Positions 1 through 64,000 of a DNA stretch of 64,000 nucleotides are shown here, piece by piece. This DNA is from Schleiferiaceae bacterium (GTDB taxonomy: Bacteria; Bacteroidota; Bacteroidia; Flavobacteriales; Schleiferiaceae), in NCBI GenBank assembly GCA_963715655.1, contig OY970262.1, positions 2,565,236 through 2,629,235 of the forward strand. Reading direction: 5' to 3'. Under the pieces are notes generated by a model. That model made no database searches. It had not been told where the DNA came from and saw only the letters and a list, made by a program, of their open reading frames with translations. Made by a program: the position numbers and the translations under genes. Position 1 is the stretch's first letter. The number at the start of each line of letters is the position of its first letter.

Positions 1-1102
1 ACTATCAGTACCCGAAGATTTTTGGTTAAGAGCATCTCAAACAGTGGATCAAGCTTGCCCAAACTTTGAAAACTTAAATAATAGCTTATACAAATTAAGC
101 GAACAATTTGTACGTGCGGCTTTAACCGTAAAGGCCAATAAAAGAAATTTCACCCTAGATAACATACTATGTGAGTATAATGGTAAAAAGGAAATTGAAA
201 GCATACTTGAGTTTTTCGCCTCAAGGTTAGAGAAGATAGAATCACTAATTAATGTTCAATACAAAAAAGGTACCTATGTTAATTATCGAACAGCACTTAA
301 GCACCTTCGAAATTTCATAAAAACAGAGCTTAGAAAATCAGATATTTTATTGGGAGAGGTACGCGTTCAATTTTTGGAAGATTTTTTCAACTTTTTAAAA
401 GTGAAATGTAATTGTCAAATAAATTCAGCCAATAAATATATGCGTTCCCTAAGAGCCATATTAAACGATGCTAAAAAACATGAGCTCATTACCTATTCAC
501 CCTTTGAAAATTATAGCCTTAAATATGAGCAGACCGAGCGCTCTATTTTAACCGAACATGAATTAAAAGTGCTTATAAAGAAAACCTTTGCAAATGAAAG
601 GTTAGAGAATACGCGTAAAATTTTCTTGTTTGCATGCCTAACGGGGTTAGCGTATGCAGATATAAAAGACTTAAGAGGTAAACACATAATAAGAGACAAT
701 GGTCGGTTGTTTATTCTTAAACCAAGGGTAAAAAGTTCGGTAAAAAGTACCATACCTTTATCTCAAACAGCAATCACTATTTTGGAGTCATATCAAGTAG
801 AAGAAACACCCTTAAACACCCAGTTGCCACACCCCGAACACACCCTCATCCACACCCCCTCTAATCAAAAACTAAATGCCTATTTAAAGGAAATAGCGGA
901 TGTATGCGGCTTTGATACGAATTTAACCTTTCATTGTGCAAGGCATACGTTTGCTACCACCGTTACATTATCTAATGGAGTACCTATGGAGAGTGTAAGT
1001 AAGATGCTAGGACACACCTCTATGAAAACCACTCAGATTTATGCGAAAGTATTGGAGAGTAAATTATTGGATGATATGGCTAATGTTTTTGAAAAGTATT
1101 AA
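1..1102 (+). CDS. Tyrosine-type site-specific integrase/recombinase (Bacteroidetes family), 5'-truncated by window start
   Basis: The reading frame is open from base 2 with no stop codon before the tracked GTG at 44, so the N-terminus lies off-window. The C-terminal catalytic region (HCARHTFAT ... LGHTSMKTTQIYAKV) has the conserved R/H/Y pattern of phage-integrase-family recombinases. Confidence 0.85.
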   Translation, partial: LSVPEDFWLRASQTVDQACPNFENLNNSLYKLSEQFVRAALTVKANKRNFTLDNILCEYNGKKEIESILEFFASRLEKIESLINVQYKKGTYVNYRTALKHLRNFIKTELRKSDILLGEVRVQFLEDFFNFLKVKCNCQINSANKYMRSLRAILNDAKKHELITYSPFENYSLKYEQTERSILTEHELKVLIKKTFANERLENTRKIFLFACLTGLAYADIKDLRGKHIIRDNGRLFILKPRVKSSVKSTIPLSQTAITILESYQVEETPLNTQLPHPEHTLIHTPSNQKLNAYLKEIADVCGFDTNLTFHCARHTFATTVTLSNGVPMESVSKMLGHTSMKTTQIYAKVLESKLLDDMANVFEKY

Positions 1103-1446
1103 TTTATGGCGAAATATTCAATATTGTAATTAGATTAACAACCTCAACGCCACAGAACTTGAAGAAATTTATGGGAATAGGGTGAGGAGCCGTTTACGAG
1201 AAATGTTTAATCAAATTTCACGTGTATGAAGTGATAAACGAAAGTAACGTTAAAATTACCGCACCATCATTTTCTCTTTATCAATCAACTCTTGTTGTAT
1301 TGACCTCATAAACGTTCACAATCTTCGTGATTCATATCCAAATCTATCACGTTTAAGATGTCTCCATTGGTGCTGTGGTGTAGCACAAATATTCCATCTT
1401 GGGCAATAGTATTGACAGCGGTGTTGCGCAAGGCTCCTCTTTTTAA

Positions 1447-1887
1447 TTAAGTGAGCCAGTAAACTTCACCGTTGTCCTGGGTGTCCATCCAATAATCTAT
1501 GTCAGGGCATTCCGAAATGCTAGTGGTAGAGACAGAGTCTGAGCCCGGCATCCGCAGCCAGTTGAAAACCCCACTGGTATCGTATTGGATAAGGAAGTTA
1601 GATTTTCTACGTGGCTCTTGAAAAACATAGGGTTCATATACAACGGTATCTGTATCAAAATGGGCTGAGTCGAGGGGTTGGTTGTAACCCGACACATATA
1701 CTAAGTTGTTCACAACCTTTAAATCAACTGCCTCTTCCCCACTCTTACTACCAAGCACTTTACTCCAGCGATGAATCGATGTCTGGCTAACGTTAAACTC
1801 CTCACACAGAGCCTTTGTAGTTTTTCCAGACTCTAACAATTCTAAAATGGTTCGTTTAAACTCTTGATCGTAATTGATTTTCCCCAT
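1447..1887 (-). pseudogene. Transposase remnant: N-terminal HTH of an IS3-like OrfA fused to a non-homologous tail
   Basis: The first ~50 aa (MGKINYDQEFKRTILELLESGKTTKALCEEFNVSQTSIHRWSKVLG) resemble an IS3-family OrfA helix-turn-helix domain. The remainder has no transposase features. No partner orfB or terminal inverted repeats were seen. Confidence 0.4.
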
Positions 1888-2118
1888 TTTGCTAACCTAA
1901 TTTATTCACTTAAAAATTTATCAGTAAAACTAGACTATCCACTGCCTCGAGAATAATTCATTATAGAAACTGAGGTATCTGATACCAGATAAATCCTAAT
2001 TTTTATCAGAAACAGATGTAATTACCTAATTAATTTAAGTCAAAGACATCCATAATTGAAGTTTGTAAAGAATTTTTCTATATTTTCGATTAAAATTAAT
2101 CTAAATAAAAATCTGTTT

Positions 2119-5100
2119 ATGAAAAAATCTAAATTTTTAATTGTAATTGTATTATTCAATTGTTTATTGAGTTCTATTTGGGCTCAGAATGCTCCTGGAG
2201 TTCAATGGACAAGGTTTGATTGGCCTAGAATTGAACCAACGACCAACTTGCCTCAAAGTAGAGAAAAAAGTGGTGAAGATTGGTGGTATGATCATGAGAA
2301 TGTATTTATAAATGGTCAGCATACTGGATATATAGCAGGAGGTTTTTCAGAAGGTTTGAACCGAGATGTTAATGCAAATACTTATAAATCACTTCAAGAT
2401 GAATTATATACCTGCGGTGATAGAGTTACACCTACCTGTACCGATTTTGAAGTTATAGGTAGAACAACTGATTGCACTAAATCATTGATGTTTGAGTATG
2501 AGTTGAACGGGAATATGAAATGGTGCAGAATTTACTATGATGGAGAATTTACAGATGTTCAGCAAACTTCTGATGGAGGTTTTATTGCGGGAGGGTACAC
2601 GCGAAATAGTCACGTAAATGGAAATCCCAACGCTTTTTCAAATGGACAGTTACCTAATCAAACTAGACTTTTATATAATCCCATAAATTCAAGTTCCAAT
2701 CAATTTTTAACCAAAAATCCGAACGTGGCTTGGAATACCGGATCTTCTCGGGTTGGGATAGTTAAAACAGATTCGGAAGGTAAAATTCAATGGATGCATA
2801 ATTACGGTCCCTTAGAAATTATAGGAGGAGTTAGTAACTCAATAGAGCTTACAACGATGAAAGCCAAATGGGTTAGTATTGTTGAAATTAATTCTGATTT
2901 TTGGGTTGTGGCTGGTTATGAATATAGAACGAGCATTGGTGGCCCAGTTATTTTTGGTTCGTTTCTATTAAAACTGGATAGTCAAGGTTATGTAAAAGAG
3001 AAAATGTTATTGGCACCTCAGATAATTACCGTTGGTAGTGCTTTTATAAGCCTTAAAGATGTTAAAAAAGGCCCAGGCTCAAATACTCTATATGTTGCAG
3101 GCTCATTTCATGAGGAAAATGTTATTCCAAAGTCATATGTTGCTAAAATCGATATAACTGGGACTCCAAATATATTATGGGAAAATCTATTTTCAGCACA
3201 AACTGTTCGACCAGACCCAGTAAATCCGAGTAATACTCCTGTATACAGAAATTCTATAATACATGATATTGAAGTTAGAGGAAACGGCAATATTCTAGTA
3301 CCTGCCATTGTGAATTGCTATAGCGGAGATTGTTTTAGTTCTAATAATTCAACAAATAAAGCAGAACTTGAAATACATGAAATCACAAGCGGAGGATCTA
3401 GGAGTGTATTATATAACTTGGGCGAAGTGAATGCTTATGATTTAAAGGCTGGAATAACAAATACATCAGATGGAGGTTTTGCTGTTGTTAGCTCTAAAGG
3501 ACAGTATGATTCAAATGGTAATCTTATTTTACCCGCACCTAATGACCCATTGATTCTTAGTTTGCTTCCTCCAAACACACCAAATTGCCACGAAGATTAT
3601 AAGGCTTGGATGTCCGATGTTTTTGTTGCAAAATTTAGCAGCTCTAATTCATTGGAATGGCAAAAAACCTATGATTCCCATCCTAACGAAAGACAATCGT
3701 ACCCCTATGATTTAAAAAAACAAGAATGTGTTTACGAAATAACTGAAGATCAAGCAACAGGTGATTTGGTAATTAGCGGTAATACTTCTCACAATTTCGA
3801 TGATGCTTATTTGTTAAAATTAACTGGATGTCAAAATGACCTAAATAGTGAGCCTATTACAAGTGTTGGTGCTGCTGGTGATGAAATAATTATTTCAAAC
3901 AACACCACATGGAATTCAAACAAAATCATAAGAGGGTTAGTTCGAGTTCAAAATATATTAATAATTGATGGTGCCACAATTCAATTTGCGGATAAAGGAC
4001 AATCTGGTCAGGAAAGCGGAATTTTGATTGAGCCTGGAGCAAAATTGATAGTGAGAAATGGAGCGACTTTAACATCCATTGCGGGTTGTGAAAGTTCTAC
4101 ATGGTCTGGGATTAAAGTGGCCTCAAATAATTTTATCTTTCAAAGTAATAATAATTCAGGTCAGCTTGAATTGGATGGGACAATCAATAGAGTAACAATA
4201 GAGAATGCTGATAACGCAATTTTTATGGGTGATCCCTACAACATTTCAGCTAATTATTGGTCGTCTTTTGGTGGAATTGTACATGCAAACGGAGTTGATT
4301 TTAAAAATAATTTGCGTGATGCAGCGTTTAATAGTTTTGGATCTACAAATACAAATATCTATTATACCCAGTATGATAGTTACTTCAAAAACTGCAAGTT
4401 TACTAAAACGGAAAAGTACAAGGCTGGATTAAAAAGTGGAGGTTCTGTCACTATTTGGGCTTGTCATGGTATTGATTTTGAGAACTGCGTCTGGGATTTC
4501 ACTGGTGAAGACTACGATGAGCAAAGCGTGCAAGCAGCTATTTATACTGTAGATGCCTCATTTAATGTTACAGGAAATGTAATCAATGAAACTGCTAGTT
4601 CGAGATTTATTAACTGTAATTATGGTATTTATTCTTTTAAAAGTTGGGATTTTCCATCTCGAGTAGTAATCAATAATACCTTGTTTGACAATAATAAAAA
4701 AGGTGCTTTTCTTTATGGTGCAAGTGGTTATCGAATTCAAAATAACACTTTTAAAATACCTTCTTTGCCTAAAGATGAATATGATTTGATTAATGCTTAT
4801 GGTGTTTATAATCGTTCAAAAAGTTCTATTCAATTTTTTAATAATAACACCTTTGAGGGAATAGGCACTGGCGGCTTTAATGCTGGAGTAATTGTAAGTC
4901 AGTCTTATAGTTTACCCAATGTAATCGAGCAAAATACTTTTAAAGATTTATATATGGCAAATGAATCGAATATGGACAACAGAAGTAATGATCAAGCTTT
5001 AGGTGTAAGTGGGTTAACTGGTTTGGAGTATCACTGTAATTACTTTGATAATAATGACATTAATATTTATGTGCATCATCAACCGTATCCAGGGAATTCA

Positions 5101-6606
5101 TGGACGACAATTAATTCTCTTTCATTACCTCCAACTACGGGCATTAAAAAATTTCAAGGATCTAATACTGGTGATAAAGAAAATTTAGCTGGAAATCAGT
5201 TTGACGCTACTGTCGTTAATGATATTGATGTTAATTTATCCCGAAATAATGTAATTTATGTTCATCATAATGAAACTTACCTAAGTAATCCTCAAAACTT
5301 AAAACCCTCAATTAGCAGACTTATAACTAGTTATGGATTTGACTTAGAGTTTAACGGATCTTGTCCTTCTATTGGCAGTACGGTATTAAACAAAACTGAA
5401 TTGGATGGGATTATTGAAGATAGAAACGCTCTAATAGCCTCATCTAAAGGGTTTTTTGATGAAAATGTCGACTTTGGAAATCATATCAATTTATTGGAAG
5501 CAATAGGCTTTTATGAATCGATAGTATTATACGGAGAGGAAGATTTCCCTGACCCTGTTTTTAATGATGATGGTGATCAATTTGCAAGCTTATATAATAA
5601 TATTTTAGGTAATGCACCTTGGATGTCTGACGAGGCTGCCGCTGCGCTAATTATGCAATTGGGTTTTTCTGATGTTATGTTAAACAACATATTGTTGGCA
5701 CACCCACATGTTTTGAGAAATCCTAAAATTATGGACCTCTTAGAGCTATACCGTGATGGCTTTCTTGCTTATATTGATGGAATTAATAATGCAAGGGCGA
5801 ATAATTATACAGATTATGAAAATAAAATGATGTTATTATCAAATTACTCTACCGACAAATTTAAAGCAGTAGAAGAAATGGCCTCATTATTGTTTTTTGA
5901 AGATATCGGCAATGGTCTTTCTGATTTAGATGAACTTATTAGCTTTTATTCTGCTTACGATGAACCTATTTATCAATACAGAAAAGCGACATTAGAACTA
6001 GTTACTGGCGATTATAGTAGCGCTCAAAATACTCTTACTAACTTGAGTGTTCAAAATAATTTTGAAGGAGATGATGAAAAGCTGTTTAATGATTTTAGTG
6101 AATTATTAGCAATTGCGTCAAATGCCAATGGTAATGTAGCAAATTATACTCCCACAGCGAGTGAGGAAATATTTTTAGCGCGGATTGCTGAGGAGCGAGA
6201 CCACCCTTTAACCGGTTTTGCTTATAGTTTTTCACTAACTAAAAAAATGGCGACAGCGACATTGCACGATGAAATACCTAATGATAGATATGATCCCGTC
6301 TATGATTATAACGTAACTTATAATAATAAAAAGAATATAGTTGAAGAGAAAGCGTTAGTCAATCAACAATTGATAAGTTCTTTCTATGTTTATCCCAACC
6401 CAAGTAGCTCTTATTTTAATGTTGTTTCGACAGATATATTGGAAGGGGAAGCAGTGTTATATGATGTGCGGGGAGCTAAATTAAGAACAGTAGTATGCAA
6501 GAATGGCTTAGCTATTTTGCCTTTAACCTCCTTACCATCTGGCATATATGTAATAAAACTTAGTAACAGAATACAGGTGCAAACTCAAAAAGTAATCATT
6601 GATTAA
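2119..6606 (+). CDS. Very large secreted protein with right-handed beta-helix (PbH1-like) repeats and a T9SS C-terminal sorting domain
   Basis: The start is taken at the internal Met (MKKSKFLIVIVLFNCLLSSIWAQ, a signal peptide); the tracked ORF begins at 2056. Repeated NNTF/NxxF beta-helix-like motifs are present. The C-terminus (YPNPSSSYFNVVSTDILEGEAVLYDVRGAKL ... GIYVIKL) matches the Por/T9SS CTD. Confidence 0.8.
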   Translation: MKKSKFLIVIVLFNCLLSSIWAQNAPGVQWTRFDWPRIEPTTNLPQSREKSGEDWWYDHENVFINGQHTGYIAGGFSEGLNRDVNANTYKSLQDELYTCGDRVTPTCTDFEVIGRTTDCTKSLMFEYELNGNMKWCRIYYDGEFTDVQQTSDGGFIAGGYTRNSHVNGNPNAFSNGQLPNQTRLLYNPINSSSNQFLTKNPNVAWNTGSSRVGIVKTDSEGKIQWMHNYGPLEIIGGVSNSIELTTMKAKWVSIVEINSDFWVVAGYEYRTSIGGPVIFGSFLLKLDSQGYVKEKMLLAPQIITVGSAFISLKDVKKGPGSNTLYVAGSFHEENVIPKSYVAKIDITGTPNILWENLFSAQTVRPDPVNPSNTPVYRNSIIHDIEVRGNGNILVPAIVNCYSGDCFSSNNSTNKAELEIHEITSGGSRSVLYNLGEVNAYDLKAGITNTSDGGFAVVSSKGQYDSNGNLILPAPNDPLILSLLPPNTPNCHEDYKAWMSDVFVAKFSSSNSLEWQKTYDSHPNERQSYPYDLKKQECVYEITEDQATGDLVISGNTSHNFDDAYLLKLTGCQNDLNSEPITSVGAAGDEIIISNNTTWNSNKIIRGLVRVQNILIIDGATIQFADKGQSGQESGILIEPGAKLIVRNGATLTSIAGCESSTWSGIKVASNNFIFQSNNNSGQLELDGTINRVTIENADNAIFMGDPYNISANYWSSFGGIVHANGVDFKNNLRDAAFNSFGSTNTNIYYTQYDSYFKNCKFTKTEKYKAGLKSGGSVTIWACHGIDFENCVWDFTGEDYDEQSVQAAIYTVDASFNVTGNVINETASSRFINCNYGIYSFKSWDFPSRVVINNTLFDNNKKGAFLYGASGYRIQNNTFKIPSLPKDEYDLINAYGVYNRSKSSIQFFNNNTFEGIGTGGFNAGVIVSQSYSLPNVIEQNTFKDLYMANESNMDNRSNDQALGVSGLTGLEYHCNYFDNNDINIYVHHQPYPGNSWTTINSLSLPPTTGIKKFQGSNTGDKENLAGNQFDATVVNDIDVNLSRNNVIYVHHNETYLSNPQNLKPSISRLITSYGFDLEFNGSCPSIGSTVLNKTELDGIIEDRNALIASSKGFFDENVDFGNHINLLEAIGFYESIVLYGEEDFPDPVFNDDGDQFASLYNNILGNAPWMSDEAAAALIMQLGFSDVMLNNILLAHPHVLRNPKIMDLLELYRDGFLAYIDGINNARANNYTDYENKMMLLSNYSTDKFKAVEEMASLLFFEDIGNGLSDLDELISFYSAYDEPIYQYRKATLELVTGDYSSAQNTLTNLSVQNNFEGDDEKLFNDFSELLAIASNANGNVANYTPTASEEIFLARIAEERDHPLTGFAYSFSLTKKMATATLHDEIPNDRYDPVYDYNVTYNNKKNIVEEKALVNQQLISSFYVYPNPSSSYFNVVSTDILEGEAVLYDVRGAKLRTVVCKNGLAILPLTSLPSGIYVIKLSNRIQVQTQKVIID

Positions 6607-8188
6607 TTTCTCCATTAATAGAATTTCAAATAATCTAACAAAAGGGCTGCTTTTAGTAGCTCTTTTGTTATTAAATTCTAACCCTATAATTGCACAAGCT
6701 AAAGGATTTAACAAGCTTTACGGAGAAGTGGTAGTAAGCAGAAGTGTTCAGCCTTTAGGTCACACTTTCTTCACATATAGTGAAATGTCTGATGCTTTAT
6801 GGAATTACATTAAACTAATCAAGATAGATGCGGGTGGGCTGGTAATAGATACTTTTAGTTTTCGATTGGATTCTGTTCATTTAGGCATTAGCAATCACGT
6901 TTCTTTAACTTCAACTTCAGACTCTGGATTAATTTGTTCTTTTTACTATTACAAGCCTTCAGGAATAAAGGTTAACGGATTATTGAAGCTTGATAATAAT
7001 TTAAATGTTAAGTGGCATAATAACGTCTTTGAGGATACAAATAGACGAGGTTTATATCAGATTACCGAAGTATCAGACAAAGGCTTTGTTTGTACTGGTT
7101 TTGCTTATTTACCCGCCAGTAATCGCTATGAAACGTTTTTAGTAAAAACAGATAGTCTAGGTAACAAAGAATGGGAAAAACGCTATGATACTAATGTGCC
7201 TCAATACAGTCAATATGGAATATTTGTGTATGAATGCCCCAATGCAAGTGGTTATTTAATAAGCAACAGGCACGAAATTTTAACCAGTGGTCCTAATAAT
7301 GATGTGAAGCTAATTCGTACCGATATACAAGGCAATGTGCTTTGGGAAAAGCGTTGGGGAAAACCGAATGGTAGCGAAGGGTACGGCAGTGTGGGATATG
7401 TAAATGATAGTACGTTTATACTGTATTATTCTGAATTTACTGATACCATTCTCTATAACTCTACCTCAGGAGTAGTTCTACCTTTTATACGATCAACCCC
7501 TACATTTATTTTAGTTAATGATAAAAATGGAGCTCAGCTCAATCGTAATCAACCTATGAGCCCTACAGTGCAGATGGTGTCTACTAATTCATATTTTCAA
7601 AATGGAAAATTGTATGGGGCGGGTTACTTTTTTAGTTTATTTGGATCTATGCTTTTAGAGGGTGGAGGTTATCAAGGGTTTATTATTAGCGTGGATGAAA
7701 ACTTAAATTTTAATTGGTATAGACATTACAATCCTAGAGGAGCCTTAGCAATTCCTGATGATGATAGTTTTTTAATAGATATTAAACCAACGTTGGATGG
7801 CGGCATTGTAGGGGCAGGTTATTCTTTCAAATCAGATACGGCAGGTACAGGTAGGTTTGGTTTTCATGGATGGATGTTTAAAACAGATAGTATTGGATGC
7901 CTAGAAAGTACTTGCGGAGGGGATATACATTTAAAAGAAGATTTAGTTGATGAAGGAAACGGTATTCAGGTTTATCCAAACCCGAGTAGCTCTTTCTTTA
8001 ATGTTTTGTCTACTGATATTTTGGAAGGGGAGGCGATGCTTTATGATATGCGTGGAGCAGCTTTAAGTTCAGCACCTGTAAAGGACGGTAAGGCGCGACT
8101 AATCGTTGGCAATTTGCCAAAAGGAATTTATGTTATACGCGTTTTTTCCAAGTATCGTTCATTCAGTAAGCAGGTAGAGATTGATTAA
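6599..8188 (+). CDS. T9SS-secreted protein, paralog copy A (inverted duplicate of 48357-49943)
   Basis: TTG start followed by a signal peptide (KGLLLVALLLLNSNPIIAQA). The C-terminal T9SS CTD reads VYPNPSSSFFNVLSTDILEGEAMLYDMRGAAL ... GIYVIRV. The first ~270 aa and last ~130 aa are near-identical to the protein encoded at 48357-49943. Confidence 0.8.
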   Translation: MINFSINRISNNLTKGLLLVALLLLNSNPIIAQAKGFNKLYGEVVVSRSVQPLGHTFFTYSEMSDALWNYIKLIKIDAGGLVIDTFSFRLDSVHLGISNHVSLTSTSDSGLICSFYYYKPSGIKVNGLLKLDNNLNVKWHNNVFEDTNRRGLYQITEVSDKGFVCTGFAYLPASNRYETFLVKTDSLGNKEWEKRYDTNVPQYSQYGIFVYECPNASGYLISNRHEILTSGPNNDVKLIRTDIQGNVLWEKRWGKPNGSEGYGSVGYVNDSTFILYYSEFTDTILYNSTSGVVLPFIRSTPTFILVNDKNGAQLNRNQPMSPTVQMVSTNSYFQNGKLYGAGYFFSLFGSMLLEGGGYQGFIISVDENLNFNWYRHYNPRGALAIPDDDSFLIDIKPTLDGGIVGAGYSFKSDTAGTGRFGFHGWMFKTDSIGCLESTCGGDIHLKEDLVDEGNGIQVYPNPSSSFFNVLSTDILEGEAMLYDMRGAALSSAPVKDGKARLIVGNLPKGIYVIRVFSKYRSFSKQVEID

Positions 8189-8233
8189 TATGTAGTCATA
8201 TTTTGAAGGTTATAATTTAGTATAAACACTAAT

Positions 8234-8485
8234 CTATAACTTGTGTAAAGGATGTATATTAATGAACAGAGAAAGAATGCCACTTACTACCTTTTGGTAA
8301 GTGGAATTAGGGTGAACTTCATGAGGTCTTCGAGAGAGTTCTCTAAGACCTCCATAACCTTCATTTTCAAATCGAGCTATGATTTTATAAGCCGTTGGCC
8401 TAGAAATTTCAAAGCTCCGGCAGAGTTCTGTAATGATGTAATTTCCCGTTCTCCATTCGCAGATAAATTCAATTTTTTGTTCCAT
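8234..8485 (-). pseudogene. Transposase N-terminal HTH fragment (IS481/IS3-like), truncated
   Basis: 83 aa, MEQKIEFICEWRTGNYIITELCRSFEISRPTAYKIIARFENEGYGGLRELSRRPH, resembles the N-terminal HTH of a DDE transposase. No catalytic domain follows. Confidence 0.45.
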
Positions 8486-8832
8486 AATCGTTGATTCTTT
8501 CCAAGGTACGCTAATCTGAATTTTGATTCAAATTGCAAGCTGAAAAGTGTAAACGATGTTTATATAACTATGTAAAGGATGTTTATATATCGTACCCTCC
8601 AAAAGAAAAACACAAACTCTGGGGATCAGAAAAGATGCACAAACTGTTGTATAAAATTCCCCACATTAGCCCATCCGAAATTGATAAAGAGAAGATATCA
8701 ATTTCCACCAGAGCTAATTAATTTCTACAGCTAGCGATAAAATTTAAAAATCCTCATATACAATAATTTACGATTTGGTAATTTTACCGTTTGTCGCAAT
8801 TCAAAAAAGAAAAGAAAAACTGAAATATATAT

Positions 8833-11106
8833 ATGTCATTAATAGACAAAGGACTTGAGCATGGGCACATCAAGTTTGATGAAGAAGAAAAATACATCAT
8901 CTATGTAGCTCCAGGCAAACGATACCGCTATACTGATCCCGAAGAACAAGTAAGAACTGAATCTTACTTATCCTTCATTTTCGAATATGGTTACAATCCT
9001 AAGCGCATGAGTCTTGAAGTAACTGTACCTAGAAGAACCCCTAGCGATTTAGCCGACATTGTCATTTTTGAAGATGATGATAAACTCACGCCCTACATAG
9101 TTGTAGAATGTAAAAAGCAAAAGATTTCAGAAGCAGAGTTCAACCAAGCCATTGAGCAAGGTTTCGGAAACGCTGTTTCGCTCAACGCACCTTTCATGCA
9201 GATTACATCAGGCATTAAAACAAATGCCTATGATGTCAAAAACTTTCCTCCACTCGAAAGGGTAAAGAACCTTATTGCAGATATTCCCCGATTTGGTCAA
9301 TCGGGTATTACCAAAGCAAAGTTTTACAAAGGCGCCATTGATGAAGACGGCAATCCTGCTAAAGACATTAAAGTTGTAGAGCAAAGCGACCTAACGAGAG
9401 TTTTTGAGCAAGCGCACCAAGCCCTTTGGGCAGGTGGAAAGCGGAATCCTTCCGAAGCATTTGATGAATTGGATAAACTCATTTTCTGTAAGATTTGGGA
9501 TGAACGTAAAGACCGCAAGCCAGGTCAGCCTTATGCCTTTCAAGAGTTTACAGGCGAACATCCGAACGAATTGCTTGAGAGAGTACAAGCCATTTACAGC
9601 GAAGGAAAAGAGAAAGACCCAGAAGTATTCAAAGAACCAATTCGCTTATCAGCTTCTGAACTTAAAACCATCGTGGGTTATTTATCAGAACTCAACCTCC
9701 ACGATACCGACCTTGACAGCAAAGGCCGAGCATTTGAAACTTTCTTAGGTTCATTCTTTCGTGGTGATTTTGGACAGTACTTTACGCCTCGAGAAGTGGT
9801 AGACTTTATTGTAAAAGTACTGCCCATTAATAACGATAGTTTAGTGCTTGATTCTTCTTGTGGAAGCGGTGGTTTCTTATTGTACGCCTTAGACAAGGTG
9901 AGAAAAAGAGCCGACCAGATGGCCGAAGAAGGCTATTTCAAAAAAGGCTCTACCAAGCACCGCGACTATTGGCACGATTTCGCAGAGCATAACCTCTACG
10001 GTATTGAAATTTCTGAAAGCATTGCCCGTACTGCCAAAATTAATATGATTATTCATGATGATGGCCACACCAATGTAATTGCTGTGGATGGCCTTAATCC
10101 TATTGAAGAAATTGCTCCAGTACCCAACGAAACCGAAAGAGAGAAAGAATGGCGTGAAAAGCTCAATGCCATTTCTATTCAGAAAGTTTCAGGAAACAAA
10201 GGATTTAAAGAAAACAACTTCGATTTCATCATCACCAATCCACCGTTTGGCTCTAGCATCAAACAAACCGAACAAGCCTATCTCAAAAACTACGGCTTGG
10301 GTATTAAAGATGTCAATTGGGTTGACCAACGATTAAAATCCAATTTCAAATTAGGAACACGCACCAGTCAAAGCACTGAAGTGCTTTTTATTGAGCAATG
10401 CCACCGTTTTTTAAAACCAGGCGGTGTGTTAGCAGTGGTTATTCCTGATGGTATTTTGACCAACTCAAGCTCGCAGTATGTGAGAGATTGGATTGAAGAA
10501 CACTACCGCATCATTTCTGTGGTTTCACTACCTCAAACAGCCTTCTCTGCCAATGGTGCAGGAGTTAAAAGCTCAGTTCTCTTCTTAATGAAGTTGGATG
10601 CCAAGCAAACCAAGAAAGTTCAAAACACCAAAGAGAAAATCCAAGATGATTTATTCTTTCAACCCCAATACGAAGCGGAGATTAAGCGGCTTGATAAAGA
10701 GAAAAAACGCATCATTAAAGAGCATGAAGGCTTTGACTACACCAGTATCAATTGGGAATTAGAAGACAATCTAAAAGCCTTAAATGGTGCATCTGCACCT
10801 GAGCAATATGACAAAGCCGCTCGCAAGCTCGCTGAGAAAAGCGAAGAATTTAAAGCATGGAAGTCTGACATTGGTCAACTCTACAATGAGCAGATCAATG
10901 AAGTAAAAGAAAATTTGCAAGACGAGTACCTCAAGCGCATTGGCGAAGAGCTGATAGACTATCCTATCTTAATGTTAATTGCTGAAAATATCGGTTATGA
11001 TACGGTTGGTCGTAAAACAGGGATCAATGAACTTGAGATAATTGCGCCAGAAATAGAAAGGTTTATTACTGACATTAAAACAGGGCAAGACCCTTTTTTC
11101 GTCTAA
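8833..11106 (+). CDS. Restriction-modification enzyme subunit: N-terminal HsdR_N-like PD-(D/E)xK nuclease domain fused to a gamma-class N6-adenine DNA methyltransferase
   Basis: The N-terminal region (DLADIVIFEDDDKLTPYIVVECKKQK) fits the D...ExK motif of the HsdR N-terminal nuclease family. A SAM-binding region (LDSSCGSGGFLLYA) and the catalytic NPPF motif (FDFIITNPPFGS) are present. 757 aa is larger than a canonical HsdM. Confidence 0.8.
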   Translation: MSLIDKGLEHGHIKFDEEEKYIIYVAPGKRYRYTDPEEQVRTESYLSFIFEYGYNPKRMSLEVTVPRRTPSDLADIVIFEDDDKLTPYIVVECKKQKISEAEFNQAIEQGFGNAVSLNAPFMQITSGIKTNAYDVKNFPPLERVKNLIADIPRFGQSGITKAKFYKGAIDEDGNPAKDIKVVEQSDLTRVFEQAHQALWAGGKRNPSEAFDELDKLIFCKIWDERKDRKPGQPYAFQEFTGEHPNELLERVQAIYSEGKEKDPEVFKEPIRLSASELKTIVGYLSELNLHDTDLDSKGRAFETFLGSFFRGDFGQYFTPREVVDFIVKVLPINNDSLVLDSSCGSGGFLLYALDKVRKRADQMAEEGYFKKGSTKHRDYWHDFAEHNLYGIEISESIARTAKINMIIHDDGHTNVIAVDGLNPIEEIAPVPNETEREKEWREKLNAISIQKVSGNKGFKENNFDFIITNPPFGSSIKQTEQAYLKNYGLGIKDVNWVDQRLKSNFKLGTRTSQSTEVLFIEQCHRFLKPGGVLAVVIPDGILTNSSSQYVRDWIEEHYRIISVVSLPQTAFSANGAGVKSSVLFLMKLDAKQTKKVQNTKEKIQDDLFFQPQYEAEIKRLDKEKKRIIKEHEGFDYTSINWELEDNLKALNGASAPEQYDKAARKLAEKSEEFKAWKSDIGQLYNEQINEVKENLQDEYLKRIGEELIDYPILMLIAENIGYDTVGRKTGINELEIIAPEIERFITDIKTGQDPFFV

Positions 11107-11138
11107 GCCCCGATTTAGATGAAGACAGGTTCTTCATT

Positions 11139-12584
11139 TTGAATCGGGGCGAAATCGAATTTAGATTAGACCCACTCTATTTTAGAGCACTAAAGCAAAT
11201 TGAAACTGATATTGTTGAAAAGGCAAAATATCCAGTTCACCCCGTAAGACAAGTTTGTGCTATAAAACGCGGAAAGTTTACGCATAGACCGAGAAATGAT
11301 CCAAAATTGTATGATGGCGAATATCCATTTATTCAGACAGGAGACATTGTTCGTTCAGCGACAACAGGAAATGAAATAACCTACAAGCAAACTCTTAATG
11401 AGTTGGGTAGAATGACCAGTAGATTGGCCTATCCTCCTCAGTTATTAATGACCATTGCTGCCAATATTGGGGTTACAGCCATTCTTGATTACGCATGTTG
11501 CTATCCTGATAGTATTGTCGCTATTGACCCAAAGAATCAGGGATTAAACACTTCAATAGAATACTTAGATGTTTATTTTACTTTGATTCAACCTTATGTT
11601 GAACAGCTTGCCCCTTTTGCAGCACAACGAAATTTAAACAATCAGCAACTCGGAGATATTCCTCTAATTCTGCCCGATAATACCATTCAGCAAAAAGCAA
11701 TTGATAGTTACAAAAAGGCCGTTGAAGACAAGAAAGCCAAAGAAAACCAAGCCCAAGAGCTACTCGCTTCTATTGATGACTACTTACTTACAGAGTTAAG
11801 TATCGTCCTTCCGCCTGAGCCAGAAAATGCAATTGAGAATAGGAAGTTTAGGACTAATTTTTCAAGTGTCACAGGTAACCGCTTCGACCCAAAAAGATAC
11901 AGCACAAGAACGGAGCAACTCTATGATTCAATTCACAATTCTATTTTTCCATTAAGAAGCTTAAAATCCCTTCTTATTCACACCGCATCAGGCCAATGGG
12001 GTGATGAGCCTCATGAGTCTTTTAATGAAAAGCTTTACAAGCAATGCCTTGTTATCAGATCTACAGAATTTGACAATCGATTCAATTTAAAACTTGATAA
12101 TAGCAGGGCAAAATATCGCCTTATAACTAAAACGAAACTTGATAAACTTGATCTGCAACCTTATGACATCCTAGTTGAAAAATCTGGTGGCAGTCCAGAT
12201 CAACCAGTTGGTAGAGCAGCAATTCTTCTACCTGAAATATTTGAAAACAATACGATTTGCTACAGCAACTTCATTCACAAATTCCGTGCTGATCAGTCTA
12301 TTATAGATCCTGAATACTTGTTCGCTTATCTAAAGGTGATTCATAATATCAAGTTGACAGATACTATGCAAAGTCAAACCAATGGAATTAGAAACTTGAT
12401 TATGAGAGAATATTGGAATCAAGAGATTCCTATTCCATCACCCGAAAAACAAAAAGAAATAGCTACTCAGTTTTTCAACCTTAAAAATGAAGCACAAGAA
12501 TTATTCAAAAATGCTGAGTTAGACTTTCAGCAAGCAAAAAAAGAAATTGAGCACTTAATCTTAAATCCTGCAAACAATGACTAA
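11139..12584 (+). CDS. hsdS: Restriction-modification specificity (S) subunit, HsdS-like with two target-recognition domains
   Basis: Two variable TRD-like halves are separated by conserved coiled-coil spacer repeats (LPDNTIQQKAIDSYKKAVEDKKAKENQAQELL and IPIPSPEKQKEIATQFFNLKNEAQELF). TTG start 33 nt after the upstream stop. Confidence 0.8.
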   Translation: MNRGEIEFRLDPLYFRALKQIETDIVEKAKYPVHPVRQVCAIKRGKFTHRPRNDPKLYDGEYPFIQTGDIVRSATTGNEITYKQTLNELGRMTSRLAYPPQLLMTIAANIGVTAILDYACCYPDSIVAIDPKNQGLNTSIEYLDVYFTLIQPYVEQLAPFAAQRNLNNQQLGDIPLILPDNTIQQKAIDSYKKAVEDKKAKENQAQELLASIDDYLLTELSIVLPPEPENAIENRKFRTNFSSVTGNRFDPKRYSTRTEQLYDSIHNSIFPLRSLKSLLIHTASGQWGDEPHESFNEKLYKQCLVIRSTEFDNRFNLKLDNSRAKYRLITKTKLDKLDLQPYDILVEKSGGSPDQPVGRAAILLPEIFENNTICYSNFIHKFRADQSIIDPEYLFAYLKVIHNIKLTDTMQSQTNGIRNLIMREYWNQEIPIPSPEKQKEIATQFFNLKNEAQELFKNAELDFQQAKKEIEHLILNPANND

Positions 12585-13011
12585 AACGATAATAGCCCTT
12601 TGGGGCACAGCCAATATCGGTAAATCTATGACACTAGCTCGCCTTGGCAGACAGTTACAAGCTAATGGTGCTACCACAAATGCTAACATTACAGGTGGAG
12701 ATTATCGAGCCATATTTCAGTATCAAAACAAAACTATTGGCCTTCAAACCTATGGTGATACAGAGCATTTGGTAAACCAAGGATTAACTGAGTTTCAAAA
12801 TCAGCAATGTGACATAATTGCCATTGCTTCTAAATCTTATGGAGCTACCGTTGATACTATTGGAGCATTTGCAGGTCAAAATGGCTATCGCATTATTTGG
12901 TCAAGTCCCTATGAAGTGAGAGATGGCTCCATCACTACTGATACAATTAAGAACTATGCTGCAAGCCACTTGCTTAGAATGGTTGATGATGTAATTGCAG
13001 GTATTCTATAG
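12577..13011 (+). CDS. Small P-loop NTPase/kinase-like protein (144 aa), uncharacterised
   Basis: Walker A-like motif WGTANIGKSMTL near the N-terminus and a hydrophobic-D stretch (CDIIAIAS) resembling Walker B. The ATG overlaps the hsdS stop by 8 nt (AATGACTAA), suggesting translational coupling. Confidence 0.55.
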   Translation: MTKTIIALWGTANIGKSMTLARLGRQLQANGATTNANITGGDYRAIFQYQNKTIGLQTYGDTEHLVNQGLTEFQNQQCDIIAIASKSYGATVDTIGAFAGQNGYRIIWSSPYEVRDGSITTDTIKNYAASHLLRMVDDVIAGIL

Positions 13012-13013
13012 AA

Positions 13014-13856
13014 TTGAATATAATGGGAGAGAAAACTATCACATACCAAAGGCAACTCATAGGCGTAGAAATAAAGCTTGGTTTCTTATACGTTCCGGCA
13101 CAAGCCAGAGACTTGTTGCCCAATGAAAACGGCAAAGTGCAAGTGCTACTCGAAGGAGAAAACAAACCCAAAGCAAAGAGCTACAATGCAGACTATAACC
13201 GCATTTTTGGCCTTACTCCTTTCTTCAAAAAGCACAAACTAGAAAAGGGCAATATTCTCACCGTACAGGTCAGCAATGATCTTATCAAGGTAGAGCTTGC
13301 CAAAACCACCATCATAGAAGATCAGGAAGAAAATGAGCAAGCAGATGTCATTGATATTTCAGGTTTATCATCCCAAGCCAAAGGAAACATTGCCGAAGAC
13401 CGAGTAAAAGAAATCATCTTACTCAATAGTCAAGGCTTGCTCAATGTCTATCGTCCCGTTATCGATACCAGGGGCATTGATATGATTGTATTGAAAGAAG
13501 GTTTGTTTCATTCCATTTACCTACAAGTAAAATCACGTTTTCAGGTAAAAAGCAATGGTCAATTAATACTCACCATCAGCAAGAATACTTTTAAACCACA
13601 TCACGCTCATTATTTAGTAGGCATTAGTTACGAACCTGATGTTGCAGAAATAGGTGAACATATACTCTTTATGCCTTCCAAAAAGGTAATAGAAATGGCC
13701 ACCATAGTAAAGAACAAAGGCAAAGAATATTACCGCATCAATGTTTCTTACAACAGCGCCAAAAGTGGTAAATACAAAAAGTACTTTATGAGCAAGCAAG
13801 ACTTTGTAGAAAGCCTACTCGAAAAATTTGAAGCCATGAGCGAAATGATAAAATAA
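13014..13856 (+). CDS. Putative restriction-type nuclease: N-terminal B3/EcoRII-N-like DNA-binding pseudobarrel plus C-terminal PD-(D/E)xK-like core
   Basis: The N-terminus (IGVEIKLGFLYVPAQARDLLPNENGKVQVLL ... YNRIFGLTPFFKKHKLEKGNILTVQV) has the typical B3/EcoRII-N pattern. The C-terminal half (VYRPVIDTRGIDMIVLKEG ... IYLQVKS) resembles D..(E/Q)xK nuclease strands. The start lies 3 nt after the previous stop. Confidence 0.45.
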   Translation: MNIMGEKTITYQRQLIGVEIKLGFLYVPAQARDLLPNENGKVQVLLEGENKPKAKSYNADYNRIFGLTPFFKKHKLEKGNILTVQVSNDLIKVELAKTTIIEDQEENEQADVIDISGLSSQAKGNIAEDRVKEIILLNSQGLLNVYRPVIDTRGIDMIVLKEGLFHSIYLQVKSRFQVKSNGQLILTISKNTFKPHHAHYLVGISYEPDVAEIGEHILFMPSKKVIEMATIVKNKGKEYYRINVSYNSAKSGKYKKYFMSKQDFVESLLEKFEAMSEMIK

Positions 13857-13867
13857 CCCACTTACCT

Positions 13868-15388
13868 ATGAGATTAGAAGGACTATTACAAGAATCATTA
13901 GGCGGCTTTGTCTGCATCCGTGGGTATGCCCCGCTTGGTGATTTAGCACGTATTTCAGAGTCAGACCCGGACTACCAAAGAAACCTGATTGAAGAACAAC
14001 GAGAAGAGATTGTTCACTTTTTAGAAAACAAAGAATACCTCTTCTTTCCAGAAGTAATTCTATCCTACACGCTCAAGTATGATTTTGCAACGGGTGTGTC
14101 AGGTATCAATCCATTAAGAGACATTCTTGACCGCAAGAAATTCGCTTCTAATGTTGATGGTATTCGCTTTAACTCTACAAAGTCAGGAGTTCATAAGGTA
14201 ATAGTTGACATCACAGAATCTTTCCTAAAATCAGATACACCCTTCTTTCGCATAGATGGCAACCACCGTTTGAGTGCTTCACAGGAGAAAACGGCCTTCA
14301 ACGAGTACGTTACTCCTTTTTGCTTGATTCTATTTCCTGAAGGAAATCAATCAGAAGAATACAAAAGGGTCATATTTCATAACATCAATTCAAAATCAGT
14401 TCCACTTACATCAGAAGAAAATCTAAGGCTCATTCTTGATGAAGAAAACATATTCTCTGATGAAAAGCTCAAAACCCAACCCAGTTTTGGTGTGGAGTTT
14501 TTCTTAGCACGTAAGTTGAAAGACAGCATCGATCTCCATGTTTTAAAACACATAGCTAATTCCTTTAAACAGGTAAAACACAATGGGGATGAAATAGAAA
14601 ACAAACGAACCGTTCTACTCAAACTCTTTAAGCTTCTTCTTGATAAAGAAGCTGTTGAAGGCAATGATGAAGCCATCAACATGGTGCATTCGGCTATAGT
14701 GGCAGTAAACGAACTGTATGGCAAGTATGCCAAGCTAGCCGCTTGTCATTCTCATGCCTTGTTCATTGCTTTTGTCTATTACGAGCTACACCTTGAAAAG
14801 GGGGATTATCGTGCATCATTCAAAAATTGGGTGCTGTACAACCACATGTACAATGTAGATGACATTTCACCATCCAATTTGGTTAGTGTTTACGATACCA
14901 TACTCGAATCTCGCAAGCGACACATCTTCGTTTCTATGCAATTCTCAGATGATACAAAGAATCATTACACAGCCATTAAGAATGCCATAGATCAAGTAAA
15001 CCAAAAGCATAAACTTGACCTAGAACTAAAGGAAATTAGAATAGATGAAATGAACAAAGGGTACTCCTACACCATTTCAGACGAAATACTACAGCTAATA
15101 AACAACACAGGCTTGCTTATTGCAGACCTCACGCATGGCAACAGAAATGTTTACCATGAGTTAGGCTTCCTTATGGGGCTTAATGTAGGGAGAGACTTAA
15201 AACACAACAACTTCATACTCTTAATGAAAAATGACCCCAACGGAAAAACAGATGCTGAAGTAGGGTTTAACATTAGAGACTTTCAGCAAATCAGATTCAA
15301 TGAAGCAATAGAAATAACCGCACGTTTAGTTGAGTCATTGGAGGTCTATTACAAATTAAAACCAGCAGGGAATGAAGTAGAAAACTAA
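13868..15388 (+). CDS. Two-domain protein: N-terminal ParB/Srx-fold DGQHR/DUF262-like domain and C-terminal NDT/SLOG/TIR-like Rossmannoid domain
   Basis: The N-terminus contains FFRIDGNHRLSAS (compare the DGQHR motif of DndB and DGQQR of DUF262/GmrSD). The C-terminus has HIFVSMQFSDD ... LLIADLTHGNRNVYHELGFLMG, which resembles the D-x-T...FE-x-GY signature of nucleoside 2-deoxyribosyltransferase-like/TIR-like domains. It is the last gene of the operon, 12 nt after the previous stop. Confidence 0.5.
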   Translation: MRLEGLLQESLGGFVCIRGYAPLGDLARISESDPDYQRNLIEEQREEIVHFLENKEYLFFPEVILSYTLKYDFATGVSGINPLRDILDRKKFASNVDGIRFNSTKSGVHKVIVDITESFLKSDTPFFRIDGNHRLSASQEKTAFNEYVTPFCLILFPEGNQSEEYKRVIFHNINSKSVPLTSEENLRLILDEENIFSDEKLKTQPSFGVEFFLARKLKDSIDLHVLKHIANSFKQVKHNGDEIENKRTVLLKLFKLLLDKEAVEGNDEAINMVHSAIVAVNELYGKYAKLAACHSHALFIAFVYYELHLEKGDYRASFKNWVLYNHMYNVDDISPSNLVSVYDTILESRKRHIFVSMQFSDDTKNHYTAIKNAIDQVNQKHKLDLELKEIRIDEMNKGYSYTISDEILQLINNTGLLIADLTHGNRNVYHELGFLMGLNVGRDLKHNNFILLMKNDPNGKTDAEVGFNIRDFQQIRFNEAIEITARLVESLEVYYKLKPAGNEVEN

Positions 15389-15451
15389 AAACAGCATACA
15401 ATAAAAGTAGCCCTTGCACAACCTTATAATTCTTGAGATCAGCGATTTGAA

Positions 15452-15477
15452 CGAAGCCCTTTACGGGCTTTTTTTGT
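15452..15477 (+). terminator. Rho-independent terminator closing the 8833-15388 operon
   Basis: Hairpin aagccc-tttac-gggctt followed by a run of T residues, 64 nt after the stop of 13868-15388. Confidence 0.6.
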
Positions 15478-15522
15478 TGTGTTGTAAGCTCCCCCTGTAA
15501 GCTCCCCTTTTTTAGTACGGTT

Positions 15523-16398
15523 CTAAAGTAGACTATTTTCTTTATTAGTTTCATTAATCAAAATATCCCTTGGTGCAGTGGAGCGTAGCGGAACGGAACC
15601 AAGGGATATTTTTCGGTTTTTGTTTCTATAGGCCACAGGGCTTATGCCACCCAGCGCATCGTGTGGTCGTTCATGGTTGTAATCTTCTACCCAAGATTCG
15701 GTCACTTCTCTTACTTGATCTATTGAACTAAAGAGATAAGCATCTAAAATATGCCTGCGATAGGTTTTATTAAAACGCTCTATTAGCGCATTTTGAGTAG
15801 GCTTACCGGGCTGTATATATTTAAACTCAATACCGTGCATCACGCTCCATTGAGTCGTTAATTTAGCTATAAATTCTGGACCATTATCCATACGTAGTTT
15901 TTGCGGCTTTCCGTGTTTGTTTATCAAGTGGTTTAATACCCAAATTACTCTGCTACTTTTTAAAGAATAATCTGTTTCTATAAACAGTACTTCTCGATTG
16001 TAGTCATCTATTACATTAAAGCTTCGGAACTTCCTTCCATGCTCTAAAGCATCGCTCATAAAATCAATACTCCACGTATGCGTAAAGCACTCGGGTATTA
16101 TTATGGGTTCTTTTACCCGCGCTGGTAAACGCTTTTTTACTTTCCTTCTTAATGGCAAGCCCATCTGCTTATATATCCTATGTAGCCGCTTGTGATTGAT
16201 TAATTCCTCCTTATTACGAAGACGGTAATAACTCTTCCAAAAGCCTTCGCGTGGATGTTTTATACTCAACTGCTTTAATAATAGCTCTACGCTGCTATCA
16301 TCCTTTATTGATTGATAAGCAATACTACTGCGACTAGTCTTTAATACGCGACACGCCTTGCTTATGCCGCGCGGATAAGTGCTTTTTATGCTTTCCAT
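15523..16398 (-). CDS. IS3-family transposase OrfB (DDE integrase core)
   Basis: 291 aa with an rve-like integrase core (WSIDFMSD ... DNGPEF ... [10 protein letters not shown]). Expressed by -1 frameshifting from orfA. Confidence 0.9.
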
Positions 16399-16421
16399 TA
16401 TTTCTCTCTTTTGGCAAGGCT

Positions 16422-16688
16422 TTAAAGCTTTTTTTCAATAATGTGCTTGGCGATATCTAACTCTAAAGCTAAATCGGTGTACATGCGTTTTAGCTTCGCA
16501 TTTTCTTCTTCTAGCTTCTTTATGCGCTTTAGCTCACTAGCTTCCATGCCGCCATAGCGTTGTCGCCATTTATAAAATGTTGCTTTGCTTACGCCATGCT
16601 CTCGGCTAATCGTAGCTACATCTTTGCCTTGTTCAAACTCCTTGAGAATACTGGCAATCTGGTTTGGGGTGAATTTGCTCTTTTTCAT
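16422..16688 (-). CDS. IS3-family transposase OrfA (HTH plus leucine zipper)
   Basis: 88 aa, [47 protein letters not shown] with a coiled-coil tail. The slippery heptamer A_AAA_AAG sits just before its stop. Confidence 0.9.
16428..16434 (-). promoter_or_regulatory. Programmed -1 ribosomal frameshift heptamer A_AAA_AAG of the IS3 element
   Basis: The plus strand reads ctttttt, which is AAAAAAG on the coding (minus) strand, located at the codons ...GAA AAA AAG CTT TAA at the end of orfA. Confidence 0.6.
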
Positions 16689-16789
16689 ATTTACAGTTTA
16701 AAATTAAAAATTATATTTTTAAACCGTACTAGTTTTGGGGGAGCTTACACCCCGTTTTGTAGGAATCCAAAGTAGACTATTGTAAGTGA

Positions 16790-18900
16790 GTGTTGTTATT
16801 ATATTGCAAGGGTGTGGTCAAATAATGTGATTGGTGTGTTTGTCAAAGGTTGGGAGGTATGGTTTATATGGGTAGAAAGATATATTGATAATAAAAGGAA
16901 TGGTTTAAGGTGAATTTCAAACGCAATTCGTGTTTTTGATTGCTGAAAGTATCCATGTGTTAATTGTTAAAAGGTAATCACACTGAACCTAAAACTTACA
17001 AGTAATATTGTAAGTAGGTGTTATCATGGTATTGTAGGGGTGTGTTTCACGGGTTTGATAGGTGTGGTTTAGGTGTGGTAGAAGGGTGGTTAACTGGTTT
17101 TATAGGTGTGTTTAACAAGCGGCATAGGTGTGGTTTAGGTGTGGCAGGATGATGATTATCTGATTGTATAGGTGTGTTTAACCAATAGGGGTAGGGTCTT
17201 GACATGTCTAGTAGGGGTGCAACATGTGCTTTCCAATATTTGAATTTACTAGGTGCAAGGTTTGTCCTATGGTTAAAACCTGCTTTCATTAATGAAAAAT
17301 GATTTAGAGCCATTGTGCGGGTTTGTGGAATCTGCAATTACTATTTTTAGCTGTTACACTACGTTTTAATTGGTTTTTGTGAAACTAATATGAGATGCAG
17401 GAGTCTCATGGCCATGTGTTTGTCAATTGATGAGTTCATTCATCAAGTATCTCAGTTATGTTTAGGTACGGCAGGGGGGGGTGTTTCACGGGTTATATAG
17501 GTGTGTTTAGGTGTGGCAAAAAAGTGGTTAACTGGTTTCATAGGTGTGTTCCACGGGTTGTATAGGTGTGTTTTAGGTGCGGTAGAAGGGTGGTATAACT
17601 TGCCTTATAGGTGTGTTTTAAAGGCGGCATAGGTGTGGTTTAGGTGTGGCAGCATGATGGTTATCCGTTTGCATAGGTGTGTTTAACCAATAGCGGTAAG
17701 GTCTTGACATGTCCAGAAGGGGTGCAAAATGTGCTTTCCAATATCTGAATATACTAGGAGCAAAGTTTGTCCTATGGTTAACACCTAATTTCATTAATAG
17801 AAATGATTTAGAGCCATTGTGCGGGTTTTTAGAATCAGCAATTACGATATTTTAACTGTTACAATATGCTTTAATTGGTTTTTGTAAAACTAATATGAGA
17901 TGTAGGAGTATCATGGCCATGTCTTTGTCAATTGATGAGTTCATTCATCCAGAGTCTCGGGTATATTTAGGTACGGCAGGGGTGTATTTCACGAGTAGTA
18001 TAGGTGTGTTTTAGGTGTGGTTAAAAAGTGGTTGACCGGTTGCATTGGTGTGTTCCACGGGTTGTATAAGTATGTTTTAAGTGTGGTAGAAAGGTGGTTA
18101 ACTGGTTTTACAGGTGTGTTTCACGTGTTGTATAGGTGTGTTTTAGGTGTGGTAGAAAGGTGGTTAACTGGCCTTATAGGGGTGTTTCACAAGCGCATAG
18201 GTGTGGTTTAGGTGTGGCAGCATGATGGTTATCCGTTTGCCTAGGTGTGTTTAACCAATAGCGGTAAGGTCTTGACATGTCCAGGAGGGGTGCAACATAT
18301 GCTTTCCAATATTTGAATTTACTAGGTGCAAGGTTTGTCCTATGGTTAACACCTGATTTTATTAATGAAAAATGATTTAGAGCCATTGTGCGGGTTTATG
18401 GTATTGGCTATAAGGGTTTTAAATATGGTATCTCAGTTGGTTTCAGTGAGACTTATAGGAGTGAGATAGTGTATTATGACTGTTATCTCGATTGAAAAGT
18501 CTCTTAAAGTTTCGCAAGGTGTTTAGGTATGGCAGGGTGTGTTTCACGGGTCACATGGGTGTGTTTTAAGTGTGGCAGAAAGTTGGTTAACCAGTTTGAT
18601 AGGTGTGTCTATTTTATTGTGGTAGGATTTTGCGATGATTTCTAGGGTGCAAAGAGAGTGTTCCAATAAATATATCCAATCGTTAACCTCTGGTTTTATT
18701 AATTAAAGAAGATATAAAGCCATTGTACGGGTTTGTTGAGTCTTATTTTACGGATTGGAGTTGTTAAATGCGGAACTACATCTTACTTGGTCTTAGTGAG
18801 ACTTATAGGGGTCAGATAGTGTTTTAAGGTTTTTTATTTTATCGTCTGGAGGGTGTTTCTTGAATTGCCATTGGGTGTGTTTAGGTGTGGCTGGTATGAT
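16790..18900. repeat. Array of ~500-570-bp complex tandem repeats (3 full plus about 2 degenerate copies), each containing 11-13-bp GT-rich iterons
   Basis: The anchor motif cttgacatgtc recurs at ~17199, ~17704 and ~18272. Each unit contains multiple (a)taggtgtg(g/t)ttt iterons, some spaced by 11 bp (ataggtgtggtttaggtgtggcag), a ttgaca...tatttg promoter-like segment, and a palindrome ttgatgagttcattcatcaa. Degenerate copies extend to ~18900. Confidence 0.8.
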
Positions 18901-19106
18901 GGGTAATTAAGCGTTCTAGGGATTAAAAAGATGGTGGATTTGTAGGTAAAAGGTGCTGATTTATACAGAAAGAATTTTTCTTCGTGTGGAATAGGGGGGT
19001 GTTGTTATTCAGTTAACGGGGAGCAAAGGGATGGAAGAGAATTGAATTTATAATAAAAGCCAACGAGACATCTAAATGAAACATGCTAAGGAATAAAAAT
19101 ATTCGT

Positions 19107-19188
19107 GAGGAATTGAGGAAATGAGGATTCAATCGAGAATGTTGGGAATGTTCAAATAAGTGTGTCATTTCCTCAATTCCTCATTTCC
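19107..19188. other. Long inverted repeat (~21-bp arms, ~40-nt loop) abutting the 3' end of the DUF3987 gene; terminator-like or protein-binding site
   Basis: gaggaattgaggaaatgagga ... tcatttcctcaattcctcatttcc. On the minus strand it is followed by a T-rich tract (atatttttattcc). Confidence 0.5.
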
Positions 19189-21012
19189 TTAAGCTGCTTT
19201 TGTGTAATTGTTGTGTTCGTGTATTAACTTTCCATCGGTTTTTAAAGAGTTGATATAACGTTCAGCGGTCTTCTGGTTAATTTCTAGTGCATTGGCAATT
19301 GTCAAATACCCTTGTCGGGTAAAATTATCGGGTAAATTTTTAAAGAATTGAGCCACCTTATCCGATGGTTTTTTTGGAGCAACACCTTTAAGTTTGGCAA
19401 ATATTTGAAGTGTATGTTCAAAAACTGTTTTTGCCACCTCTAATGCAATATCTACATCCTCATTACTCGGAATCAATTCGTTTTTGAAGTCACCATTATC
19501 CATCATTCTTAATACAGTTAAAATCATACAAACTCTATAAGCGAATGATGCTAATCGTCTTCCGCTTGCTGTGGTGTCTTCTCCTAACTCAGCATTAGCT
19601 CTTTCTAGTAAGATTGGGAACTCCTGATTAAATCTATCCAGTAAATAGTTAGTTTCAGTAAAATTGACCTCCCCAAGGTCGTGCAGTCGCTTTACAAAAC
19701 CACAATATCTATTTCCTAACACTTTAAAGTAATCTTCTGTGCTAACCGATTTTCTTTTCTCAAGCTTAAGGGGCGTCCATAACCTACCTATCTCAATTTG
19801 ATAAAATTGAAACCTACTAAAAAAACCATCTTGCACATTTGGTATAAGATTGGCAACCTGATTATCCGTTCCGCTTAAAAGTGTTGAGAGCTTTGGGGTA
19901 TCAATTTCGGAATATTCGCTGTTAGTGGATCTAAATGAGGTGATGGTTTCGTGTTCAAACGCCCTCCTTAACATTTCGGAGAAGTTACCCATTTCACTTT
20001 TCACTGAATTTGCTAGAGTGTCAGCTTCTGTCTCAAATAGGCATCCAATACCGTTGTTTTCAGAAAGGTTTTTTTTAAATCCAGCTGAAGTGTTGTTTGC
20101 GGGTATAAAGTGTAATTTTCTAGCAGGTTCAATCAGAGGAGCAACACCCTTATTATTAGATTCTTTAAATAGTGCTTTATCGATTTCGTACTGCGCCCAT
20201 TCTTGCTTGGTTTGCTCCAATAACATTTTGTGATATGGCATAGCTAATAATTTGCATAAGGATAATTTACCTTTTCCAGCAGATGCAGGGCCTGTTATAA
20301 ATAAGAATAGGTTTGGAAAAATCTTTCTATCGCGATAAATACCAGAAACATTAAACATCAATGAACCTAATGTAACAAGCGATCCAAGGAATAATAAATC
20401 TCGCTCTTGCTCACCTTCATGTGTTTTAAAGATATCAGTTAAGAGCGTTGGTAAATTCTCAAAAACAGCGTTTGGGATAAATGGCGGTCGTTTTTGTTTT
20501 ATTTTTAAGTTGCTTTGCATCTTATTGCTAAGTAGTTGTTTGGCATGTTCAGTATGTTTGGATGTAATAGAATTAGCGGTGCTCCTTTTTTTTGATTTTT
20601 TAGTGCTAATCTCTAAGTTAGCTTCCTTAGCGTAAGAGAATAAAGTCCCTATTGAAATTCCACCCATATTACGCTTGAGCGCTTGGTTAAATTTCGCGTC
20701 ACTTTCCTTACTATTATAAGCTGGGTGAAACTGACTGATTTTGTGAAAGTATGGCCGTCCATCTTCCTTAAATTCATCAACTAATGCAAAAGCTATATTC
20801 CGCCAACGTTCTTCCGTAGTAGTTAAATCAAGGGAGTGATGCTCAATCTGGTTTATTATTAATTCCACCTGTTCTCTAGTTGAATTGAACTTTTCATTTT
20901 TAGAAGAAAAGGCTGTTTCCGACTTTTTTAAAGTAGGTCTATCATTTTTATTAAATCTCGACTCGTTTTCTATTCGTTTTAGATACTCTTCTGGGTTGAA
21001 TTTAATTTTCAT
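19189..21012 (-). CDS. DUF3987-type P-loop (helicase-like) protein with N-terminal PriCT-2-like region; replication/mobilisation protein of Bacteroidetes mobile elements
   Basis: Walker A motif FITGPASAGKGKLS. The N-terminus (WRNIAFALVDEFKEDGRPYFHKISQF) resembles a primase C-terminal PriCT-2 domain. It sits in a typical position next to a Prim-Pol gene. Confidence 0.65.
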   Translation of the reverse strand: MKIKFNPEEYLKRIENESRFNKNDRPTLKKSETAFSSKNEKFNSTREQVELIINQIEHHSLDLTTTEERWRNIAFALVDEFKEDGRPYFHKISQFHPAYNSKESDAKFNQALKRNMGGISIGTLFSYAKEANLEISTKKSKKRSTANSITSKHTEHAKQLLSNKMQSNLKIKQKRPPFIPNAVFENLPTLLTDIFKTHEGEQERDLLFLGSLVTLGSLMFNVSGIYRDRKIFPNLFLFITGPASAGKGKLSLCKLLAMPYHKMLLEQTKQEWAQYEIDKALFKESNNKGVAPLIEPARKLHFIPANNTSAGFKKNLSENNGIGCLFETEADTLANSVKSEMGNFSEMLRRAFEHETITSFRSTNSEYSEIDTPKLSTLLSGTDNQVANLIPNVQDGFFSRFQFYQIEIGRLWTPLKLEKRKSVSTEDYFKVLGNRYCGFVKRLHDLGEVNFTETNYLLDRFNQEFPILLERANAELGEDTTASGRRLASFAYRVCMILTVLRMMDNGDFKNELIPSNEDVDIALEVAKTVFEHTLQIFAKLKGVAPKKPSDKVAQFFKNLPDNFTRQGYLTIANALEINQKTAERYINSLKTDGKLIHEHNNYTKAA

Positions 21013-21040
21013 AATTTTTTTTTGGATTTAGACTAAGGAG

Positions 21041-21958
21041 TTAGTGATTAAGATATTTTGGATTTATATAGACTTCAGGATCGTGGCATAAAAAACAAGC
21101 TCTAGACACATCTTTCCCAGAGGGATCGGCTTCTAAACTGAAATTTTGTTTTAGAAAAATGGAAACTGCTTGAAAGTACTTCTCATGGGTTACCTCTTTT
21201 GTCAACTCAATTGGAATAATCCATTTAAGACCATTTCCTGAAGGAGATTTAAACAGTAGTTCGGTTTCAAATTCCTCAATCCCTAACAGTGTAGCACGTG
21301 TTTCAGATACGTTTGGTAAGTCATCAAAATCTATAGTTAAAAGGTTTGAATGGTGGATTAAACCAGCATTAGATCGTGTACTAAATAAACCGGAGAAAGT
21401 AACATAGTCCAACCCCGTTGATTTAAATTTAGAGGCTTGATTTTTCAAACTAAATGCTCTGAGCTTTCTAGTTACATCAGGGTATTTATTTCCTTTAATA
21501 AGCTCATACACCTGAAGGGTGTTAAGGGTGCTTTTTGGGGTGGTATTATGGATGGGAGCGTTATAGTAACTAAACAGCGGCATTGCTTCTCCCTTTAGTG
21601 TAGGTGGTGATAAGTTGGGTGCTACCTCTAGTATTTCAGTAAGAGGAATTCTTAAGTTCATTTCATCGTTAAGAATATTAGATAATGCATTTTCGTTATC
21701 ACCATAGTGCAGTTTAGCAAAATCAAAACAGTTACCTGCTGCAATGGAATTATCCGTATCGGAGTGCATTGCCACATTATCTACTATTTTAATTTTCAGA
21801 GATTTTTTACCATAATTAAATGGATTTCTTGTAGGCTCACAGATGGTGCCATTTAACTTTAGGACTGTTTCACACGGGTAGTACTTCCTGAGTACATGTC
21901 CATAAATATTTAACCCGTAATATGTCTGTTTTAAAATAGCGGTATTAATTTGGTTCAT
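21041..21958 (-). CDS. Primase-polymerase (AEP/BT4734-like Prim-Pol) domain protein
   Basis: The C-terminal region (LTIDFDDLPNV ... FKSPSGNGLKWIIPI ... SGKDVSRACFLCHDPEV) resembles the acidic and SxxGxGxH motifs of bifunctional primase-polymerase domains. Co-oriented and adjacent to the DUF3987 gene. Confidence 0.5.
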   Translation of the reverse strand: MNQINTAILKQTYYGLNIYGHVLRKYYPCETVLKLNGTICEPTRNPFNYGKKSLKIKIVDNVAMHSDTDNSIAAGNCFDFAKLHYGDNENALSNILNDEMNLRIPLTEILEVAPNLSPPTLKGEAMPLFSYYNAPIHNTTPKSTLNTLQVYELIKGNKYPDVTRKLRAFSLKNQASKFKSTGLDYVTFSGLFSTRSNAGLIHHSNLLTIDFDDLPNVSETRATLLGIEEFETELLFKSPSGNGLKWIIPIELTKEVTHEKYFQAVSIFLKQNFSLEADPSGKDVSRACFLCHDPEVYINPKYLNH

Positions 21959-21969
21959 AGGTAGAGGTT

Positions 21970-22239
21970 TTAAAGGTTACTGTTTTGTTGACTTTGGTCT
22001 AACATTTCATCGATATCCTTTTGACGATAGAATATTTTACCTTGAACTTTGGAAAACTTAATAGTTCCATTTTCCCTCCACGAGGCGAGGGTTCGTTGAG
22101 AAACATTTAGAAGTTTCATCAAACTAGAATTGTCGTAAATCTTACTAGGAGATTTATTTGACTTAATGTACTCGAAAATCGAATCGAGTTGCTGCTGATA
22201 ACGGGTGTACTCTTCTTTAGGTACTGCTGAAAAATTCAT
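21970..22239 (-). CDS. Excisionase-like HTH DNA-binding protein (Bacteroidetes mobile-element Xis/HTH_17 type)
   Basis: 89 aa with LMKLLNVSQRTLASWRENGTIKFSKVQGKIFYRQKDIDEML, a typical MerR/excisionase-like HTH found upstream of Prim-Pol/DUF3987 genes in Bacteroidetes integrative elements. Confidence 0.65.
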   Translation of the reverse strand: MNFSAVPKEEYTRYQQQLDSIFEYIKSNKSPSKIYDNSSLMKLLNVSQRTLASWRENGTIKFSKVQGKIFYRQKDIDEMLDQSQQNSNL

Positions 22240-22349
22240 CTTTTATTATTTTTAATGAGGGCACAAGATGAATGTGATTTTCAATAATTAGGAATTGCTA
22301 ATATCATATATGAGTGATATTAATAAAAAAAGTACTGTCTGTCAATGAT

Positions 22350-23585
22350 TTACAATTTTTTAAAAATCTCCAAAATTGTTTCCAACTCAGATCTAATTGG
22401 GCTTAGTCGGATTGTATTGTATTTAAGTTCTTGCATGTTTCCCCTATGATCTTTAAATCGAAAATTACTTGCGAAAAAAAGTACCGCCTCCTTTTGATGT
22501 TCAAAAATGTTTAAACCGTAAAATAACCTTATCAAAAGAGCGGCCTGCTTAATAGTCAAGCTTGTATTTCTAGCAGAATTAGAATTTTGAATATTTAATT
22601 CAAGCAGTCTATAAAAGACTGCAGCAGCTTTAATTCGGCAAAAATTGTTGATTTCGAAGAAATTACTTGAAGTGCTTAGCATGTTTGGATAGCTTGACTC
22701 TTCATATTTTAAAAGTTTTGGTAAATCAACTTCTGAAGTAGACAATTGGGAAAAGTATTTCTGTTTATGAACTGTAAACAAATCCTTTTGAACTTGTATA
22801 GGATTAAGATTATTTTGAATAGCTCTTTCACGACTATCAAAAAATTCTTTTTCATACCGTTCAATCAGGAATTTCACCAAGTTGGAAATATCAAAGTTCG
22901 CTTTGTAAATTGCATGTATAGGAAAGTAAACGAAGTTATCTTCATGTAAATTTAAAATCTCAACTATTGCATCCTTTGGACGCATTTCAACGATGGCTTT
23001 TAATTTTTCTAAAAATGGAAATATTCTCTGTTTAACCCAAAAATCATCAAAATTTGAAACGCTATAATTCATAAGCTGTTTCTTAAAGAAAGCTATGTTA
23101 GATTTTTCATTAAAAAGAAATGGTAAGGTTCTAATTACCTGTTTATCTATGTAGTGACTACCAAAAACGTCCCCCTGGCTATTGTAAGATTCTTGAGTGA
23201 AATTATTGTTACCACCTTTTCTCATTACATCTGCCGCAAAAACGGAAAGTAGAATAGGGTAGTCCCTATCTATCCAAGGGGTCATTCCTAAATGCACAGG
23301 CCAAACAAACCTATTGCTTGAATCATTAACCATTCCTGTAATGGTCGGATTATTATGGAGAGTGTTATTTATCTCCCAGTTTTGTAAAGATTTTAGCAAC
23401 AGAGACTTTAAACCTGTGAAATCATCAATTTTGAAACTAGTAAGATTCAATGTCCTGAGATCTTCAACGCAATTTGTGAAGTTGAAATGATTTCGGATTG
23501 CCGTATTAATATCGTCCACAAAATAGGTAAGATTATGTTTTTCAATCAATTCGTCCAGCACTGTGTCAAGCGTTTTATCATTCAT
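22350..23585 (-). CDS. Hypothetical protein (411 aa) leading the Xis/Prim-Pol/DUF3987 gene string
   Basis: Long uninterrupted ORF co-oriented with the downstream mobile-element genes. No recognisable motif. Confidence 0.45.
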   Translation of the reverse strand: MNDKTLDTVLDELIEKHNLTYFVDDINTAIRNHFNFTNCVEDLRTLNLTSFKIDDFTGLKSLLLKSLQNWEINNTLHNNPTITGMVNDSSNRFVWPVHLGMTPWIDRDYPILLSVFAADVMRKGGNNNFTQESYNSQGDVFGSHYIDKQVIRTLPFLFNEKSNIAFFKKQLMNYSVSNFDDFWVKQRIFPFLEKLKAIVEMRPKDAIVEILNLHEDNFVYFPIHAIYKANFDISNLVKFLIERYEKEFFDSRERAIQNNLNPIQVQKDLFTVHKQKYFSQLSTSEVDLPKLLKYEESSYPNMLSTSSNFFEINNFCRIKAAAVFYRLLELNIQNSNSARNTSLTIKQAALLIRLFYGLNIFEHQKEAVLFFASNFRFKDHRGNMQELKYNTIRLSPIRSELETILEIFKKL

Positions 23586-23794
23586 AGTGGTAATTTAATG
23601 CAGCTAATGTATTAAACGATGCAAATCAATGTTTTTGAGTACTTTTGACCTTTATAGAATTTAGAAACGTAGGATTTAGGTGGCAATTTTTGTGGCATTC
23701 CATATTTAGAAAATGCAACGTATTGTCAAGTAAACGTTTACAAAATATTTTTCGGTTCCGTCCGGACCGCTATTTATTTAGTAAATAAATGCAA

Positions 23795-23831
23795 AAGCCT
23801 GAAAGTCAAACGATTTTCAGGCTTTTTTTTG
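23795..23831 (+). terminator. Hairpin plus poly-T terminator-like structure in an orphan position (no upstream plus-strand gene)
   Basis: agcctgaaa-gtcaaacga-ttttcaggct followed by tttttttt. It is immediately preceded by the perfect palindromes atttatttagtaaataaat and gtccggac. Confidence 0.4.
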
Positions 23832-23978
23832 TTCCATTAGGTAAAAAGAAGTAATAAAATACACCTCTTTTAAAGCAATTCAGAAGCATTGATTTTAAGT
23901 AATACCGAAATGAAATTTGCTAGATTAAATTGTAAAATATCCAAAAATGTGGTATCCTGCAACTTGATTTAATAAACT

Positions 23979-25421
23979 ATGGATATTCACTGGATTGACT
24001 TAACCATCTTCATCATTTATTTACTTGCCATGTTGGCGGTGGGCTTATTTTTTTTGAGAAAAAACAGCTCAGAAGATGACTACTACGTGGGTGGTAGAAA
24101 TTTTTCGGCAGGTCATATTGGTCTTTCTGTAGTAGCAACTGATGTGGGTGGTGGCTTTTCCATTGGCTTAGGTGGACTGGGATTTGTAATGGGAATTTCC
24201 GGTAGTTGGATGTTACTTACCGGATTGTTAGGCGCTTGGCTGAGTGCCGTATTTTTAATTCCAAAAGTCTATCCTGTTGCAAAAAAATATGCGCTTTTGA
24301 GTTTTCCACAAGCACTAAAACACTTTTACAACGCCCGTGTGGCTTTACTTGCAGGTATTATATCTTTTATTGGATATATAGGTTTCACAAGCTCGCAAAT
24401 ATTAGCTGGAGCAAAACTTGCATCTGCCACTTTCCCTAGCATTAGCATTTTTTGGGCGGTACTTATTATGGGTGTAATTGCCATAGGATATACGGCTGTG
24501 GGCGGTATAAAAGCGGTAATTTACACCGATACCGTGCAGTGGATTATTTTGATGGTGGGGCTAATTGGTATTGGTATTCCCATGGGTTACTACGCGCTTG
24601 GCGGTTGGGAAAATATTACTTCCGTACTACCTGAACGCTTTTTTTCGATTACCGAAATTACTTGGATGCAACTCTTTAATTGGGCGATAACGATTATACC
24701 TATTTGGTTTGTAGGTATGACCCTATATCAAAGAATTTATGCTTGTCGCGATGAACAAACCGCAAAAAAAGCATGGCGCATTGCTGGACTTTTTGAGTGG
24801 CCTGTAATGGCTTTTATGGGTGTAATTTTAGGTCTTTTTGCTAAAGTCGGTTTTGAACAAGGCATGTTTGCCGATGTTGGCTATCCCGCTAATACACAAA
24901 TAGATGCCGAACTAGGGCTACCTTTATTTCTTAGTCATATTCTTCCGGTTGGCTTAATGGGTTTAATGATGTCAGCTTATTTTTCTGCCATTATGAGCAC
25001 CGCTGATAGCTGTTTGGTGGCCGCTTCCGGAAATTTATTAACCGACATTTTACACAGAAAAAAAACCCGAACCAACAAACAAAATATTAAACTATCTCAA
25101 TTATTAACGCTAGCCATTGGAGCAGTAGCAATTTTATTAGCCACCGCTATGCAAGATGTATTAGAACTTATGCTCTACTCCTACGCATTTATGGTTTCCG
25201 GATTATTTGTGCCCGTGCTCGCGATGCTAACCTTAAAAAAACCTTCATCTAAAGCAGCCTTTGCGGCTATGCTTAGTGGTGGTTTATGCACGCTATTACT
25301 CATACTTAGCAAGTACCCTTTACCTTATGAGTTAGATGCAAACTTCTTCGGAATTGTGTTATCAGCTTTGGTGTTTTTAGTGGTGCAATTTGGTGGTAAT
25401 TGGAAAAATGTTTCTCAGTAA
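23979..25421 (+). CDS. Sodium:solute symporter family transporter
   Basis: 480 aa polytopic membrane protein with typical SSF N-terminal segments (YYVGGRNFSAGHIGLSVVATDVGGG) and about 13 predicted TM helices. Confidence 0.85.
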   Translation: MDIHWIDLTIFIIYLLAMLAVGLFFLRKNSSEDDYYVGGRNFSAGHIGLSVVATDVGGGFSIGLGGLGFVMGISGSWMLLTGLLGAWLSAVFLIPKVYPVAKKYALLSFPQALKHFYNARVALLAGIISFIGYIGFTSSQILAGAKLASATFPSISIFWAVLIMGVIAIGYTAVGGIKAVIYTDTVQWIILMVGLIGIGIPMGYYALGGWENITSVLPERFFSITEITWMQLFNWAITIIPIWFVGMTLYQRIYACRDEQTAKKAWRIAGLFEWPVMAFMGVILGLFAKVGFEQGMFADVGYPANTQIDAELGLPLFLSHILPVGLMGLMMSAYFSAIMSTADSCLVAASGNLLTDILHRKKTRTNKQNIKLSQLLTLAIGAVAILLATAMQDVLELMLYSYAFMVSGLFVPVLAMLTLKKPSSKAAFAAMLSGGLCTLLLILSKYPLPYELDANFFGIVLSALVFLVVQFGGNWKNVSQ

Positions 25422-25457
25422 AACGCTTTTTCTACACAAACTTTTTCATATTAAATG

Positions 25458-28400
25458 TTAGGTGTCACCTTTTCCTTCTATTGCTTTACTAATGCCCTGC
25501 AAACCTTTTGCTACAGCCTCTACTTGCTCTAATAAAACCCCCATTTCATTACCGCCCAAGCCTTGCCTTTTTTGGTTGCGCTGAAACACTTCTAATATTT
25601 CCTCCTTACGGGATTTCTCCTCAGCGCTAAGCCAGCCTTGTAATTCCTTAAACTTTAAAAAATTAAATTCAGCTCCGCTGGTTAGGGTTTGCGCTTCATT
25701 TTCATAATGTGATAACACCATTGTTTCCAATTCTTGATCATTCATTAAAGGATTCAGCTTCTCTACCAACTTATTCATATTACGGTAACTGCCCTGCAAC
25801 TGGAATGGTGGCTCCCTACGGTAAGCATCTGCTTGACCTGCACTATCAATATACTGTTGGTTTACGCTCAAAATTGCGTTTCTAACGCGTAGCATTTTTT
25901 CTAAAATGGCTAGGTAATCTTTTATCTCTTCAGGACTATGATTGCTTTCAAATGTTACACCTTCTTGTTCGCCCGTTTCAGCTATCTGTACCAGCGTGTA
26001 CACATCTTTGGCACTTTTAGTACGTAGCTTTGCTAGGATATCATTGGATGTTAAACTGTTTTCTATATAGCTCAATTCAAATGCCTTAGCCTTTCCGCCA
26101 ATTACATCTCCCAAATTGTAGGTATCGGCTCGGTTGGCCAACATATCGGGAATTTTAAATTTTTCACCACTCTCCGTATAAGGATTTCCCGCCATCACCA
26201 CGGCTACCTTTTTGCCTCTAAAGTCGTAAGTTTTACTCACCCCTTTATAAATACCTTCAACCTTTCTTTGAGCATCACAAAGTGAAATAAATTTCTGTAA
26301 AAACTCAGGATTGCAATGCTGAATATCATCTAAATAAATCATCACATTATCACCCATTTCAAAAGCTAAGTTGAGTTTTTCCAACTCTTCGCGCGCAGCA
26401 GAATTTTTAGCTGAACCTGGATCCAATGCCGTAACCTCGTGCCCAATGGCCGGCCCGTTAATTTTCATAAACACCAAACCCAAGCGGTTGGCTACGTATT
26501 CCATTAAGGTGGTTTTTCCATATCCCGGAGGTGAAACCAAGAGCAACATACCCATTAAATCCGTACGTTTTTTATCTCCGGCAGCACCCATTTGCTTGGC
26601 TAAATTATCGCCAATCATGGGTAAATACACTTCGTTTATAAGCTGATTACGCACAAAAGAACTCATTACCCTCGGCTTAAATTCACTCAAGCGTAAATCG
26701 GCTTTTGCCTTTGCCAGCAACTGTTTTTTGGTTTCTGTATATAATTTGTATCGCGGTACATCAACGGTTGAAAAATGCGCTAAGCGCAGCATAAATTTGC
26801 TAAAATGCACCGTTAATTTTCCATCAACCACCAAAGGATGGTCTCCCGCTAAACCCGAAACCTCCGCGCTAAGCATTACTTTATGCTCGGTAGGCGGTGC
26901 TATCCGTGCACTCATTAAAATAGTGGCTGCTTCTCGAATTTCTGACGCTTCAACGTTTAGCCGTTGCTCTTGCAAGAAGCTGTTTAACCAACTCATAACC
27001 AAATTCATGCGTTTTATAACATTCTCTGATTCAGCTTTTAAAACTTCCTCAAACAAACGCATATTTCGTTTCTTCTTTAAATGCGTATTAAACTCCTCCA
27101 CTAAATGCCACGCTTCCCAAGAAAAGCTAAACTCCGTTTCATATACCAAGCGCTGAAACAAATATTGCGCTGCTTCTTCGTGTAAAATTGTGGTGCTAAA
27201 AGTTGGTTGTGGCTGCACGTTAGCTATGGCCTCGCGTAATTCTAGCACCGTGTTTTCAAAACTCGTACTACCCGGAAACACCTGCACAATTTTCTTGATG
27301 TTATCAAATTGAACCTCCCATTGCGCTTTTTCCTTCTTAGGTAATAAATGCTCCCAAAATAAATAAGCTAGCACTCTCGCTTCCGCTGAAAAGCGCAATA
27401 AACCGATGGAAAAGTAAAAATCTAATAACTGCTTGAGAAGTAACGCTGCATCAAAATCATGAACACCTTTAATATAACCTTCTTCATAGCGTAAAGCCAT
27501 GCGCTGTTGTATATATTTTTGAAGCTCCTTTTGCGTAAGTTGATGAAGCGTATCTAATTCCTTTATCGCGTCATCCACTTGATTTGAAATATTTTGCGCT
27601 TCCTTAAAGAGCGCATAAGCCAAATACTCAGCTCTGTAAACAGTATCATTTTCTGAAACCAACGATTGGCTCCATACTGCTTTGGTGGTCAAAAATTCCG
27701 TATCATTAATCTGCTCAAAAAAGTTGGTACCTGTAATATGAAAAAACATATTGCTGTTACGCTGCACCATTGATAAATCAATTTCTTGCGTATTCACGTT
27801 AAAAGCATGTTGACCCAACTGAATAATATTCTCACCATCTACAAAAAGCTCTTGCTTATCTTTTAATTGTCGGCTTGCATCCTCATAGGCGGTTTTTAAT
27901 TGACTTTGCAGGTCATCTGCTTTTACAACGTCATCAATACCAAGCAATTGTTTGGTAATGTCGCGCACCTTATCTACCATTAAATCAGAGGCGTAATAGG
28001 CATTTATATCCTTCTGCTCCTTAAAATTTAATAGGCGTTTTTTAATACCACTTATAATCCGTTTTCCGGATTCATATAGCGCAACCGACTTTTTATTACG
28101 TGCCTCAACAAGTTGTATTTTTTTGGTTTCAAACGCATTATAAACCTGCTCACGCTTTTCAGTAAGTTTTGTAATAAAGTCGTCAAATTCAGAAAACTTA
28201 CCCTCCAATTCTTCCAATTGCACCATCAACTTATTCTGGTAATCTTCGCATTTTTCTGGAGAATCACTAATATCTAAATAATTGGTAAGCCCTTGGTTTA
28301 CTAGTTTTAATTGCGTATTAAACTCTGCTTCGCCCTCTTTACCTAAAAGCTCTTTTCGCTTTTTGCGTAAGGTTGCGTTAATACGATTAAACTGTGCGTA

Positions 28401-30380
28401 AATGGTAGAAATACCATCAATAATTTTGGTGGTTTCGGTAGCATCTTCAATTTTAAGATTGCTCACAATTTCAATAAGCATTTCCAAGTCTTTAGAAACC
28501 TTATTAATATTATTTGCTAGGCGATTAGCATCTACCACCTTGCTAGTTTTTTCTACCGCTTCGCTTAGTTCACTCACTTTATCTCGATAAGGTGCCAAAG
28601 CTTCTTTTTTCAACAGAAATTTTACTGTTTGCTGAGAGGTATCTTGCGTTAACTTACTTAAATCAGCTTCGTAATTTTCAATAATAGCGTTATTCATGTA
28701 GCGCAAGTCTTTGAGGGAAAGCACCTCCCCTTTTGCAGCGCGTAAATTGCTCAAGCGTTCTACAAACTCATATATCGTTTTGGCGTTTCCGCGTTTAGCT
28801 TGGCTCATAACTGCATCTGCGGCAGCGGTTACTTCACCGGCTCTTTCAGCTGTGCTGCGCTTTATGCGCACTACTTTTTCAAACTCTTCTATGGCGCTGC
28901 TTGCTGCTTGTTTTATAGCCTGCAAAGGTTCACTTAACGTAAAGGCTTCTCCGTTACCCAACCAATGGTAACTATCTAAAATTCCGGTGGAAACTTTTAC
29001 TAAATCAATATACAAATTGCTGTAGCTATCTTCTTTACGGATAAGCTTTTGCACTTCTGCAACCTCAGCCATAGCCTGTACAATCTCTTTATTACCTAAT
29101 TTATACAAATACGATTTATGCTCCACCTCCACCGTTTTGTTAGGTGAATAAAAAGGTGTTTGCCAAATTTGAATTTGATGATGTTTTTTTTGCTCTTCTT
29201 CTGATTTAAAGAAGATTAGCTCTCCTTCCTCAAACAATGAAAAACCGTTACAAATAATGGGCGTTGCTACTTCTTGATTGATAATATTGTACGGTAAAAG
29301 TGCATAAAGTCCGGTGCCTTTTTGAAAGAACACGTAAATAAAATCTTCTCCGTTTGGCGAAACAATGCGTTTCTCAAAAAGCATGTTTTCCAGCTGATTA
29401 TCAAATAATTTTACCTCGCCCGTTTGAATATAATAGCCTTTGGCGAAAATAATTCCTTGGTCATCGGGCAACAGCACGCAAGAATCTTCTAAAGCATCAA
29501 CACGCACCGCCTTTTGTATTTTTTCATTATACACGATATAGCGAAACTTCTGCTCTTTATAAGGCTTTATCTTTAACGCTATAAGATTGCCAATCAGTGC
29601 GTAATAAATTTCCGCATCATCCAGCGTTTGGTCAGCATCATCCACCGGCTCTTCATAAATTCCTTTGCCGCTGTTGGTATTGTCTTCTATTTTAATGGTT
29701 AAATCTCCACCCACGGTTTCCACAAAAAGCTTATCCTCAATAGAAATATGCGGATGTATGCCCTTGCGCTGCATCTCGCGTACTACACGCTTCCATTTAA
29801 ATTCATGTTGATTAGGGAAAATATACTCGTGGTCACTACGGTTGTCGGCATACTTTAATGTGCTATCTTTTGCTTTCCCCCACTTAAAGGTTTTGATATC
29901 TTCGGTAGTTTTACCCACCTGAAACACCATAAAAATATGACCGCCTATTTCGGCAAACTTGCTAAAACGTGTATCTCTGTAATATTTATAGAGGTTGGCA
30001 AAGTCAATTAAAAAGGCTTCATCCTGTAAAAGTGTATTTTCCTCTTTATGGAAAGTATGTGCCTTAGCATCAAAGCGATACACGCCAAAAACATCCTCTA
30101 TATGCGTTTCTGTTTTAAGGCCCATGTGTACGTTGTAGCCAAATAGAAACTGATTATTGCCCAACGCAATCATATCGCGCGCCAAACAATTATTTTCGGT
30201 AGTAACGCGCTCTGTGGCGATTAACTTGGTTTCGATGGAGCCAAAAACTTCTTTTCGCGCTGCGTTGAGTTGCTGCACACGGCTGCGTAAATCAGCGCCA
30301 TGCTTCTCTAAACGCTCACGAATGATTTCATACGTACCGGCTTCTAAAGAGGTGTTTTTTTGAGTATTGCTATCGGACAT
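25458..30380 (-). CDS. Giant (1640 aa) coiled-coil protein with an embedded AAA+ ATPase domain near the C-terminal third
   Basis: Walker A LLLVSPPGYGKTTLMEYV, Walker B VMIYLDDIQHC, and a sensor-1-like VAVVMAGNP. Long predicted coiled-coil segments lie N-terminal to the ATPase. Co-directional and directly downstream of the pspA-nfeD-flotillin genes. Confidence 0.7.
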   Translation of the reverse strand: MSDSNTQKNTSLEAGTYEIIRERLEKHGADLRSRVQQLNAARKEVFGSIETKLIATERVTTENNCLARDMIALGNNQFLFGYNVHMGLKTETHIEDVFGVYRFDAKAHTFHKEENTLLQDEAFLIDFANLYKYYRDTRFSKFAEIGGHIFMVFQVGKTTEDIKTFKWGKAKDSTLKYADNRSDHEYIFPNQHEFKWKRVVREMQRKGIHPHISIEDKLFVETVGGDLTIKIEDNTNSGKGIYEEPVDDADQTLDDAEIYYALIGNLIALKIKPYKEQKFRYIVYNEKIQKAVRVDALEDSCVLLPDDQGIIFAKGYYIQTGEVKLFDNQLENMLFEKRIVSPNGEDFIYVFFQKGTGLYALLPYNIINQEVATPIICNGFSLFEEGELIFFKSEEEQKKHHQIQIWQTPFYSPNKTVEVEHKSYLYKLGNKEIVQAMAEVAEVQKLIRKEDSYSNLYIDLVKVSTGILDSYHWLGNGEAFTLSEPLQAIKQAASSAIEEFEKVVRIKRSTAERAGEVTAAADAVMSQAKRGNAKTIYEFVERLSNLRAAKGEVLSLKDLRYMNNAIIENYEADLSKLTQDTSQQTVKFLLKKEALAPYRDKVSELSEAVEKTSKVVDANRLANNINKVSKDLEMLIEIVSNLKIEDATETTKIIDGISTIYAQFNRINATLRKKRKELLGKEGEAEFNTQLKLVNQGLTNYLDISDSPEKCEDYQNKLMVQLEELEGKFSEFDDFITKLTEKREQVYNAFETKKIQLVEARNKKSVALYESGKRIISGIKKRLLNFKEQKDINAYYASDLMVDKVRDITKQLLGIDDVVKADDLQSQLKTAYEDASRQLKDKQELFVDGENIIQLGQHAFNVNTQEIDLSMVQRNSNMFFHITGTNFFEQINDTEFLTTKAVWSQSLVSENDTVYRAEYLAYALFKEAQNISNQVDDAIKELDTLHQLTQKELQKYIQQRMALRYEEGYIKGVHDFDAALLLKQLLDFYFSIGLLRFSAEARVLAYLFWEHLLPKKEKAQWEVQFDNIKKIVQVFPGSTSFENTVLELREAIANVQPQPTFSTTILHEEAAQYLFQRLVYETEFSFSWEAWHLVEEFNTHLKKKRNMRLFEEVLKAESENVIKRMNLVMSWLNSFLQEQRLNVEASEIREAATILMSARIAPPTEHKVMLSAEVSGLAGDHPLVVDGKLTVHFSKFMLRLAHFSTVDVPRYKLYTETKKQLLAKAKADLRLSEFKPRVMSSFVRNQLINEVYLPMIGDNLAKQMGAAGDKKRTDLMGMLLLVSPPGYGKTTLMEYVANRLGLVFMKINGPAIGHEVTALDPGSAKNSAAREELEKLNLAFEMGDNVMIYLDDIQHCNPEFLQKFISLCDAQRKVEGIYKGVSKTYDFRGKKVAVVMAGNPYTESGEKFKIPDMLANRADTYNLGDVIGGKAKAFELSYIENSLTSNDILAKLRTKSAKDVYTLVQIAETGEQEGVTFESNHSPEEIKDYLAILEKMLRVRNAILSVNQQYIDSAGQADAYRREPPFQLQGSYRNMNKLVEKLNPLMNDQELETMVLSHYENEAQTLTSGAEFNFLKFKELQGWLSAEEKSRKEEILEVFQRNQKRQGLGGNEMGVLLEQVEAVAKGLQGISKAIEGKGDT

Positions 30381-30483
30381 TTTTTTGCTAGCTGTTAATC
30401 TGTTTTTTATTTGGAGGTTGCGATATTTTTAAATGACTTTCGAGTAGAGATGCATTGCAAATGAAATTAATACTAAACTTTAG

Positions 30484-30690
30484 GTTTTACAACCATGCTT
30501 CGATACACCTCGTTCCTCGGCACTCAGCATGACATCCGTTTGTCTATTAAAACCAATAAAAGCATTTTAAACATATGCACTTCATTTTAAAATTTTTAGT
30601 TTAAAACATTTTAGGGGTAAAAACCATGCTTCGATACACCTCGTACCTCGGCACTCAGCATGACATTCGTATATTAAAACCAATAAAAAA
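30484..30690. repeat. Two ~70-bp direct repeats in the flotillin-to-giant-ATPase intergenic region
   Basis: aaccatgcttcgatacacctcgt(t/a)cctcggcactcagcatgacat.cgt...ttaaaaccaataaaa occurs at ~30486 and ~30617. Each copy contains an internal catgct/agcatg stem. Confidence 0.6.
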
Positions 30691-30911
30691 AACAATGACA
30701 GCGCAACGGATTCAAACGTGTTTTCTAACGCTTCAATTTTCTTCATGGTTTTATTGCCTTATAAGAAATTATCCCACTGCGCCAAGGCGCACGAATATTT
30801 GAACGCGTCTAGTTAAAAAATCAAACTAAGAGGTAGCTCCTAAAAAAACTATAAGCTTCTCACTATTTCCCAATTCGTCATTCCAAATTCTACATTCGTC
30901 ATTTGTTTTCT

Positions 30912-33089
30912 CTAAACACTAATTCCTAAGCTACTTGCAGTTTTATTACCCATACCACTACTTTGCGCCAAACTCATTAATTGTTGTAACAAGCCTTTTT
31001 TCTCGGGATCATTAGTTTGTGCTAAAAGCCTAACTAGCAACGCGGTGATAGAAAGATTTTTAATATCCTCGCTGTCTAAGTCGCTTTCTTTAATCAAGGT
31101 TTTGATTTTATCTACCATGGAAACACCATCAGCATTGTCTAGCAACTGAGTTTTTACTTTAGAGAAAATCTCACTGTTGTTTACCGTACGGTCAAAGGCT
31201 TTACCGTTGCTAATGGCACCCACAATCTTATCAAAGAATACATTTTCTCCGCCTACAATATCAATTTTGGCCGACCTTAAAGCGGTAGCTAACACTTCGG
31301 CTTGTGCATCTGCAATAGCTTTTTGAATATTGATTTGTGCCAATTCCACTTCCTTATCTTTTAATAAGCGTAATTTAAATTCTTCATGATCTTTACCTAC
31401 ACCATCTAGTTTTTTCATAGCCGCAGCTTTACGATCAATACCTTCTGCTTCCGCATTGTATTTCTCTAAGCTTACGTGCGCTTCCGCCAATCCTTTTTCT
31501 TTATCAGCAGCAGCCTTTTTAGAAATCACCTCCGCTTCGGCTAATCCTTTTGCTTTATTTACATCTGCCGCAGCATTACCAAGTTTTAAATCTGCTTCTG
31601 CTTGAGCCAATGATTTTGCCTCAATACCTTTTGCCTCTGCCAATGCCTGATCTTCTAATACAGACGCTTCGGCTTCCCCTTGCTTTTCACGTGCTTCAGC
31701 CTTAGCCTCCATCACTTTCGCTTCAGCTAATCCGCTTGAAGCAAACCGTGCCGCTTCCGCTTCAGCTAAAGTTTTAATGGCTTCCGCTTTTTGCACCGAT
31801 GATTGTTGTTCTGCATCAGCATCAATAATTTTTTGCTTGGCCAAGAATTCAGCTGCTTGCTTAGAGGCTTCGGCACGTTTTATTTGCTGCACCAACGATG
31901 CTTCCGCTTCTTCTTCCGCTTTGGTTATTGCCACTTTTTTGCTGCGCTCTGCTCCTGCAAAGGCGCGTGTATCATTTATCCGCTCTTCCTCATCTACCAC
32001 CGTTTTTTCAATGGCTACACGCTCGCGAATTACTTCTTGAATGTTTTTCTTTTGTTCTTCTACCGCTTTTTCCTTATCAATCTGTGCTAGTGTTACAATC
32101 CGTTCACGCTCGGTGGCCTCTAACATCCTATCCTTTTCCACACGCTCCGTTTCCACAGCCTCCGTGCGTTCTTTAGATTTTGATGCCACAATAACTTGAC
32201 GCATTTTATTCTCTTCGGCCACCGCAACTTCTTCATCGGTTGCTATACGCGCACGCTCAGATTTTAATCGCTCCTCTTCATTTACCCGTTTCGTTTCTGC
32301 ATCTTCTCGCGCTACAGCATTCGCTACTTCACGTTTTTGTTTAGCTTCCGCTTCTGCTAGCTGACGCTCTAAAACCAAGATAGCCTCACGCGCTTCTACA
32401 TCCTGCTGCTTTACCGTTTTTTCTTTGTCGCGCTGAATAAAATTAGCTTTTACAGCTTCCTTGGCGGTGATTTCGGTGATCTTTTTAATACCCTCTGCAT
32501 CTAAAATATTATTAGGATCGAGAGAACTTAATGGCGTTTGTTCTAAGAAATCAATAGCCGCATCATCCAGCACATAACCATTTAAGTCGGTACCAATAAT
32601 GTTGATGATTTCTTTACGGAATTCATCACGTTGGTTGTACAAGTCAACAAACTCAAACTTTTTACCAACGGTTTTTAAGGCTTCTGAAAATTTAGCATCA
32701 AAAAGTAAGCGCAAAGCATCTTTAGAAGAAGCCCGGTTGCAACCCACTGCTTGTGCCACCTTTTTAACATCTTCTACCATTTCGTTTACACGCACAAAAA
32801 AGGCCACTTTTATATCTGCACGTAAATTGTCTTTACATACTAAGCCGTCTTTACCATCGCGTTCAATGGTTATAGTGCTCAGTGAAATATCCATTACTTC
32901 TAGCCTGTGTAAAACAGGAATGACCAGCATTCCATTAAAAGAGACTTTAATACCCCCCACACCTGTACGCACCAGCGCTTGACCTTGTGAGGTTTTATGG
33001 TAAAAACGCGAAAACATGGCAATAATGCCAAAGACCAAGACTACACCAATAACAACACTTGTTATCATTGAATTTTCAAAAATTTCCAT
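30912..33089 (-). CDS. Flotillin / SPFH (band-7) family protein, YqiK-like
   Basis: N-terminal TM helix then an SPFH domain (QALVRTGVGGIKVSFNGMLVIPVLHRLEVMDISL), followed by a long Ala/Glu/Lys-rich coiled-coil flotillin tail. Confidence 0.85.
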   Translation of the reverse strand: MEIFENSMITSVVIGVVLVFGIIAMFSRFYHKTSQGQALVRTGVGGIKVSFNGMLVIPVLHRLEVMDISLSTITIERDGKDGLVCKDNLRADIKVAFFVRVNEMVEDVKKVAQAVGCNRASSKDALRLLFDAKFSEALKTVGKKFEFVDLYNQRDEFRKEIINIIGTDLNGYVLDDAAIDFLEQTPLSSLDPNNILDAEGIKKITEITAKEAVKANFIQRDKEKTVKQQDVEAREAILVLERQLAEAEAKQKREVANAVAREDAETKRVNEEERLKSERARIATDEEVAVAEENKMRQVIVASKSKERTEAVETERVEKDRMLEATERERIVTLAQIDKEKAVEEQKKNIQEVIRERVAIEKTVVDEEERINDTRAFAGAERSKKVAITKAEEEAEASLVQQIKRAEASKQAAEFLAKQKIIDADAEQQSSVQKAEAIKTLAEAEAARFASSGLAEAKVMEAKAEAREKQGEAEASVLEDQALAEAKGIEAKSLAQAEADLKLGNAAADVNKAKGLAEAEVISKKAAADKEKGLAEAHVSLEKYNAEAEGIDRKAAAMKKLDGVGKDHEEFKLRLLKDKEVELAQINIQKAIADAQAEVLATALRSAKIDIVGGENVFFDKIVGAISNGKAFDRTVNNSEIFSKVKTQLLDNADGVSMVDKIKTLIKESDLDSEDIKNLSITALLVRLLAQTNDPEKKGLLQQLMSLAQSSGMGNKTASSLGISV

Positions 33090-33110
33090 TTTTTAATTTG
33101 GTTTAATTAG

Positions 33111-33761
33111 TTAATCTACAGAATAATATGGCTCAATAAGATATACTCCCGTTGTGCCAAGTAATTGAATGAAAAGCACATTATCTCCTTTTTTAACTTC
33201 CGTGCCTTCGCGGGTAAGGATATAAAACCGCAAAAAGGAACCTTCATAATTTACCTCCGCCATACCCTTACTATCATGCGAAGCAGAAGTAGTGACAGTA
33301 CCTACCTTCCCTATAATTTCTTTTACCTTGCTATCTTCATCAATGGTATTAAAAAATTTAACGAACGGCCAGGTTAAAAACTTAGCAATAAACAAACTCC
33401 CGATAAGGGCTGGCAAAAAGACAATAAGGCCAATAATAAAATTACTGTTACCTAAAAATCCGTTTACGTTTATACAAATTATCCAAAGTGGAAGGGTTAA
33501 AAAGCTCAACCAAATCATCACTGGAATTTTGCCCAAGTTGAAAAACAACAGCACATTGTTAATCCAAGATATATCGGCAGTAGCTGTTGCACCTGTATCC
33601 ATATCCGCATCAAGGTCGGCATCTACCTCTAGGTCAAAGTCTAAAAAGTCGGTGCCTAAAAGCCCAAAAATTACAATTATCCAATAGAGGATAATGAAGA
33701 GGAGCAATGCCGTGGGAATAACATTGGCTCCGTTAAAAATAAAATCAACAAAGTTGCCCAT
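33111..33761 (-). CDS. NfeD/YqiJ-like (DUF1449-type) membrane protein with C-terminal OB-fold
   Basis: TM helices with acidic DxD repeats (DFLDFDLEVDADLDADMD) and a C-terminal beta-rich segment (GKVGTVTT ... GMAEVNYEGSFLRFYIL) typical of NfeD partners of SPFH proteins. Confidence 0.6.
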   Translation of the reverse strand: MGNFVDFIFNGANVIPTALLLFIILYWIIVIFGLLGTDFLDFDLEVDADLDADMDTGATATADISWINNVLLFFNLGKIPVMIWLSFLTLPLWIICINVNGFLGNSNFIIGLIVFLPALIGSLFIAKFLTWPFVKFFNTIDEDSKVKEIIGKVGTVTTSASHDSKGMAEVNYEGSFLRFYILTREGTEVKKGDNVLFIQLLGTTGVYLIEPYYSVD

Positions 33762-33763
33762 GG

Positions 33764-34501
33764 CTAGGAAGAGGCATTATCCGCCCCACTATCCTTTTTA
33801 TCTAAACCCAACTTTGCTTTTAAAGCAGCTAACTCGTCCGTTGCTTTGGCATCAGCAGCACCTTCCACTGCTCGGTTTAGTTCTTCATCAATGCTTCTGC
33901 TTTCATTGGCTATATCGCCATAGCTTTCCGCTAATGCCTCCTCTTGTAATACTTTTTCCTTCATACGTTCTAGCATACTCACAGTTCCGCTTCCATCAAT
34001 TTGCGCCATTTGCTTATTGATGTTTTTTGTAGCTGAGCTTACTTTCACTCTTGCTTTAAGCGTTTTTAGCTCATTTTCATATTGGCTAATTTGGTTTTTT
34101 AAACGCTTTATGTTTGCATCCATAGTTGCAATATTTCCGTCAAATTTCTCTTTGTCTGCCTTACTACGTGAAATATCTGCTATGCTATGCTCTCTTTTTG
34201 CAAGCGCCTCAGTAGCCAGTCTGTCTGCTTCCGCTGCATCCATATCACCTTTAGCACCACGCTGCAAAATAACTACTGCTTTTTGCTGATAATCTGAAGC
34301 TTTATCCTCACTTATCTTCATATCGTTGCGAGCTCTTATGCTCAACGCTTTAATTTCTGCTAGTGCATGTAACGCCTGATCTAGGTCTGCCTTTAAATCA
34401 CGGATTCCTTGTTCCGTCATTTTTATTGGATCTTCCAATTTATCAATTGCAGAATTCGTTTCTGCTTTACCAATGGAAAAAAGTCTTTTTAAAATACTCA
34501 T
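33764..34501 (-). CDS. pspA: PspA/IM30 family protein (phage-shock protein A-like)
   Basis: 245 aa all-helical coiled-coil protein starting MSILKRLFSIGKAE ... LEDPIKMTEQGIRDLKADL, characteristic of PspA/Vipp1. Confidence 0.85.
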   Translation of the reverse strand: MSILKRLFSIGKAETNSAIDKLEDPIKMTEQGIRDLKADLDQALHALAEIKALSIRARNDMKISEDKASDYQQKAVVILQRGAKGDMDAAEADRLATEALAKREHSIADISRSKADKEKFDGNIATMDANIKRLKNQISQYENELKTLKARVKVSSATKNINKQMAQIDGSGTVSMLERMKEKVLQEEALAESYGDIANESRSIDEELNRAVEGAADAKATDELAALKAKLGLDKKDSGADNASS

Positions 34502-34534
34502 GTGTTTATTTTTTGTGGCTTGTTAGCCGATTTA

Positions 34535-34969
34535 TTAATGTTTAGAAAAAGCGATTAACTCATCTGAGTATTCGCTTAATAAGAGGCTGAGAGAATTTAA
34601 TGTTCCCTCTAACTCGTTTAAATCTAAGTTCTCTAGTTGTAGCGTATCTCTAAAAATTACGCGAGAACCGTGTTCATCTAATGCAAATGCACCATGTACA
34701 ATATCTCTATTCTTAATCAGTAAATTTTTAAAAACCTCCATCGATTCCGATTTTAATTCAAATAAGAACTGCTCCATTACTAAAATGGGGTCAGCGCAGG
34801 CTATTACTAAATTTCTAATACCTGTGTTTTCACTTTCCACCACAAACACCGCTTCTTCGGCATTTTCATGTGTGATGTTAAACTCCAATTCCATTAAAAA
34901 TTCTTTAACTTTTTCGAAATGATTTGTCATACTTTGGTTTTTGAATACTGTAATAATTAAGTTTTGCAC
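34535..34969 (-). CDS. Small cytoplasmic protein, YjfI/YbjN-like (DUF2170-type), first gene of the pspA operon
   Basis: 144 aa acidic protein immediately upstream of pspA, the same order as E. coli yjfI-yjfJ. The assignment rests on synteny and size only. Confidence 0.35.
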   Translation of the reverse strand: MQNLIITVFKNQSMTNHFEKVKEFLMELEFNITHENAEEAVFVVESENTGIRNLVIACADPILVMEQFLFELKSESMEVFKNLLIKNRDIVHGAFALDEHGSRVIFRDTLQLENLDLNELEGTLNSLSLLLSEYSDELIAFSKH

Positions 34970-35141
34970 TGTTTACACAAGTAATTTAGCCTGTGTGAAA
35001 AGTGCTTCAATATAGAAATATCTGTTCACTTTGGCGGAGGATTTGGGCGATCACTAAATTCTTTCATGTTATTTTTATTAGTTTTACCCCGCTAAAATAC
35101 TAATAAATTTAGTTTAGCCAAAAATATTAGCATTTAATTTT

Positions 35142-35924
35142 ATGAGTACTTCTAAAATTGGTCACAACATTAAAAAAATACGTGGTGTTAAAAACCTTAA
35201 TCAAAGCGACTTTGCGGAGCTTTTTGATTTGAAGCGTGCTAGTATTGGCGCTTACGAAGAAGGTAGAGCGGAACCTAAAGTTTCTACTATTATACAAATA
35301 GCCAATCATTTTGGCATTAGCGTAGATGAATTATTAACCAAAGCCCTTTCAGTAAACGATTTAATTCGCTTTGACATTATTAAAGAGGATTTAAAAGCAC
35401 AAACCAAGCATAACTTATTACCAACCAAAGATTGGGTGGAACTGATACCTATACCCTTGTTGACTACTGAGTATGAAAAGGATTATTTAGACGGAAAGTT
35501 GAAAACAGAAACACTGCCTTATCTGCAGCTACCCTTAGCGAAAGGTAGAATGTACTTAGCGTTTTTCATAAATGATAATGCCATGCAAATAGCGCATGGC
35601 GGTGTACAGCAAGGGGATATACTAGTTGGTTGCAAACCTGAAAAATTTGATTTGGCTAAAGCTGAAATTGGCATGATGTATATATTTCAACTAAAATCTG
35701 AAATTATATACCGAAAATTGAATGTAAAAAACCTAAGCTCAGTAACGCTGACTGCCGATAATCCAAATGTATATTCTAAAACTCTAAAACATTCGGAAAT
35801 AAAAGATATTTGGCAAGTATGCCTACGCGTTACCAATAATATTAGCAATCAAAACTTGATGGAAAATAAATTGATGCAGCTTGAGAAAGAAATTGAACAA
35901 CTAAAAAGGATGAGCCGCTCGTGA
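35142..35924 (+). CDS. XRE-family HTH regulator with C-terminal S24/LexA-like domain (CI-repressor-like architecture)
   Basis: N-terminal HTH_3 (IKKIRGVKNLNQSDFAELFDLKRASIGAYEEGRAEPKVSTIIQIANHFGISVDELL). The C-terminal segment is S24-like (AFFINDNAMQIAHGGVQQGDILVG ... IYRKL), but the usual catalytic Ser is not evident: NDNAM replaces GDSM. Confidence 0.7.
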   Translation: MSTSKIGHNIKKIRGVKNLNQSDFAELFDLKRASIGAYEEGRAEPKVSTIIQIANHFGISVDELLTKALSVNDLIRFDIIKEDLKAQTKHNLLPTKDWVELIPIPLLTTEYEKDYLDGKLKTETLPYLQLPLAKGRMYLAFFINDNAMQIAHGGVQQGDILVGCKPEKFDLAKAEIGMMYIFQLKSEIIYRKLNVKNLSSVTLTADNPNVYSKTLKHSEIKDIWQVCLRVTNNISNQNLMENKLMQLEKEIEQLKRMSRS

Positions 35925-36607
35925 AAAACACCTTAATAGAAATTGAGAGATTGCTTAGTGCCGCCTTTGCAGATTTTGTGCTGAGCAGAAAAGAACGTAG
36001 CGACTTGCGTGAAGCGTTAAGCTCCATAACGTTAGAGTTGCGCGAAAAACAATTGCTGTGGCACTTTTGCAAAAGCTTAGCAGAAAAATCTGAAACCTTA
36101 AGTACCTACTCATCCATAGAATGGATGTACGCTTGTGGCAAACTATTGCAACAAACGGCAGAAACTCCCGATGCTGAAACGCAGGTTTATTTTTCACCGG
36201 GCACCGCTTGCCAAACGGCTATATGCAACGCCATCCGCTTTGCGAAAAGCAAAATAGACATTTGCGTTTTTACCATTAGTGACAATACAATTACCGATGA
36301 ACTTTTGCAAGCACACCGCTTAGGCAAGCATATTCGCATAATAACGGATAATGATAAAACCGAAGATCACGGATCTGATATTGATTTATTAGCGAATGCT
36401 GGTTTACAGGTAAGGGAAGACCGCACGGATGCGCACATGCATCATAAATTTGCCTTATTTGATAACGAAAAGTTACTTACCGGCAGTTATAATTGGACCA
36501 GATCTGCCATGACACATAATTTGGAAAATATTCTCCTTACAGATGATGAAAATGCCATAGGCCCATTTAAAAAGGAATTTAAACGTTTATGGGAAATGTT
36601 GAAGTAG
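35921..36607 (+). CDS. Phospholipase D-family (HKD) nuclease, Nuc-like, single HKD motif
   Basis: HKD signature HMHHKFALFDNEKLLTGSYNWTRSA. The GTG start overlaps the stop of the upstream regulator (cgtga). Confidence 0.7.
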   Translation: MKNTLIEIERLLSAAFADFVLSRKERSDLREALSSITLELREKQLLWHFCKSLAEKSETLSTYSSIEWMYACGKLLQQTAETPDAETQVYFSPGTACQTAICNAIRFAKSKIDICVFTISDNTITDELLQAHRLGKHIRIITDNDKTEDHGSDIDLLANAGLQVREDRTDAHMHHKFALFDNEKLLTGSYNWTRSAMTHNLENILLTDDENAIGPFKKEFKRLWEMLK

Positions 36608-36710
36608 ATGAATTTTTGTACTCTTTAATATTGAAAATTATCTAAAAACTCCTCTTTCCATCCCCTTGTGTCCCAACCTCCTTTAACAGATATTTGCCAA
36701 AATTTTTTCC

Positions 36711-37634
36711 ATGCAATCTACTTTTAGTTTAGCCATACACGGAGGTGCCGGTACTATTTTACCCGCAGAACTTACTCCTGAAAAAGAGCAGGCGTACAAA
36801 AGCGCCTTAGCGGATGCTTTACAAGTGGGTAACGATGCTTTAAAAGCCGGCAAATCTGCCATAGATGCTGTGGAACTTACCGTAAATAGTTTAGAAAACT
36901 GTCCGCTTTTTAATGCCGGAAAAGGTGCTGTTTTTACCGCCACCGGTGGTTTTGAATTAGATGCAGCCATTATGAACGGTAAAGATTTATCAGCCGGAGC
37001 CGTGGCCAGTGTTAAAAATATTGCCAACCCAATTTCTTTGGCGCGTAAAGTTTTTGAACACACTCAGCACGTATTGTTAGGTGGTGAGGGTGCTTTAGCT
37101 TTTGCTAAAAGCATCGGTATTGAGCAACAGCCAGACGCCTATTTTTTTACACAACAGCGTTATGATCAATGGCAGGAATTAAAAGGAACGGACACCGTTT
37201 CCTTAGACCATGGTTCATCTAAACCCATTGGTACCGTGGGCGCTGTGGCTTGTGATATGCACGGAAATGTAGCAGCCGCAACCTCAACAGGGGGCATGAC
37301 GAACAAAAAATTTGGTCGCATTGGCGATACCCCTTTAATCGGTTCTGGTGCCTATGCCAATAACAGAACCTGTGCAGTTTCTACCACCGGACATGGCGAA
37401 TATTTTATGCGCTCGGTAGTAGCGTATGATGTTTCCTGCCTTATGGAATATAAAGGTTTATCGCTTGAAGAAGCTTGTAATTACGTAGTAAAGGATAAGT
37501 TGGTAAAATTTGGTGGTGAAGGTGGTTTAATTGCCGTGGATGCCAAAGGAAATATCTGTTTACCTTTTAACTCGGAAGGGATGTACCGAGGATTTATCCG
37601 TGAAAACGGAAAAATTGAAACCGCTATTTTTTAA
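36711..37634 (+). CDS. iaaA: Isoaspartyl dipeptidase / plant-type asparaginase (Ntn hydrolase)
   Basis: LAIHGGAGTI at the N-terminus and the autoproteolytic GTVGAVA segment. Adjacent to the cyanophycin genes, consistent with cleavage of beta-Asp-Arg dipeptides. Confidence 0.8.
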   Translation: MQSTFSLAIHGGAGTILPAELTPEKEQAYKSALADALQVGNDALKAGKSAIDAVELTVNSLENCPLFNAGKGAVFTATGGFELDAAIMNGKDLSAGAVASVKNIANPISLARKVFEHTQHVLLGGEGALAFAKSIGIEQQPDAYFFTQQRYDQWQELKGTDTVSLDHGSSKPIGTVGAVACDMHGNVAAATSTGGMTNKKFGRIGDTPLIGSGAYANNRTCAVSTTGHGEYFMRSVVAYDVSCLMEYKGLSLEEACNYVVKDKLVKFGGEGGLIAVDAKGNICLPFNSEGMYRGFIRENGKIETAIF

Positions 37635-37641
37635 ACCACCA

Positions 37642-38544
37642 TTAAACGGTTTCTAACGCAGCTGCCGTAAAATTTTTGGTTTCCAAATTATACTTATCTC
37701 CTTTTGCCAAGGCGTGCACCACCATATTTGCTAAACTTATGGGCGCATTTTTAGGCAAGCTGCTAATGTTATTATGCGTTAATTTCTGACCATCAAAAAT
37801 TAACACCAAACCCGAACCAATTACTTCCAAGTGTTTATTTTCGGTTACCAATACCGCGGTATCTTCACCCAAACCAACACCTAAACATTTAGGATTGGCA
37901 GCTACAGCTTGCGATAATCTGCCAAAGCGACCACGAGTAATAAAATGAGAATCAATAATTACGTTAGGCAATAGATTTAAACCCTTCATAATTTTTACAC
38001 CGCCTTTTAAAAGCGCTTCTACCCTGCCACCACGGGCAATCATTACATGAGACATAGCCATGGCTCCCGCACTTGTACCCGCTATAATCAATCCATCATT
38101 AGCATAGCGGTTTTGTAAAATCTCTAAAAATTCTGAACCTCTAAAAAAGTTTGATAAACGTGCTTGATTTCCACCGGTAAACATCACACCATCGGCTGAA
38201 GATAAGCGGGTTAAGTAGTTTTTTTCGTCAGCCTCTTCTTTACTCTTAATGTGCATAAACTGCACATTAGTACAACCTAATTTATCAAAAGCATGTGCAT
38301 AACTTTCTGCCACCTCCAGAGGTATGCTAGATGCCGAAGTGATTACTTCAATATGGGCATCTATTCCACCGCTTTCTGCCACTACGCGCGCTAAAATACC
38401 TAATTCAAAAAAATCGCGATCTAGTTTTGCAATTACCTTTTGGGTATTCTCTCCGCGCTTATCTCCTTCTTCAAACTTATACTCGTTTCCGCCTATGGAA
38501 ATTAATTTACCTAATGGCATAGTGGTTTTTTTATTGGGGCGCAA
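37642..38544 (-). CDS. cphB: Cyanophycinase (peptidase S51)
   Basis: Motifs ISIGGNE and GTSAGAMAMS (catalytic Ser), ~300 aa. Confidence 0.8.
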   Translation of the reverse strand: MRPNKKTTMPLGKLISIGGNEYKFEEGDKRGENTQKVIAKLDRDFFELGILARVVAESGGIDAHIEVITSASSIPLEVAESYAHAFDKLGCTNVQFMHIKSKEEADEKNYLTRLSSADGVMFTGGNQARLSNFFRGSEFLEILQNRYANDGLIIAGTSAGAMAMSHVMIARGGRVEALLKGGVKIMKGLNLLPNVIIDSHFITRGRFGRLSQAVAANPKCLGVGLGEDTAVLVTENKHLEVIGSGLVLIFDGQKLTHNNISSLPKNAPISLANMVVHALAKGDKYNLETKNFTAAALETV

Positions 38545-38723
38545 AAGTAAGTATTGTGGCGGTTATTAGAATGATAAAGTTAACGTTAGCTTAACAAAGC
38601 AATACACTTTAAACAGCTAAAAATCCTTCGCAACAATAAAAATTAATCAAAATGTGGAGGCTTTAAAGTTATTTCTATCTTAAACGCGCTAAACAGGTAC
38701 ATAAAAACAGCAAAACAAACCGT

Positions 38724-41351
38724 ATGAAAATAAATGATTTACGCGTAATGCGTGGGCCTAATTACTGGTCAATAAGACGACACAAACTGGTGGTAATGGT
38801 ACTTGATTTAGAGGAACTTGAAGAACTTCCTACCAATAAAATTGATGGTTTTTACGAACGTTTAAAAGAAATGTTTCCCGGTATGTATGAGCACCGTTGC
38901 TCGGTAGGTGCGCCCGGTGGATTTTTTGAACGCGTACAAGAAGGCACTTGGATTGGGCACGTTATTGAACATATCGCCTTAGAAATTCAGAGTTTGGCAG
39001 GTATGGAAACCGGTTTTGGCCGTACCCGTGGCACCGGAAATCATGGTGAATACAACGTAGTATTTTCTTATGCCGAAGAAAATGTGGGACTTTTTGCTGC
39101 AAAAGCATCCGTATATATTGCACGTGCTTTAATTGATAATAAGCCCTATAATTTAGAAGATGATATTCAGCACATGCGCGAACTGCGTGAGAAAGAACGC
39201 CTTGGCCCAAGCACCGGTTCTATTGTAGAAGAAGCTGCTAGCAGAGGTATTCCTTGGTTGCGCTTAAACCGATATAGCCTTGTGCAACTAGGCTATGGCG
39301 CAAACCAAAAACGCATACAGGCAACGGTGGCAAGTTCCACAGGAAGCATAGCAGTAGAATTAGCGTGCGACAAGGAAGACACTAAGGAACTTTTAGAAGC
39401 CAACGGAATTCCCGTTCCACGCGGACGTATTGTGCGCAGTGAAGAAGGATTAATGGAAGCTATTGATCGAATTGGTTATCCGGTGGTAACCAAACCTATT
39501 GACGGCAATCATGGTCGTGGCGCCACTATAAATATTACTAATGATGCCGATGCCAAAGTAGCCTATACAGTAGCTAAAGAACACAGTCGCTCCATTATTG
39601 TAGAACGTTATATTTCAGGTTTTGACCACCGATTGCTCGTAATTGACAATCAATTTGTGGCTGCGGCCAGACGTACGCCTGCTAGTGTTACGGGCGATGG
39701 CACCTCCAACATACAACAATTGATTGATAAAGTAAACGCAGACCCAAGGCGTGGTTATGGACACGAAAAAGTGCTGACAGCCATTACCGTAGATCATCAC
39801 ACCGAATTAATTTTAAAAGAACAAAATCTTACGCTTGACTCAGTTATCCCGAAAGGAGAATTATTATTATTAAAACCAACCGCCAACCTTAGCACCGGTG
39901 GTACTGCGGAGGATATTACCGATGCCGTGCATCCGTATAACATCTTTATGGCCGAACGTATTTCTAAAATTATAGGTTTAGATATTTGCGGTATCGACAT
40001 TATTGCGAAAGATGTAAGCACGCCCATTGATGAGAATGGTGGTGCTGTAATTGAAGTAAATGCCGGCCCCGGTTTTAGAATGCACCTTGCTCCTACGCAC
40101 GGTTTAGCGCGCAATGTAGCGGGTAATGTTGTTGATATGCTTTTCCCGCAAGGCACACCATTTAAAATTCCAATTATTGCTGTTACGGGCACTAATGGAA
40201 AAACTACCACTACACGATTAATGGCGCATATAGTGCGTAACATGGGCTATAAAGTTGGCTTTACCACTTCAGACGGTGTATATATTCAAAACCGGATGTT
40301 GCAAAAAGGCGACTGCACCGGCCCAGTAAGCGCTGAATTTGTGCTACGCGACCCAACGGTAAATTTTGCTGTATTAGAAACAGCTAGAGGAGGAATTTTA
40401 CGTGCCGGTCTTGGTTTCGGAAACTGTGACATTGCCATTATTACGAACATCGCTGCTGATCATTTAGGTTTAAAGGGTATTAACACGTTAGAGGATTTAG
40501 CGCGCGTAAAATCTATTGTTGCTGAAAGCGTGCTACCCGAAGGTTACGCTATTTTAAATGCTGACGATGATTTGGTGTACGATATGCGTAAAAACGTAAA
40601 CAGCAATGTGGCATTCTTTAGTTTAAAAGAGGATAATCCGCGTATTATAGCGCATTGCAGCAAAGGTGGCTTGGCCGCGATTTATGAAAATGGGTACATT
40701 ACTATATGCAAAGGCGAATGGAAAATGAGGATAGAAAAAGCCGTAAATATTCCCATTACGTTTAGAGGAAAAGCGGAGTTTAATATTGCCAATACGCTAC
40801 CCGCTGTGCTTGCGAGTTTTATACGTGGGTTTAAAATTGCGGATATCAAACAAGCGTTGGAAACCTTTGTACCATCGCCAGCGCAAACGCCCGGACGTAT
40901 GAATATGTTCCGTTTTAAAGATTTTGATGTGATGTTGGATTACGCCCACAACCCGGCTGGCTTTACCGCCATTGGTAACTTTTTAGCACAAGTAGATGCC
41001 ACTGAAAAAGTGGGTATTATTGCTGGTGTAGGCGATAGACGCGATGAGGACATTCTGGAACTTGGTGCTTTAAGCGCAAAAATGTTTGACAAGATTATTA
41101 TCCGTCAAGATAAAAACCTGCGTGGCCGCACCGAGGAGGAATTAATTGGCCTAATGAAGCAAGGTATTTTAAATGAAGATCCTAAAAAGGAAATTTTGAT
41201 AATACCCAAAGAAAGTGAAGCGATACGCTATGCGGTAAGCAACGCCAAAAAAGATTCTTTTATAGTGATTTGCAGCGATGTGGTACCCGATGCCTTAGAA
41301 TTAGTAAGACAACTTAATGAGGAGGAAGATTTGGCTTCGGCTAAGGTTTAA
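38724..41351 (+). CDS. cphA: Cyanophycin synthetase (ATP-grasp plus Mur-ligase domains)
   Basis: 875 aa. N-terminal MKINDLRVMRGPNYWS, an ATP-grasp region, then a Mur-ligase P-loop (IIAVTGTNGKTTTTRL). Confidence 0.9.
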   Translation: MKINDLRVMRGPNYWSIRRHKLVVMVLDLEELEELPTNKIDGFYERLKEMFPGMYEHRCSVGAPGGFFERVQEGTWIGHVIEHIALEIQSLAGMETGFGRTRGTGNHGEYNVVFSYAEENVGLFAAKASVYIARALIDNKPYNLEDDIQHMRELREKERLGPSTGSIVEEAASRGIPWLRLNRYSLVQLGYGANQKRIQATVASSTGSIAVELACDKEDTKELLEANGIPVPRGRIVRSEEGLMEAIDRIGYPVVTKPIDGNHGRGATINITNDADAKVAYTVAKEHSRSIIVERYISGFDHRLLVIDNQFVAAARRTPASVTGDGTSNIQQLIDKVNADPRRGYGHEKVLTAITVDHHTELILKEQNLTLDSVIPKGELLLLKPTANLSTGGTAEDITDAVHPYNIFMAERISKIIGLDICGIDIIAKDVSTPIDENGGAVIEVNAGPGFRMHLAPTHGLARNVAGNVVDMLFPQGTPFKIPIIAVTGTNGKTTTTRLMAHIVRNMGYKVGFTTSDGVYIQNRMLQKGDCTGPVSAEFVLRDPTVNFAVLETARGGILRAGLGFGNCDIAIITNIAADHLGLKGINTLEDLARVKSIVAESVLPEGYAILNADDDLVYDMRKNVNSNVAFFSLKEDNPRIIAHCSKGGLAAIYENGYITICKGEWKMRIEKAVNIPITFRGKAEFNIANTLPAVLASFIRGFKIADIKQALETFVPSPAQTPGRMNMFRFKDFDVMLDYAHNPAGFTAIGNFLAQVDATEKVGIIAGVGDRRDEDILELGALSAKMFDKIIIRQDKNLRGRTEEELIGLMKQGILNEDPKKEILIIPKESEAIRYAVSNAKKDSFIVICSDVVPDALELVRQLNEEEDLASAKV

Positions 41352-41406
41352 AAATTGAGTGTTTGCGTGTTTCTAATTTGTGCTTCAAGAATAAAAAAAT
41401 GTTATG

Positions 41407-41440
41407 GCAGTTGAATACAAATCTGCGCTAGTTGAAATAT
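41407..41440. repeat. Short interspersed repeat copy (ggcagttgaatacaaatctgcgctagttga) on the left flank of the low-GC cassette
   Basis: It shares the core caaatctgcgc(t/c)ag with three further copies at 43447-43618. Confidence 0.6.
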
Positions 41441-41474
41441 GTAAGACTATTAAATAAATGAAAATAGGTACGAA

Positions 41475-42284
41475 ATGAATAAAGAGGTTAGAGAAGGTTT
41501 TATACCAGATTGGGCTATGGGAACACAGGGTGCTATGATTAATATTGTCAAAAATATTAATTCTGAAACAGCAACAACTTGGCCAACCATACGTGGTTTT
41601 AAATTTAGCCCCTATCGTTATAATGATTTTATGTTGCTCGTCTTACAGGATGAACCAAATCCTCAAGGAGCGATGATTGGATCAGGGGCTTTTTTAACAT
41701 TGCCCGAAAGTATTACTACATCTGTTCCGGTAAACATCGAAACATTTAGAAATATATATCAAACTGTTGTAGCTGCATTTAATTTGACTACTAGTGATTT
41801 TATTTATTTTATACCTATTAAAGAGGGTGGAAATTTGAAGGAAAACTATTCAAAATTTTCTGAGGAAGAAGTCTTCTTTTGGGAATATCAACATAGTTTC
41901 AATATTAAAAACTATCGCGATATTGATAACCATACAACACCTTCACCCACACCAAAACCCACCGCAGCACCAATTACAATCGTGAATAATCATTATCACC
42001 TAAGCGATAATTCAAGAATTAATAATAATTCAACTGACAATTCTGTAAATAAGCAGACAATCAGTTTTAAAAGTTCAGTTTATGAAGATTTAAACAAAAG
42101 GGCTGAAGAAATAAATAGCATATCAGAGCAGAAGGAAGTTAAAAAAGCGATATCGGAAATGGAGCAAAGTGAAAACATTCAATCCTTCAAATCTGCATAT
42201 AATAGCTTTATAGCGAAAGCTGCTAATCACATGACACTGTTTTCTCCATTTATTCCTGCACTTACAGAGATGTTAATCAAATAA
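41475..42284 (+). CDS. Hypothetical protein (269 aa) with S/T/P-rich linker; partner gene of the SIR2-like protein
   Basis: No recognisable motif. Contains a low-complexity linker HTTPSPTPKPTAAP. AT-rich codon usage differs from neighbouring genes. Confidence 0.45.
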   Translation: MNKEVREGFIPDWAMGTQGAMINIVKNINSETATTWPTIRGFKFSPYRYNDFMLLVLQDEPNPQGAMIGSGAFLTLPESITTSVPVNIETFRNIYQTVVAAFNLTTSDFIYFIPIKEGGNLKENYSKFSEEEVFFWEYQHSFNIKNYRDIDNHTTPSPTPKPTAAPITIVNNHYHLSDNSRINNNSTDNSVNKQTISFKSSVYEDLNKRAEEINSISEQKEVKKAISEMEQSENIQSFKSAYNSFIAKAANHMTLFSPFIPALTEMLIK

Positions 42285-42334
42285 AGTTTCATTCCAATTA
42301 CTTGAAGGTTACCATTTACAACAATAATTGAAGC

Positions 42335-43411
42335 ATGCAGGAGGACACACACAGAATTCTTTACATCTTAGGAGCTGGTGCTAGTGCTAATGCGATACCT
42401 CCTGTAAATGGACTTAACCACGCCATAATTGTTTGGGGCAATGCAATGAAGGAATATACTAGCGTATTGGAATTACCTCAAAAGCACAGTCTCAGCAGAC
42501 TCTCTAAACTGTTTTTAAGATTTGGACAAGAAGCAAAGACATCTTTTTCTGTTGATACACTTGCTAGAAAATATTACCTTAGAAAAGACTTCAAGACATT
42601 AGGAAAGTTAAAAACAGTGATAGCATTGACGATCCAATTAGAAAGTTTGAGTAATCCTAAATTGTTGAAACCTTTTCTCCCGTATCGAGAGCAGGTACTC
42701 ACTGATTTACGATATGAAGCCTTTTTGGCCAGCCTTATTGACGAGCATACTAAGGCTATACCTGATTCGATTAGAATCATTAGTTGGAACTATGATTTAC
42801 AACTAACTCAAGCTTATCTTCAAATACTTAACAAGTTTAACGCTGATATGAGTAAGTCATATTACGAGGAGGAGGTTGATGGATATACACATCTAACAAA
42901 ATTAAATGGATCTATCTACAACGATAGCACCTTCAGTGATTCCTATTCAGACCTCAGTTTAATTGAACATCATAAGCATAAGTTGTCTAAAAATGCACTT
43001 TTAGTGCATGGATTAATAGAGTTTATTGAGGACAGAAAAAGCAATTGGTATAAATTGACAAATATTGGTAGTATTAAATTTGCGTGGGAAGAGAATCGTG
43101 ATTTTTCAGCGCTCGAAGCTTTTAGTCCAACAATTATTGTTGTGATTGGATATAGTTTCCCAACGTACAATAGAGATGTTGACAAGAATATTCTTAATAC
43201 ATTAAATGGCACAAAGGAAAGCAAAGTGTATGTCCAATGTAATTTTAGAACTAGTAAAGGTAAGTTGGTTAGAAATTTTGATGGAGTAAAATCAAATTTA
43301 TTAGGATTAGGGGTATCTGCTGAGAAAATTGTGGAAGTAGCAGAGTCTAATGAATTTAGAATACCCTTTGAATTGAATAAGCCATTAGACCCGTTCGGAT
43401 TTGTGATTTAA
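42335..43411 (+). CDS. SIR2-like (SIR2_2/DHS-like NAD-binding) domain protein, candidate defence NADase
   Basis: N-terminal ILYILGAGASANAIP (GAGxS), a central WNYDLQLTQAY (compare the TNYD motif of ThsA-type SIR2), and a later IVVIGYSFPTYNRD (compare VGFSFTD). The position equivalent to the catalytic His appears to be Asn (KLNGS). Confidence 0.5.
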   Translation: MQEDTHRILYILGAGASANAIPPVNGLNHAIIVWGNAMKEYTSVLELPQKHSLSRLSKLFLRFGQEAKTSFSVDTLARKYYLRKDFKTLGKLKTVIALTIQLESLSNPKLLKPFLPYREQVLTDLRYEAFLASLIDEHTKAIPDSIRIISWNYDLQLTQAYLQILNKFNADMSKSYYEEEVDGYTHLTKLNGSIYNDSTFSDSYSDLSLIEHHKHKLSKNALLVHGLIEFIEDRKSNWYKLTNIGSIKFAWEENRDFSALEAFSPTIIVVIGYSFPTYNRDVDKNILNTLNGTKESKVYVQCNFRTSKGKLVRNFDGVKSNLLGLGVSAEKIVEVAESNEFRIPFELNKPLDPFGFVI

Positions 43412-43446
43412 ATTCAATGAATGTAATTGCCATAATAGTATCAATT

Positions 43447-43618
43447 CTCACCCGCTAGCGCGGATTTGTAATCCGTGCTTTTAAAATTCTTTAATTTAGA
43501 TTAAAAATGATTTGACACTATTGGCAGTTTTAGCCCTCACTAGCGCAGGTTTATAATTTGTTCTTCACAAAAGTTAAAAAAATAGTGGCCATAGATTGCA
43601 AATCTGCGCCAGCTGACG
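43447..43618. repeat. Three more copies of the short interspersed repeat on the right flank of the cassette (two inverted, one direct)
   Basis: ctcacccgctagcgcggatttgtaatccg (43447-43475), ggcagttttagccctcactagcgcaggtttataatttg (43523-43560) and ccatagattgcaaatctgcgccagctgacg (43589-43618). Confidence 0.6.
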
Positions 43619-43671
43619 ACAAAGAATGAGATAATTGTACTAACTTTATAAAGCTTTACTTTAGCATTATT

Positions 43672-43911
43672 ATGGAAACAACAAATTTGAGAAGAAGAAT
43701 CTTAGCCTTTGTGCAGCACGCTGACGTAGAGCACCTTAAACGCTTAGAAGCGTTTATAATAAGAGAACCATCTGATCTATCCATTTTAACTGAGAAACAA
43801 AAAGTTGAGCTTGATGAGCAGGAGGCATTTTATGCATCAGGAAATGGTGAGGTGTACGCATGGAATGATATTAAGCAGGAACTGATTGATGAGCATGGCC
43901 TATCAACTTGA
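43672..43911 (+). CDS. Type II antitoxin (addiction-module component)
   Basis: 79 aa acidic protein whose 3' end overlaps the following RelE/ParE-like gene by 26 nt. Confidence 0.55.
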   Translation: METTNLRRRILAFVQHADVEHLKRLEAFIIREPSDLSILTEKQKVELDEQEAFYASGNGEVYAWNDIKQELIDEHGLST

Positions 43912-44182
43912 ACTTAGGGAAAATGCCCGTACAGGTGTAATTAATGGATTTAAATGGTATGAGACAAAAAGCGAAGGGCTTGGAGCAAGGTTTGTCCAGC
44001 AAGTAGAAGATGTAATTGAGTACATAGGTAAAGATCCCTTGCACTTTCAGGTTAGGTATAAAGATTATAGAGAAGCACTTTTAAAAAACTTTCCCTACGT
44101 TGTAATATATCAAGTTATAGGAAACCTTGTCATCGTTTCATCGGTATATCCGGCACGCGCTAATCCTGAAAAAAAGATATAG
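43886..44182 (+). CDS. RelE/ParE-family type II toxin
   Basis: 98 aa with ... FPYVVIYQVIGNLVIVSSVYPARANPEKK, a typical ParE/RelE C-terminus. Confidence 0.7.
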   Translation: MMSMAYQLELRENARTGVINGFKWYETKSEGLGARFVQQVEDVIEYIGKDPLHFQVRYKDYREALLKNFPYVVIYQVIGNLVIVSSVYPARANPEKKI

Positions 44183-44728
44183 GTTGAGAAAGGCTCTCTA
44201 GCTCACCCGCTTTTTTCAAAACCTTCCCACTCTAAATATACATGTAATAAATACTTGTAAACCAAATACTTGAATTTTGCTAATCTTTACCTAATACATA
44301 CCAAGTAACCTGAGTTCGATTAAAACCAAAATAAATTAAGCTGATAATCAATAGTTCCAAAACAACAAGCTAGCCCCTAAATTCCTACCGCTAAAGCAGC
44401 ACTTACGGCCTAATGAGGACTTTAGCTACGCGTGTAGTTAAATCAAATTCTTTTGAATCTTATTTAACCCTTTACGACAGTGCCCAAGAAGGCTCATTAG
44501 TCAATAATAAATCTTTAAGCTGTTTGCCTTTTAACCTGTAATAGAAAAAACAGAATAAAATTTTCTAAACTATTATTTGTCGCTGAATAGTAGTACAAAC
44601 CAGCTTTAAACTATTGTTGTGAAAAACTATAGATTGAAATAGCTTTGCCAGTGCAAAAGCATAGTATTTGCTAACCACGTAATACCTTGCCGTTGCACGT
44701 TTATAAGACTTCATAAAAATTCCACCGT

Positions 44729-45316
44729 TTGAAAAAAATACTCTTTAGCCTAACGCTTTGTCTTGCCAATCTTTACGCTTTTGCCCAAAATGAAATAGAA
44801 TGGTCGCCCAACGTGCAATTAACGTTAGAAGATTTTCAATCACCTTCTACGGAAATAAACCCTGCCTTTAATAGCGTTTCATTGAGTGGTGGGTCAAGCC
44901 TATCCTTTGCAATAGCCATGAGTTCTTTAGAATTTATGCTTACTAAAAACTTTAATAGCAAAGTAAGCTGTGTTTTTTATAAAAACACGGCTATGGTTGT
45001 TGCACCTGATACCGCCAATGCTATGCAACTCGTTAATTTTGAAATGTACTGTTTTAACTTAAGTGAACTTTACGCCCGTAAAATGAGAAGGAAGCTACAC
45101 GAAGAAAAGCGTGTTTTCTCAAACTTGAGTTATTTTGAACCCATTTACAATAGCTACCAACTATCACTAAACAGCCGAAAAACAGCTACTCAAAAACTAA
45201 CCGAATTTGGAGCAAAGGCTGATTTGTTAGCACAGGAAAACGGCAGGGTATTAGCGGAAATTGAAACGCTGGCTGATTTTTGCAAAACGTGCACACCACC
45301 AAAAAAGAAGAAGTAA
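44729..45316 (+). CDS. Hypothetical secreted protein / lipoprotein
   Basis: TTG start and signal peptide KKILFSLTLCLANLYAFAQ. No other motif. Confidence 0.45.
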   Translation: MKKILFSLTLCLANLYAFAQNEIEWSPNVQLTLEDFQSPSTEINPAFNSVSLSGGSSLSFAIAMSSLEFMLTKNFNSKVSCVFYKNTAMVVAPDTANAMQLVNFEMYCFNLSELYARKMRRKLHEEKRVFSNLSYFEPIYNSYQLSLNSRKTATQKLTEFGAKADLLAQENGRVLAEIETLADFCKTCTPPKKKK

Positions 45317-45448
45317 TCCACCAGTTGCGCTTACATTTTTATTTCCTTAAGCGGATTAGTTAAAATAATACTGCTCGGAGTAACCATTCAGAACAATTCG
45401 ATTTTTAAAACCTTGTTAGTTTGTTGCTTTTTAAAAAGCAGTGGATTT

Positions 45449-46057
45449 ATGAAGCAAGCTAGTTACTTACAGAATTTCCGTTCTTTTATTGAAGAAATTT
45501 CGCCTATTAGCGAAAAGGATTGGGACTTTTTCTCCACTAAATTAGTGGAGCGCGTTATTCCTAAAAAAACCATTTTTCTTAAATCAGGTGAAATTGAAAA
45601 CCACATTAGCTTTATAGAAGCAGGTTGGATACGTTTATTTATTCCTCATGAAGACCCGGAAAAAGAAATAACGTTTGGCTTTAGTGGTAAAAGTGAGTTT
45701 ATAAGTGCTTATGATTCCTTCTTAACCCAGCGCCCAAGTTTATATCAATTAGAAACACTTACTGACACTACGCTTTGGAGTATTTCCTATCAACATTTAC
45801 AACAAGTTTACAAGCATACAGAAATTGGCAATCACATCGGTCGCCTAACGGCAGAACGCCTCTTTTTACTAAAATCAAAACGTGAACAGTCTCTTTTACA
45901 GGATACCGCCCAACAGCGCTATTTAAATTTACAGAAAAACCGGCCTGCACTTTTTGATAACGTTCCACTTAAATATTTAGCCTCTTACATAGGTGTAACA
46001 CCACAAGCACTCAGCCGAATACGCAAAAGAGTTACTGAACCCAAGTTCATTGTTTAG
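45449..46057 (+). CDS. Crp/Fnr-family transcriptional regulator (cNMP-binding plus HTH)
   Basis: Start taken at the internal Met (tracked ORF begins 45413). A beta-roll region (IFLKSGEIENHISFIEAGWIRLF) and a C-terminal HTH (LKYLASYIGVTPQALSRIRKR). Confidence 0.8.
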   Translation: MKQASYLQNFRSFIEEISPISEKDWDFFSTKLVERVIPKKTIFLKSGEIENHISFIEAGWIRLFIPHEDPEKEITFGFSGKSEFISAYDSFLTQRPSLYQLETLTDTTLWSISYQHLQQVYKHTEIGNHIGRLTAERLFLLKSKREQSLLQDTAQQRYLNLQKNRPALFDNVPLKYLASYIGVTPQALSRIRKRVTEPKFIV

Positions 46058-46102
46058 CACCTCGTTGTACAGCACCTTTGCAGCCTCTTATAAAATAGGC
46101 AG

Positions 46103-46858
46103 ATGGCAATTTTCATTTTTTTAGTAGTGCTCTGGTACGGAGGACTTTTTTTTCAAACATTTTTCTTGCACCGTTACGCAGCTCATCAAACGTTTACCAT
46201 GAGTAAGCGGAAGGAAAAAGTAGTGTTTATCTTAACCTGGATTTTTCAGGGTAGCAGCTATTTAAGTGCCTACGGGTATGGTATTATGCACCGTTTGCAC
46301 CATGCTTACGCAGATACTGAAAACGACCCGCATTCACCAAAATATGATGATAGTCTGTTTTCTATGATGTGGCGCACCAAAGGCATTTATCAAGATATTA
46401 ATAACGATAAAATTGAAGTAGAACCAAAATTTAAAAAGAACGTACCGCAATGGAAAAGCTTTGACCGCTTTGCCAGCTCTATGTACTCGCGTGTTTTTTG
46501 GGGCGTTTTATACGGAGTGTTTTTTATGGTTTTTGCAACGGCTTGGTGGCAATTTTTATTTTTACCCTTAGCCTTTTTAATGGCTCCCGTACACGGTGTA
46601 ATTATTAATTGGTATGCTCACATTTATGGGTATTCCAACTTTAAAGTAACTGATACTTCCAAAAATTTACTACCGTTTGATTTTTTAATGATGGGCGAGT
46701 CTTACCATAATAATCACCATAAACATAGTACCAGAGCTAATTTTGGTGGTGTGCGTTGGCATGAAATTGATCCTACCTATCAAATAATGCGGGTGTTAAA
46801 TCTACTACGCATTATTAATTTGAAACCGCAAACGGTAAGGGTGAGCAGGGAGCGATAA
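46103..46858 (+). CDS. Membrane fatty-acid (acyl-CoA/acyl-lipid) desaturase family protein
   Basis: Histidine boxes HRLHHAY and HNNHHKH with hydrophobic TM stretches. Confidence 0.8.
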   Translation: MAIFIFLVVLWYGGLFFQTFFLHRYAAHQTFTMSKRKEKVVFILTWIFQGSSYLSAYGYGIMHRLHHAYADTENDPHSPKYDDSLFSMMWRTKGIYQDINNDKIEVEPKFKKNVPQWKSFDRFASSMYSRVFWGVLYGVFFMVFATAWWQFLFLPLAFLMAPVHGVIINWYAHIYGYSNFKVTDTSKNLLPFDFLMMGESYHNNHHKHSTRANFGGVRWHEIDPTYQIMRVLNLLRIINLKPQTVRVSRER

Positions 46859-46933
46859 ATCCGTAGATAAGTAAAACTAGTTCTTTAGGTTTATTTTTAT
46901 CCGCCTCTAGCTTTTAATAATCTTAGTACGTGC

Positions 46934-48133
46934 TTAGTATAAAAACCCAAAAAGCCAAAGGGGAATTGTATTTCCAAAGCCTATTTCAATATCATCTTTA
47001 AGTATATAGGCTTGCTCAACACCTTTTATTTGTGTGCTGGTTTTCCCTTTCCCTCCTACTTCAAAGGTGTAGGTGTTATCTACCAAAAAATCCCCGGTTT
47101 TGGGTAGCGATATTTCTATATGCTTATTTATTAGTTGGTTCAGCAAAAAAGTTTCTCTTACAGAACCAACGTTGGGTAATTCCTTTAAGGCGTAAGCCAA
47201 ATTAGTATTTTCAAGATATACTTTATCCGGCTTTTGTAATAAGGATGAACCTTTGCCGGCAGCATGTAAAAGGTTTATTAACCGCGCTTCATCCAAATGC
47301 TTAAACCAAGCATATACAGAATCTCGGCTTACATCTAATTTCCTAGATAAGGCTGCAATATTTGGTTTAAACGGGGCTGAGTCTGCCAATAGTCCAAGTA
47401 GTCTTTTCACTTTATAAGCGGTGCTAGGCGTGTACAATTTTATATAAGCCAAATCAGAATCTAAAACCGTATTTATTACTTGCGATAGGATAAGGCCCAC
47501 TTCACTTTGAGGAATTTCTTGAATTATAGGTAAATAACCACTTTTAAGATAATGCTTAAAATGTGGTAAAGGGTGAAATTTGTCTAAAACAAGTTGAGCG
47601 TACTTCCTGTGATTACTTAGTACATCTGTAAAAGTAAAAATTGGAAAATCCTCTTTTGTGGCAAACCATAAATACTCTCGGAAAGATAACCCTGGTAAGT
47701 TATACGTTATTACCCTTCTACTTAAATCAGCCTCTCCTCGGTATATTTCTAACGCTGATGAGGATGAAAAAACCACTTTCATACTTGGAAAGCCGTCAAA
47801 AATATTCTTTAGTTCTCGCGACCAATTAGGATACTTATGTACTTCATCAATGTATAAATACTTACCGCCATTTTTGTAAAATTCATCCACGGTTTCAAAA
47901 AGCGTATGGTTATAAAACCAATGAAAGTCTGCAGTTACGTAGAGTGCTTCCTCATTTTCAGCACCATGTGCTTTTAGTAAATGTTGTAACAATAAAGTTG
48001 TTTTGCCCGCACCCCTAGGCCCTTTAATAGCAAGCATACGCTGCTCCCAATTTACCTGCTGATAAAATTGGCGTACGTAATTCAACTGCACATGTTTCAA
48101 TATACTGTCGTGATAAGAACGCAAAGCTTCCAT
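46934..48133 (-). CDS. AAA-superfamily ATPase with C-terminal DUF4143-type domain
   Basis: Walker A GPRGAGKTTLL and Walker B YLYIDEVH. ~400 aa, the architecture common to AAA_14/DUF4143 proteins. Confidence 0.75.
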   Translation of the reverse strand: MEALRSYHDSILKHVQLNYVRQFYQQVNWEQRMLAIKGPRGAGKTTLLLQHLLKAHGAENEEALYVTADFHWFYNHTLFETVDEFYKNGGKYLYIDEVHKYPNWSRELKNIFDGFPSMKVVFSSSSALEIYRGEADLSRRVITYNLPGLSFREYLWFATKEDFPIFTFTDVLSNHRKYAQLVLDKFHPLPHFKHYLKSGYLPIIQEIPQSEVGLILSQVINTVLDSDLAYIKLYTPSTAYKVKRLLGLLADSAPFKPNIAALSRKLDVSRDSVYAWFKHLDEARLINLLHAAGKGSSLLQKPDKVYLENTNLAYALKELPNVGSVRETFLLNQLINKHIEISLPKTGDFLVDNTYTFEVGGKGKTSTQIKGVEQAYILKDDIEIGFGNTIPLWLFGFLY

Positions 48134-48356
48134 TAAAATGTCTTTTTAAAACGACAAAAGTACTATAATTTTGTTTAGTACAATAGACGTTAATAAAAGC
48201 ATATCATTTTCAATGAGACCCTTTTATTGTTAATACAATGAAATTTAGGTTAGTTATAGGTTGTAAATCACAATCTTCTCTTTACAGTGCTAACAAGATT
48301 GAGAGCGAGTTAAGTCTTGCTAAATGGCTTTCATAGTCTTGAAACAAGGTTGAGTA

Positions 48357-49943
48357 TCAGTAAACCTCTACCTGCTTACTGAATGAACGATACTCGGAAA
48401 GAACGCGTATAACATAAATTCCTTTTGGCAAATTGCCAACGATTAATCGCGCTTTACCGTCCTTTACAGGTGCTGAGCTTAAAGCTGCTCCACGCATATC
48501 ATAAAGCATCGCCTCCCCTTCCAAAATATCTGTAGACAAAACATTAAAGAAAGAGCTACTCGGATTTGGATAAACCTGAAAACCGTTTCCTTCATCAACT
48601 AAATCTTCTTTTAAATGTATATCCCCTCCGCAAGTACTTTCTAGGCATCCAATACTATCTGTTTTAAACATCCATCCATGAAAACCAAACCTACCAGTAC
48701 CAGTAGTATCATCTTTAAACGTATAACCAGCGGCCACAATACCACCATCCAACGTATGTTTAATATCAATTAACCAGCTGTCGTTAGCTTTATTCGTTTG
48801 TCCTTCAATAGAATTATAATGTCTGTACCATTTAAATTTTAAATTTTCGTCTACACAGATTATGTAACTGTAATAACCATCTATTGGTATGGAACTTAAA
48901 CTCTTCAAATTCAAAAAATAACCGACACCGTAAAAATTACCATCTTTAAAGAAAGAGTTTGTTGATGTTAAGCTAATGGTGGGAATAGAAATTGAGCTAA
49001 CGGATTTAATATTTCCGCTTTTATCATCAACTTTTGCAAAGATGGGAGAAGCACGTACTTCAGGTATTAGGACACCTTGATAATTTTCATGTATAGTATC
49101 AACATACTCGGAATAATACAGTATAAACGTACTATCATTTACATATCCCACACTGCCGTACCCTTCGCTGCCGTTGTGTTTTCCACAACGCTTTTCCCAA
49201 AGCACATTGCCTTGTATATCGGTACGAATTAGCTTCACATCATTATTAGGACCACTGGTTAAAATTTCGTGCCTGTTGCTTATTAAATAACCACTTGCAT
49301 TGGGGCATTCATACACAAATATTCCATATTGACTGTATTGAGGCACATTAGTATCATAGCGCTTTTCCCATTCTTTGTTACCTAGGCTATCTGTTTTTAC
49401 TAAAAACGTTTCATAGCGATTACTGGCGGGTAAATAAGCAAAACCAGTGCATACAAAGCCTTTGTCTGATACTTCGGTAATCTGATATAAACCTCTTCTA
49501 TTTGTATCCTCAAAGACGTTATTATGCCACTTAACATTTAAATTATTATCAAGCTTCAATAATCCGTTAACCTTTATTCCTGAAGGCTTGTAATAGTAAA
49601 AAGAACAAATTAATCCAGAGTCTGAAGTTGAAGTTAAAGAAACGTGATTGCTAATGCCTAAATGAACAGAATCCAATCGAAAACTAAAAGTATCTATTAC
49701 CAGCCCACCCGCGTCTATCTTGATTAGTTTAATGTAATTCCATAAAGCATCAGACATTTCACTATATGTGAAGAAAGTGTGACCTAAAGGCTGAACACTT
49801 CTGCTTACTACCACTTCTCCGTAAAGCTTGTTAAATCCTTTAGCTTGTGCAATTATGGGGTTAGTATATGGTAACAAAAGAGTTACTAAAAGCAACCCTT
49901 TTGTTAGATTATTTGAAATTCTATTAATGGAGAAATTAATCAA
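48357..49943 (-). CDS. T9SS-secreted protein, paralog copy B (inverted duplicate of 6599-8188)
   Basis: The N-terminal ~270 aa (MINFSINRISNNLTKGLLLV ... NVLWEKR) and the C-terminal T9SS CTD (... VYPNPSSSFFNVLSTDILEGEAMLYDMRGAAL ... GIYVIRV) are near-identical to 6599-8188. The central ~130 aa are divergent. Confidence 0.8.
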   Translation of the reverse strand: MINFSINRISNNLTKGLLLVTLLLPYTNPIIAQAKGFNKLYGEVVVSRSVQPLGHTFFTYSEMSDALWNYIKLIKIDAGGLVIDTFSFRLDSVHLGISNHVSLTSTSDSGLICSFYYYKPSGIKVNGLLKLDNNLNVKWHNNVFEDTNRRGLYQITEVSDKGFVCTGFAYLPASNRYETFLVKTDSLGNKEWEKRYDTNVPQYSQYGIFVYECPNASGYLISNRHEILTSGPNNDVKLIRTDIQGNVLWEKRCGKHNGSEGYGSVGYVNDSTFILYYSEYVDTIHENYQGVLIPEVRASPIFAKVDDKSGNIKSVSSISIPTISLTSTNSFFKDGNFYGVGYFLNLKSLSSIPIDGYYSYIICVDENLKFKWYRHYNSIEGQTNKANDSWLIDIKHTLDGGIVAAGYTFKDDTTGTGRFGFHGWMFKTDSIGCLESTCGGDIHLKEDLVDEGNGFQVYPNPSSSFFNVLSTDILEGEAMLYDMRGAALSSAPVKDGKARLIVGNLPKGIYVIRVLSEYRSFSKQVEVY

Positions 49944-50162
49944 TGATTATTTCTTGCGTTTCGCTAATTAGTACTATTGTAAACACTCGATGCTAAAGAA
50001 GATTTCGGATAAACACTTCAGCAATTTCTGCATACAATGGTTTACCGCAGGCCCAAGCACATCAAACAATATAGCCTAACCTTCAAAAATAACCATTGGC
50101 ACATTATTGAAGAGAGCTTTGCGGCATTGAGATAAACGGTTAAAGTCTGAATTAAGTATTAC

Positions 50163-50918
50163 TTACTTCCCGCCATTCGCTCTCAAATCCGCTTTACATT
50201 GCGCATCTAAATCAGGTAAACTACCCATTAAATTACCCATAGCCGTTACAGAGTTTAGCGAAAAATACATCAAACAACTTTCTACATCGCAGTGTCCGGC
50301 ATGACCATTATCAGTATCTTCATGGTTATCAACCATAGGTGAACCAATGTTTACCAAGCCTAGTAAATGTCCCAATTCATGCTCATAAATGGCACTTGTA
50401 ACACGCTCTTCACTTGGACGTCCTAAGCCTCCACTATTGTCTTTTATAGTTTTTCCGAAGCATACAATGCTCGTGTTTTTATAAGCAATACCCAATGTTT
50501 TTACCGTGTCGTCATTTTCAACATAATCGCCACCCGCCATAAAAATATACATAGCCAAAGTACTTTCACTATTAAATTTTGTGCGGTATTGATCTTCTAT
50601 ACCTCTTATTTCATCTAAAGTATAACCCGCTTTTGCTGCGTCAGGAATTTGGCTTGCAACCACCTCTACCCCATTGGGCTTGTTGCAATATTTTAAGATA
50701 AATGCTTCTAAATTATCTAAAGCTCCTGCGGGTGGCGCAAAACCCGCTGGATATTGCACCTCTAGAACTACTTTGTTAAACGTTGCGGCTGTTAAAAAAT
50801 CTTTGGCACTACCTCCGGTATTTAGGTTATTTCCGGGTATTCCATTGTCTTCGTCATCGTCTTTACAGCCAACAAACAAAAAACTAATGGCCAAAAATGC
50901 GTACAGTAACTTTTTCAT
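50163..50918 (-). CDS. Putative zinc metallopeptidase lipoprotein (HExxH)
   Basis: Lipoprotein signal peptide with lipobox (LFVGC). HExxH motif in IYEHELGHLLGL followed by His/Asp-rich ligand candidates (DNHEDTDNGHAGH). Confidence 0.55.
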   Translation of the reverse strand: MKKLLYAFLAISFLFVGCKDDDEDNGIPGNNLNTGGSAKDFLTAATFNKVVLEVQYPAGFAPPAGALDNLEAFILKYCNKPNGVEVVASQIPDAAKAGYTLDEIRGIEDQYRTKFNSESTLAMYIFMAGGDYVENDDTVKTLGIAYKNTSIVCFGKTIKDNSGGLGRPSEERVTSAIYEHELGHLLGLVNIGSPMVDNHEDTDNGHAGHCDVESCLMYFSLNSVTAMGNLMGSLPDLDAQCKADLRANGGK

Positions 50919-50972
50919 ATTTAAATTTTATATAGCGTTATAACTAACCTACGTTAATAAGGTTTCATTCGG

Positions 50973-53600
50973 CTAACTTAGGCTAGCAATTTGCGTTTTC
51001 AACGCTTCAATTTTTTGTTCAGCATCCGCCATTTTCTTACGTTCAGCGGCTACTACTGCTTCAGGTGCATTATCTACAAAACGAGCATTACTAAGTTTTT
51101 TACCTACCGAATTAATAAACCCTTGCTGATACTCCAAGTCTTTATTTAACTTGGCTAGTTCCTCTTCCACATTTACATTTTCGGTAGCCGGCACAAATAG
51201 TTGGTGCGCTCCTGCCAAAAATGTAAAACCTTGCTCCTCTCCTATTTTATCCACCTTAATTTCGCTAACGTTGGCTAGCTTTTTAATCAACGCTTCAAAT
51301 TGAGTGGGAATCGCTTCTTGGGTAGCCGCTACTAAATTCATTTCCTCACGCGGACTTATACCTTTGCTTGCGCGGATACTGCGTACTCCATTTACTATGG
51401 CTTGCACTTGGTCAAAATCAATAAGTATTGATTTGTCAAACGTTGCTTGCGCAGGATACGTAGCTACACAAATGCTTTCGCCCTCTTTTCTTTCGGCTAG
51501 TTCATGCCAAATTTCTTCTGTTATAAACGGCATAAATGGATGTAACAGCAAACATACTTCTTCAAAAAACGCGAGTGTTTGTGCATATACTTCGCGTGAA
51601 ATTGGTTTTTGATAAGCTGGCTTTACCGCTTCTAAATACCATGAACAGAAATCGTCCCACACAAATTTGTATAAGGTCATTAAAGCTTCAGAAAGGCGGT
51701 AGCTATCATACGATGCTTCCAAGCTTTCCATTACCGCTTGCTTTCTATTATTCAGCCAATTAATAGCTGCTTGTGCGGCTTCATCAGCGGGAGTTTCTTC
51801 CAACTCCCACCCTTTTACCAAACGTAACGCATTCCAAATTTTATTGACAAAATTCCTACCCTGTGCGCACAAATCTTCATCAAAAGGTAAATCATTACCA
51901 GCCGGTGAAGTAAGCAACATGCCCACACGCACGCCATCGGTGCTATACTTTTGCATTAAGGTAATTGGGTCTGGTGAATTGCCTAAACTTTTAGACATTT
52001 TACGGCCTTGTTTATCGCGCACAATACCCGTTAAATACACCTTACTAAAAGGTTTTTCATCTCTAAATTCATACCCTGCAATAATCATTCGCGCTACCCA
52101 AAAAAATAAAATTTCCGGTGCTGTTACCAAATCTTGCGTTGGGTAGTAATAGTTTATTTCTTCGTTTTCCGGATTTCTTATGCCGTCAAAAACGGAAATT
52201 GGCCACAGCCAGCTAGAAAACCACGTGTCCAAAGCATCTGCATCGCGCTCCAAATCGGCCACAGCCAAATTTGCATTACCTGTTTTTTGCTTGGCTAAAT
52301 CCAGCGCTTCTTGTTCCGTTTCGGCCACCACAAAATCCTGGTCGCCCGCACCATAATACCAGGCAGGTATTTGATGCCCCCACCAAAGCTGACGCGAAAT
52401 GCTCCAATCGTGTACATTTTCCATCCAATGGCGGTAGGTATTCTTAAACTTTTCAGGAATCAAAGCCACTTCATCGTTCATAACTGCATCAAGGGCAGGT
52501 TTTGATAAGTCTTTCATACTCAAATACCACTGCTTGCTCAAGCGCGGTTCTATTACCGCACCCGTCCGCTCACTTGTGCCAATGGACGTTTTATATTCTT
52601 CCACTTTTAACATCAAGCCAGCTGCTTCTATGTCTTTTGAAATTTGCTTACGCACCACAAAACGATCTTTACCGACATATATTCCAGCATGTTCATTTAG
52701 CGTTCCATCTTCATTTAGCGAATCAATTATTTCCAACTTATGGCGGTCGCCAATGGCTTTGTCATTAACGTCATGCGCTGGTGTAATTTTTAAACAGCCC
52801 GTTCCAAACTCTAAATCAACATATTCATCTGCTATAATGGGCACCAAACGATTAACCACCGGCACTTGTACTTTCTTGCCTAGCAAATGCTTATAGCGTT
52901 CATCATTTGGATTTACGCAAACTGCCACATCACCAAAAATAGTTTCCGGACGTGTAGTTGCTACGTTTAAATATCCGCTGCCATCTTCAAACGCGTACTT
53001 TAAATAATACAGTTTTGCGTTTACCTCCTTGTGGTTTACTTCTTCGTCAGAAACGGTGGTTTTCGCCTCTGGATCCCAGTTAACCATTCGGTAGCCTCGG
53101 TATATTTTGCCTTTATTATATAAATCTACAAACACCTTTTGTACGGACTCACTACGTACTTCATCCATAGTAAATGCCTCTCTGCTCCAATCGCAAGAAG
53201 CACCTAATTTTTTTAGCTGTTGCAGTATAATTCCACCGTGCTTTTCCGTCCAAGCCCAAGCGTGGGTTAGAAATTCCTCACGGGTCAAATCAAATTTATT
53301 GATGCCTTCTTCCTTCAATTTAGCTACCACTTTTGCTTCGGTAGCAATAGATGCATGGTCTGTACCGGGCACCCAACAGGCGTTATATCCGCGCATACGC
53401 GCCCTTCTAATTAGTACATCTTGCAACGTATTATTAAGCATATGGCCCATGTGCAGTACACCAGTAACGTTTGGCGGAGGAATTACAATGGTATAGGGCT
53501 CACGCTCATCGGGTTTACTTTCAAAAAATTTTTGCTCTAACCAGTAGGCGTACCATTTATCCTCTGCCGTTAAATAATCAAAACTTGCGGAAATACTCAT
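50973..53600 (-). CDS. valS: Valine--tRNA ligase
   Basis: 875 aa with the HIGH-class motif ([16 protein letters not shown]), KMSKSLGN, and a C-terminal coiled coil. Confidence 0.95.
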
Positions 53601-53755
53601 TCTATAAGGGCTTAAAGTGCTAAATTACAAGCCGCCAAAGGTAGTAAACCGCATAACTTTACGTTGAGAATTTATGGCACATTTTTCGCTTTCTAAGTTG
53701 AAGTTTTTAATTATGGCGATAATCGCTTAAATTTGCACACCTTTAAAAAATACAA

Positions 53756-54214
53756 ATGATGAAAAAGTTATTAATGAGTTTAGGTTTAGTTGCTTTTGGA
53801 GCACTAACGGTAAGCGCACAAGCTACTAAGGAAGAAAATCCAAATTCTGCTGAAATCAACTTTACAGAAGAGACGATAGACTACGGTACTATTGAAAAAG
53901 GAGCGGATGGAACACGTGTATTTGTGTTTACAAACACCGGAAAGGAGCCTTTAATCATTACAAATGCGAAAGGTTCTTGCGGATGTACGGTTCCTACAAA
54001 ACCTAATGACCCAATTGCTCCCGGACAAAAAGGAGAAATCAAGGTAAAGTATGATACACAGCGCGTTGGACCATTTACCAAAACGGTAACAATTAATTCT
54101 AATGCTAAAACTGCCGTTAAAGTTTTACGTATTAAAGGAGTAGTTGAGGCACCGGCACCAGTAAAAACTTCTCCTGAAAAAGAAGAAGTTACTTCAGTTA
54201 TGATGAAGAAATAG
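53756..54214 (+). CDS. DUF1573-domain secreted protein
   Basis: Signal peptide plus the GSCGCTVP motif typical of DUF1573. Confidence 0.7.
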   Translation: MMKKLLMSLGLVAFGALTVSAQATKEENPNSAEINFTEETIDYGTIEKGADGTRVFVFTNTGKEPLIITNAKGSCGCTVPTKPNDPIAPGQKGEIKVKYDTQRVGPFTKTVTINSNAKTAVKVLRIKGVVEAPAPVKTSPEKEEVTSVMMKK

Positions 54215-54242
54215 GCAAAACGCCTTTTACCCTATACATTTG

Positions 54243-54274
54243 CAGTCCCGCTTTTTGCGGGACTGTTTTTTTTT
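54243..54274 (+). terminator. Rho-independent terminator
   Basis: cagtcccgc-ttttt-gcgggactg followed by ttttttttt. Confidence 0.7.
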
Positions 54275-54289
54275 GCCAAAATATTATTT

Positions 54290-55492
54290 ATGCCAGCAAT
54301 TTCATTAAAAGGGCAAACCATGCCCGAATCACCGATTAGAAAGCTAGGACCGTTTGCAGAAGCGGCTAAGTTTCAAGGAAAAAAGGTGTTTCATCTAAAT
54401 ATTGGTCAGCCCGATATTAAAACGCCACCAAAAGCAATAGAAGCAGTGCGTAATGCAAATCTTGAAATTTTAGAGTACAGCCCGAGCGATGGTTTTGTAT
54501 CCTATAAAAAGAAATTGGCTAATTACTACGCTTCGCATAATATTAATATTACAGCCGATGATTTAATTGTTACCACCGGTGGTTCAGAAGCAATTCTTTT
54601 TACGCTTAATTCCATTACCGATCCGGGTGATGAGATTATTATTCCAGAACCGTTTTATGCCAATTACAACGGCTTTGGTATAAGTTCTGGCGTTACGGTG
54701 GTACCGGTAACTTCTCGTATTGAAGATGAATTTGCTTTACCACCTATTGAAGATTTTGAAACGTTAATTACTCCGAATACAAAAGCAATAATGATTTGTA
54801 ATCCGGGTAACCCAACCGGCTATTTATACACGCTAGAAGAACTTGAAAAGCTGCGTGACATTTGCTTGCGCTATGATTTATTTTTAATTGCTGACGAAGT
54901 GTATAGAGAGTTTGCCTATGATGGTGCCAAACATTATTCTATAATGGGATTGGAAGGTATGGAGGAAAATGCTATTGTAATTGACTCTGTTTCTAAGCGT
55001 TACAGCATGTGTGGTGCAAGAATTGGCTGTATGATTACTAGAAATAATGCCTTAATTGCCACGGCTCAAAAATTTGCACAGGCAAGGTTAAGTCCGCCTA
55101 CAATGGCGCAAATTGCTGCTGAAGCAGCGCTTGATACCGATGCTAATTACTACGATGAAGTAAAAGAAGAATACCGTGAGCGTAGAGATATTTTGGTGGA
55201 TGGACTAAACTCTATTGAAGGTGTTTATTGCCCAAAACCAAGAGGTTCTTTTTACGCCATAGCGCAACTGCCGGTTGATAATGCGGAGCGTTTTGCGCAA
55301 TGGTTATTATCTGCTTTTGAAGTAGATAAAAAAACGGTGATGGTGGCTCCTGCCGAAGGGTTTTATGCCACTACCGGTATGGGGTTAAATCAAATCCGTT
55401 TGGCTTACGTATTGGAAAAAGACAAACTTAAGGAGGCCGTGGAACTATTGCGCCAAGCTCTATTGGTATATCCAGGAAGCCATAATAGTTAA
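54290..55492 (+). CDS. PLP-dependent aminotransferase, class I/II (aspartate/aromatic aminotransferase-like)
   Basis: Fold-type I features and a PLP-lysine motif (SKRYSMCGARIG). The true start may be the internal Met at ~54320 (MPESPIRKL). Confidence 0.85.
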   Translation: MPAISLKGQTMPESPIRKLGPFAEAAKFQGKKVFHLNIGQPDIKTPPKAIEAVRNANLEILEYSPSDGFVSYKKKLANYYASHNINITADDLIVTTGGSEAILFTLNSITDPGDEIIIPEPFYANYNGFGISSGVTVVPVTSRIEDEFALPPIEDFETLITPNTKAIMICNPGNPTGYLYTLEELEKLRDICLRYDLFLIADEVYREFAYDGAKHYSIMGLEGMEENAIVIDSVSKRYSMCGARIGCMITRNNALIATAQKFAQARLSPPTMAQIAAEAALDTDANYYDEVKEEYRERRDILVDGLNSIEGVYCPKPRGSFYAIAQLPVDNAERFAQWLLSAFEVDKKTVMVAPAEGFYATTGMGLNQIRLAYVLEKDKLKEAVELLRQALLVYPGSHNS

Positions 55493-56509
55493 ATGAATTT
55501 TAAGGAACACGTTTCATTAAAACCGTATAACACCTTTGGCATTAATGCTGAGGCTAAACTTTTTTTTGAAGCAAAAAGCTTAAGCGATCTCAAAGCTTTA
55601 TTAAATACTTCAACGTACAAACAGAACAAGGTACTTTGGCTAGGCGGTGGTAGTAATATGCTTATCACTCAAAATTTTGATGGCTTGGTGGTGTTGCTAA
55701 ATCTGAAAGGAAAAGAGCATCATATTGTTGATGATAAAGAGGTGGAACTATCGGTAATGGCCGGTGAAAATTGGCATCAACTGGTGCTACACACATTAGA
55801 AAATAATTGGGGCGGTTTAGAAAATTTATCGCTTATACCCGGCAATACAGGCACTGCACCCATTCAAAATATTGGTGCGTATGGGGTGGAACTAAAAGAC
55901 AGTTTTTATGCGCTTAATGCACTAGAATTGGCTACCGGAGAAATAAAGCATTTTACCAAAGCACAATGCAATTTTGGCTACCGCGATAGTTATTTTAAAA
56001 CCGAAGGAAAAGGAAAATATGTGATTACAGAAGTGTGCTTTAGGCTTAGCATAAAAAACCACCAATTACGTACCGAATATGGCGCCATTACCAATGCTTT
56101 GCAAGAAATGCATTTGGAACCTACTATTCAAAATATATCTAAAGCGGTAATTAGCATACGCCAAAGTAAGTTACCTGACCCTGCTAAAATTGGTAACAGT
56201 GGTAGTTTTTTTAAAAACCCGGTGGTAACAAAAAAACAAGCAGAAGATTTAAATAAAAAGTTTCCTGAATTGGCGTATTATCCTGTTGGAGAAAATGAAA
56301 CAAAGCTTGCGGCAGGCTGGTTAATAGAAAAAGCGGGTTTAAAAGGCTTTAGAAAAGGTGATGCCGGTGTGCATGAAAAACAAGCATTGGTTTTGGTAAA
56401 TTATGATAGCGCCACCGGAGAAGAAATTTTAGCCTTAGCGGAGCACGTAAAAAGCGTGGTATTTGATAAATTTGCAGTGCGCTTAGAAGCGGAAGTTAAT
56501 TTGATTTAA
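55493..56509 (+). CDS. murB: UDP-N-acetylenolpyruvoylglucosamine reductase
   Basis: FAD-binding N-terminus (LWLGGGSNML) and MurB C-terminal domain. 338 aa. Confidence 0.9.
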   Translation: MNFKEHVSLKPYNTFGINAEAKLFFEAKSLSDLKALLNTSTYKQNKVLWLGGGSNMLITQNFDGLVVLLNLKGKEHHIVDDKEVELSVMAGENWHQLVLHTLENNWGGLENLSLIPGNTGTAPIQNIGAYGVELKDSFYALNALELATGEIKHFTKAQCNFGYRDSYFKTEGKGKYVITEVCFRLSIKNHQLRTEYGAITNALQEMHLEPTIQNISKAVISIRQSKLPDPAKIGNSGSFFKNPVVTKKQAEDLNKKFPELAYYPVGENETKLAAGWLIEKAGLKGFRKGDAGVHEKQALVLVNYDSATGEEILALAEHVKSVVFDKFAVRLEAEVNLI

Positions 56510-56520
56510 AAGAAAGGAGT

Positions 56521-56739
56521 ATGCAGTTGTTTTTAATTTCGTTGGTATTAATAGGTTTAGCGTTTGCCGGAATTGCCATAAAAATTTGGGCGAAAAAAGA
56601 CGGAGAGTTTAGTGGCACTTGTGCCAGTAATAGTCCCTTTTTAAACGAGGAAGGTGAGTCTTGTAGTTTTTGTGGTGCTTCACCGGAAGAAAAATGCAAA
56701 AACCCTGAAGAAGCCAAAAAATTAAATACGGCTTCTTAA
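56521..56739 (+). CDS. Small Cys-rich membrane protein (72 aa)
   Basis: One TM helix (LFLISLVLIGLAFAGIAI) then Cys pairs (CASN ... CSFC ... C). It overlaps the convergent gene by 4 nt. Function unknown. Confidence 0.4.
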   Translation: MQLFLISLVLIGLAFAGIAIKIWAKKDGEFSGTCASNSPFLNEEGESCSFCGASPEEKCKNPEEAKKLNTAS

Positions 56740-57200
56740 AAGCTTCTAATTCTTAGTCGGTTTAAAAAAGCAACCAAATTATCAAACGCTTCAGGCGTTT
56801 CAAATCTTCCAATCACCGTTTTAGATTTTTCTTGATTTTCACCAAGTGTAACGGTTACTTTGGTAGTGGCTAAATCTGATAAGCCCGGGTTATCATAAAT
56901 ACTATCCAATTCAAAAAAAGCAGTTTTACGCAACATAAATTTTAAGGAATCAATTTCGGCTTGCGGTAAATCTGCCGGAATCATGCCTTCTTTAGGTAAA
57001 AAGCGAATGGCTTCTAGCGTAGCTTTTCCGGTATGGGCAATGTCTAAATTAAAAACAGGACAAGTACCAAAACAAGCACCCTGCTCCAATCTTAAACTAA
57101 AAACAGCTGCTTCTTTTTTAAGATATTTTTCGGGTTTTAATCCCGCGCAAGCGGAAAGCATTACGGTAAGCCCAAGCGCTAAAAAAAACTGACTCTTCAT
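56736..57200 (-). CDS. Hypothetical lipoprotein
   Basis: Lipoprotein signal peptide with lipobox (LSAC). 154 aa. Confidence 0.5.
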   Translation of the reverse strand: MKSQFFLALGLTVMLSACAGLKPEKYLKKEAAVFSLRLEQGACFGTCPVFNLDIAHTGKATLEAIRFLPKEGMIPADLPQAEIDSLKFMLRKTAFFELDSIYDNPGLSDLATTKVTVTLGENQEKSKTVIGRFETPEAFDNLVAFLNRLRIRSF

Positions 57201-57206
57201 CTTCTA

Positions 57207-59009
57207 CTATTTTCTTTTATTCTTTTCTTGCTGCTCTTGCAACTCACGCATTCTACGCATAAAACGATTTTCTTTTGCGGGTGCTGCTTCCTTTTTCTCC
57301 TGAATCTTAGCGTGAATCTTATCTTCATTCAAATACGCCTTAATGGCAAATTGTTGACCAAATGTAATCATGTTCGCCAAGAAATAGTAATAACTAAGAC
57401 CTGCTGCGTAATTGTTGAAAACACCTAAAAACACTACCGGCATTAAATACACAATATATTTCATTTGCGGATACTGCTGATTCTGACCTGTTAACTGTTG
57501 ATTCATATACGTATAAATCAAAGTAGAAACAGTCATCAATAGCGTAAATAAACTTATATGATCTCCGTAAAACGGTATGTTGAATGGTAAATCATAAATG
57601 GAATCGTAGGTGGATAAATCGGTAGCCCAAAGAAAAGACTGTTGCCTTAATTCAATTGAAGATGGAAAAAAGTTAAACAACGCAATAAGAATTGGCATTT
57701 GCAGCAATACCGGAATACAACCACCTAAAGGGTTTACACCTGCCTGTTTATAAAGTGCCATGGTAGCTTGCTGCTTAGCCATTGCATCTTTACCCTTATG
57801 TTTTTCATTTAACGCATCAATTTCTGGTTTTAGCACACGCATTTTTGCCATACTACGATATGAAGTGTAGGTAAGCGGGAAAATGACAATTTTAATTAAG
57901 AGCGCTATAATTAAAATGATAAGTCCGTAGTTTAAACCATAACCTTCTAACCAGTTGAAAATATTGATAATAACACCACGATTTATCCAACCTAAAATTC
58001 CCCAACCCAATGGAATAACCTTTTCAAAACTATAACCGTACGCTTCTAATACTTCATATTTATTAGGCCCTAAATACAAACCCATTTCTGAATTTATATC
58101 TTCACCTAATGCCCCTAAATCTACACGTGCTAAATACTTTTTGGTTAAATCTTCCGCTTCTAACGCGTTGGAAAACAACCGAACATCTGTAAAATCTTTG
58201 TTTTTATTGAGTAGGATGGTGGAGAAAAATTGCTGCTTAAAAGCAATCCATTTAGAAGCAGGCAGCGTTTCTTCATCCTCACCGGAAGCTGATAAATCAT
58301 CTAAATCTTCCCCTTCAGAATCATAATATTCAAGATTAGTTTTTTGTCGCTCCGTTTCTATATTTTTTTCTTGACGTAAGGTTACCATTTCCCAAACCAA
58401 ATCAGAGTTTTCTACAATTAGATCTCCCAAGCCATTGGAACGTACTTTCCAATTAAGCATGTAATTATTTGGCTCTAAGCTAAATGTGTATGTAAGGCTA
58501 CCTCCATTTTGCGTTGTTACATTAAAGGAAACTTTGCTTTTATTTGAAGCATTAGCTGTAAAAATAAGCTCACTGGTATTGTAAGTTTTACCATCTGCCT
58601 GTAAGTTTAAATTATGGCCGGCACTTTCCTTTATCAAATAAAGCGGAAGGCTATCCCAAGTTTGGTAATTTTTTAAACGGGCACCAACAATTTGAGCTCC
58701 TTTTCTACTAAATTCTAATTCCAGCACTTCATTCTCAAGCGTAATTGTTTCCTCGCCTTCAATAAGTTGCTCAGTAAAAGGGCCAAAATTATTGACTACT
58801 TTATTAGAGTCAACCGGAATTATGGTGTCGTTTTCTACTAATTTTTTGGTCTCTTCAACTACCTCCGTGCTGTCGTTTGCCTTTTTATCAACTTCGGCAG
58901 CTTCGGCTACAGCATCTGGTGTATTAAAGTAATTGAAAAAAATTAAAATCCCGGCAATCAGTGTTATACCGATTATCGTGTTCCAGTTTATCGATTGTTT
59001 ATCCATCAA
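57207..59009 (-). CDS. yidC: Membrane protein insertase YidC
   Basis: Large periplasmic N-domain followed by conserved C-terminal TM core (GGCIPVLLQMPILIALF). 600 aa. Confidence 0.9.
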   Translation of the reverse strand: MMDKQSINWNTIIGITLIAGILIFFNYFNTPDAVAEAAEVDKKANDSTEVVEETKKLVENDTIIPVDSNKVVNNFGPFTEQLIEGEETITLENEVLELEFSRKGAQIVGARLKNYQTWDSLPLYLIKESAGHNLNLQADGKTYNTSELIFTANASNKSKVSFNVTTQNGGSLTYTFSLEPNNYMLNWKVRSNGLGDLIVENSDLVWEMVTLRQEKNIETERQKTNLEYYDSEGEDLDDLSASGEDEETLPASKWIAFKQQFFSTILLNKNKDFTDVRLFSNALEAEDLTKKYLARVDLGALGEDINSEMGLYLGPNKYEVLEAYGYSFEKVIPLGWGILGWINRGVIINIFNWLEGYGLNYGLIILIIALLIKIVIFPLTYTSYRSMAKMRVLKPEIDALNEKHKGKDAMAKQQATMALYKQAGVNPLGGCIPVLLQMPILIALFNFFPSSIELRQQSFLWATDLSTYDSIYDLPFNIPFYGDHISLFTLLMTVSTLIYTYMNQQLTGQNQQYPQMKYIVYLMPVVFLGVFNNYAAGLSYYYFLANMITFGQQFAIKAYLNEDKIHAKIQEKKEAAPAKENRFMRRMRELQEQQEKNKRK

Positions 59010-59013
59010 TAGT

Positions 59014-60627
<1,614 letters not shown>

Positions 60628-60710
60628 TTATTCCCTGTTGTGAAAAACGGGGCAAAGCTAACCAAAAAAGGCAGATTTAAAGGGCTAGTTTGGCTTTACT
60701 ATTGCGCCAA

Positions 60711-61673
60711 TTAAAGTAGTTGCTTAATAATATCCTCAATCTTAATTCCTTCGGCTTCGGCTTTGTAGTTACGCACTACTCTGTGCCTTAATATTGGCTC
60801 AGCTACGGCAAGCACATCTTCCTTATCGGGAGAAAATTTTCCGCGCAAAGCGGCATGGGCTTTAGCACCTAAAATAAGGTATTGAGAGGCACGTGGGCCT
60901 GCACCCCAAGCAATATATTTATTGGTAATATCTTTAGCTCTTGCACCATTTGGCCGTGTAGCAGTAACTAAACCTACCGCAAATTCATAAACAGAATCAG
61001 TTACCGGTAGCTTCCTAATTAAATTTTGGAAATCAATAATTTCCTGACTCGTAAGCACTTCGTTTACCGTTTCCACAGTTTTGCCCGTGGTACTTTTTAC
61101 GATGTTTAATTCTTCTTCAAACGTTGGGTAGCCTACTTCTATGTGAAACATAAAACGGTCTAACTGTGCTTCCGGCAAGGGATACGTTCCTTCCTGCTCA
61201 ATGGGATTTTGCGTGGCCAACACAAAGAAAGGCTCAGCCATTTTATAGGTATTGCCTGCTGCGGTAACCGAACGCTCTTGCATCGCTTCAAGCAAAGCAC
61301 TTTGCGTTTTTGGTGGCGTACGGTTAATTTCATCTGCCAAAATGATATTGGCAAATAAAGGGCCCTTTATAAACTTAAACTTGCGCGCGTCATCTAAAAT
61401 TTCTGCCCCTATAATATCAGAAGGCATTAAATCTGGCGTAAACTGTATTCTGTTAAAATCTAAACCTAAAGCTTGCGCTGTGGTGTTTACCAAAAGTGTT
61501 TTTGCTAAACCAGGCACACCCACCAATAAAGAATGTCCGCGTGAAAAAATTGAAAGAATGAGTAAATCAACCACTTTTTCTTGACCAACTATTACTTTAC
61601 CTATTTCCGCTTTTAAGGCTTCGTACTTTTTACCAAGCTGCTGTACTGCAGCTACATCCGTGTTATTCGACAT
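60711..61673 (-). CDS. MoxR-family AAA+ ATPase
   Basis: Walker A VGVPGLAKT. 320 aa with typical MoxR length and motifs. Confidence 0.9.
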   Translation of the reverse strand: MSNNTDVAAVQQLGKKYEALKAEIGKVIVGQEKVVDLLILSIFSRGHSLLVGVPGLAKTLLVNTTAQALGLDFNRIQFTPDLMPSDIIGAEILDDARKFKFIKGPLFANIILADEINRTPPKTQSALLEAMQERSVTAAGNTYKMAEPFFVLATQNPIEQEGTYPLPEAQLDRFMFHIEVGYPTFEEELNIVKSTTGKTVETVNEVLTSQEIIDFQNLIRKLPVTDSVYEFAVGLVTATRPNGARAKDITNKYIAWGAGPRASQYLILGAKAHAALRGKFSPDKEDVLAVAEPILRHRVVRNYKAEAEGIKIEDIIKQLL

Positions 61674-63036
61674 ATTGTGAAGACCTTTTTATCCAGCCAC
61701 TTCTAAATTCGCAATCTAAATATGAGTTATTTACTCTTATATAGGTTGTGTTTACTTTTTCTTCAATCCACTTGCTAAGCAGCTTATTTTTTTTGTCTTC
61801 TTTGGCTATATTTTGCAAAAGCTGATAATCGGTTTTCATTTCTGCTCGATGCGCTGATGTTTTATCCAACACCTGTATTAACTTAAATACCTCACGACCA
61901 TCCGGCTCACGATAAAAAGTTGGCTCTGAAATTTCTCCAATTTTTACGCTCTCAATGGTATAAAAATCAGCTTTATCCAACTGTCCCGTTTCCCATCTGC
62001 TATCACCCGTTTGGGGGTTTATCGCTATGCCACCATTTAACTTAGAATTTTCATCATCTGATATTTGCTCGGCTGCATCTGCAAAACTTACAACACCCGT
62101 AATAATTGCTTTTTGAACGCTATCTAAATACATTTTGGCACCTTCTAAATTTTCTGAAGAAATTTTCGGCTTAATTAAGATGTGGCGTAAATCTAGCTCC
62201 TCTCCTCTTCTACGTTGCAATTGCACTATATGATAACCGTATTCCGTTTTAAATGGGTCAGAAATTTCACCCGCTTTTAAATTAAATGCTACCGCTTCAA
62301 ATTCTTTTACAAATTGCCCTCTTTTAATACCTAAATATTCGCCTCCATTTTTTGCAGAACCAGGATCTTCTGAATAAAGTACCGCCAAGGTGGCAAACGA
62401 AGAACCGTTGCTAATACGTTCTTTAAATCCTGATAATTTTTCAATAGCTTCTTGCTTTGCATCAGCACTTACAATAGGATATTTTAAAATTTGAGCATAC
62501 TCTACCTGTGCATTTACCAAAGGCAAACTATCCTTAGGCACACGTTTAAAAAAAGTACGCACTTCAGTAGGTGTAATTTCCACATCGCCCGTAATTTTTT
62601 GAAGCATCTGTTGTGCTACCATTTGATTTTCTACATAAGGGCGCATCTCTTCCTTAATTTCAATAATGCTCTTTTTATAATACTGCTCCAGCTTTTGCTT
62701 GCTACCAATCTGTTGTATAAAAACGCCTATTCTACGCTCAATGGTTTGGTCAATTTGATCAGGAGAAACTTCTACTGAATCAATATCCGCTTGGTGTAAG
62801 AGTAGTTTTTCAAGTAGTAAATCTTCAAAAATATCACATTTGTCTGCTTCACCTTGGCGGGATACCTGCTGATACTGCTGATCTATATCTGATATAAGTA
62901 CAATGTTTTTACCCACTACCGAAGCCACGCCATCAATAGCTTTTGGCTGGGCTGCGCAGGTTAATGTTAGGAATAAGGCAAAGCCTAAAAATCTATAACT
63001 CAAAATGTATGTTTTATCAAAAAGTTTCAAATTCAT
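61663..63036 (-). CDS. Peptidyl-prolyl cis-trans isomerase, SurA/parvulin (PpiC) type
   Basis: Signal peptide, SurA-like N-domain, and a parvulin motif (FKTEYGYHIVQL). Confidence 0.8.
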   Translation of the reverse strand: MNLKLFDKTYILSYRFLGFALFLTLTCAAQPKAIDGVASVVGKNIVLISDIDQQYQQVSRQGEADKCDIFEDLLLEKLLLHQADIDSVEVSPDQIDQTIERRIGVFIQQIGSKQKLEQYYKKSIIEIKEEMRPYVENQMVAQQMLQKITGDVEITPTEVRTFFKRVPKDSLPLVNAQVEYAQILKYPIVSADAKQEAIEKLSGFKERISNGSSFATLAVLYSEDPGSAKNGGEYLGIKRGQFVKEFEAVAFNLKAGEISDPFKTEYGYHIVQLQRRRGEELDLRHILIKPKISSENLEGAKMYLDSVQKAIITGVVSFADAAEQISDDENSKLNGGIAINPQTGDSRWETGQLDKADFYTIESVKIGEISEPTFYREPDGREVFKLIQVLDKTSAHRAEMKTDYQLLQNIAKEDKKNKLLSKWIEEKVNTTYIRVNNSYLDCEFRSGWIKRSSQYVE

Positions 63037-63895
63037 TGTTGCTTAACGCATCTTCCAGCAATTTCTTTTCTAAATCATCCAGCAATGCTGATTTTCTTTG
63101 ATTTAAAATAATGTTACGAATAATATTGCGCACAAATGGGAGGGGTGAATTACTATCTGCAATTTTAAACGCCTTAATACGAAGCAAATAGACTAAACCA
63201 TTTTGCTTTAATTCTACAATTCTATTTCTATTTAAAAACTCTACTTGGTTGTAAGTTTCAATGGGAATTTTAGAGGTTAGCACATCAAAACTAATCCAAG
63301 AAGTATCACTCAAAGAAAACTCGCGCGCGTATTTTTGCGCATAATTTTTTAGCGGTAGTCTATCTTTTTTATCATCAGACTTAAACCAACTTATAGCTTT
63401 AGTTAGTTGAGGCGCTTCATTACTGATTATCATATACTCTACACGCACAATATTTTGCTTTAATAAAAAATTGTCCATGTGTTCCTCATAATACCTTTGA
63501 ATTTCAGAAGCTTTCACGTTAGTATCCAAACGTTGTGTAACATACTCTTGCTTATAAGTAAAGGTTAATAAATCGTTTCGATAGGCATCAATCTGTTTTT
63601 TGAAATCCTTAGTACTAGCCGTTAAATTATACTCTGCTTTAGCAATTAATAACTGCTCCTTAGCCCATACGCTAATAAAATTGCTTATTAAGCTGCTACT
63701 ATCTTCCGGAGCAGTTCCTTCGGGTACAATGCCTTCAATATCGCGCTGATACAGATAACTTCCGTACACTCTGGCTACCACTTCTCCTTCTTTTTCTTCA
63801 TCAGAAGTAAAGGGCATTTCAAAATTACTGCATCCACAACTTAAATAAGCCACAGAAACCAAAACCATTACACTATGTAGTGTATTAATCTTCAA
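63017..63895 (-). CDS. SurA-N-like periplasmic chaperone/PPIase-related protein (hypothetical)
   Basis: TTG start and signal peptide. Called from synteny with the adjacent PPIase and a coiled, SurA-N-like composition. No parvulin motif was seen. Confidence 0.45.
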   Translation of the reverse strand: MKINTLHSVMVLVSVAYLSCGCSNFEMPFTSDEEKEGEVVARVYGSYLYQRDIEGIVPEGTAPEDSSSLISNFISVWAKEQLLIAKAEYNLTASTKDFKKQIDAYRNDLLTFTYKQEYVTQRLDTNVKASEIQRYYEEHMDNFLLKQNIVRVEYMIISNEAPQLTKAISWFKSDDKKDRLPLKNYAQKYAREFSLSDTSWISFDVLTSKIPIETYNQVEFLNRNRIVELKQNGLVYLLRIKAFKIADSNSPLPFVRNIIRNIILNQRKSALLDDLEKKLLEDALSNNEFETF

Positions 63896-64000
63896 GTTCG
63901 GCTTCTACTTTATCCATTACTTCATCATTTACGGTAACATTATACTTACCCTTAAGCTCTTTTAACCATTCTTTTTCTAAATACGTGGTATAATCACTCA
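63885..64000 (-). CDS. 3' end of an upstream gene (partial, continues beyond window)
   Basis: Open minus-strand frame ending ... VNDEVMDKVEAELED*. It overlaps the start of the next gene. Confidence 0.3.
   Translation of the reverse strand, partial: SDYTTYLEKEWLKELKGKYNVTVNDEVMDKVEAELED

Follow-up and report, generated by a model that had tools for sequence, protein, structure and literature searches.

The window, a 64,000-nt stretch of a Schleiferiaceae genome, contains two paralogous genes, copies A and B, and one giant gene upstream of copy A (Table 1). Copy B is inverted relative to copy A, and the two genes are convergent; each is a full-length ORF with its own start codon. Copy A starts with TTG and overlaps the stop codon of the giant gene by 8 nt, whereas copy B is solitary and has an upstream spacer of 219 nt. 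The giant gene ends in ...AAAGTAATCATTGATTAA and copy A in ...GTAGAGATTGATTAA; the sequence in front of copy B reads ...AATAATCATTGATTAA.

Table 1. Features of the locus, in window coordinates
Feature	Position	Strand	Remarks
Tyrosine recombinase (integrase)	44–1102, frame open to window start	+	Phage_integrase and Phage_int_SAM_5; phrog_1 integrase
Giant T9SS cargo gene	2119–6606	+	ATG start; 1495 aa; P0183; translationally coupled to copy A
Copy A	6599–8188	+	ORF, 529 aa; exact protein P0001
5′ arm in A	6581–7449	+	Partner 49093–49961 (−); 869 nt, 97%; signal peptide and blades 1 to mid-5
Diverged centre of A	7450–7849	+	Codons ~284–420; second half of blade 5, blade 6, most of blade 7
3′ arm in A	7850–8190	+	Partner 48355–48695 (−); ~340 nt, ~97%; last strand of blade 7, linker, CTD
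Truncated transposase N-terminus	8234–8485	−	phrog_8463, residues 1–68 of 380-position profile
Att-like tRNA-Asp 3′ end and terminator hairpin	23751–23848	+	tRNA part 23751–23772; proposed right end of element
cNMP-binding regulator gene	45413–46057	+	Orientation marker, right end of bracketed segment
3′ arm in B	48355–48695	−	Partner of 7850–8190
Copy B	48357–49943	−	528 aa, paralog of A; P0002 is 512 aa, called from internal TTG
Diverged centre of B	48696–49092	−	Counterpart of A centre
5′ arm in B	49093–49961	−	Upstream end (~49944–49967) retains the final codons of a giant-gene-type CTD as a remnant
Membrane metalloprotease gene	50163–50918	−	Conserved; last gene of the conserved ValRS block

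As judged by profile matches, both A and B carry a T9SS type-A C-terminal sorting domain (CTD). The CTD of copy A scores 32.7 bits with Por_Secre_tail (PF18962, cut-off 27) and 37 bits with TIGR04183 (cut-off 23); the CTD of copy B differs from it by five substitutions and is also above the curated cut-off for Por_Secre_tail/TIGR04183. A putative signal peptide was recognised by eye in both proteins; it contains the hydrophobic stretch LLLVALLLL followed by IIAQA and is modelled as a helix at residues 11–25. No component of the T9SS machinery (PorK/L/M/N, SprA, PorU/V) is annotated within the 64-kb window. The AF2 model of copy A (pLDDT 79) contains 28 strands followed by the CTD strands, its best PDB matches are propellers, such as CylK and YVTN, and both A and B are predicted to form a seven-bladed β-propeller.

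Like the two copies, the giant protein has a CTD above the curated cut-off for Por_Secre_tail/TIGR04183 (33.7 bits). The original prediction regarded this CTD as closely related to that of the copies. This is true for the first ~30 residues, where 89 nt (6388–6476 versus 7970–8058 of copy A) are 82% identical, but not for the remainder; a wider C-terminal alignment of 174 residues with A/B, including the rest of the CTD, is 36% identical. Exchange of CTDs or modules between the giant protein and the copies may have occurred, with this one 89-nt patch as its only sign.

The window has just two inverted repeats that reach 40 nt or more, and both come from the A/B pair. The first comprises the two 5′ arms; the second (7667–8190/48355–48878) is 524 nt in length and 87% identical. 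Per 50 nt, the A/B identity is 45–50 positions between 6626 and 7425, falls to 16–39 between 7426 and 7825 and returns to 48–50 between 7876 and 8175. The boundaries of this mosaic are sharp, located at ~7432–7450 and ~7850, and the centre between them is ~400 nt of ~58–60% nucleotide identity covering ~2.5 blades. At the protein level, residues 1–283 show 8 differences, 4 of them in the signal peptide and none within residues 28–252; the last 104 residues show 5. The centre has ~135 diverged residues and one 1-codon indel, and identity is 55% across a 160-residue stretch that spans it. The nucleotide alignment therefore maps the breakpoints and confirms that the mosaic, with its predicted divergent region of ~130 residues, is real at the nucleotide level. 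The first ~270 and last ~130 residues had been called identical; near-identity stands, but owing to the residue differences in both ends the proper wording is about 97% identical. Upstream identity, predicted to extend over about 10 nt, is perfect only from 6593, which is 6 nt 5′ of the TTG start, and a weaker match (14/18) reaches back to ~6575. On the downstream side, identity ends 2 nt past the stop codon.

The arms and the centre differ greatly in synonymous divergence. The dS is 0.082 for the 5′ arm and 0.095 for the 3′ arm, whereas the centre has a saturated pS of 0.72 (dS ~2.4), with pN of 0.31 and dN of 0.41. Since dN is well below the saturated dS, the centre is old and constrained rather than fast-evolving. 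Composition is normal in the centres of both copies. In this one genome, A and B are thus paralogs in which near-identical blocks are sharply bounded by old divergence, a pattern of the gene-conversion type, as had been proposed. The two arms together contain 35 copy-specific differences; those in the 5′ arm are clustered (variance/mean 2.38, p = 0.0003), and the perfectly identical runs in the arms measure 216, 176, 143 and 114 nt. A diversity-generating retroelement was considered and rejected: the centres differ at ~40% of positions, contain an indel and are saturated at synonymous sites, and no reverse transcriptase is annotated.

The region beside copy A has features of an integrative element. 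The frame of the tyrosine recombinase has no in-frame stop in 1–43, and its C-terminal 69 residues share 62% identity with a remnant of an integrase located near tRNA-Asp in the relative L082. Positions 23751–23772 match the 3′ end of the L082 tRNA-Asp(GTC) (13/13 exact and 21/23), and the adjoining 89 nt are 80% identical to L082 3236–3323, in opposite orientation. Neither Rfam matches nor tRNA genes were found in the 64-kb window, a k-mer search found no att direct repeats at the island edges, and the att-like site was recognised only because of the comparison with this relative. These matches suggest that 8.2–23.8 kb is the distal end of a tRNA-Asp-associated integrative element, which probably also carries copy A together with the giant gene; the tRNA-proximal (left) end of the proposed element is outside the window. 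In L082, the tRNA fragment and the hairpin are inverted relative to the SSF gene, which means that this region has undergone other rearrangements and that the element model is insecure. The truncated transposase, which begins 45 nt past the stop of copy A, is the scar of a past rearrangement at the inner junction of A. A 411-aa protein adjoining the att-like site has no match in Pfam, NCBIfam, PHROG or the PDB and is not an evident recombinase.

Synteny with a congeneric relative begins at 23925; over 23925–34474 and 36464–46858, gene order is kept at 80–84% nucleotide identity. Only 8.2–23.8 kb, an insert at 41.4–44.7 kb and the AAA_14 gene look strain-specific. The description of the whole ~40-kb bracketed segment as accessory is therefore right for one part of it and wrong for roughly half, which is conserved in the congener. 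ORFs of equal length (875 and 251 aa) on both sides were considered as traces of a larger symmetric duplication, which was discarded as the proteins are unrelated.

On the other side, synteny with all relatives stops at 50161–50165, adjoining copy B. In the relative L093, a different T9SS cargo gene occupies the slot beside the metalloprotease; the position of copy B is a variable slot just past the ValRS–metalloprotease block. The cNMP gene is 63% identical over 218 aa to the L093 gene that lies convergent after this cargo gene, and its orientation towards the metalloprotease gene and its approximate distance from it agree with those in L093 (a 64%-identity relative). The assembled orientation is therefore probably ancestral, as judged by one marker in one distant relative. 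By this same marker, the bracketed segment is not inverted compared to L093, and the comparison of segment orientation, suggested along with the original prediction, gives no sign of a past inversion.

We also looked for homologs in other genomes. In an exhaustive HMMER search of 1.84 billion representative proteins, the best non-self match to the centre of B is 38–39% identical, and no closer donor was found for either centre. The nearest outside homolog, P0190, is 37% identical to the A centre and 33% to the B centre; its gene context gives no signal on which locus is ancestral. A metagenome scan with copy A returned one relative at 31% identity. Across these searches, no close homolog of A/B was found in another genome, the next best being 31–39% identical. 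Among the matches listed in a ValRS search of genome contigs, relatives are at most 62% identical, and at their loci synteny is kept only on the far side of ValRS.

We consider it most probable (about 0.6) that the A/B mosaic was made by homologous recombination, namely gene conversion, between paralogs at two loci, with the inverted layout as a by-product. Copy A would follow the giant gene as the distal member of a two-gene cargo operon residing in the tRNA-Asp-associated element, which would extend from left of the window to ~23.8 kb; copy B would stand alone in the variable slot after the ValRS–metalloprotease block. Non-reciprocal recombination of the RecA type between these loci would build the mosaic. 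The arms would share their last common ancestor at a dS of ~0.09, while the central ~135 codons would keep an ancient divergence. The diverged centre would stop conversion tracts, so each arm would be homogenised separately. Since the final codons of the giant gene persist as a remnant in front of B, the 5′ arm of B would come from an A-type locus. The divergence of the centre appears to be maintained under purifying selection, so the cell would make two propeller variants that differ in function but share a scaffold and a secretion tag; dN/dS is what points to this functional difference.

The clustering of the 5′ arm differences is as expected of patchy conversion tracts, and the perfect runs of 114–216 nt are adequate recombination substrates. 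Two points count against conversion. The equal dS of the arms is explained more simply by a whole-gene duplication with replacement of the centre, and no second strain or close relative with the gene was found; for this latter reason, we infer the direction of transfer and its non-reciprocity from a single genome.

The replacement just mentioned is an unlikely but serious alternative. A recent inverted duplication of the whole gene (dS ~0.09) would have come first, and one copy would then have had its central ~400 nt exchanged, by homologous recombination, for those of a diverged allele imported from another strain or species; the duplication could have come with the integrative element carrying A. 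Besides the equal arm dS, this account is favoured by the sharpness of both inner boundaries, by a duplication unit consisting of exactly one gene and ~25 nt of the gene upstream, and by the probable location of copy A on a mobile element. However, the exhaustive search returned no donor-like sequence for either centre (best 38–39%), neither centre is compositionally odd, and the clustering of differences in the 5′ arm points to several conversion events instead of uniform decay.

Given the inverted, convergent layout of the copies, reciprocal crossing-over between their arms would invert the DNA between them, as the original prediction stated, and the four perfect runs in the arms are available for it. 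Under the gene conversion reading, crossovers in either arm could invert ~40 kb at a low rate, with no dedicated switch. It is improbable that such crossovers act as a recombination switch, in which those in the 5′ arm flip ~41 kb and swap the centres between the giant-gene operon and the solitary site. If they did, the secreted repertoire would be altered, and the element carrying A would be split and so locked in place.

A single event could instead have flipped the ~40-kb segment and created the inverted copy at the other breakpoint. Such a duplication associated with inversion has been proposed for H. pylori (cited in PMC4671568); like the case there, A and B are inverted gene copies exactly at both ends of a segment, and the transposase scar lies 45 nt from the end of A. 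We regard this as quite improbable here, as the cNMP gene keeps its orientation versus the metalloprotease as in L093, the proposed element is contiguous in its present orientation from the integrase to the att-like site, and the saturated centre requires a second event anyway. Different from the H. pylori duplication, the copies are not uniformly similar, and the marker suggests that the segment is not inverted versus a relative.

A programmed, shufflon-like switch, in which a site-specific recombinase such as that at 44–1102 inverts the segment so that the operon of the giant gene and the lone locus of B exchange their variable centres, is very improbable. A tyrosine recombinase does lie 5.5 kb upstream of A, copy A is operon-coupled and copy B is not, and Bacteroides shufflons recombine in the 5′ ends of surface-protein genes beside a recombinase (bioRxiv 10.1101/521070). 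The shufflon-like variation raised in the original prediction is nevertheless not supported: the arms (869 and ~340 nt) have 2–3% scattered divergence and no short conserved core, both A and B are complete genes, and beyond this pair the window shows no inverted repeats of 40 nt or longer, nor further short ones common to the genes and the recombinase region. The sole nearby recombinase is akin to the integrase remnant by tRNA-Asp, and an att-like tRNA fragment is located at 23751–23772; moreover, a 40-kb flip would split the integrative element. Between the recombinase and the giant gene, no convincing invertible-promoter repeats were found.

It is hardly credible that the near-identity of the arms is an artefact of collapsing or cross-polishing two more diverged genes. 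Repeats tend to be cross-polished and the source is a single contig of 3,855,810 bp, but the arms keep their 35 copy-specific differences, and an independent short-read contig of the same strain (L092, Logan ERR12040027) is 100% identical to window positions 1538–6622. The end of this contig, exactly 31 nt beyond the last mismatch between A and B (6592), coincides with the first 31-mer common to both. The Logan graph has a k-mer size of k = 31, and this end is the expected branch point of such a graph if the repeat is present in the reads.

The A/B pair resembles several known systems. Like H. pylori babA/babB(/babC), it has identical ends and a divergent middle; BabA/BabB combine this structure with gene conversion between loci, which makes chimeras and puts a middle region under different 5′ control (PMC4552749). 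Different from A/B, the Bab proteins are autotransporter-like outer-membrane proteins rather than T9SS cargo, their system includes phase-variable CT repeats, none of which were seen at A/B, and conversion is documented across many strains and during infection, while A/B are known from one genome. Like Salmonella tufA/tufB, A and B are two copies in inverse orientation on one chromosome. Compared to the tuf genes, which are homogenised over their full length and lie 762 kb apart, A and B keep a diverged centre and are 40 kb apart. Recombination between tuf genes can reportedly also yield inversions. Conversion of tuf is RecA-dependent, processive and blocked by large heterologies (PMC5485169). 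With the Bacteroides shufflons, A/B share the phylum, the surface or secreted nature of the proteins and a recombinase gene nearby (bioRxiv 10.1101/521070); these shufflons, however, use short sites (a 7-bp core or 18-bp inverted repeats) and one promoter with alternative genes within a few kb, whereas A/B have long homologous arms, complete genes and a 40-kb interval.

The proposed mechanism is ordinary and no new one is revealed; in an unstudied lineage, the locus is of modest interest. Beyond the pathogens that have been studied well, it would offer a clear case of a secreted T9SS cargo family in which intragenomic recombination maintains two functional variants; one of these is probably located on a mobile element, and the other occupies a cargo slot in the chromosome. 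A site where a 40-kb inversion is mechanistically possible is also relevant to assembly and strain comparison.

GC skew across the window tracks the coding strand. The skew at 4-fold sites is −0.10 ± 0.03 in the 24–48 kb block versus +0.03 ± 0.05 in the core block, a difference of ~2.3 sigma from few genes. Sigma-70 and terminator scans, with models not suited to this phylum, gave chance-level results; one TAnnTTTG motif is located at 50091, upstream of copy B.

Copies A and B, the two inverted paralogous genes for T9SS-secreted propeller proteins, form a real, well-defined mosaic pair. Scanned for repeats, the whole window yielded just two inverted ones of 40 nt or more, each formed by this pair (see table). 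In the global alignment of A and B, counted per 50-nt window, 45–50 positions match over 6626-7425 (5′ arm), matches drop to 16–39 over 7426-7825 (centre) and return to 48–50 over 7876-8175 (3′ arm); the flanks match at random level. Perfect identity begins at 6593, 6 nt upstream of the TTG start codon at 6599, a weaker match (14/18) reaches back to ∼6575, and similarity stops 2 nt past the stop codon. At the protein level, 8 of 283 N-terminal residues differ, four within the signal peptide and none within residues 28–252; 5 of 104 C-terminal residues differ, and identity is 55% across a 160-residue stretch that includes the centre. The nucleotide alignment proposed as a check thus mapped the breakpoints and gave ∼97% identity for the termini. 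The original prediction described the pair well, but its 'identical' ends should read 'about 97%'. One short-read contig of the source strain (L092) equals window 1538-6622 at 100% and ends exactly 31 nt beyond the last A/B mismatch, which speaks independently for a repeat present in the reads and against one created by the assembly.

Like both copies, the giant gene upstream of A (1495 aa, ATG at 2119) encodes a T9SS type-A C-terminal domain (CTD), all three scoring above curated thresholds. The AlphaFold model of the propeller protein, built on 32 homologs (mean pLDDT 79, pTM 0.72), contains an N-terminal helix (the signal peptide), 28 β-strands, a linker and the CTD strands. The 28 strands are predicted to be the seven four-stranded blades of a β-propeller, and the best PDB matches are β-propellers, e.g. 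CylK and an archaeal YVTN propeller. The diverged centre, codons ∼284–420, runs from midway through blade 5 across the whole of blade 6 and through most of blade 7. Homologs outside the source genome are at most 31–39% identical, and the pair was found in one 3.86-Mb genome only, the source.

By the Nei-Gojobori method, dS and dN are 0.082 and 0.015 in the 5′ arm and 0.095 and 0.021 in the 3′ arm; the centre has a pS of 0.72 (dS ∼2.4, saturated) and a dN of 0.41. Set against the arms, these values indicate that the centre is old and under purifying selection. The possibility of a hypermutated or diversifying patch was ruled out by the saturated pS and by dN being below dS. Differences in the 5′ arm are clustered (variance/mean 2.38, p=0.0003); this arm holds perfect-identity runs of 216, 176 and 143 nt, and the 3′ arm one of 114 nt.

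Homologous recombination between paralogs is the simplest account of the mosaic. The arms would have been homogenised recently by recombination between A and B, and the centre would have been kept since conversion tracts cannot cross so diverged a stretch, and probably also since each variant is of use. For the inverted pair tufA/tufB, quantitative work found conversion to be processive and to be stopped by large heterologies (PMC5485169). Like A and B, BabA and BabB have identical ends and a divergent middle, and conversion from locus to locus occurs there (PMC4552749). The process is a known one, here in a Bacteroidota lineage that has been little sampled; among named matches for a flanking gene, the closest is 52% identical and belongs to an Owenweeksia sp. 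MAG. The main rival starts from a single inverted duplication of the whole gene, after which a foreign centre would have been imported. This rival better explains the equal dS of both arms, but no donor for the centre is visible: the A and B centres are 55% identical to each other versus 37% and 33% to the nearest outside homolog, no better donor was found among 1.84 billion representative proteins, and the base composition of both centres is unremarkable.

The congener SRR23274235 (Logan), 80–84% identical to the window in nucleotide sequence, matches it in three stretches with the same gene order (see table). It lacks 8.2-23.9 kb, 41.4-44.7 kb (contig L090), the AAA_14 gene, and both A and B. 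The DNA bracketed by A and B, previously taken as an 'entire ∼40-kb accessory segment', is therefore accessory only in part: these two intervals and the AAA_14 gene look strain-specific, and about half of the bracketed DNA is matched at 80–84%. On the ValRS side, synteny stops at 50161-50165 in every relative examined. Downstream of the metalloprotease gene lie a small ORF and an IS30 fragment in the congener, an M1 peptidase gene in a 69%-identity relative, and, in a 64%-identity relative, a same-strand 1560-aa fn3/MAM T9SS cargo gene followed by a convergent cNMP-regulator gene; copy B thus occupies a variable cargo slot. The last relative's regulator is 63% identical to that of the window, about as the flanking orthologs are. 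With this gene as marker, the right end of the bracketed block is oriented towards the core as in that relative, which argues on synteny that the assembled orientation would be the ancestral one. A duplication associated with inversion, of the kind outlined in PMC4671568, matches the geometry of A and B but does not fit the same marker. Congener contigs L084 and L090 both terminate in one 12-mer (AGTATACAAATA), one past the desaturase gene and the other within an IS30-like gene downstream of the metalloprotease gene. The common 12-mer points to an element present in several copies, with terminal inverted repeats, at both contig ends; it is compatible with, though not proof of, the congener having the adjacency seen in the window, interrupted there by a repeat.

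A shufflon-like programmed system (bioRxiv 10.1101/521070), offered at first beside gene conversion, does not suit a pair with neither short sites nor silent cassettes nor a convincingly dedicated invertase; the three-block dS pattern upholds recombination between paralogs. Given the perfect-identity runs in the arms, inversion through either of them is mechanistically possible. Reciprocal exchange in the 5′ arm would flip 41.6 kb, so that the operon-coupled and the solitary site trade centres; in the 3′ arm, it would flip ∼40.2 kb and leave the centres unswapped. The sequences and synteny compared gave no sign of either flip having taken place.

The giant gene ends in ...AAAGTAATCATTGATTAA and copy A in ...GTAGAGATTGATTAA; the shared 'I-D-stop' is therefore how CTDs of this type natively end. 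No CTD gene lies upstream of copy B, yet B is preceded by ...AATAATCATTGATTAA, which indicates that at least its 5′ arm came from an A-type (giant gene plus A) locus. The giant-gene CTD had been called closely related to that of A/B. This is true of one common 89-nt patch (82%) but not of the wider 174-residue C-terminal alignment, rest of the CTD included, at 36% identity; CTD module exchange is hinted at, not demonstrated.

Two features lie upstream of the SSF gene in the congener: a gene for tRNA-Asp(GTC), and the remnant of an integrase, whose 69 residues share 62% identity with the C-terminal end of the window recombinase. The 3′ end of this tRNA recurs in the window at 23751-23772 (13/13 exact, 21/23 overall); over the 89 nt after 23772, terminator hairpin included, the window shares 80% identity with the flank on the tRNA-distal side in the congener. 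Taken with the primase genes and with synteny breaking off at 23925, this att-like fragment, its flank match and the integrase remnant suggest one integrative element from left of the window to ∼23.8 kb, which would carry the giant gene and copy A among its cargo. Its tRNA-proximal end would lie outside the window. If such an element exists, an A/B-mediated flip would split it in two. The congener has this fragment and hairpin in the opposite orientation with respect to its SSF gene, 350 nt from the intact tRNA-Asp (L082 3236-3759); the two genomes therefore differ here by one or more additional inversions or other rearrangements that have nothing to do with the A/B arms.

Features of the window and matching congener contigs
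Feature	Position	Strand	Remarks
Tyrosine recombinase	1-1102		Frame open to window start
Transposase-like HTH gene			Between recombinase and giant gene
Giant gene	2119-6606	+	Right of HTH gene
Copy A	6599-8188	+	After giant gene
Inverted repeat 1	6581-7449 / 49093-49961		869 nt, 97%; repeat scan
Inverted repeat 2	7667-8190 / 48355-48878		524 nt, 87%; repeat scan
Truncated transposase N-terminus	8234-8485	-	83 aa; 45 nt past stop of copy A
Type I methylase and specificity genes, DGQHR-like gene	8833-15388		Right of truncated transposase
IS3 element			Left of repeat array
1.6-kb array of 22/66/505-nt repeats	17032-18611		Between IS3 and PriCT_2/DUF3987 gene
PriCT_2/DUF3987 and BT4734-like primase-type genes			Right of array
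Att-like tRNA-Asp 3′ fragment, terminator hairpin	23751-23848		Adjoins SSF gene
SSF symporter			After primase-type genes
DUF3686 ATPase-PspA-YbjN cluster	25458-34969		After SSF symporter
HTH and PLD genes			After DUF3686 cluster
Cyanophycin metabolism genes			After HTH/PLD genes
∼3-kb insert	41475-44700		269-aa and 358-aa proteins; toxin-antitoxin-like gene pair 43672-44182
cNMP regulator, desaturase, AAA_14 gene	45413-46057 (regulator)		Right of insert, before copy B
Copy B	48357-49943	-	Between AAA_14 gene and core block
Core block			Right of copy B; metalloprotease-ValRS-DUF1573-aminotransferase-MurB-...-YidC-CTP synthase
Match to L082	23925-34474		Congener
Match to L090	36464-46858		Congener
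Match to L084	50165-55689		Congener

The truncated transposase, the remainder of which is absent from the window, is a rearrangement scar at A's inner junction. The type I-like module to its right comprises a methylase, which carries an HSDR_N_2 domain, and a specificity subunit, with no recognisable restriction subunit; next come a fragment of AAA_22, two proteins of unknown kind and a weak match to the DGQHR domain. The whole may represent a defence module, incomplete or atypical, carried by the putative element. The repeat array consists of three direct units of ∼505–568 nt each, which hold 66-nt subrepeats made of 22-nt units (ATAGGTGTGTTT...). Its GC skew reaches +0.45, and it has no Rfam match; it looks like an iteron-type array and is possibly the replication origin of that element. 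Neither the 269-aa nor the 358-aa protein of the ∼3-kb insert has a family match. The DUF3686 cluster encodes a 1640-aa DUF3686/DUF7902/AAA ATPase, two unknown proteins, PspA/IM30 and a YbjN/CesT-like protein, and has no PADLOC match; four matched proteins are 89–96% identical in the congener, whose contig ends before the YbjN gene. The spacer after the ATPase gene contains a 61-nt direct repeat (30479-30539 / 30610-30670, 90%), which is kept at 83–90% in the congener (L082 11768-11891), where the spacer holds two additional small genes.

Follow-up and report, generated by a model that had tools for sequence, protein, structure and literature searches.

A BsaXI-like Type IIB restriction-modification enzyme and a candidate accessory protein form a recurring three-gene cassette

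Restriction-modification (R-M) loci collect accessory genes, but a functional connection to the R-M enzyme has been defined for few of them, the classic example being PrrC with EcoprrI. A block of five genes (G1, S, g3, g4 and G5) from a Schleiferiaceae bacterium (GCA_963715655.1, contig OY970262.1) poses the question again: which of the genes that follow a nuclease-methyltransferase and a specificity subunit belong to the R-M enzyme, and which merely travel with it? We addressed this within a 64,000-nucleotide stretch of DNA (the window) and across related loci. An earlier note on this DNA had read the last three genes as a nucleotide- or DNA-modifying immunity module riding on the R-M genes.

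The note's picture of five packed, co-directional genes in a mobile, defense-type context holds (Table 1). In gene order the junctions are 32 nt, an 8-nt overlap, 2 nt and 11 nt, each within 1 nt of the values it had given (33 nt, overlapping, 3 nt and 12 nt), and placing the start of g4 at the ATG at 13023, as its homologs favor, widens the g3-g4 gap to ~11 nt. The strong terminator that it had placed at 15452-15477 is the best site between 7500 and 17000, a hairpin at 15453-15471 with a 7-bp stem (4 G-C pairs) followed by TTTTTGTTGTG; within the operon the plus strand has just one other candidate (11996-12014), and a weak one. Because the scan returned 8 terminator-like sites where shuffling predicts 7.5, it is by itself no proof of transcription, and a sigma-70 promoter scan is uninformative in a Bacteroidota genome. 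The IS3 element behind the terminator was recovered from its Pfam domains, and the transposase fragment upstream corresponds to an IS481-like helix-turn-helix remnant. The whole block is most likely carried on an integrative element.

Table 1. Coordinates of the gene block and its flanking elements in the window.
Feature	Position	Strand	Basis
IS481-like HTH fragment, 83 aa, upstream of the block	8234-8485		
G1	8833..11106	+	757 aa ORF
S	11139..12584	+	481 aa ORF
g3	12577..13011	+	144 aa ORF
g4	13014..13856	+	280 aa ORF
G5	13868..15388	+	506 aa ORF
Intrinsic-terminator-like hairpin and T run, end of the block	15453..15477	+	terminator scan, sequence reading
IS3-family insertion sequence, directly downstream of the terminator	15523..16688	-	HTH_Tnp_1, rve/rve_3 (Pfam)
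IS3 orfB	15523-16398	-	Pfam rve/rve_3
IS3 orfA	16422-16688	-	Pfam HTH_Tnp_1

Domain scans confirm that the first two genes form an R-M core without HsdR. G1 combines an N-terminal PD-(D/E)xK nuclease (E37/E38, D75, E92-x-K94; Pfam HSDR_N_2 at 36-137), a gamma-class N6-adenine methyltransferase (motif I GSGGF, motif IV NPPFG; Pfam N6_Mtase at 295-598) and a K/E-rich, helical C-terminal region with the final motif DYPILMxIAENIGYD. Conservation of D75, E92-x-K94, GSGGF and NPPFG is at least 95% among 63 homologs. S contains two target-recognition domains (TRDs), seen as two stretches of Pfam Methylase_S. Of 80 loci each from genomes and metagenomes, 74 and 67, respectively, have an S gene after G1. 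PADLOC assigned G1 to MTase_I (PDLC03030, 537 bits) and S to Specificity_I (PDLC03143, 258 bits).

The note had remarked on the absence of HsdR. Neither HsdR nor ResIII or other helicase domains were found among the scanned ORFs of at least 180 aa in the window, and neither HsdR nor any helicase gene is conserved across 160 related loci, so that a classical Type I R-M system was rejected. The missing subunit is nevertheless no anomaly, because G1 is a full-length homolog of RM.BsaXI (G1 profile positions 9-696 aligned to residues 15-769 of 8w0p, E=1.6e-64), a Type IIB enzyme that cuts via its own N-terminal PD-(D/E)xK domain (PMC11997821). G1 shares the domain order of RM.BsaXI as a single polypeptide and, like BsaXI and BcgI, is paired with an S subunit of Type I-like build, encoded separately and containing two TRDs. 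Judged by this homology, G1-S is a BsaXI-like Type IIB R-M enzyme that does not need HsdR. G1 would act as nuclease and N6-adenine methylase and S as specificity subunit, probably in an (RM)2S complex that protects its bipartite site by methylation and cleaves DNA lacking this mark. At 757 aa, G1 is shorter than BsaXI (916 aa), and its two-sided cleavage is a prediction from homology. Many loci carry G1-S unaccompanied or fused into a single protein of ~1,195 aa, indicating that the pair is autonomous. Current annotation of G1-type genes, which names them Type I methyltransferases or simply N-6 DNA methylases, is corrected here to BsaXI-like Type IIB RM subunits.

G1-S is also reminiscent of MADS, in which MAD2 joins a nuclease-like N-terminus to an N6_Mtase domain, as G1 does, and MAD5 is an S subunit. 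The NCBIfam MAD2 model (NF047738) matches G1 at 304 bits over positions 5-580 of 654, against a cut-off of 720, and MAD5 matches S at 63 bits against a cut-off of 400, while g3, g4 and G5 match no MAD model in NCBIfam or PADLOC. With both matches far below the equivalog cut-offs and the other MADS genes absent, membership of MADS was rejected.

Across genomes, the recurring unit is three genes (G1, S and G5), not five. G1 and S lie directly upstream of G5 in 58 of 62 genomes; of the four exceptions, three have a G1 locus that is degraded or altered. The S stop and G5 start codons overlap in 43 of 71 cassettes, by 4 nt in 41 of them, which argues for coupled expression; a further 19 have a spacing of at most 20 nt. 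No other gene cluster recurs at G5 loci, the runner-up appearing in 8 of 80. The dependence runs one way, from G5 to G1-S and not the reverse: G5 accompanies just 22 of 54 close G1-S pairs, a frequency that does not form one unbiased sample with those at G5 loci, because genome loci were selected via G5 and metagenome loci via G1. Pairs without G5 stand alone or beside typical R-M cargo such as Bro-N, RhuM, ORF6N, YhcG, PDDEXK_3, DUF262, AAA_15/21 or KAP genes. BsaXI itself is described as RM and S only (PMC11997821, PMC9159934); here G5 is added in about 40% of close G1-S pairs. We found no description of the triad in the openly readable literature.

Could G5 instead be an independent Type IV-like or abortive-infection gene that inserts behind this R-M family, functionally unlinked to G1-S? 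Many unrelated cargo genes do occupy the same position in G1-S loci, the G1 tree implies at least 13 gains or losses of G5, and fusions of ParB/DUF262 domains to effectors, such as GmrSD, are reported to function alone (PMC4619093). However, typical cargo (g4, RhuM, DUF1016) joins many R-M types and G5 essentially one, and the 4-nt overlap speaks for expression coupled to that of S, which makes an unlinked hitchhiker decidedly unlikely in our view. Carriers of G5 group together on the G1 tree (13 changes versus ~27 after shuffling), and G1 and G5 distances correlate with a Pearson r of 0.72 but a Spearman coefficient of only 0.33. A column-wise comparison of G1 from loci with and without G5 revealed no discriminating region except a C-terminal G...FF tail, a difference confounded by phylogeny. 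The genomic distribution of G5 points to a need for one particular R-M architecture.

The same neighborhoods dissolve the downstream trio proposed in the note: G5 does co-occur with the methyltransferase and S genes and in that sense rides on R-M, but g3 and g4 are each detected in just 1 to 3 of 80 G5-selected loci. Both are independent of the cassette and occur in unrelated defense loci or alone. A single immunity system of all five genes, integrated and modifying nucleotides or DNA, could be argued from the tight junctions and the single terminator in the window, from the closest relative (L001), which keeps the identical five-gene order, and from a second locus (L085) that also has the g3-g4 pair. 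In L085, however, the pair follows G5 instead of preceding it as in the window. Elsewhere g4 stands by itself amid housekeeping genes, belongs to a classical HsdMSR operon or is part of an Eco57I/helicase cluster, and the contexts of g3 include RT-g3-McrBC, MmeI-like-g3, NYN-g3, G1-S-g3 followed by an MTase/S fusion, and G1-S-G5-g3-g4. We therefore regard a five-gene system as highly improbable, and we see no link that would join a kinase, a site-specific nuclease and a glycosidase in the single nucleotide-modifying pathway that had been suggested. g3 and g4 would be separate, self-contained defense genes inserted at the S-G5 junction and co-transcribed with the cassette by position only.

g3 is accessory cargo outside the conserved cassette. 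It is a minimal, stand-alone P-loop NTPase whose motifs are Walker A (GTANIGKS), QTxGD, which is invariant, and IASKxYG, and it shows weak similarity to SRP54/FtsY, PilT, AAA_22 and MMR_HSR1. The P-loop named in the note is thus present, but its kinase-like character did not survive: thymidylate kinase matches at an E of about 0.3 and on the P-loop only, and a nucleotide or nucleoside kinase was rejected. Close homologs number only 23, all in Bacteroidota, within a wider family of 1,676 cluster representatives of ~145 aa; no PADLOC model matches g3.

For g4, the proposed B3-like and PD-(D/E)xK-like domains were both recovered: a B3-type DNA-binding pseudobarrel (~8-95) precedes a PD-(D/E)xK core (~118-280) with its acidic and lysine residues in place (E128, D156, Q171-x-K173). 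The protein is confined to Bacteroidota and is probably an autonomous restriction-type endonuclease carried as accessory cargo. It was compared with the B3-domain endonucleases EcoRII, BfiI, NgoAVII and UbaLAI and with PD-(D/E)xK nucleases of the I-Ssp6803I/Hjc type, from which it differs in having no sequence-level family match and a QxK, not ExK, at the third catalytic position. Pfam gave no match, NCBIfam only a sortase match at chance level (E=0.069) and PADLOC a single weak one (PDC-M02A, E=0.0026). A two-domain architecture shared with Eco15I was rejected, as the NhoI and Eco15I_Ntd matches both fall on the nuclease domain.

The ParB/DGQHR-like and NDT/TIR-like parts that the note had named in G5 are supported. 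Its N-terminal domain (~1-190; Q37-R38, FFPE 59-62, RIDGNHRLSA 128-137, FHNIN 170-174) bears the signature motifs of DGQHR, DndB, DpdB and DUF262 proteins (QR, DGQ(H/Q)R, FxxxN), with Q replaced by N (DGNHR); across 27 to 88 sequences, no variation occurs in Q37-R38, D130-G-N-H-R134 or F170-H-N-I-N174. The assignment of this domain rests on sub-threshold HMM matches: TIGR03187 scores 27.5 bits on G5, below its curated cut-off of 58.85, and matches 88 of 88 family members (best E=1e-10), followed by GmrSD_N (32/88), DndB (20/88) and DpdB-type models (9 to 12/88). Fold searches did not recover the domain, the C-terminal domain dominating them. On its motifs, G5 is a divergent DGQHR/ParB-fold relative outside every named subfamily. 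A helical middle domain (~195-345) leads to a probable flavodoxin-like C-terminal domain of the TIR/NDT superfamily (~350-495; ADL 419-421, NxNVYHExG 425-433, invariant E431), whose fold resembles the N-glycosidases MilB, DNPH1 and NDT. A TIR effector model matches 72 of 88 members and Pfam Nuc_deoxyrib_tr 11 of 88, PADLOC reported a weak TIR match only, and a PDB sequence search with G5, g4 and g3 gave nothing usable.

The family comprises more than 1,200 homologs in about ten phyla, with no name and no Pfam or NCBIfam model, and occurs in about 200 of 185,579 species genomes. The cassette is mainly chromosomal, since a plasmid collection yielded a single deleted remnant, from Leisingera, that joins a methylase to the C-terminus of G5, and just 5 of 2.9 million viral contigs carry G5.

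How might G5 act? Proteins of the same fold offer precedents: DpdB, a DGQHR protein, is the ATPase that DpdA needs for DNA base exchange (PMC10164549), and ParB/DUF262 domains occur in fusions with a variety of effector domains and in association with R-M loci (PMC3632139). We consider it probable, though by no means certain, that the locus combines a Type IIB enzyme, an accessory effector that depends on it (G5) and two hitchhikers, g3 and g4. G5 would have been acquired in this lineage as a dedicated accessory protein, co-translated with S, and would act only jointly with the G1-S complex, presumably by physical interaction. By analogy with DpdB, SspE and GmrSD, its DGQHR/ParB-fold domain could be an NTP-dependent DNA-binding switch that governs the TIR/NDT-type N-glycosidase domain. 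The latter may fire once the R-M complex has bound foreign DNA that lacks the modification or has itself been blocked, most likely hydrolyzing NAD+ or nucleotides as an abortive-infection back-up or, alternatively, excising bases from DNA.

In a different proposal, G5 would itself be the restriction effector, a DNA glycosylase or transglycosylase for which G1-S locates unmethylated sites: a DpdB-like ATPase would open the DNA and the NDT-like domain excise or exchange bases, leaving abasic sites that kill the invader, as with R.PabI, or adding a second base modification to host DNA. The DpdB-type matches, the requirement of base exchange for the DpdB ATPase, the N-glycosidase-like fold with its Nuc_deoxyrib_tr matches and the suggestion by Anantharaman et al. 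that NDT domains of conflict systems attack DNA glycosidic bonds (PMC3710099) are all consistent with this. Yet the conserved nuclease triad of G1 predicts cleavage without G5, G1-S frequently lacks G5, no conserved nearby gene could read a second modification, and the TIR effector matches point at least as much to NAD+ chemistry. We hold a glycosylase effector to be unlikely.

Returning to G5 as an accessory effector, we tentatively suggest, at somewhat less than even chances, that G1-S-G5 is an undescribed three-component defense system, in which the Type IIB complex would be a sensor specific for sequence and methylation and the ParB-fold NTPase/N-glycosidase a non-nucleolytic second effector, depleting NAD+ or nucleotides or excising DNA bases. 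Possible triggers are unmethylated sites, short DNA fragments excised by the Type IIB enzyme and phage anti-restriction proteins. A second effector is not obviously needed, because G1 retains an apparently active nuclease.

G5 resembles GmrSD, BrxU, SspE, DndB and DpdB in its N-terminal ParB fold with QR, DGxxR and FxxxN-type motifs, its C-terminal enzymatic domain and its genetic tie to a DNA-modification module, but its C-terminus is TIR/NDT-like rather than HNH/DUF1524, HEPN or PD-(D/E)xK. It further differs from Ssp, Dnd, Dpd and BREX proteins in its Type IIB partner and DGNHR motif, all matches being below family cut-offs. Its layout is like that of PrrC, an R-M-linked abortive-infection effector embedded in and dependent on the EcoprrI M-S operon; to our knowledge the two have no sequence relationship. 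SPARTA TIR-APAZ, Thoeris and the NDT-like effector of Retron-Eco1 are TIR/NDT-like NADases with a flavodoxin-like N-glycosidase domain and a conserved Glu, a layout that the C-terminal domain of G5 would share. The NADase activity of G5 is putative, and we know of no counterpart to its ParB-fold control domain in these systems or in PrrC.

A G5 that acts as a TIR/NDT effector triggered by R-M would reveal how restriction and abortive infection are wired together and provide a new output domain for the ParB/DUF262 sensor class; should the three-component reading be true, this link would be hard-wired over about ten bacterial phyla. The three genes span about 5.3 kb and occur in cultured strains, which makes the cassette directly testable.

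We fetched 80 genome loci from about ten phyla via G5, a protein in which a DGQHR/ParB-fold domain is fused to a TIR/NDT-like domain, and clustered all flanking ORFs. The recurring families were G5 itself (77), the specificity subunit S (74) and the RM subunit G1, a nuclease joined to an N6-adenine methyltransferase (67); the next largest occurred in 8 loci. Where the sequence reaches at least 4.4 kb 5' of G5 (62 loci), G1 and S lie directly before it in 58, the exceptions being a locus with a Mutator transposase in G1's place (L008), a degraded locus (L073), one in which G1 measures 951 aa and S lacks an ORF of its own (L027) and one with a different Eco57I-type methylase (L059). Of 71 cassettes, 43 have an S stop that overlaps the G5 start (by 4 nt in 41), and another 19 have a gap of at most 20 nt. 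The unit conserved across genomes is three genes, G1-S-G5, and G5 is genomically dependent on G1-S and coupled to S where the S stop meets the G5 start. Cultured carriers include Acinetobacter sp. ANC 4470 (L047), Ochrobactrum sp. MYb379 (L038), Methylobacter tundripaludum (L040) and Anaerosolibacter carboniphilus DSM 103526 (L010). We found no description of this triad within searchable papers. It is a new variant of Type IIB restriction-modification (R-M), and G1-S by itself adds a member to the known Type IIB R-M enzymes.

Some loci depart from this arrangement. The order is G1-G5-S in L064, L154, L158, L163 and L165. A search of 72,556 plasmids gave a single match, in Leisingera thetidis (NZ_CP109788.1, 328057-330300; L086), where a gene annotated "N-6 DNA methylase" is a deletion fusion with G5 residues 126-497 encoded in its 3' part, a decayed cassette remnant.

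By Pfam, G1 combines HSDR_N_2 (residues 36-137) with N6_Mtase, and S is a two-TRD Methylase_S protein. Among proteins of solved structure, G1 has its best relative in RM.BsaXI: a profile built from 13 G1 homologues aligns over positions 9-696 of 720 with RM.BsaXI residues 15-769 (E=1.6e-64), a stretch that takes in the nuclease motif as well as the C-terminal element DYPIFMAxAExxGY. Among 63 G1 homologues, conservation reaches at least 95% at E37/E38, D75, E92-x-K94, motif I and NPPFG. At the sequence level, these features identify G1-S as an enzyme of the BsaXI type whose catalytic motifs are conserved. BsaXI itself belongs to Type IIB and acts as (RM)2S; its N-terminal domain carries the canonical PD-(D/E)xK site with which it cuts (PMC11997821). 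The earlier note had pointed out that the window has no HsdR; we detected no helicase or HsdR domain in the larger window ORFs scanned, as expected for a BsaXI-like Type IIB enzyme cutting with its own N-terminal nuclease. The nearest named NCBIfam models to G1 and S are MAD2 and MAD5 of the MADS system, with scores far under the cut-offs, and further MAD proteins are absent at the window locus.

The dependence runs one way. Among 80 metagenome loci fetched via G1 (47-65% identity), 54 have at least 3.2 kb downstream, and G5 is present in 22 of these and absent in 32. Where G5 is missing, G1-S is followed by opposite-strand genes, forms one fused protein of about 1,195 aa, or has other co-directional genes alongside (Bro-N, RhuM, ORF6N, YhcG/DUF1016, PDDEXK_3, GmrSD_N, AAA_15/21 and KAP NTPase), genes of the sort that Type I R-M operons commonly carry. 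In a neighbour-joining tree built from 113 G1 sequences, G5 carriage requires 13 state changes, compared with about 27 (minimum 20) when labels are shuffled, and G1 and G5 pairwise distances are correlated (Pearson 0.72, Spearman 0.33). Thus G1-S is autonomous, and G5 is its accessory, for the most part passed on together with it, repeatedly lost or gained, and essentially never found elsewhere. A less likely rival reading, that G5 is a hitchhiker unrelated to G1-S, could draw on the unrelated cargo that G1-S loci accept and on the repeated gains or losses of G5 on the tree; against it stand the near-exclusive pairing of G5 with G1-S and the S-G5 overlap.

The fused protein, found in the metagenome loci L101, L107 and L114, is a single-chain form of the enzyme that resembles Type IIG. 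A C-terminal G...FF tail of G1 (residues about 751-757; window 11083-11106) occurs in 60-67% of G5-carrying cassettes and aligns to a gap in 26 of 31 G5-lacking ones; it may be the peptide on which G5 docks, in a comparison of carriers with non-carriers that shared ancestry confounds. In Winogradskyella (L084), G1-S-g3 is followed not by G5 but by a 760-aa N6_Mtase + Methylase_S protein (8413-10692), a further methylase of the operon that brings its own specificity part.

The homologues of G5 number more than 1,274 and measure 500-540 aa. All are unnamed, and conservation extends from end to end; the closest is from Roseivirga seohaensis (98% identity). In alignments of 27 and 88 sequences, most residues of its motifs are invariant. 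Family matches are weak throughout: TIGR03187 DGQHR in all 88 members (best E=1e-10), the PADLOC TIR effector in 72, GmrSD_N in 32, DndB in 20, DpdB in 12 (PADLOC) or 9 (NCBIfam), and Nuc_deoxyrib_tr in 11. No curated model in Pfam, PADLOC or NCBIfam names G5, and sequence search found no solved relative. In its AF2 model (pLDDT 83), the C-terminal domain resembles MilB, DNPH1 and TIR domains (Foldseek, E=0.005 to 0.1). Given these matches, we describe G5 by its predicted domains, outside named families: first a divergent DGQHR/ParB-fold domain, then a helical middle, and last a TIR/NDT-superfamily domain in which a Glu is conserved.

We propose that G5 would join, or be controlled by, the (RM)2S complex. 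Its ParB-fold domain could act as an NTP-dependent DNA switch, for which there are precedents: the DpdB ATPase is needed for DNA base exchange (PMC10164549), and ParB/DUF262 domains are fused to effector domains and linked to modification systems (PMC3632139). The C-terminal domain would then carry out N-glycosidase chemistry, directed either at NAD+ or nucleotides, as an abortive-infection back-up, or at DNA, as in the rival reading that makes G5 a glycosylase or modifier of DNA. We rank NAD+ or nucleotide hydrolysis slightly over DNA base excision because TIR models are matched more often and a nuclease is already present in G1.

Features of the window, and G5 motifs in residue numbering
Feature	Position	Strand	Remark
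Tyrosine integrase	44-1102		opens the window
Two T9SS-sorted secreted proteins	2056-8188		
IS481-like HTH fragment	8234-8485		83 aa, upstream of G1
G1	8833-11106	+	757 aa
S	11139-12584	+	481 aa
g3, small P-loop NTPase	12577-13011	+	144 aa
g4, B3 domain + PD-(D/E)xK nuclease	13014-13856	+	280 aa
G5	13868-15388	+	506 aa
Hairpin then T run	15453-15477	+	terminator-like, 3' of G5
IS3 element	15523-16688	-	HTH_Tnp_1 + rve
22-nt repeat arrays in 66/67-nt super-repeats	17039-17182, 17497-17651, 17981-18252		
PriCT_2/DUF3987 primase-helicase gene	19189-21012		
BT4734-like gene	21041-21958		
411-aa ORF	22350-23585		no Pfam match
Solute symporter	from 23979		housekeeping, beyond the element
G5 Q-R	37-38		N-terminal motif
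G5 FFPE	59-62		N-terminal motif
G5 RIDGNHRLSA	128-137		N-terminal motif
G5 FHNIN	170-174		N-terminal motif
G5 ADL	419-421		C-terminal motif
G5 NxNVYHExG	425-433		C-terminal motif

The ORF listing agrees exactly with the positions the earlier note gave for the five plus-strand genes, whose junctions measure, in order, 32 nt, an 8-nt overlap, 2 nt and 11 nt. The sole further plus-strand terminator-like site within the block is weak (11996-12014). Since terminator-like sites are about as frequent as expected from shuffling (8 observed, 7.5 expected), co-transcription of the five genes is likely, though unproven.

Close packing could favor the rival view that the five genes are a single system, with the last three as one trio. 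That trio does not hold up: among the G5-selected loci, g3 was detected in 1 of 80 and g4 in 3 of 80, and both turn up in unrelated settings. The g4 family (about 196 members, Bacteroidota only; closest relative in Roseivirga seohaensis, 94% identity) appears within an HsdM-S-R operon (L081), in a helicase/Eco57I/SMC cluster (L082), by itself in a housekeeping neighbourhood (L175) and in the order G1-S-g4-8xMP-G5 (L176). Its AF2 model has a pLDDT of 84.6, and E128, D156, Q171 and K173 are invariant in the family alignment. For g3 we found only 23 close homologues, within a wider family of P-loop proteins of about 145 aa (1,676 cluster representatives), and its similarities are confined to weak matches to SRP54/FtsY, PilT and AAA folds. 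It adjoins an RT and McrBC (L172), an MmeI-like enzyme (L173) or an NYN gene (L083), and occurs as G1-S-g3-MTase/S fusion (L084) and G1-S-G5-g3-g4 (L085). Because the g3-g4 pair lies 5' of G5 in the window and 3' of it in L085, the two genes are cargo in their own right, and the S-G5 junction serves as a point of insertion in Bacteroidota. Both are uncharacterised proteins of ordinary types.

Upstream of G1, the 347-nt gap after the transposase fragment contains a 62-aa ORF (8533-8721) and, within 8485-8833, a near-duplicate tgtaaa(c/g)gatgtttatata at about 8549-8567 and 8573-8591. Unlike the window, L084 and L085 have an HTH_3 (controller-like) gene directly 5' of G1.

From the integrase at the window start through the IS3 element, the repeats and the PriCT_2/DUF3987 and BT4734-like genes to the symporter, the layout suggests an integrative element of roughly 23 kb (window 44-23600) that carries the cassette as cargo. 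No tRNA gene was found anywhere in the window. The repeat arrays, which sit between IS3 and the primase-helicase gene, may be iterons or an origin of the mobile element; GC skew is unusually strong (0.32-0.48 over about 16.5-19.5 kb, and about 0.4-0.5 at the arrays), and the ORFs called at 17047-17337, 18017-18211 and 18174-18386 are probably artefacts of the repeats. Just outside the element, a co-directional four-gene cluster (25458-34501, minus strand) opens with a 1,640-aa DUF3686 ("ATPase involved in DNA repair")/DUF7902/AAA_5 protein, followed by a 725-aa ORF without a Pfam match and ORFs of 216 and 245 aa, and could be a further defence or DNA-repair module.

Follow-up and report, generated by a model that had tools for sequence, protein, structure and literature searches.

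A probable BsaXI-like type IIB restriction enzyme and its conserved ParB-like, N-glycosidase-like partner gene in a Schleiferiaceae bacterium

The window analyzed here, a 64,000-nucleotide stretch of DNA from a Schleiferiaceae bacterium (GCA_963715655.1 OY970262.1:2565236-2629235), contains adjacent genes for a nuclease-methyltransferase (RM) subunit and a specificity (S) subunit, separated by 32 nt, and three more co-directional, tightly packed genes continue past the S subunit (Table 1). The first of these overlaps the S gene by 8 nt, and the last is followed by the sole terminator-like hairpin found downstream on the + strand, whose position alone is suggestive of a terminator that closes the five-gene block. 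The IS3-family transposase beyond this hairpin is the downstream boundary and lies outside the system.

Table 1. Features of the five-gene block and its downstream boundary; positions are counted from the first letter of the window.
Feature	Position	Strand	Description and basis
RM subunit gene	8833-11106	+	757 aa; ORF translation, Pfam, profile alignment, AF2 model
Nuclease domain of RM subunit	8938-9243	+	residues 36-137; Pfam HSDR_N_2
Putative catalytic residues of RM subunit	E62 9016-9018; D75 9055-9057; E92 9106-9108; K94 9112-9114	+	
N6-adenine methyltransferase domain of RM subunit	9715-10626	+	residues 295-598
NPPF motif of RM subunit	10237-10248	+	residues 469-472
Knob-equivalent helical insertion of RM subunit	10600-10950	+	residues ~590-706; AF2 model, HMM alignment
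S subunit gene	11139-12584	+	481 aa, TRD1-CR1-TRD2-CR2; Pfam, PADLOC, profile search
Small P-loop protein gene (cassette)	12577-13011	+	144 aa, Walker A GTANIGKS; weak AAA_22 match
Second cassette gene	13014-13856	+	277-280 aa; putative C-terminal PD-(D/E)xK-like motif E...GID...QVK, read from sequence only
Third component gene	13868-15388	+	506 aa; DGQHR/ParB-like N-terminal part, helical middle, TIR/NDT-like C-terminal part
DGNHR motif of 506-aa protein	14255-14269	+	within FRIDGNHRLS, residues 127-136
C-terminal part of 506-aa protein	14915-15352	+	residues ~350-495, flavodoxin-like
Terminator-like hairpin and T-run	15453-15481	+	single consensus match
IS3-family transposase	15523-16688	-	orfA 16422-16688, orfB 15523-16398; Pfam HTH_Tnp_1, rve/rve_3

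The RM subunit opens with a PD-(D/E)xK nuclease at its N terminus, which a helical connector joins to a gamma-class N6-adenine methyltransferase; a helical 'knob' follows, and the chain ends in a short C-terminal helix. A preliminary description of this DNA had noticed a nuclease motif (LADIVIF...YIVVECKK, residues 73-95) ahead of the NPPF motif of a methyltransferase, and Pfam agrees with it, matching HSDR_N_2 (E 1.6e-13, 51 bits with a cutoff of 25) and N6_Mtase (E 7e-33) to the corresponding parts of the protein. The SAM-binding motif, DxSCGSGGF, lies at about residues 340-348, and both NPPF and the residues D340, G344 and G346 are invariant in all 77 RM homologues compared. In the AF2 model of the protein (pLDDT 82), the nuclease domain adopts an alpha-beta-beta-beta-alpha-beta core, and the knob-equivalent insertion consists of helices at residues 590-608, 614-630, 644-650, 661-667 and 671-706, after which the chain enters the last methyltransferase strands.

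This domain order is shared with BsaXI (PDB 8w0p, 8w2p, 8w2q), an experimentally characterized type IIB RM+S enzyme that is described as 'BcgI-like' and reported to function as RM+S alone (PMC9159934); in both enzymes the nuclease, helical connector, NPPF N6A methyltransferase and knob follow in the same order. The RM family profile aligns with RM.BsaXI from end to end (profile 10-716, BsaXI 17-770, E 6.9e-54), whereas the following matches, to HsdM proteins, start at E 4.5e-19 and are confined to the methyltransferase part. The top three PDB matches of the AF2 model are likewise BsaXI chains (best 8w0p_A, E 8.1e-29, 875 columns), with HsdM next (E 2e-16, ~430 columns). The RM subunit and BsaXI are about 21% identical, with a whole-chain TM-score of 0.53, a modest value for a flexible multidomain protein. 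These matches support the type IIB part of the earlier proposal that the locus encodes a BcgI-like type IIB enzyme, but they place BsaXI, not BcgI, as the nearest relative.

The similarity to BsaXI includes the residues on which cleavage by that enzyme depends. BsaXI E73, D90, E105 and K107 are reported to be essential for cleavage (PMC11997821), and the profile alignment makes them correspond to E62, D75, E92 and K94 of the RM subunit; in the printed ungapped alignment E62, E92 and K94 pair exactly and D75 falls two columns off D90, so the equivalence of these two aspartates is drawn from strand position. Among the 77 RM homologues D75, E92 and K94 are invariant, and E62 is kept in 33 and occupied by F or Y in 44, many of the latter having an E immediately preceding the D. 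The HMM alignment of the family also extends through BsaXI residues 626-770, in keeping with an insertion equivalent to the knob as defined for that enzyme (PMC11997821). The two chains differ in length, 757 aa in the window and 916 aa in BsaXI. The window protein is without the C-terminal paddle, a part of BsaXI that carries the cleavage-required residues D816 and E823 (PMC11997821); in the AF2 model only ~35 residues lie beyond the last strand, and no paddle is seen. Close BsaXI homologues of less than 800 aa are described as likewise without a paddle (PMC11997821), so this absence does not exclude the RM subunit from the BsaXI-like group, but it does mean that double-sided cutting is not assured.

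The S subunit continues the parallel, as both systems have a separate two-TRD specificity protein (481 aa in the window, 476 aa in BsaXI) whose gene follows that of the RM chain (PMC9159934). Its identification as a two-TRD S subunit, also made in the preliminary description, is upheld by two Methylase_S stretches in Pfam (E 8.8e-17), by the PADLOC Specificity_I model (258 bits) and by a family profile that matches solved HsdS structures as well as S.BsaXI over its full length (54-465, E 9e-23). The M and S genes neighbor each other in 70 of 80 related loci from many phyla. At least 7,900 database clusters came out of a search for RM homologues, with matches distributed over many bacterial phyla and including one archaeal record.

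BsaXI has no motor protein, and none is encoded by the window ORFs scanned. The earlier statement that this stretch contains no SF2 helicase or HsdR stands, since 23 window ORFs scanned with Pfam gave no match to ResIII, DEAD, Helicase_C or HsdR domains; these ORFs include 16 of the 17 listed ORFs of at least 400 aa; the one left out (54290-55492), at 400 aa, is too short for an HsdR. Across the 80 related loci, no SF2 or HsdR gene recurs within +/-10 kb. The sole large ATPase of the window, at 25458-30380, is a DUF3686/AAA protein.

The last gene of the block encodes a 506-aa protein that is a conserved third partner of the RM-S pair, not a chance neighbor. It comes after S in 26 of 56 loci, and in 17 of these 26 its start and the S stop codon share 4 nt (ATGA); in an independent sample anchored on the third gene, the M family is present in 49 of 51 loci. 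When the arrangement changes, to an alternative order with the third gene (D) between M and S (M-D-S) or to an RMS fusion followed by D, all three components are still found together, and the pairwise identities of M and D are correlated (r = 0.89). The remaining 30 of the 56 loci contain RM+S without this gene, so RM+S can stand alone. A frequent third gene is also a point of difference from BsaXI, with which the portions of the two papers drawn on here (PMC9159934, PMC11997821) mention none.

The 506-aa protein is an undescribed fusion of ParB-like and TIR/deoxyribosyltransferase-like parts that travels with RM-S. No Pfam family matches it at curated thresholds, PADLOC lacks a dedicated model for it, and it bears no descriptive name; its family numbers 286 representatives at E <= 1e-30. 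On the N-terminal side, TIGR03187 (DGQHR) scores 27.5 bits on the window protein, below its curated cutoff of 58.85, and the DGQHR model is matched by all 43 family members tested (best E 1.1e-10); Foldseek points to ParB-N (5k5d, probability 0.92), and there are weak family matches to DpdB, DndB and GmrSD_N. The C-terminal part resembles TIR, nucleoside 2-deoxyribosyltransferase (NDT), DNPH1 and MilB-like folds, the PADLOC TIR effector model is matched by 35 of 43 members (best E 3e-5), and Pfam Nuc_deoxyrib_tr is matched by 3 of 43, a marginal similarity. E431, DGNHR and ADL..N.NVYHE.G are invariant in the family, and the pTM of the AF model is only 0.50. The preliminary description had suggested that downstream genes might be recruited to replace the missing helicase; this has partial support, in that the third gene is a conserved partner, but one with ParB-like and N-glycosidase-like parts instead of an SF2 translocase.

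The 506-aa protein is comparable at its N-terminal part to DndB, DpdB, SspE and GmrSD, and like these it is encoded in a modification-dependent defense operon. Among them, DpdB is a ParB-like ATPase on which DpdA depends to exchange bases in DNA (PMC10164549). The 506-aa protein differs from this group in having DGNHR in place of DGQHR or DGQQR, in being fused to a TIR/NDT-like domain and not to an HNH or helical domain, and in its partner, an m6A RM-S enzyme as opposed to a PT or 7-deazaguanine pathway.

The two genes between S and the third gene are an inserted, independently mobile accessory cassette within the operon. The P-loop gene occurs at only two of the 80 genome loci (L005 and L047), and at a further locus (L171) it follows a DGQHR gene. 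The product of the second cassette gene matches nothing at E <= 0.01 in Pfam or NCBIfam or at E <= 10 among PDB sequences, and its matches in PHROGs and PADLOC are marginal; its family comprises 183 homologues, every one bearing an organism name being from Bacteroidota, and one of them adjoins classical HsdM, S and R genes (L170). Under the tentative three-component reading set out below, the slot beside the third gene would also serve as a landing site for other defense cassettes, Kiwa at one locus (L157) and the P-loop and nuclease-like pair in the window.

The explanation that we consider probable is that RM and S form a BsaXI-like type IIB enzyme, with the third gene as a co-inherited accessory and the two intervening genes as an inserted cassette. 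By homology with BsaXI, one S subunit would carry two RM chains in an (RM)2S assembly, and the two TRDs of S would recognize a bipartite DNA site that is probably asymmetric. In each half-site the NPPF methyltransferase domains would flip and methylate one adenine and in this way protect host DNA, and on unmethylated DNA the N-terminal PD-(D/E)xK domains (E62, D75, E92, K94) would cut near the site, with neither ATP nor an HsdR motor, in a geometry that may differ from that of BsaXI since the paddle is missing. The 506-aa protein, a putative ParB-like NTPase/DNA-binding module coupled to an N-glycosidase-type effector, would not be the primary nuclease but may provide a further layer of action or control, by NAD+ or nucleotide hydrolysis or by base removal.

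A more far-reaching possibility, which is tentative, is that RM, S and the 506-aa protein make up an undescribed three-component restriction system in which a ParB-like NTPase is fused to a deoxyribosyltransferase/TIR-type N-glycosidase. In one version the 506-aa protein would excise bases where RM-S finds DNA unmethylated, a restriction by glycosylase that would parallel the support of DpdA base exchange by DpdB; in another, it would trigger NAD+ or nucleotide breakdown when phage anti-restriction proteins block restriction. The strict form of this idea casts the 506-aa protein as the principal effector or as a subunit that the system cannot do without, RM-S serving mainly for site recognition and self-marking, so that unmethylated DNA is base-excised or the cell is killed or arrested through NAD+ or nucleotide hydrolysis. 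The near-constant presence of the M family in third-gene-anchored loci, the 4-nt overlap with S, the retention of the set in rearranged and fused forms, the M-D correlation, the invariant motifs in an NDT-, TIR- and DNPH1-like fold, and the need of DpdA for a ParB-like ATPase are all in its favor. We nevertheless regard the strict form as unlikely, because RM+S occurs without the third gene in 30 of 56 related loci, the M nuclease residues are invariant with or without it, and BsaXI is active as RM+S alone (PMC9159934).

Resemblances to type I systems (EcoKI, EcoR124I; HsdR2M2S) raise another alternative, an ordinary type I methyltransferase (M2S) with an HsdR elsewhere or lost and with the HsdR_N-like domain as a non-catalytic or regulatory appendage. 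Homology to type I counterparts extends to the catalytic core of M and to the S subunit, the N-terminal nuclease shares its Pfam family (HSDR_N_2) with the nuclease end of HsdR, the best PADLOC model for the RM subunit is MTase_I ('Type I methyltransferase', 537 bits), which we take to be REBASE-derived, and the S subunit scores as Specificity_I; public names of homologues also invoke type I. This alternative is improbable, since the invariance of D75, E92 and K94 argues for selection on catalysis, the RM chain is homologous over its full length to that of a biochemically proven nuclease-methylase, and HsdR is absent from the scanned window ORFs and does not recur within +/-10 kb in the 80 related loci. 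The same full-length BsaXI match and conserved cleavage residues also speak against a plain HsdM to which an unrelated extension has been added at the N terminus. With the nuclease fused to M and not to a motor, and no SF2 translocase subunit, cleavage is expected near the site and not at distant collision points. A reduced or variant methylation-associated defense system (MADS), considered because M and S match the models of MAD2 (a methyltransferase) and MAD5 (a specificity subunit), is scarcely credible. NCBIfam MAD2 (E 1.7e-90) does align over residues 21-601, N-terminal domain included (model 5-580 of 654), MAD5 matches S at E 2.5e-17, PADLOC mad2 and mad5 also match, and MADS too marks a bipartite site (10.1101/2023.03.30.534895); but the scores, 304 and 63 bits, are far below the NCBIfam equivalog cutoffs of 720 and 400, and neither PADLOC nor NCBIfam matches any of its mad models to the three downstream proteins. 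MADS has eight genes, of which mad2-4 and mad6-8 are all required for resistance (10.1101/2023.03.30.534895); six mad genes are absent at the window locus, and its third gene is unrelated to any mad gene.

The probable BsaXI-like enzyme also shares its concept with BcgI, the archetypal type IIB (A2B) system, in which A combines nuclease and methylase, B is HsdS-like, and the enzyme acts at a bipartite site without using ATP (PMC11997821, PMC9159934). RM+S enzymes of the BcgI group are described as having an EcoKI-like M fold with a lone C-terminal helix, and a knob is described for no enzymes other than BsaXI and the single-chain RMS group, BcgI being without it (PMC11997821). By this published description, the knob-like insertion sets the window protein apart from BcgI.

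The RM family is very large, and public records name its members 'type I restriction enzyme M protein', 'restriction endonuclease subunit M' or 'N-6 DNA methylase'. If these proteins are self-contained BsaXI-like enzymes, then defense censuses that require HsdR would miss them or call them incomplete, and the family would offer a large, so far untapped supply of type IIB-style enzymes whose bipartite specificities are new. In addition, the putative ParB-like/N-glycosidase-like partner of RM-S would be a specific example, open to testing, of restriction coupled to another effector that is not a nuclease.

The two restriction-modification (R-M) genes are followed by three further genes, closely packed and in the same orientation, then by the only terminator-like hairpin found downstream on that strand and an IS3 element in the opposite orientation; therefore, the unit to be explained comprises five genes rather than two. 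The preliminary description had read the first protein as a D...ExK nuclease joined to an NPPF-type N6-adenine methylase and the second as a two-TRD HsdS subunit, and both assignments were borne out, since Pfam places HSDR_N_2 and N6_Mtase domains in the former, with the quoted motifs located, and two Methylase_S stretches in the latter. This RM plus S architecture is real and scores far above chance. A promoter scan was uninformative (13 sites versus 19.7 expected, with a sigma-70 consensus that does not cover Bacteroidota promoters).

Features of the R-M gene block and its surroundings (positions in the window; residues where stated)
Feature	Position	Strand	Remarks
Integrase (tyrosine)	44-1102		
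RM gene	8833-11106	+	757 aa; HSDR_N_2 at residues 36-137 (Pfam, E 1.6e-13), N6_Mtase at 295-598 (Pfam, E 7e-33)
RM motifs	residues 73-95; 469-472		LADIVIF...YIVVECKK; NPPF
S gene	11139-12584	+	481 aa; two Methylase_S stretches (Pfam, E 8.8e-17)
Small gene 1	12577-13011	+	144 aa; 8-nt overlap with S; Walker A GTANIGKS
Small gene 2	13014-13856	+	277-280 aa
Third gene	13868-15388	+	506 aa
Terminator-like hairpin	15453-15481	+	sole one downstream on + strand
IS3 transposase orfAB	15523-16688	-	opposite strand to R-M block
Mobile-element genes	19189-23585		includes DUF3987/PriCT, BT4734-like and HTH_17 genes
DUF3987/PriCT primase-like gene	19189-21012		
HTH_17 gene	21970-22239		
DUF3686/AAA ATPase	25458-30380	-	

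Judged by sequence and predicted fold, the nearest characterised relative of the window RM protein is BsaXI. The single window sequence matched RM.BsaXI (PDB 8w0p_A) at E 1.9e-35, and a profile of 26 RM family members aligned over positions 10-716 with BsaXI residues 17-770 (E 6.9e-54); the next profile matches, none stronger than E 4.5e-19, were type I HsdM chains and covered only the methylase core. Modelled with AlphaFold2 (mean pLDDT 82, pTM 0.71), the protein gave BsaXI chains as its three top PDB fold matches (E 8e-29, 875 aligned columns, TM 0.53, 21% identity), followed by HsdM (E 2e-16, about 430 columns). BsaXI is described as a type IIB (RM)2S heterotrimer that recognises AC N5 CTCC, cuts on both sides of its site, requires Mg2+ and SAM and operates without a translocase (PMC11997821), and its genes are arranged as RM then S (PMC9159934), the same order as in the window. 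By analogy, the window proteins would form an (RM)2S complex that methylates a bipartite m6A site and cuts near it independently of ATP.

The catalytic residues of the nuclease can be compared directly, as the BsaXI report describes loss of cleavage on alanine substitution of E73, D90, E105 or K107 (PMC11997821). In the alignment, BsaXI E105-V-K107 and E73 fall exactly on window E92-C-K94 and E62, while BsaXI D90 and window D75, both at the beginning of the same strand, are offset by two columns where the alignment is free of gaps. In 77 full-length homologues drawn from 80 genomic loci, no variation occurs at D75, E92, K94, NPPF or the SAM-motif residues; E62 is retained in 33 of them, and F or Y takes its place in the remaining 44, many of which have a Glu just before the Asp ("KEADI"). 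Given this invariance, and a canonical alpha-beta-beta-beta-alpha-beta core at residues 36-134 of the model, the window nuclease looks active and under selection.

Outside the nuclease, the comparison reveals one shared and one divergent element. BsaXI is reported to carry, ahead of its last methylase strand, an inserted helical knob (residues 626-742), plus a long two-helix paddle in which D816 and E823 matter for cleavage (PMC11997821). The window model has helices over residues 590-706, followed by its final strands and a single short helix (734-749), and the family HMM alignment ends at BsaXI residue 770, so the window protein is predicted to have the knob but no paddle. The authors of the BsaXI report note that a paddle is likewise missing from close homologues of BsaXI under 800 aa in length (PMC11997821). 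Mainly because of this missing element, cleavage identical to that of BsaXI is not claimed.

The specificity subunit is, from its profile matches, a standard TRD1-CR1-TRD2-CR2 protein. A profile of 38 family S proteins gave E 4e-41 to 6e-33 against solved HsdS structures and E 9e-23 against S.BsaXI residues 54-465, and the TRDs are highly variable across the family (mean pairwise identity 28%). S adjoins M in 70 of the 80 genomic loci, often with a 4-nt overlap, and these loci span Bacteroidota, Alpha-, Beta- and Gammaproteobacteria, Desulfobacterota, Cyanobacteria, Deinococcota and others.

The preliminary description had reported no SF2 helicase or HsdR in the 64 kb. This observation held in a Pfam scan of 23 window ORFs, including 16 of the 17 of at least 400 aa (all except the 400-aa ORF at 54290-55492), where no ResIII, DEAD, Helicase_C or HsdR architecture was detected; apart from one DUF3686/AAA ATPase, the products recognised were proteins of transport, synthetase, secreted and mobile-element types. 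No SF2 gene recurs near M in the 80 genomic loci, where a regex search of large ORFs for SF2-like motifs picked out two isolated, non-recurrent ORFs (L022 and L070) distant from M. A classical type I arrangement with a nearby HsdR is therefore rejected for the window and these loci by the Pfam scans and neighbourhoods, and an hsdR may be encoded elsewhere in the host genome. Of the two readings offered in the preliminary description, a BcgI-like type IIB enzyme or a translocase-less type I variant, the type IIB one is supported by full-length homology, catalytic residues and the lack of a nearby motor, with BsaXI as the more precise reference.

Membership in MADS was also considered, as the best NCBIfam match of the RM protein is MAD2. 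This match reaches 304 bits against a cutoff of 720, and neither PADLOC nor NCBIfam models detected other mad genes at the locus; MADS depends on mad2-4 and mad6-8 (10.1101/2023.03.30.534895), and with scores under the cutoffs and the other genes missing this assignment was rejected. The best PADLOC model is "MTase_I" (537 bits, full length), so, together with the MAD2 match, current classifications treat the family as a type I-like M, though homology says that it is a type IIB-like RM chain. The family is very large, with at least 7,900 database clusters (most among those listed being 715-790 aa), and homologues are named "N-6 DNA methylase", "restriction endonuclease subunit M" or "type I restriction enzyme M protein". 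Five cyanobacterial loci carry M homologues of 1023-1191 aa, with no separate S downstream in L037, L041, L048 and L054 and only a 186-aa S-family fragment in L031; these are possible R-M-S enzymes on one chain, comparable to the single-chain type IIB group.

The third gene is a linked component of a sub-lineage of these systems rather than a chance neighbour, as indicated by its position downstream of S, the presence of M in anchored loci and the correlated identities of the two proteins. Clustering of neighbouring ORFs placed its family directly after S in 26 of the 56 loci where S was complete and 1.6 kb or more of downstream sequence was present, with a 4-nt overlap in 17 of the 26. In a metagenome sample anchored on the third gene, 51 loci had 4 kb or more of upstream sequence and 49 of these carried the M family, and pairwise identities of M and the third protein correlate (r = 0.89, 27 loci). 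Three extra contexts reached through the third protein all have the order HSDR_N_2 methylase, S, third gene, the RM part of one being broken by an integrase. Several loci flagged for lacking S directly upstream of the third gene have it between M and S, an order seen directly, with overlapping genes, in L158, L161, L162 and L168; S is likewise not directly upstream in L163 and L165-L167. Where no M was called, L146 encodes R, M and S as one 838-aa fusion that has a single TRD and precedes the third gene, and in L131 the third gene is found with an ion-channel protein and an Eco57I/MmeI-like methylase of 1167 aa. A search of a plasmid collection with the third protein found only a decayed chimera on a Leisingera thetidis plasmid (L169, NZ_CP109788), where a 747-aa CDS at 5864-8107, annotated "N-6 DNA methylase", carries in its 3' part the C-terminal 370 residues of the third, DGQHR-family protein and looks like a chimera formed by deletion from the M and third genes.

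RM and S occur without the third gene in 30 of the 56 loci, so these two proteins are presumably self-sufficient; the third protein may instead be the key effector of the system. It is named "hypothetical" in source records, is 98% identical to a Roseivirga seohaensis protein, has no Pfam match at E <= 0.01 and no dedicated PADLOC model, and belongs to a family of 286 representatives at E <= 1e-30. In the N-terminal part, the NCBIfam DGQHR domain was matched by all 43 aligned members (best E 1.1e-10), and DpdB, DndB or GmrSD_N weakly by a few; the family conserves FRIDGNHRLS there, within which R128-L135 is invariant, and in the C-terminal part an ADL..N.NVYHE.G motif containing invariant E431. 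Its AlphaFold2 model (pLDDT 81, pTM 0.50) has Foldseek matches that include SPARTA TIR, DNPH1 and a ParB-N domain. Known relatives of the ParB-like type have NTPase activity: the ATPase DpdB is needed for DpdA-catalysed DNA base exchange, and the NTPase activity of the SspE ParB-like domain depends on a DGQQR motif (PMC10164549). In addition, NDT- and TIR-type domains have been suggested to serve as toxins or effectors within abortive-infection proteins, some of these lying in R-M operons (PMC3710099). By analogy with these proteins, the third protein might be a DNA-associated NTPase coupled to an N-glycosidic-bond hydrolase, whose substrate could be NAD+, nucleotides or DNA bases. The literature, covered in part, yielded no description of the gene combination seen here, which is a weak negative.

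The two small genes preceding the third gene are read as an independently mobile accessory cassette that landed inside the operon. Among the 80 genomic loci, the 144-aa gene is confined to L005 and L047 and the 277-280-aa gene to L005, L006 and L029; these loci are all from Bacteroidota, as are all organism-named members of the 183-member 277-aa family. The pair, a P-loop protein and the 277-aa protein, precedes the third gene in the window and follows it in L171 (6554-7825), and a 277-aa homologue lies beside a classical HsdM/S/R set in Aquimarina (L170, 7001-7825), so that the pair looks like a mobile cassette tied to R-M systems. The slot it occupies, between S and the third gene, is filled in L157 (3894-5415) by a Kiwa system, consisting of a membrane protein and KwaB (PF16162, E 1.3e-34). 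The 277-280-aa protein had no match in Pfam, NCBIfam or PDB by sequence or profile at the thresholds used, and its PHROGs and PADLOC matches were marginal; reading of its sequence points to a C-terminal E...GID...QVK pattern of the PD-(D/E)xK-nuclease type and a possible B3-like N-terminal domain.

The genes that trail the system were considered as possible further parts of it and rejected. By sequence reading, independent-looking modules of type IV style come after the triad or the S-DGQHR pair in alphaproteobacterial loci, as well as in the Lentimicrobiaceae MAG L024, namely a GmrSD-like DUF262 protein, an Mrr-like protein or McrB/McrC-like proteins (L013, L016, L017, L051; L014, L018, L033, L051; L021, L024); other loci have what look like DUF1016-like, RhuM-like or housekeeping genes after S. 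These neighbours would fit a defence island, not a shared operon. In the window itself, mobile-element genes flank the R-M block on both sides, and no tRNA gene was found within the 64 kb. Further downstream, four co-directional genes on the minus strand (25458-34501) encode a protein of 1640 aa in which DUF3686 ("ATPase involved in DNA repair") is joined by DUF7902 and AAA domains, one of 725 aa lacking a Pfam match, a 216-aa protein and a PspA/IM30 protein, and could constitute a stress or defence module.

The RM-S core of this locus is probably a new member of the BsaXI-like type IIB enzymes, and the three-gene arrangement, with the DGQHR-family gene as its third member, would be a new form of such a system.

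Follow-up and report, generated by a model that had tools for sequence, protein, structure and literature searches.

T506, a protein of 506 amino acids, is encoded with an ATG start at positions 13868-15388, on the plus strand of the window, the whole stretch of 64,000 nucleotides that was analysed. Its gene comes last in a compact operon of five plus-strand genes (8833-15388) with minimal spacers. The first gene (8833-11106) encodes M, a protein of 757 aa in which Pfam models identified an N-terminal PD-(D/E)xK domain (HSDR_N_2) and a gamma-class N6-adenine methyltransferase. Its motifs include D75 and E92-C-K94 of the nuclease, motif I of the methyltransferase (aa 340-349) and NPPF (aa 469-472), and A74-D75, E92-C-K94, motif I and NPPF were conserved across 63 orthologues. 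The best PDB match of M was RM.BsaXI (1.9e-35). The second gene (11139-12584) encodes an HsdS-type specificity subunit of 481 aa with two target-recognition domains, matched by Methylase_S and by the PADLOC model Specificity_I (3.8e-77). The next two genes are lineage-specific inserts. P144 (12577-13011), whose first 8 nt are shared with the end of hsdS, is a P-loop protein of 144 aa with a weak AAA_22 match. P280 (13014-13856) has 280 aa and, on visual inspection, a PD-(D/E)xK-like C-terminal motif; its PADLOC match to PDC-M02A is weak. Among the best 80 loci analysed below, the P144 gene was restricted to L001 and L057 and the P280 gene to L001-L003 and L057, and searches of Pfam, PADLOC, NCBIfam and structures gave no solved or curated relative of either protein. 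A terminator-like hairpin with a T-run (15453-15481, plus strand) closes the operon, with its stem at 15453-15471, 65 nt past the T506 stop codon. HsdR was absent from the window.

The partner genes have the layout of the type IIB enzymes BsaXI and BcgI, in which the PD-ExK nuclease and the gamma-class N6-A methyltransferase form one polypeptide and the two-TRD S subunit is separate. BsaXI is fully active from RM and S alone, with no third subunit described (PMC9159934), whereas the locus in the window also contains T506, and M would be the putative cleaver. Because the M motifs are conserved and BsaXI works as RM plus S, T506 appears to be an added function rather than a substitute for R or M.

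A hypothetical protein from Roseivirga seohaensis shares 98% identity with T506. Full-length homologues, about 490-545 aa long, number more than 1274, and the family comprises more than 1200 clusters at 90% identity. Every homologue with a source name was labelled 'hypothetical', and a precomputed Pfam domain was absent from all of the full-length homologues. PDB sequence searches with the protein, a full-length profile and a C-domain profile returned nothing meaningful. Conservation was examined in alignments of 30 sequences (42-81% identity) and 77 sequences (down to about 30% identity). In both, the columns that were invariant or at least 95% conserved were Q37-R38, FFPE (59-62), R128-IDGNHRL-S136, F170-HNIN-K176 and E183 in the N-terminal half, and F354, M357, F359, ADL (419-421), N427-V428, E431 and G433 in the C-terminal half. 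Within the IDGNHR loop, invariant in the smaller alignment, R128 and D130-L135 were at least 95% and I129 at least 80% conserved in the larger one. The original prediction was built on this ORF and on the strings FFRIDGNHRLSAS (aa 126-138), HIFVSMQFSDD (aa 352-362) and ADLTHGNRNVYHELGFLMG (aa 419-437). The ORF, with its length and coordinates, and the strings are present exactly as it gave them, and these motifs rank among the most conserved columns of both alignments. They stand far beyond chance. The AlphaFold model of T506 (pLDDT 79.6), together with the ORF and the homologues, divides the protein into a DGQHR-type ParB/Srx domain, a helical domain and an NDT/TIR-like domain.

The N-terminal domain (aa 1 to about 195; 13868-14452) has the ParB/sulfiredoxin fold of the ParB/Srx superfamily. 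Q37-R38 (13976-13981) corresponds to the 'QR' motif of DUF262/DGQHR domains and was invariant in both alignments. IDGNHR (aa 129-134; 14252-14269) is a variant of the DGQHR/DGQQR/GxxR nucleotide-binding loop, with N in place of Q in D130-G-N-H-R134. FHNINSK (aa 170-176; 14375-14395), followed by PLT-EE, is the third conserved motif of DGQHR domains. The triad of QR, DGNHR and F170-HNIN is invariant. The best matches of the domain were DGQHR in 30 of 30 members and DpdB in 14 of 30. All 30 members matched TIGR03187 (DGQHR; DndB/DpdB) under its cut-off, the best at E=1.1e-10, and T506 itself, at 27.5 bits, did not reach the required 58.85. For the Pfam DndB model, whose gathering score is 29.1 bits, only two fused relatives described below scored high enough, P0240 and P0245, with 31.2 and 33.7 bits. 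The GmrSD_N match of T506 reached only E=0.042, and T506 contained no DUF1524 or HNH domain and so lacks the GmrSD architecture. The ParB/DGQHR assignment made earlier thus holds at the level of motifs, whereas the TIGR03187 score stays below the curated cut-off. We conclude that the N-terminal half of T506 forms a predicted ParB/Srx domain of the DGQHR type, in which the three nucleotide-binding motifs (QR, DGNHR and FxNIN) are all intact. The all-helical middle domain that follows (aa about 196-345; 14453-14902) was modelled confidently (pLDDT mostly 80-96), and no family could be assigned to it.

The C-terminal domain (aa 346-497; 14903-15358) showed a flavodoxin-type fold by profile and structure comparisons. 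IFVSMQF (aa 353-359; 14924-14944), the strand 1 motif in which F354, M357 and F359 are invariant, resembles the 'FISY' of TIR beta-A. The invariant segment ADLTHGNRNVYHELGFLMG (15122-15178) covers strand 3, a loop and the opening of the next helix with the putative catalytic Glu431 (codon at nt 15158-15160), and aligns with VYFEAG of an NDT-like family. T506 thus shows the arrangement of NDT-like domains, in which the catalytic Glu of a flavodoxin-like fold opens the helix that follows strand 3. In NDT, DNPH1 and TIR enzymes, Glu serves as nucleophile or as catalytic base. Direct comparisons gave distant matches. Foldseek with the T506 model against the PDB found weak TIR, MilB and DNPH1 matches, with the SPARTA TIR among the top ones and none at E <=0.001. 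PF05014 was matched by 3 of 30 members at E 0.012 or weaker, short of the gathering threshold.

A bridge was provided by family A4, a domain found in a 302-aa gene adjoining a fused T506 relative, where it matched the T506 C-domain profile in hhalign with 96.6%. All nine aligned A4 homologues matched PF05014 (best 5.5e-7), and one of the nine also matched the CAP12/Pycsar TIR model; the member with a reported PF05014 score had 24.8 bits, under the 28.8-bit gathering threshold. In a profile-profile comparison, the T506 C-domain and A4 aligned over 130 columns with 99.2% probability (E=1.4e-19), and NVYH-E431-LG of T506 aligned with the invariant VYF-E-AG of A4. Because of this alignment, the T506 C-domain is placed in the NDT/TIR-like assemblage and keeps the catalytic-type Glu. 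On these results the C-terminal domain has a predicted NDT/TIR-like fold with Glu431 as its invariant candidate catalytic residue. As with the N-terminal half, the domain call of the original prediction is backed by profile and motif evidence, and again the threshold of the curated family, here PF05014, is not reached.

We next turn to the distribution of the gene. In a scan of about 185,000 species-representative genomes, one per GTDB species, T506 relatives were encoded in 169 species, and the best 80 of the 169 were taken for locus analysis. These best 80 loci came from at least 12 phyla, including Bacteroidota, Alpha-, Beta- and Gammaproteobacteria, Bacillota, Thermotogota, Planctomycetota and Verrucomicrobiota, as well as Acidobacteriota, Nitrospinota, Desulfobacterota, Deinococcota, Spirochaetota and Armatimonadota. 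In 72 of the 80, an M homologue (40-86% identity) preceded T506 at close range, and the loci in which M was not matched were mostly short contigs or cut close upstream of T506. In 59 of 78 loci, the gene directly preceding T506 was an ORF of the M/S cluster, which is HsdS in the typical M-S-T506 order, and in 43 of these 59 it overlapped T506 by exactly 4 nt. This overlap is a signature of translational coupling of T506 to hsdS. The order M-T506-S was found in L050 and L086, and two-gene versions with M and S fused in L006 and L026. When all neighbouring ORFs of the best 80 loci were clustered without bias, no other conserved gene appeared beside M and S, and an HsdR homologue was not found within 10 kb of T506 in 78 of the 80.

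The linkage is confined to one M clade. On plasmids, 20 M relatives at 34% identity or less occurred without T506, and the sole M relative above 40% identity was a degenerate M::T506 fusion in Leisingera. On a Klebsiella plasmid, M-S is followed by a protein of 263 aa, which proved unrelated to the T506 C-domain. Five contigs of IMG/VR carried T506, two of them with M alongside; on the viral contig L085, M was undetected within 8 kb. The neighbourhoods of T506 are defence islands with Mrr-like genes, GmrSD and integrases, and the large neighbours include a McrB-like AAA_5 protein, an SF1 helicase and an SbcC-like protein. Rank correlations of the T506 bit scores with those of M and of S gave rho of about -0.07 and -0.11, which is no signal; scores saturate at such divergence.

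M, S and T506 are fused in one protein in at least two lineages. P0240 (1192 aa) and P0245 (1199 aa), which belong to different 50%-identity clusters, combine HSDR_N_2, a methyltransferase-like region, one TRD, a DGQHR/DndB domain and an NDT/TIR-like domain in a single chain. P0240 aligned with M over residues 16-225 and 331-432, and its residues 693-1182 aligned with nearly the whole of T506 (E=4e-22). PADLOC recognized the methyltransferase, specificity and TIR parts of P0240. In these fusions the methyltransferase motifs are degenerate (NSQYGQL for CGSGGF and SIPPF for NPPF) and the DGQHR-NDT part is kept. An HsdR-like gene adjoins the fused form, as do patatin and ThsB_TIR. Since these Rosetta-stone fusions occur together with translational coupling, M, S and T506 very likely act together in a single complex, as judged from gene arrangement. 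The overlap with hsdS, the linkage in 72 of 80 loci and the fusions together argue for T506 as a stoichiometric third component of the module. Another group of apparent fusions, P0251-P0261, in which the C-domain is joined to a TRD, HSDR_N_2 or an ABC ATPase, was set aside as likely assembly chimerism; one identical C-terminal segment of about 175-190 residues stands there on unrelated N-termini.

We compared the locus with known systems. GmrSD, BrxU, SspE and DndI carry a DUF262-DUF1524 HNH nuclease effector, whereas T506 carries the NDT/TIR-like domain. Its DGNHR loop also scores better with DGQHR/DpdB than with DUF262 models, and T506 is coupled to an M-S pair, whereas the GmrSD group is stand-alone or PT-linked. 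DndB/DpdB (TIGR03187), the best-matching sequence family, is like T506 tied to the modification genes of an RM-like system. It has no NDT/TIR-like domain, however, and no dnd or dpd genes were found among the conserved neighbours of T506, which comprise only the RM-fusion methyltransferase and HsdS. Retron-Eco1 (Ec86) and the TIR NADases (Cap12/PycTIR, SPARTA TIR-APAZ, ThsB) resemble T506 in its predicted fold class and in a conserved Glu, and they are defence effectors restrained by a partner that senses nucleic acid. Their sensors (retron RT-msDNA, Argonaute, cyclic nucleotides) differ from that of T506, and there was no significant direct sequence match. PrrC and RloC offer a functional likeness: a latent toxic effector in an RM operon is associated with the RM complex and becomes active when restriction is blocked. 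EcoprrI-PrrC is the case of an effector embedded in an RM locus and triggered by blocked restriction. PrrC, an ABC-ATPase with an anticodon nuclease, is unrelated to T506 in sequence and fold, and the T506 locus is without HsdR.

Three identities were rejected. M and HsdS resemble MAD2 (1.7e-90) and MAD5 (2.5e-17) of the NCBIfam models, both far below cut-off. MAD6-8 are mandatory for MADS (bioRxiv 10.1101/2023.03.30.534895), and PADLOC and NCBIfam models found only mad2- and mad5-like matches and none of MAD6, MAD7 and MAD8 among the five operon proteins; nor is any extra gene conserved in related loci. MANTIS/Gao_RL has a different architecture, of AAA+ ATPases and a helicase-nuclease. A type I RM system with a distant HsdR does not agree with the absence of HsdR from the window and from 10 kb around T506 in 78 of 80 loci.

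T506 is probably a new anti-phage effector module. We tentatively propose, at slightly less than an even chance, that M, HsdS and T506 form a compact defence module of three genes, based on methylation and without an HsdR motor, in which T506, the third component, would serve as an NTP-gated NAD(P)+ or nucleotide N-glycosidase back-up. The M-S core would supply sequence recognition and self-marking. The ParB-like domain may act as an NTP-dependent switch on DNA, after the example of GmrSD/BrxU, SspE, DndI and DpdB, and would report either foreign DNA that lacks the modification or an RM complex that has been blocked. The switch would then release the C-terminal N-glycosidase, which would most likely hydrolyse NAD(P)+ or nucleotides, and the outcome would be a metabolic back-up to restriction of the abortive-infection type. 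ParB-fold domains gate a fused nuclease by DNA modification in GmrSD/BrxU, SspE and DndI (PMC13251355, PMC11662687). The NDT-like N-glycosidase of Retron-Eco1 hydrolyses NAD(P)+ when DNA methylation alters its nucleic-acid partner (PMC12673091). It has also been proposed that DUF262/ParB-like proteins linked to R-M loci are cell-death modules (PMC3632139). An NTP-gated sensor of DNA or its modification joined to an N-glycosidase effector is the most likely mechanism by analogy with these systems.

The same domains could be directed at DNA itself. T506 would then act as an N-glycosidase or base-exchange enzyme at sites chosen by S, in the manner of DpdB plus DpdA, and would excise a base from foreign sites that lack methylation or install a second, non-methyl mark. 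The N-domain, with its best matches to DGQHR and DpdB, is consistent with this reading. NDT enzymes are base-exchanging glycosyltransferases with a covalent Glu intermediate, and Glu431 is invariant. DpdB is a ParB-like ATPase that is needed for, and powers, the base exchange catalysed by DpdA in DNA (PMC10164549, PMC12839542). The decay of the methyltransferase motifs in the fusions, where DGQHR-NDT is kept beside an HsdR-like gene, would fit another self-mark and would be explained if T506 were a sequence-directed DNA glycosidase. In the window, however, the methyltransferase motifs are intact, so that a second mark is unneeded, and no modified-base biosynthesis genes are conserved near the loci. 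Our searches turned up no NDT/TIR DNA glycosylase, and we know of no NDT- or TIR-family enzyme with that activity. NAD(P)+ or free nucleotides are the substrates of those defence effectors with this fold that have been characterised (PMC12673091; compare the SPARTA, MilB and DNPH1 matches above). We consider action on DNA unlikely, and its most specific form, a single-chain analogue of DpdB plus DpdA in which the ParB-like NTPase opens DNA and the NDT-type Glu removes or swaps a base at HsdS-selected sites, quite unlikely. If correct, it would bring new enzymology for the NDT/TIR fold and a new 'restriction glycosylase' class or DNA hypermodification route.

A regulatory role resembling that of DndB would leave T506 with no enzyme activity. 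The DGQHR domain would bind DNA or M-S and tune methylation or restriction, and the C-domain would sense a small molecule in the manner of CARF or SLOG domains. The protein on which the DGQHR family was founded, DndB, represses the dnd modification genes (PMC4507180, PMC3632139), and the M-S core looks self-sufficient by comparison with BsaXI (PMC9159934). Weak CARF2 matches were obtained for 9 of the 30 members (best 4e-5), and a DxTHG-like string, 'DLTHG', is present. We regard this as very unlikely. That T506 is an independent defence gene, a type IV-like analogue of GmrSD merely located beside RM genes, could be suggested by the DUF262/GmrSD and Mrr-like genes that adjoin T506 loci and by L085, but is highly improbable given that the same M clade stands upstream in 72 of 80 loci while other neighbours vary, that hsdS is overlapped by 4 nt in 43 of 59, that fusion proteins exist, and that the loci without M are mostly truncated as described above.

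Returning to the three-gene module, each type of component in T506 is known. What is new is that a ParB/DGQHR switch and an NDT/TIR-like domain are combined in one protein, whose gene is fixed in third place behind a type IIB-like RM-S pair. The original prediction knew of no described protein with such domains together, and our searches agree with it: the combination of DGQHR/ParB, NDT/TIR and type IIB was absent from PADLOC 2.0, Pfam and NCBIfam, and the searchable literature, a scope that does not include the 2015 survey of nucleotide-centric conflict systems, held no description of it. T506 is real, widespread and without prior description, and it is an RM-linked effector of the ParB family with a swapped effector domain. 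If the proposed module is correct, an unrecognised three-gene defence module would be present in 169 of about 185,000 species, with at least 12 phyla among the best 80 loci. The GmrSD/SspE/DndI design of a ParB switch with a nuclease would be extended to a metabolic effector, restriction-modification would gain a built-in second line of defence, and a new way would open to study how the modification state of DNA is read by ParB-fold NTPases. At present, these loci are annotated as 'orphan' type I M and S pairs with a hypothetical protein, and the module is unseen by the PADLOC, Pfam and NCBIfam models searched. When 1.84 billion cluster representatives were searched in full with HMMER, the C-domain profile retrieved 3048 of them at E <=1e-3.

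In the window, hsdS and the gene for T506, the 506-aa protein with a DGQHR-type N-domain and an NDT/TIR-like C-domain, are separated by two added genes on the + strand. The first encodes a 144-aa P-loop protein (12577-13011) with the Walker A motif GTANIGKS and a weak match to AAA_22. The second encodes a 280-aa protein (13014-13856) that matches PADLOC PDC-M02A weakly and carries a PD-(D/E)xK-like pattern (E..., IDMIV, LQVKS) in its C-terminal half. A search for solved or curated relatives of the two proteins returned none. One or both added genes were restricted to the closest Bacteroidota loci, L001-L003, and L057, where they lie downstream of T506. The two genes look like an accessory pair that moves along with the RM-T506 system.

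An IS3-family element (15523-16688, - strand), composed of orfA (HTH_Tnp_1) and orfB (rve), lies directly downstream of the operon, and an IS481-like HTH fragment (8234-8485, - strand) lies directly upstream. The RM-like operon is therefore bordered by transposable-element remnants. At 19189-23585 (- strand), a 607-aa primase/helicase-like protein with DUF3987 and PriCT_2 is encoded together with a BT4734-like_N protein and an 89-aa ORF that resembles an excisionase. The same stretch holds a possible integrase of 411 aa, for which a Pfam search at 1e-3 gave no match. These genes look like part of an integrative mobile element. Direct repeats of 22 nt and 66 nt (GGTGTGTTT...ATAGGTGTG...) form arrays in a non-coding stretch at 17039-18252, which has an extreme GC skew of +0.45. 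Since this stretch falls between the IS3 element and the primase/helicase-like gene, the repeats may be iterons or an origin of the adjoining mobile element.

Two database proteins of about 1190 aa, P0240 and P0245, carry PD-ExK, MTase-like, TRD, DGQHR, and NDT/TIR parts in one chain. Two methyltransferase motifs are degenerate in these fusions: AdoMet motif I reads NSQYGQL or NSEFGQI, and motif IV reads SIPPF or SIPPL. At locus L087, an HsdR-like gene (Helicase_C and EcoEI_R_C) and a 302-aa gene combining Zn-ribbon and NDT-like parts come before the single-chain fusion (2828-6406 of the locus); patatin/TPR-S, ThsB_TIR, and integrase genes come after it.

About ten other database proteins (P0251-P0261) are identical over their last 175-190 residues or so, a segment from a divergent T506 homologue that is fused in every case to unrelated N-terminal sequence, such as an HsdS TRD, the N-terminus of M (the nuclease-methyltransferase fusion), or an ABC ATPase. 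The probable explanation is chimeric assembly in a single sample, the alternative being genuine rearrangements within one strain.

On the Leisingera thetidis plasmid NZ_CP109788.1 (L081), a single 747-aa CDS annotated as 'N-6 DNA methylase' (328057-330300) is an in-frame fusion of an internal part of M, matching residues 114-503 of the window M with 60% identity, to T506 residues 126-497. With S (the specificity subunit) and the T506 N-terminus deleted, the copy of the M-S-T506 system at this locus appears to have decayed. The Klebsiella pneumoniae plasmid NZ_LR890357.1 (L089) carries a distant M-S pair whose M is 29% identical to that of the window. Next comes a hypothetical gene for a 263-aa protein, which abuts S so closely that its start codon has one base in common with the S stop codon; two DUF262 genes follow. 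The 263-aa protein was considered as a relative of the T506 C-domain and rejected as unrelated. The DUF262 genes after this M-S pair suggest that ParB-fold proteins downstream of HSDR_N-MTase and S pairs may be a wider theme. The order was M-T506-S instead of M-S-T506 in L050 and L086, which comprise one spirochaete genome and one viral contig.
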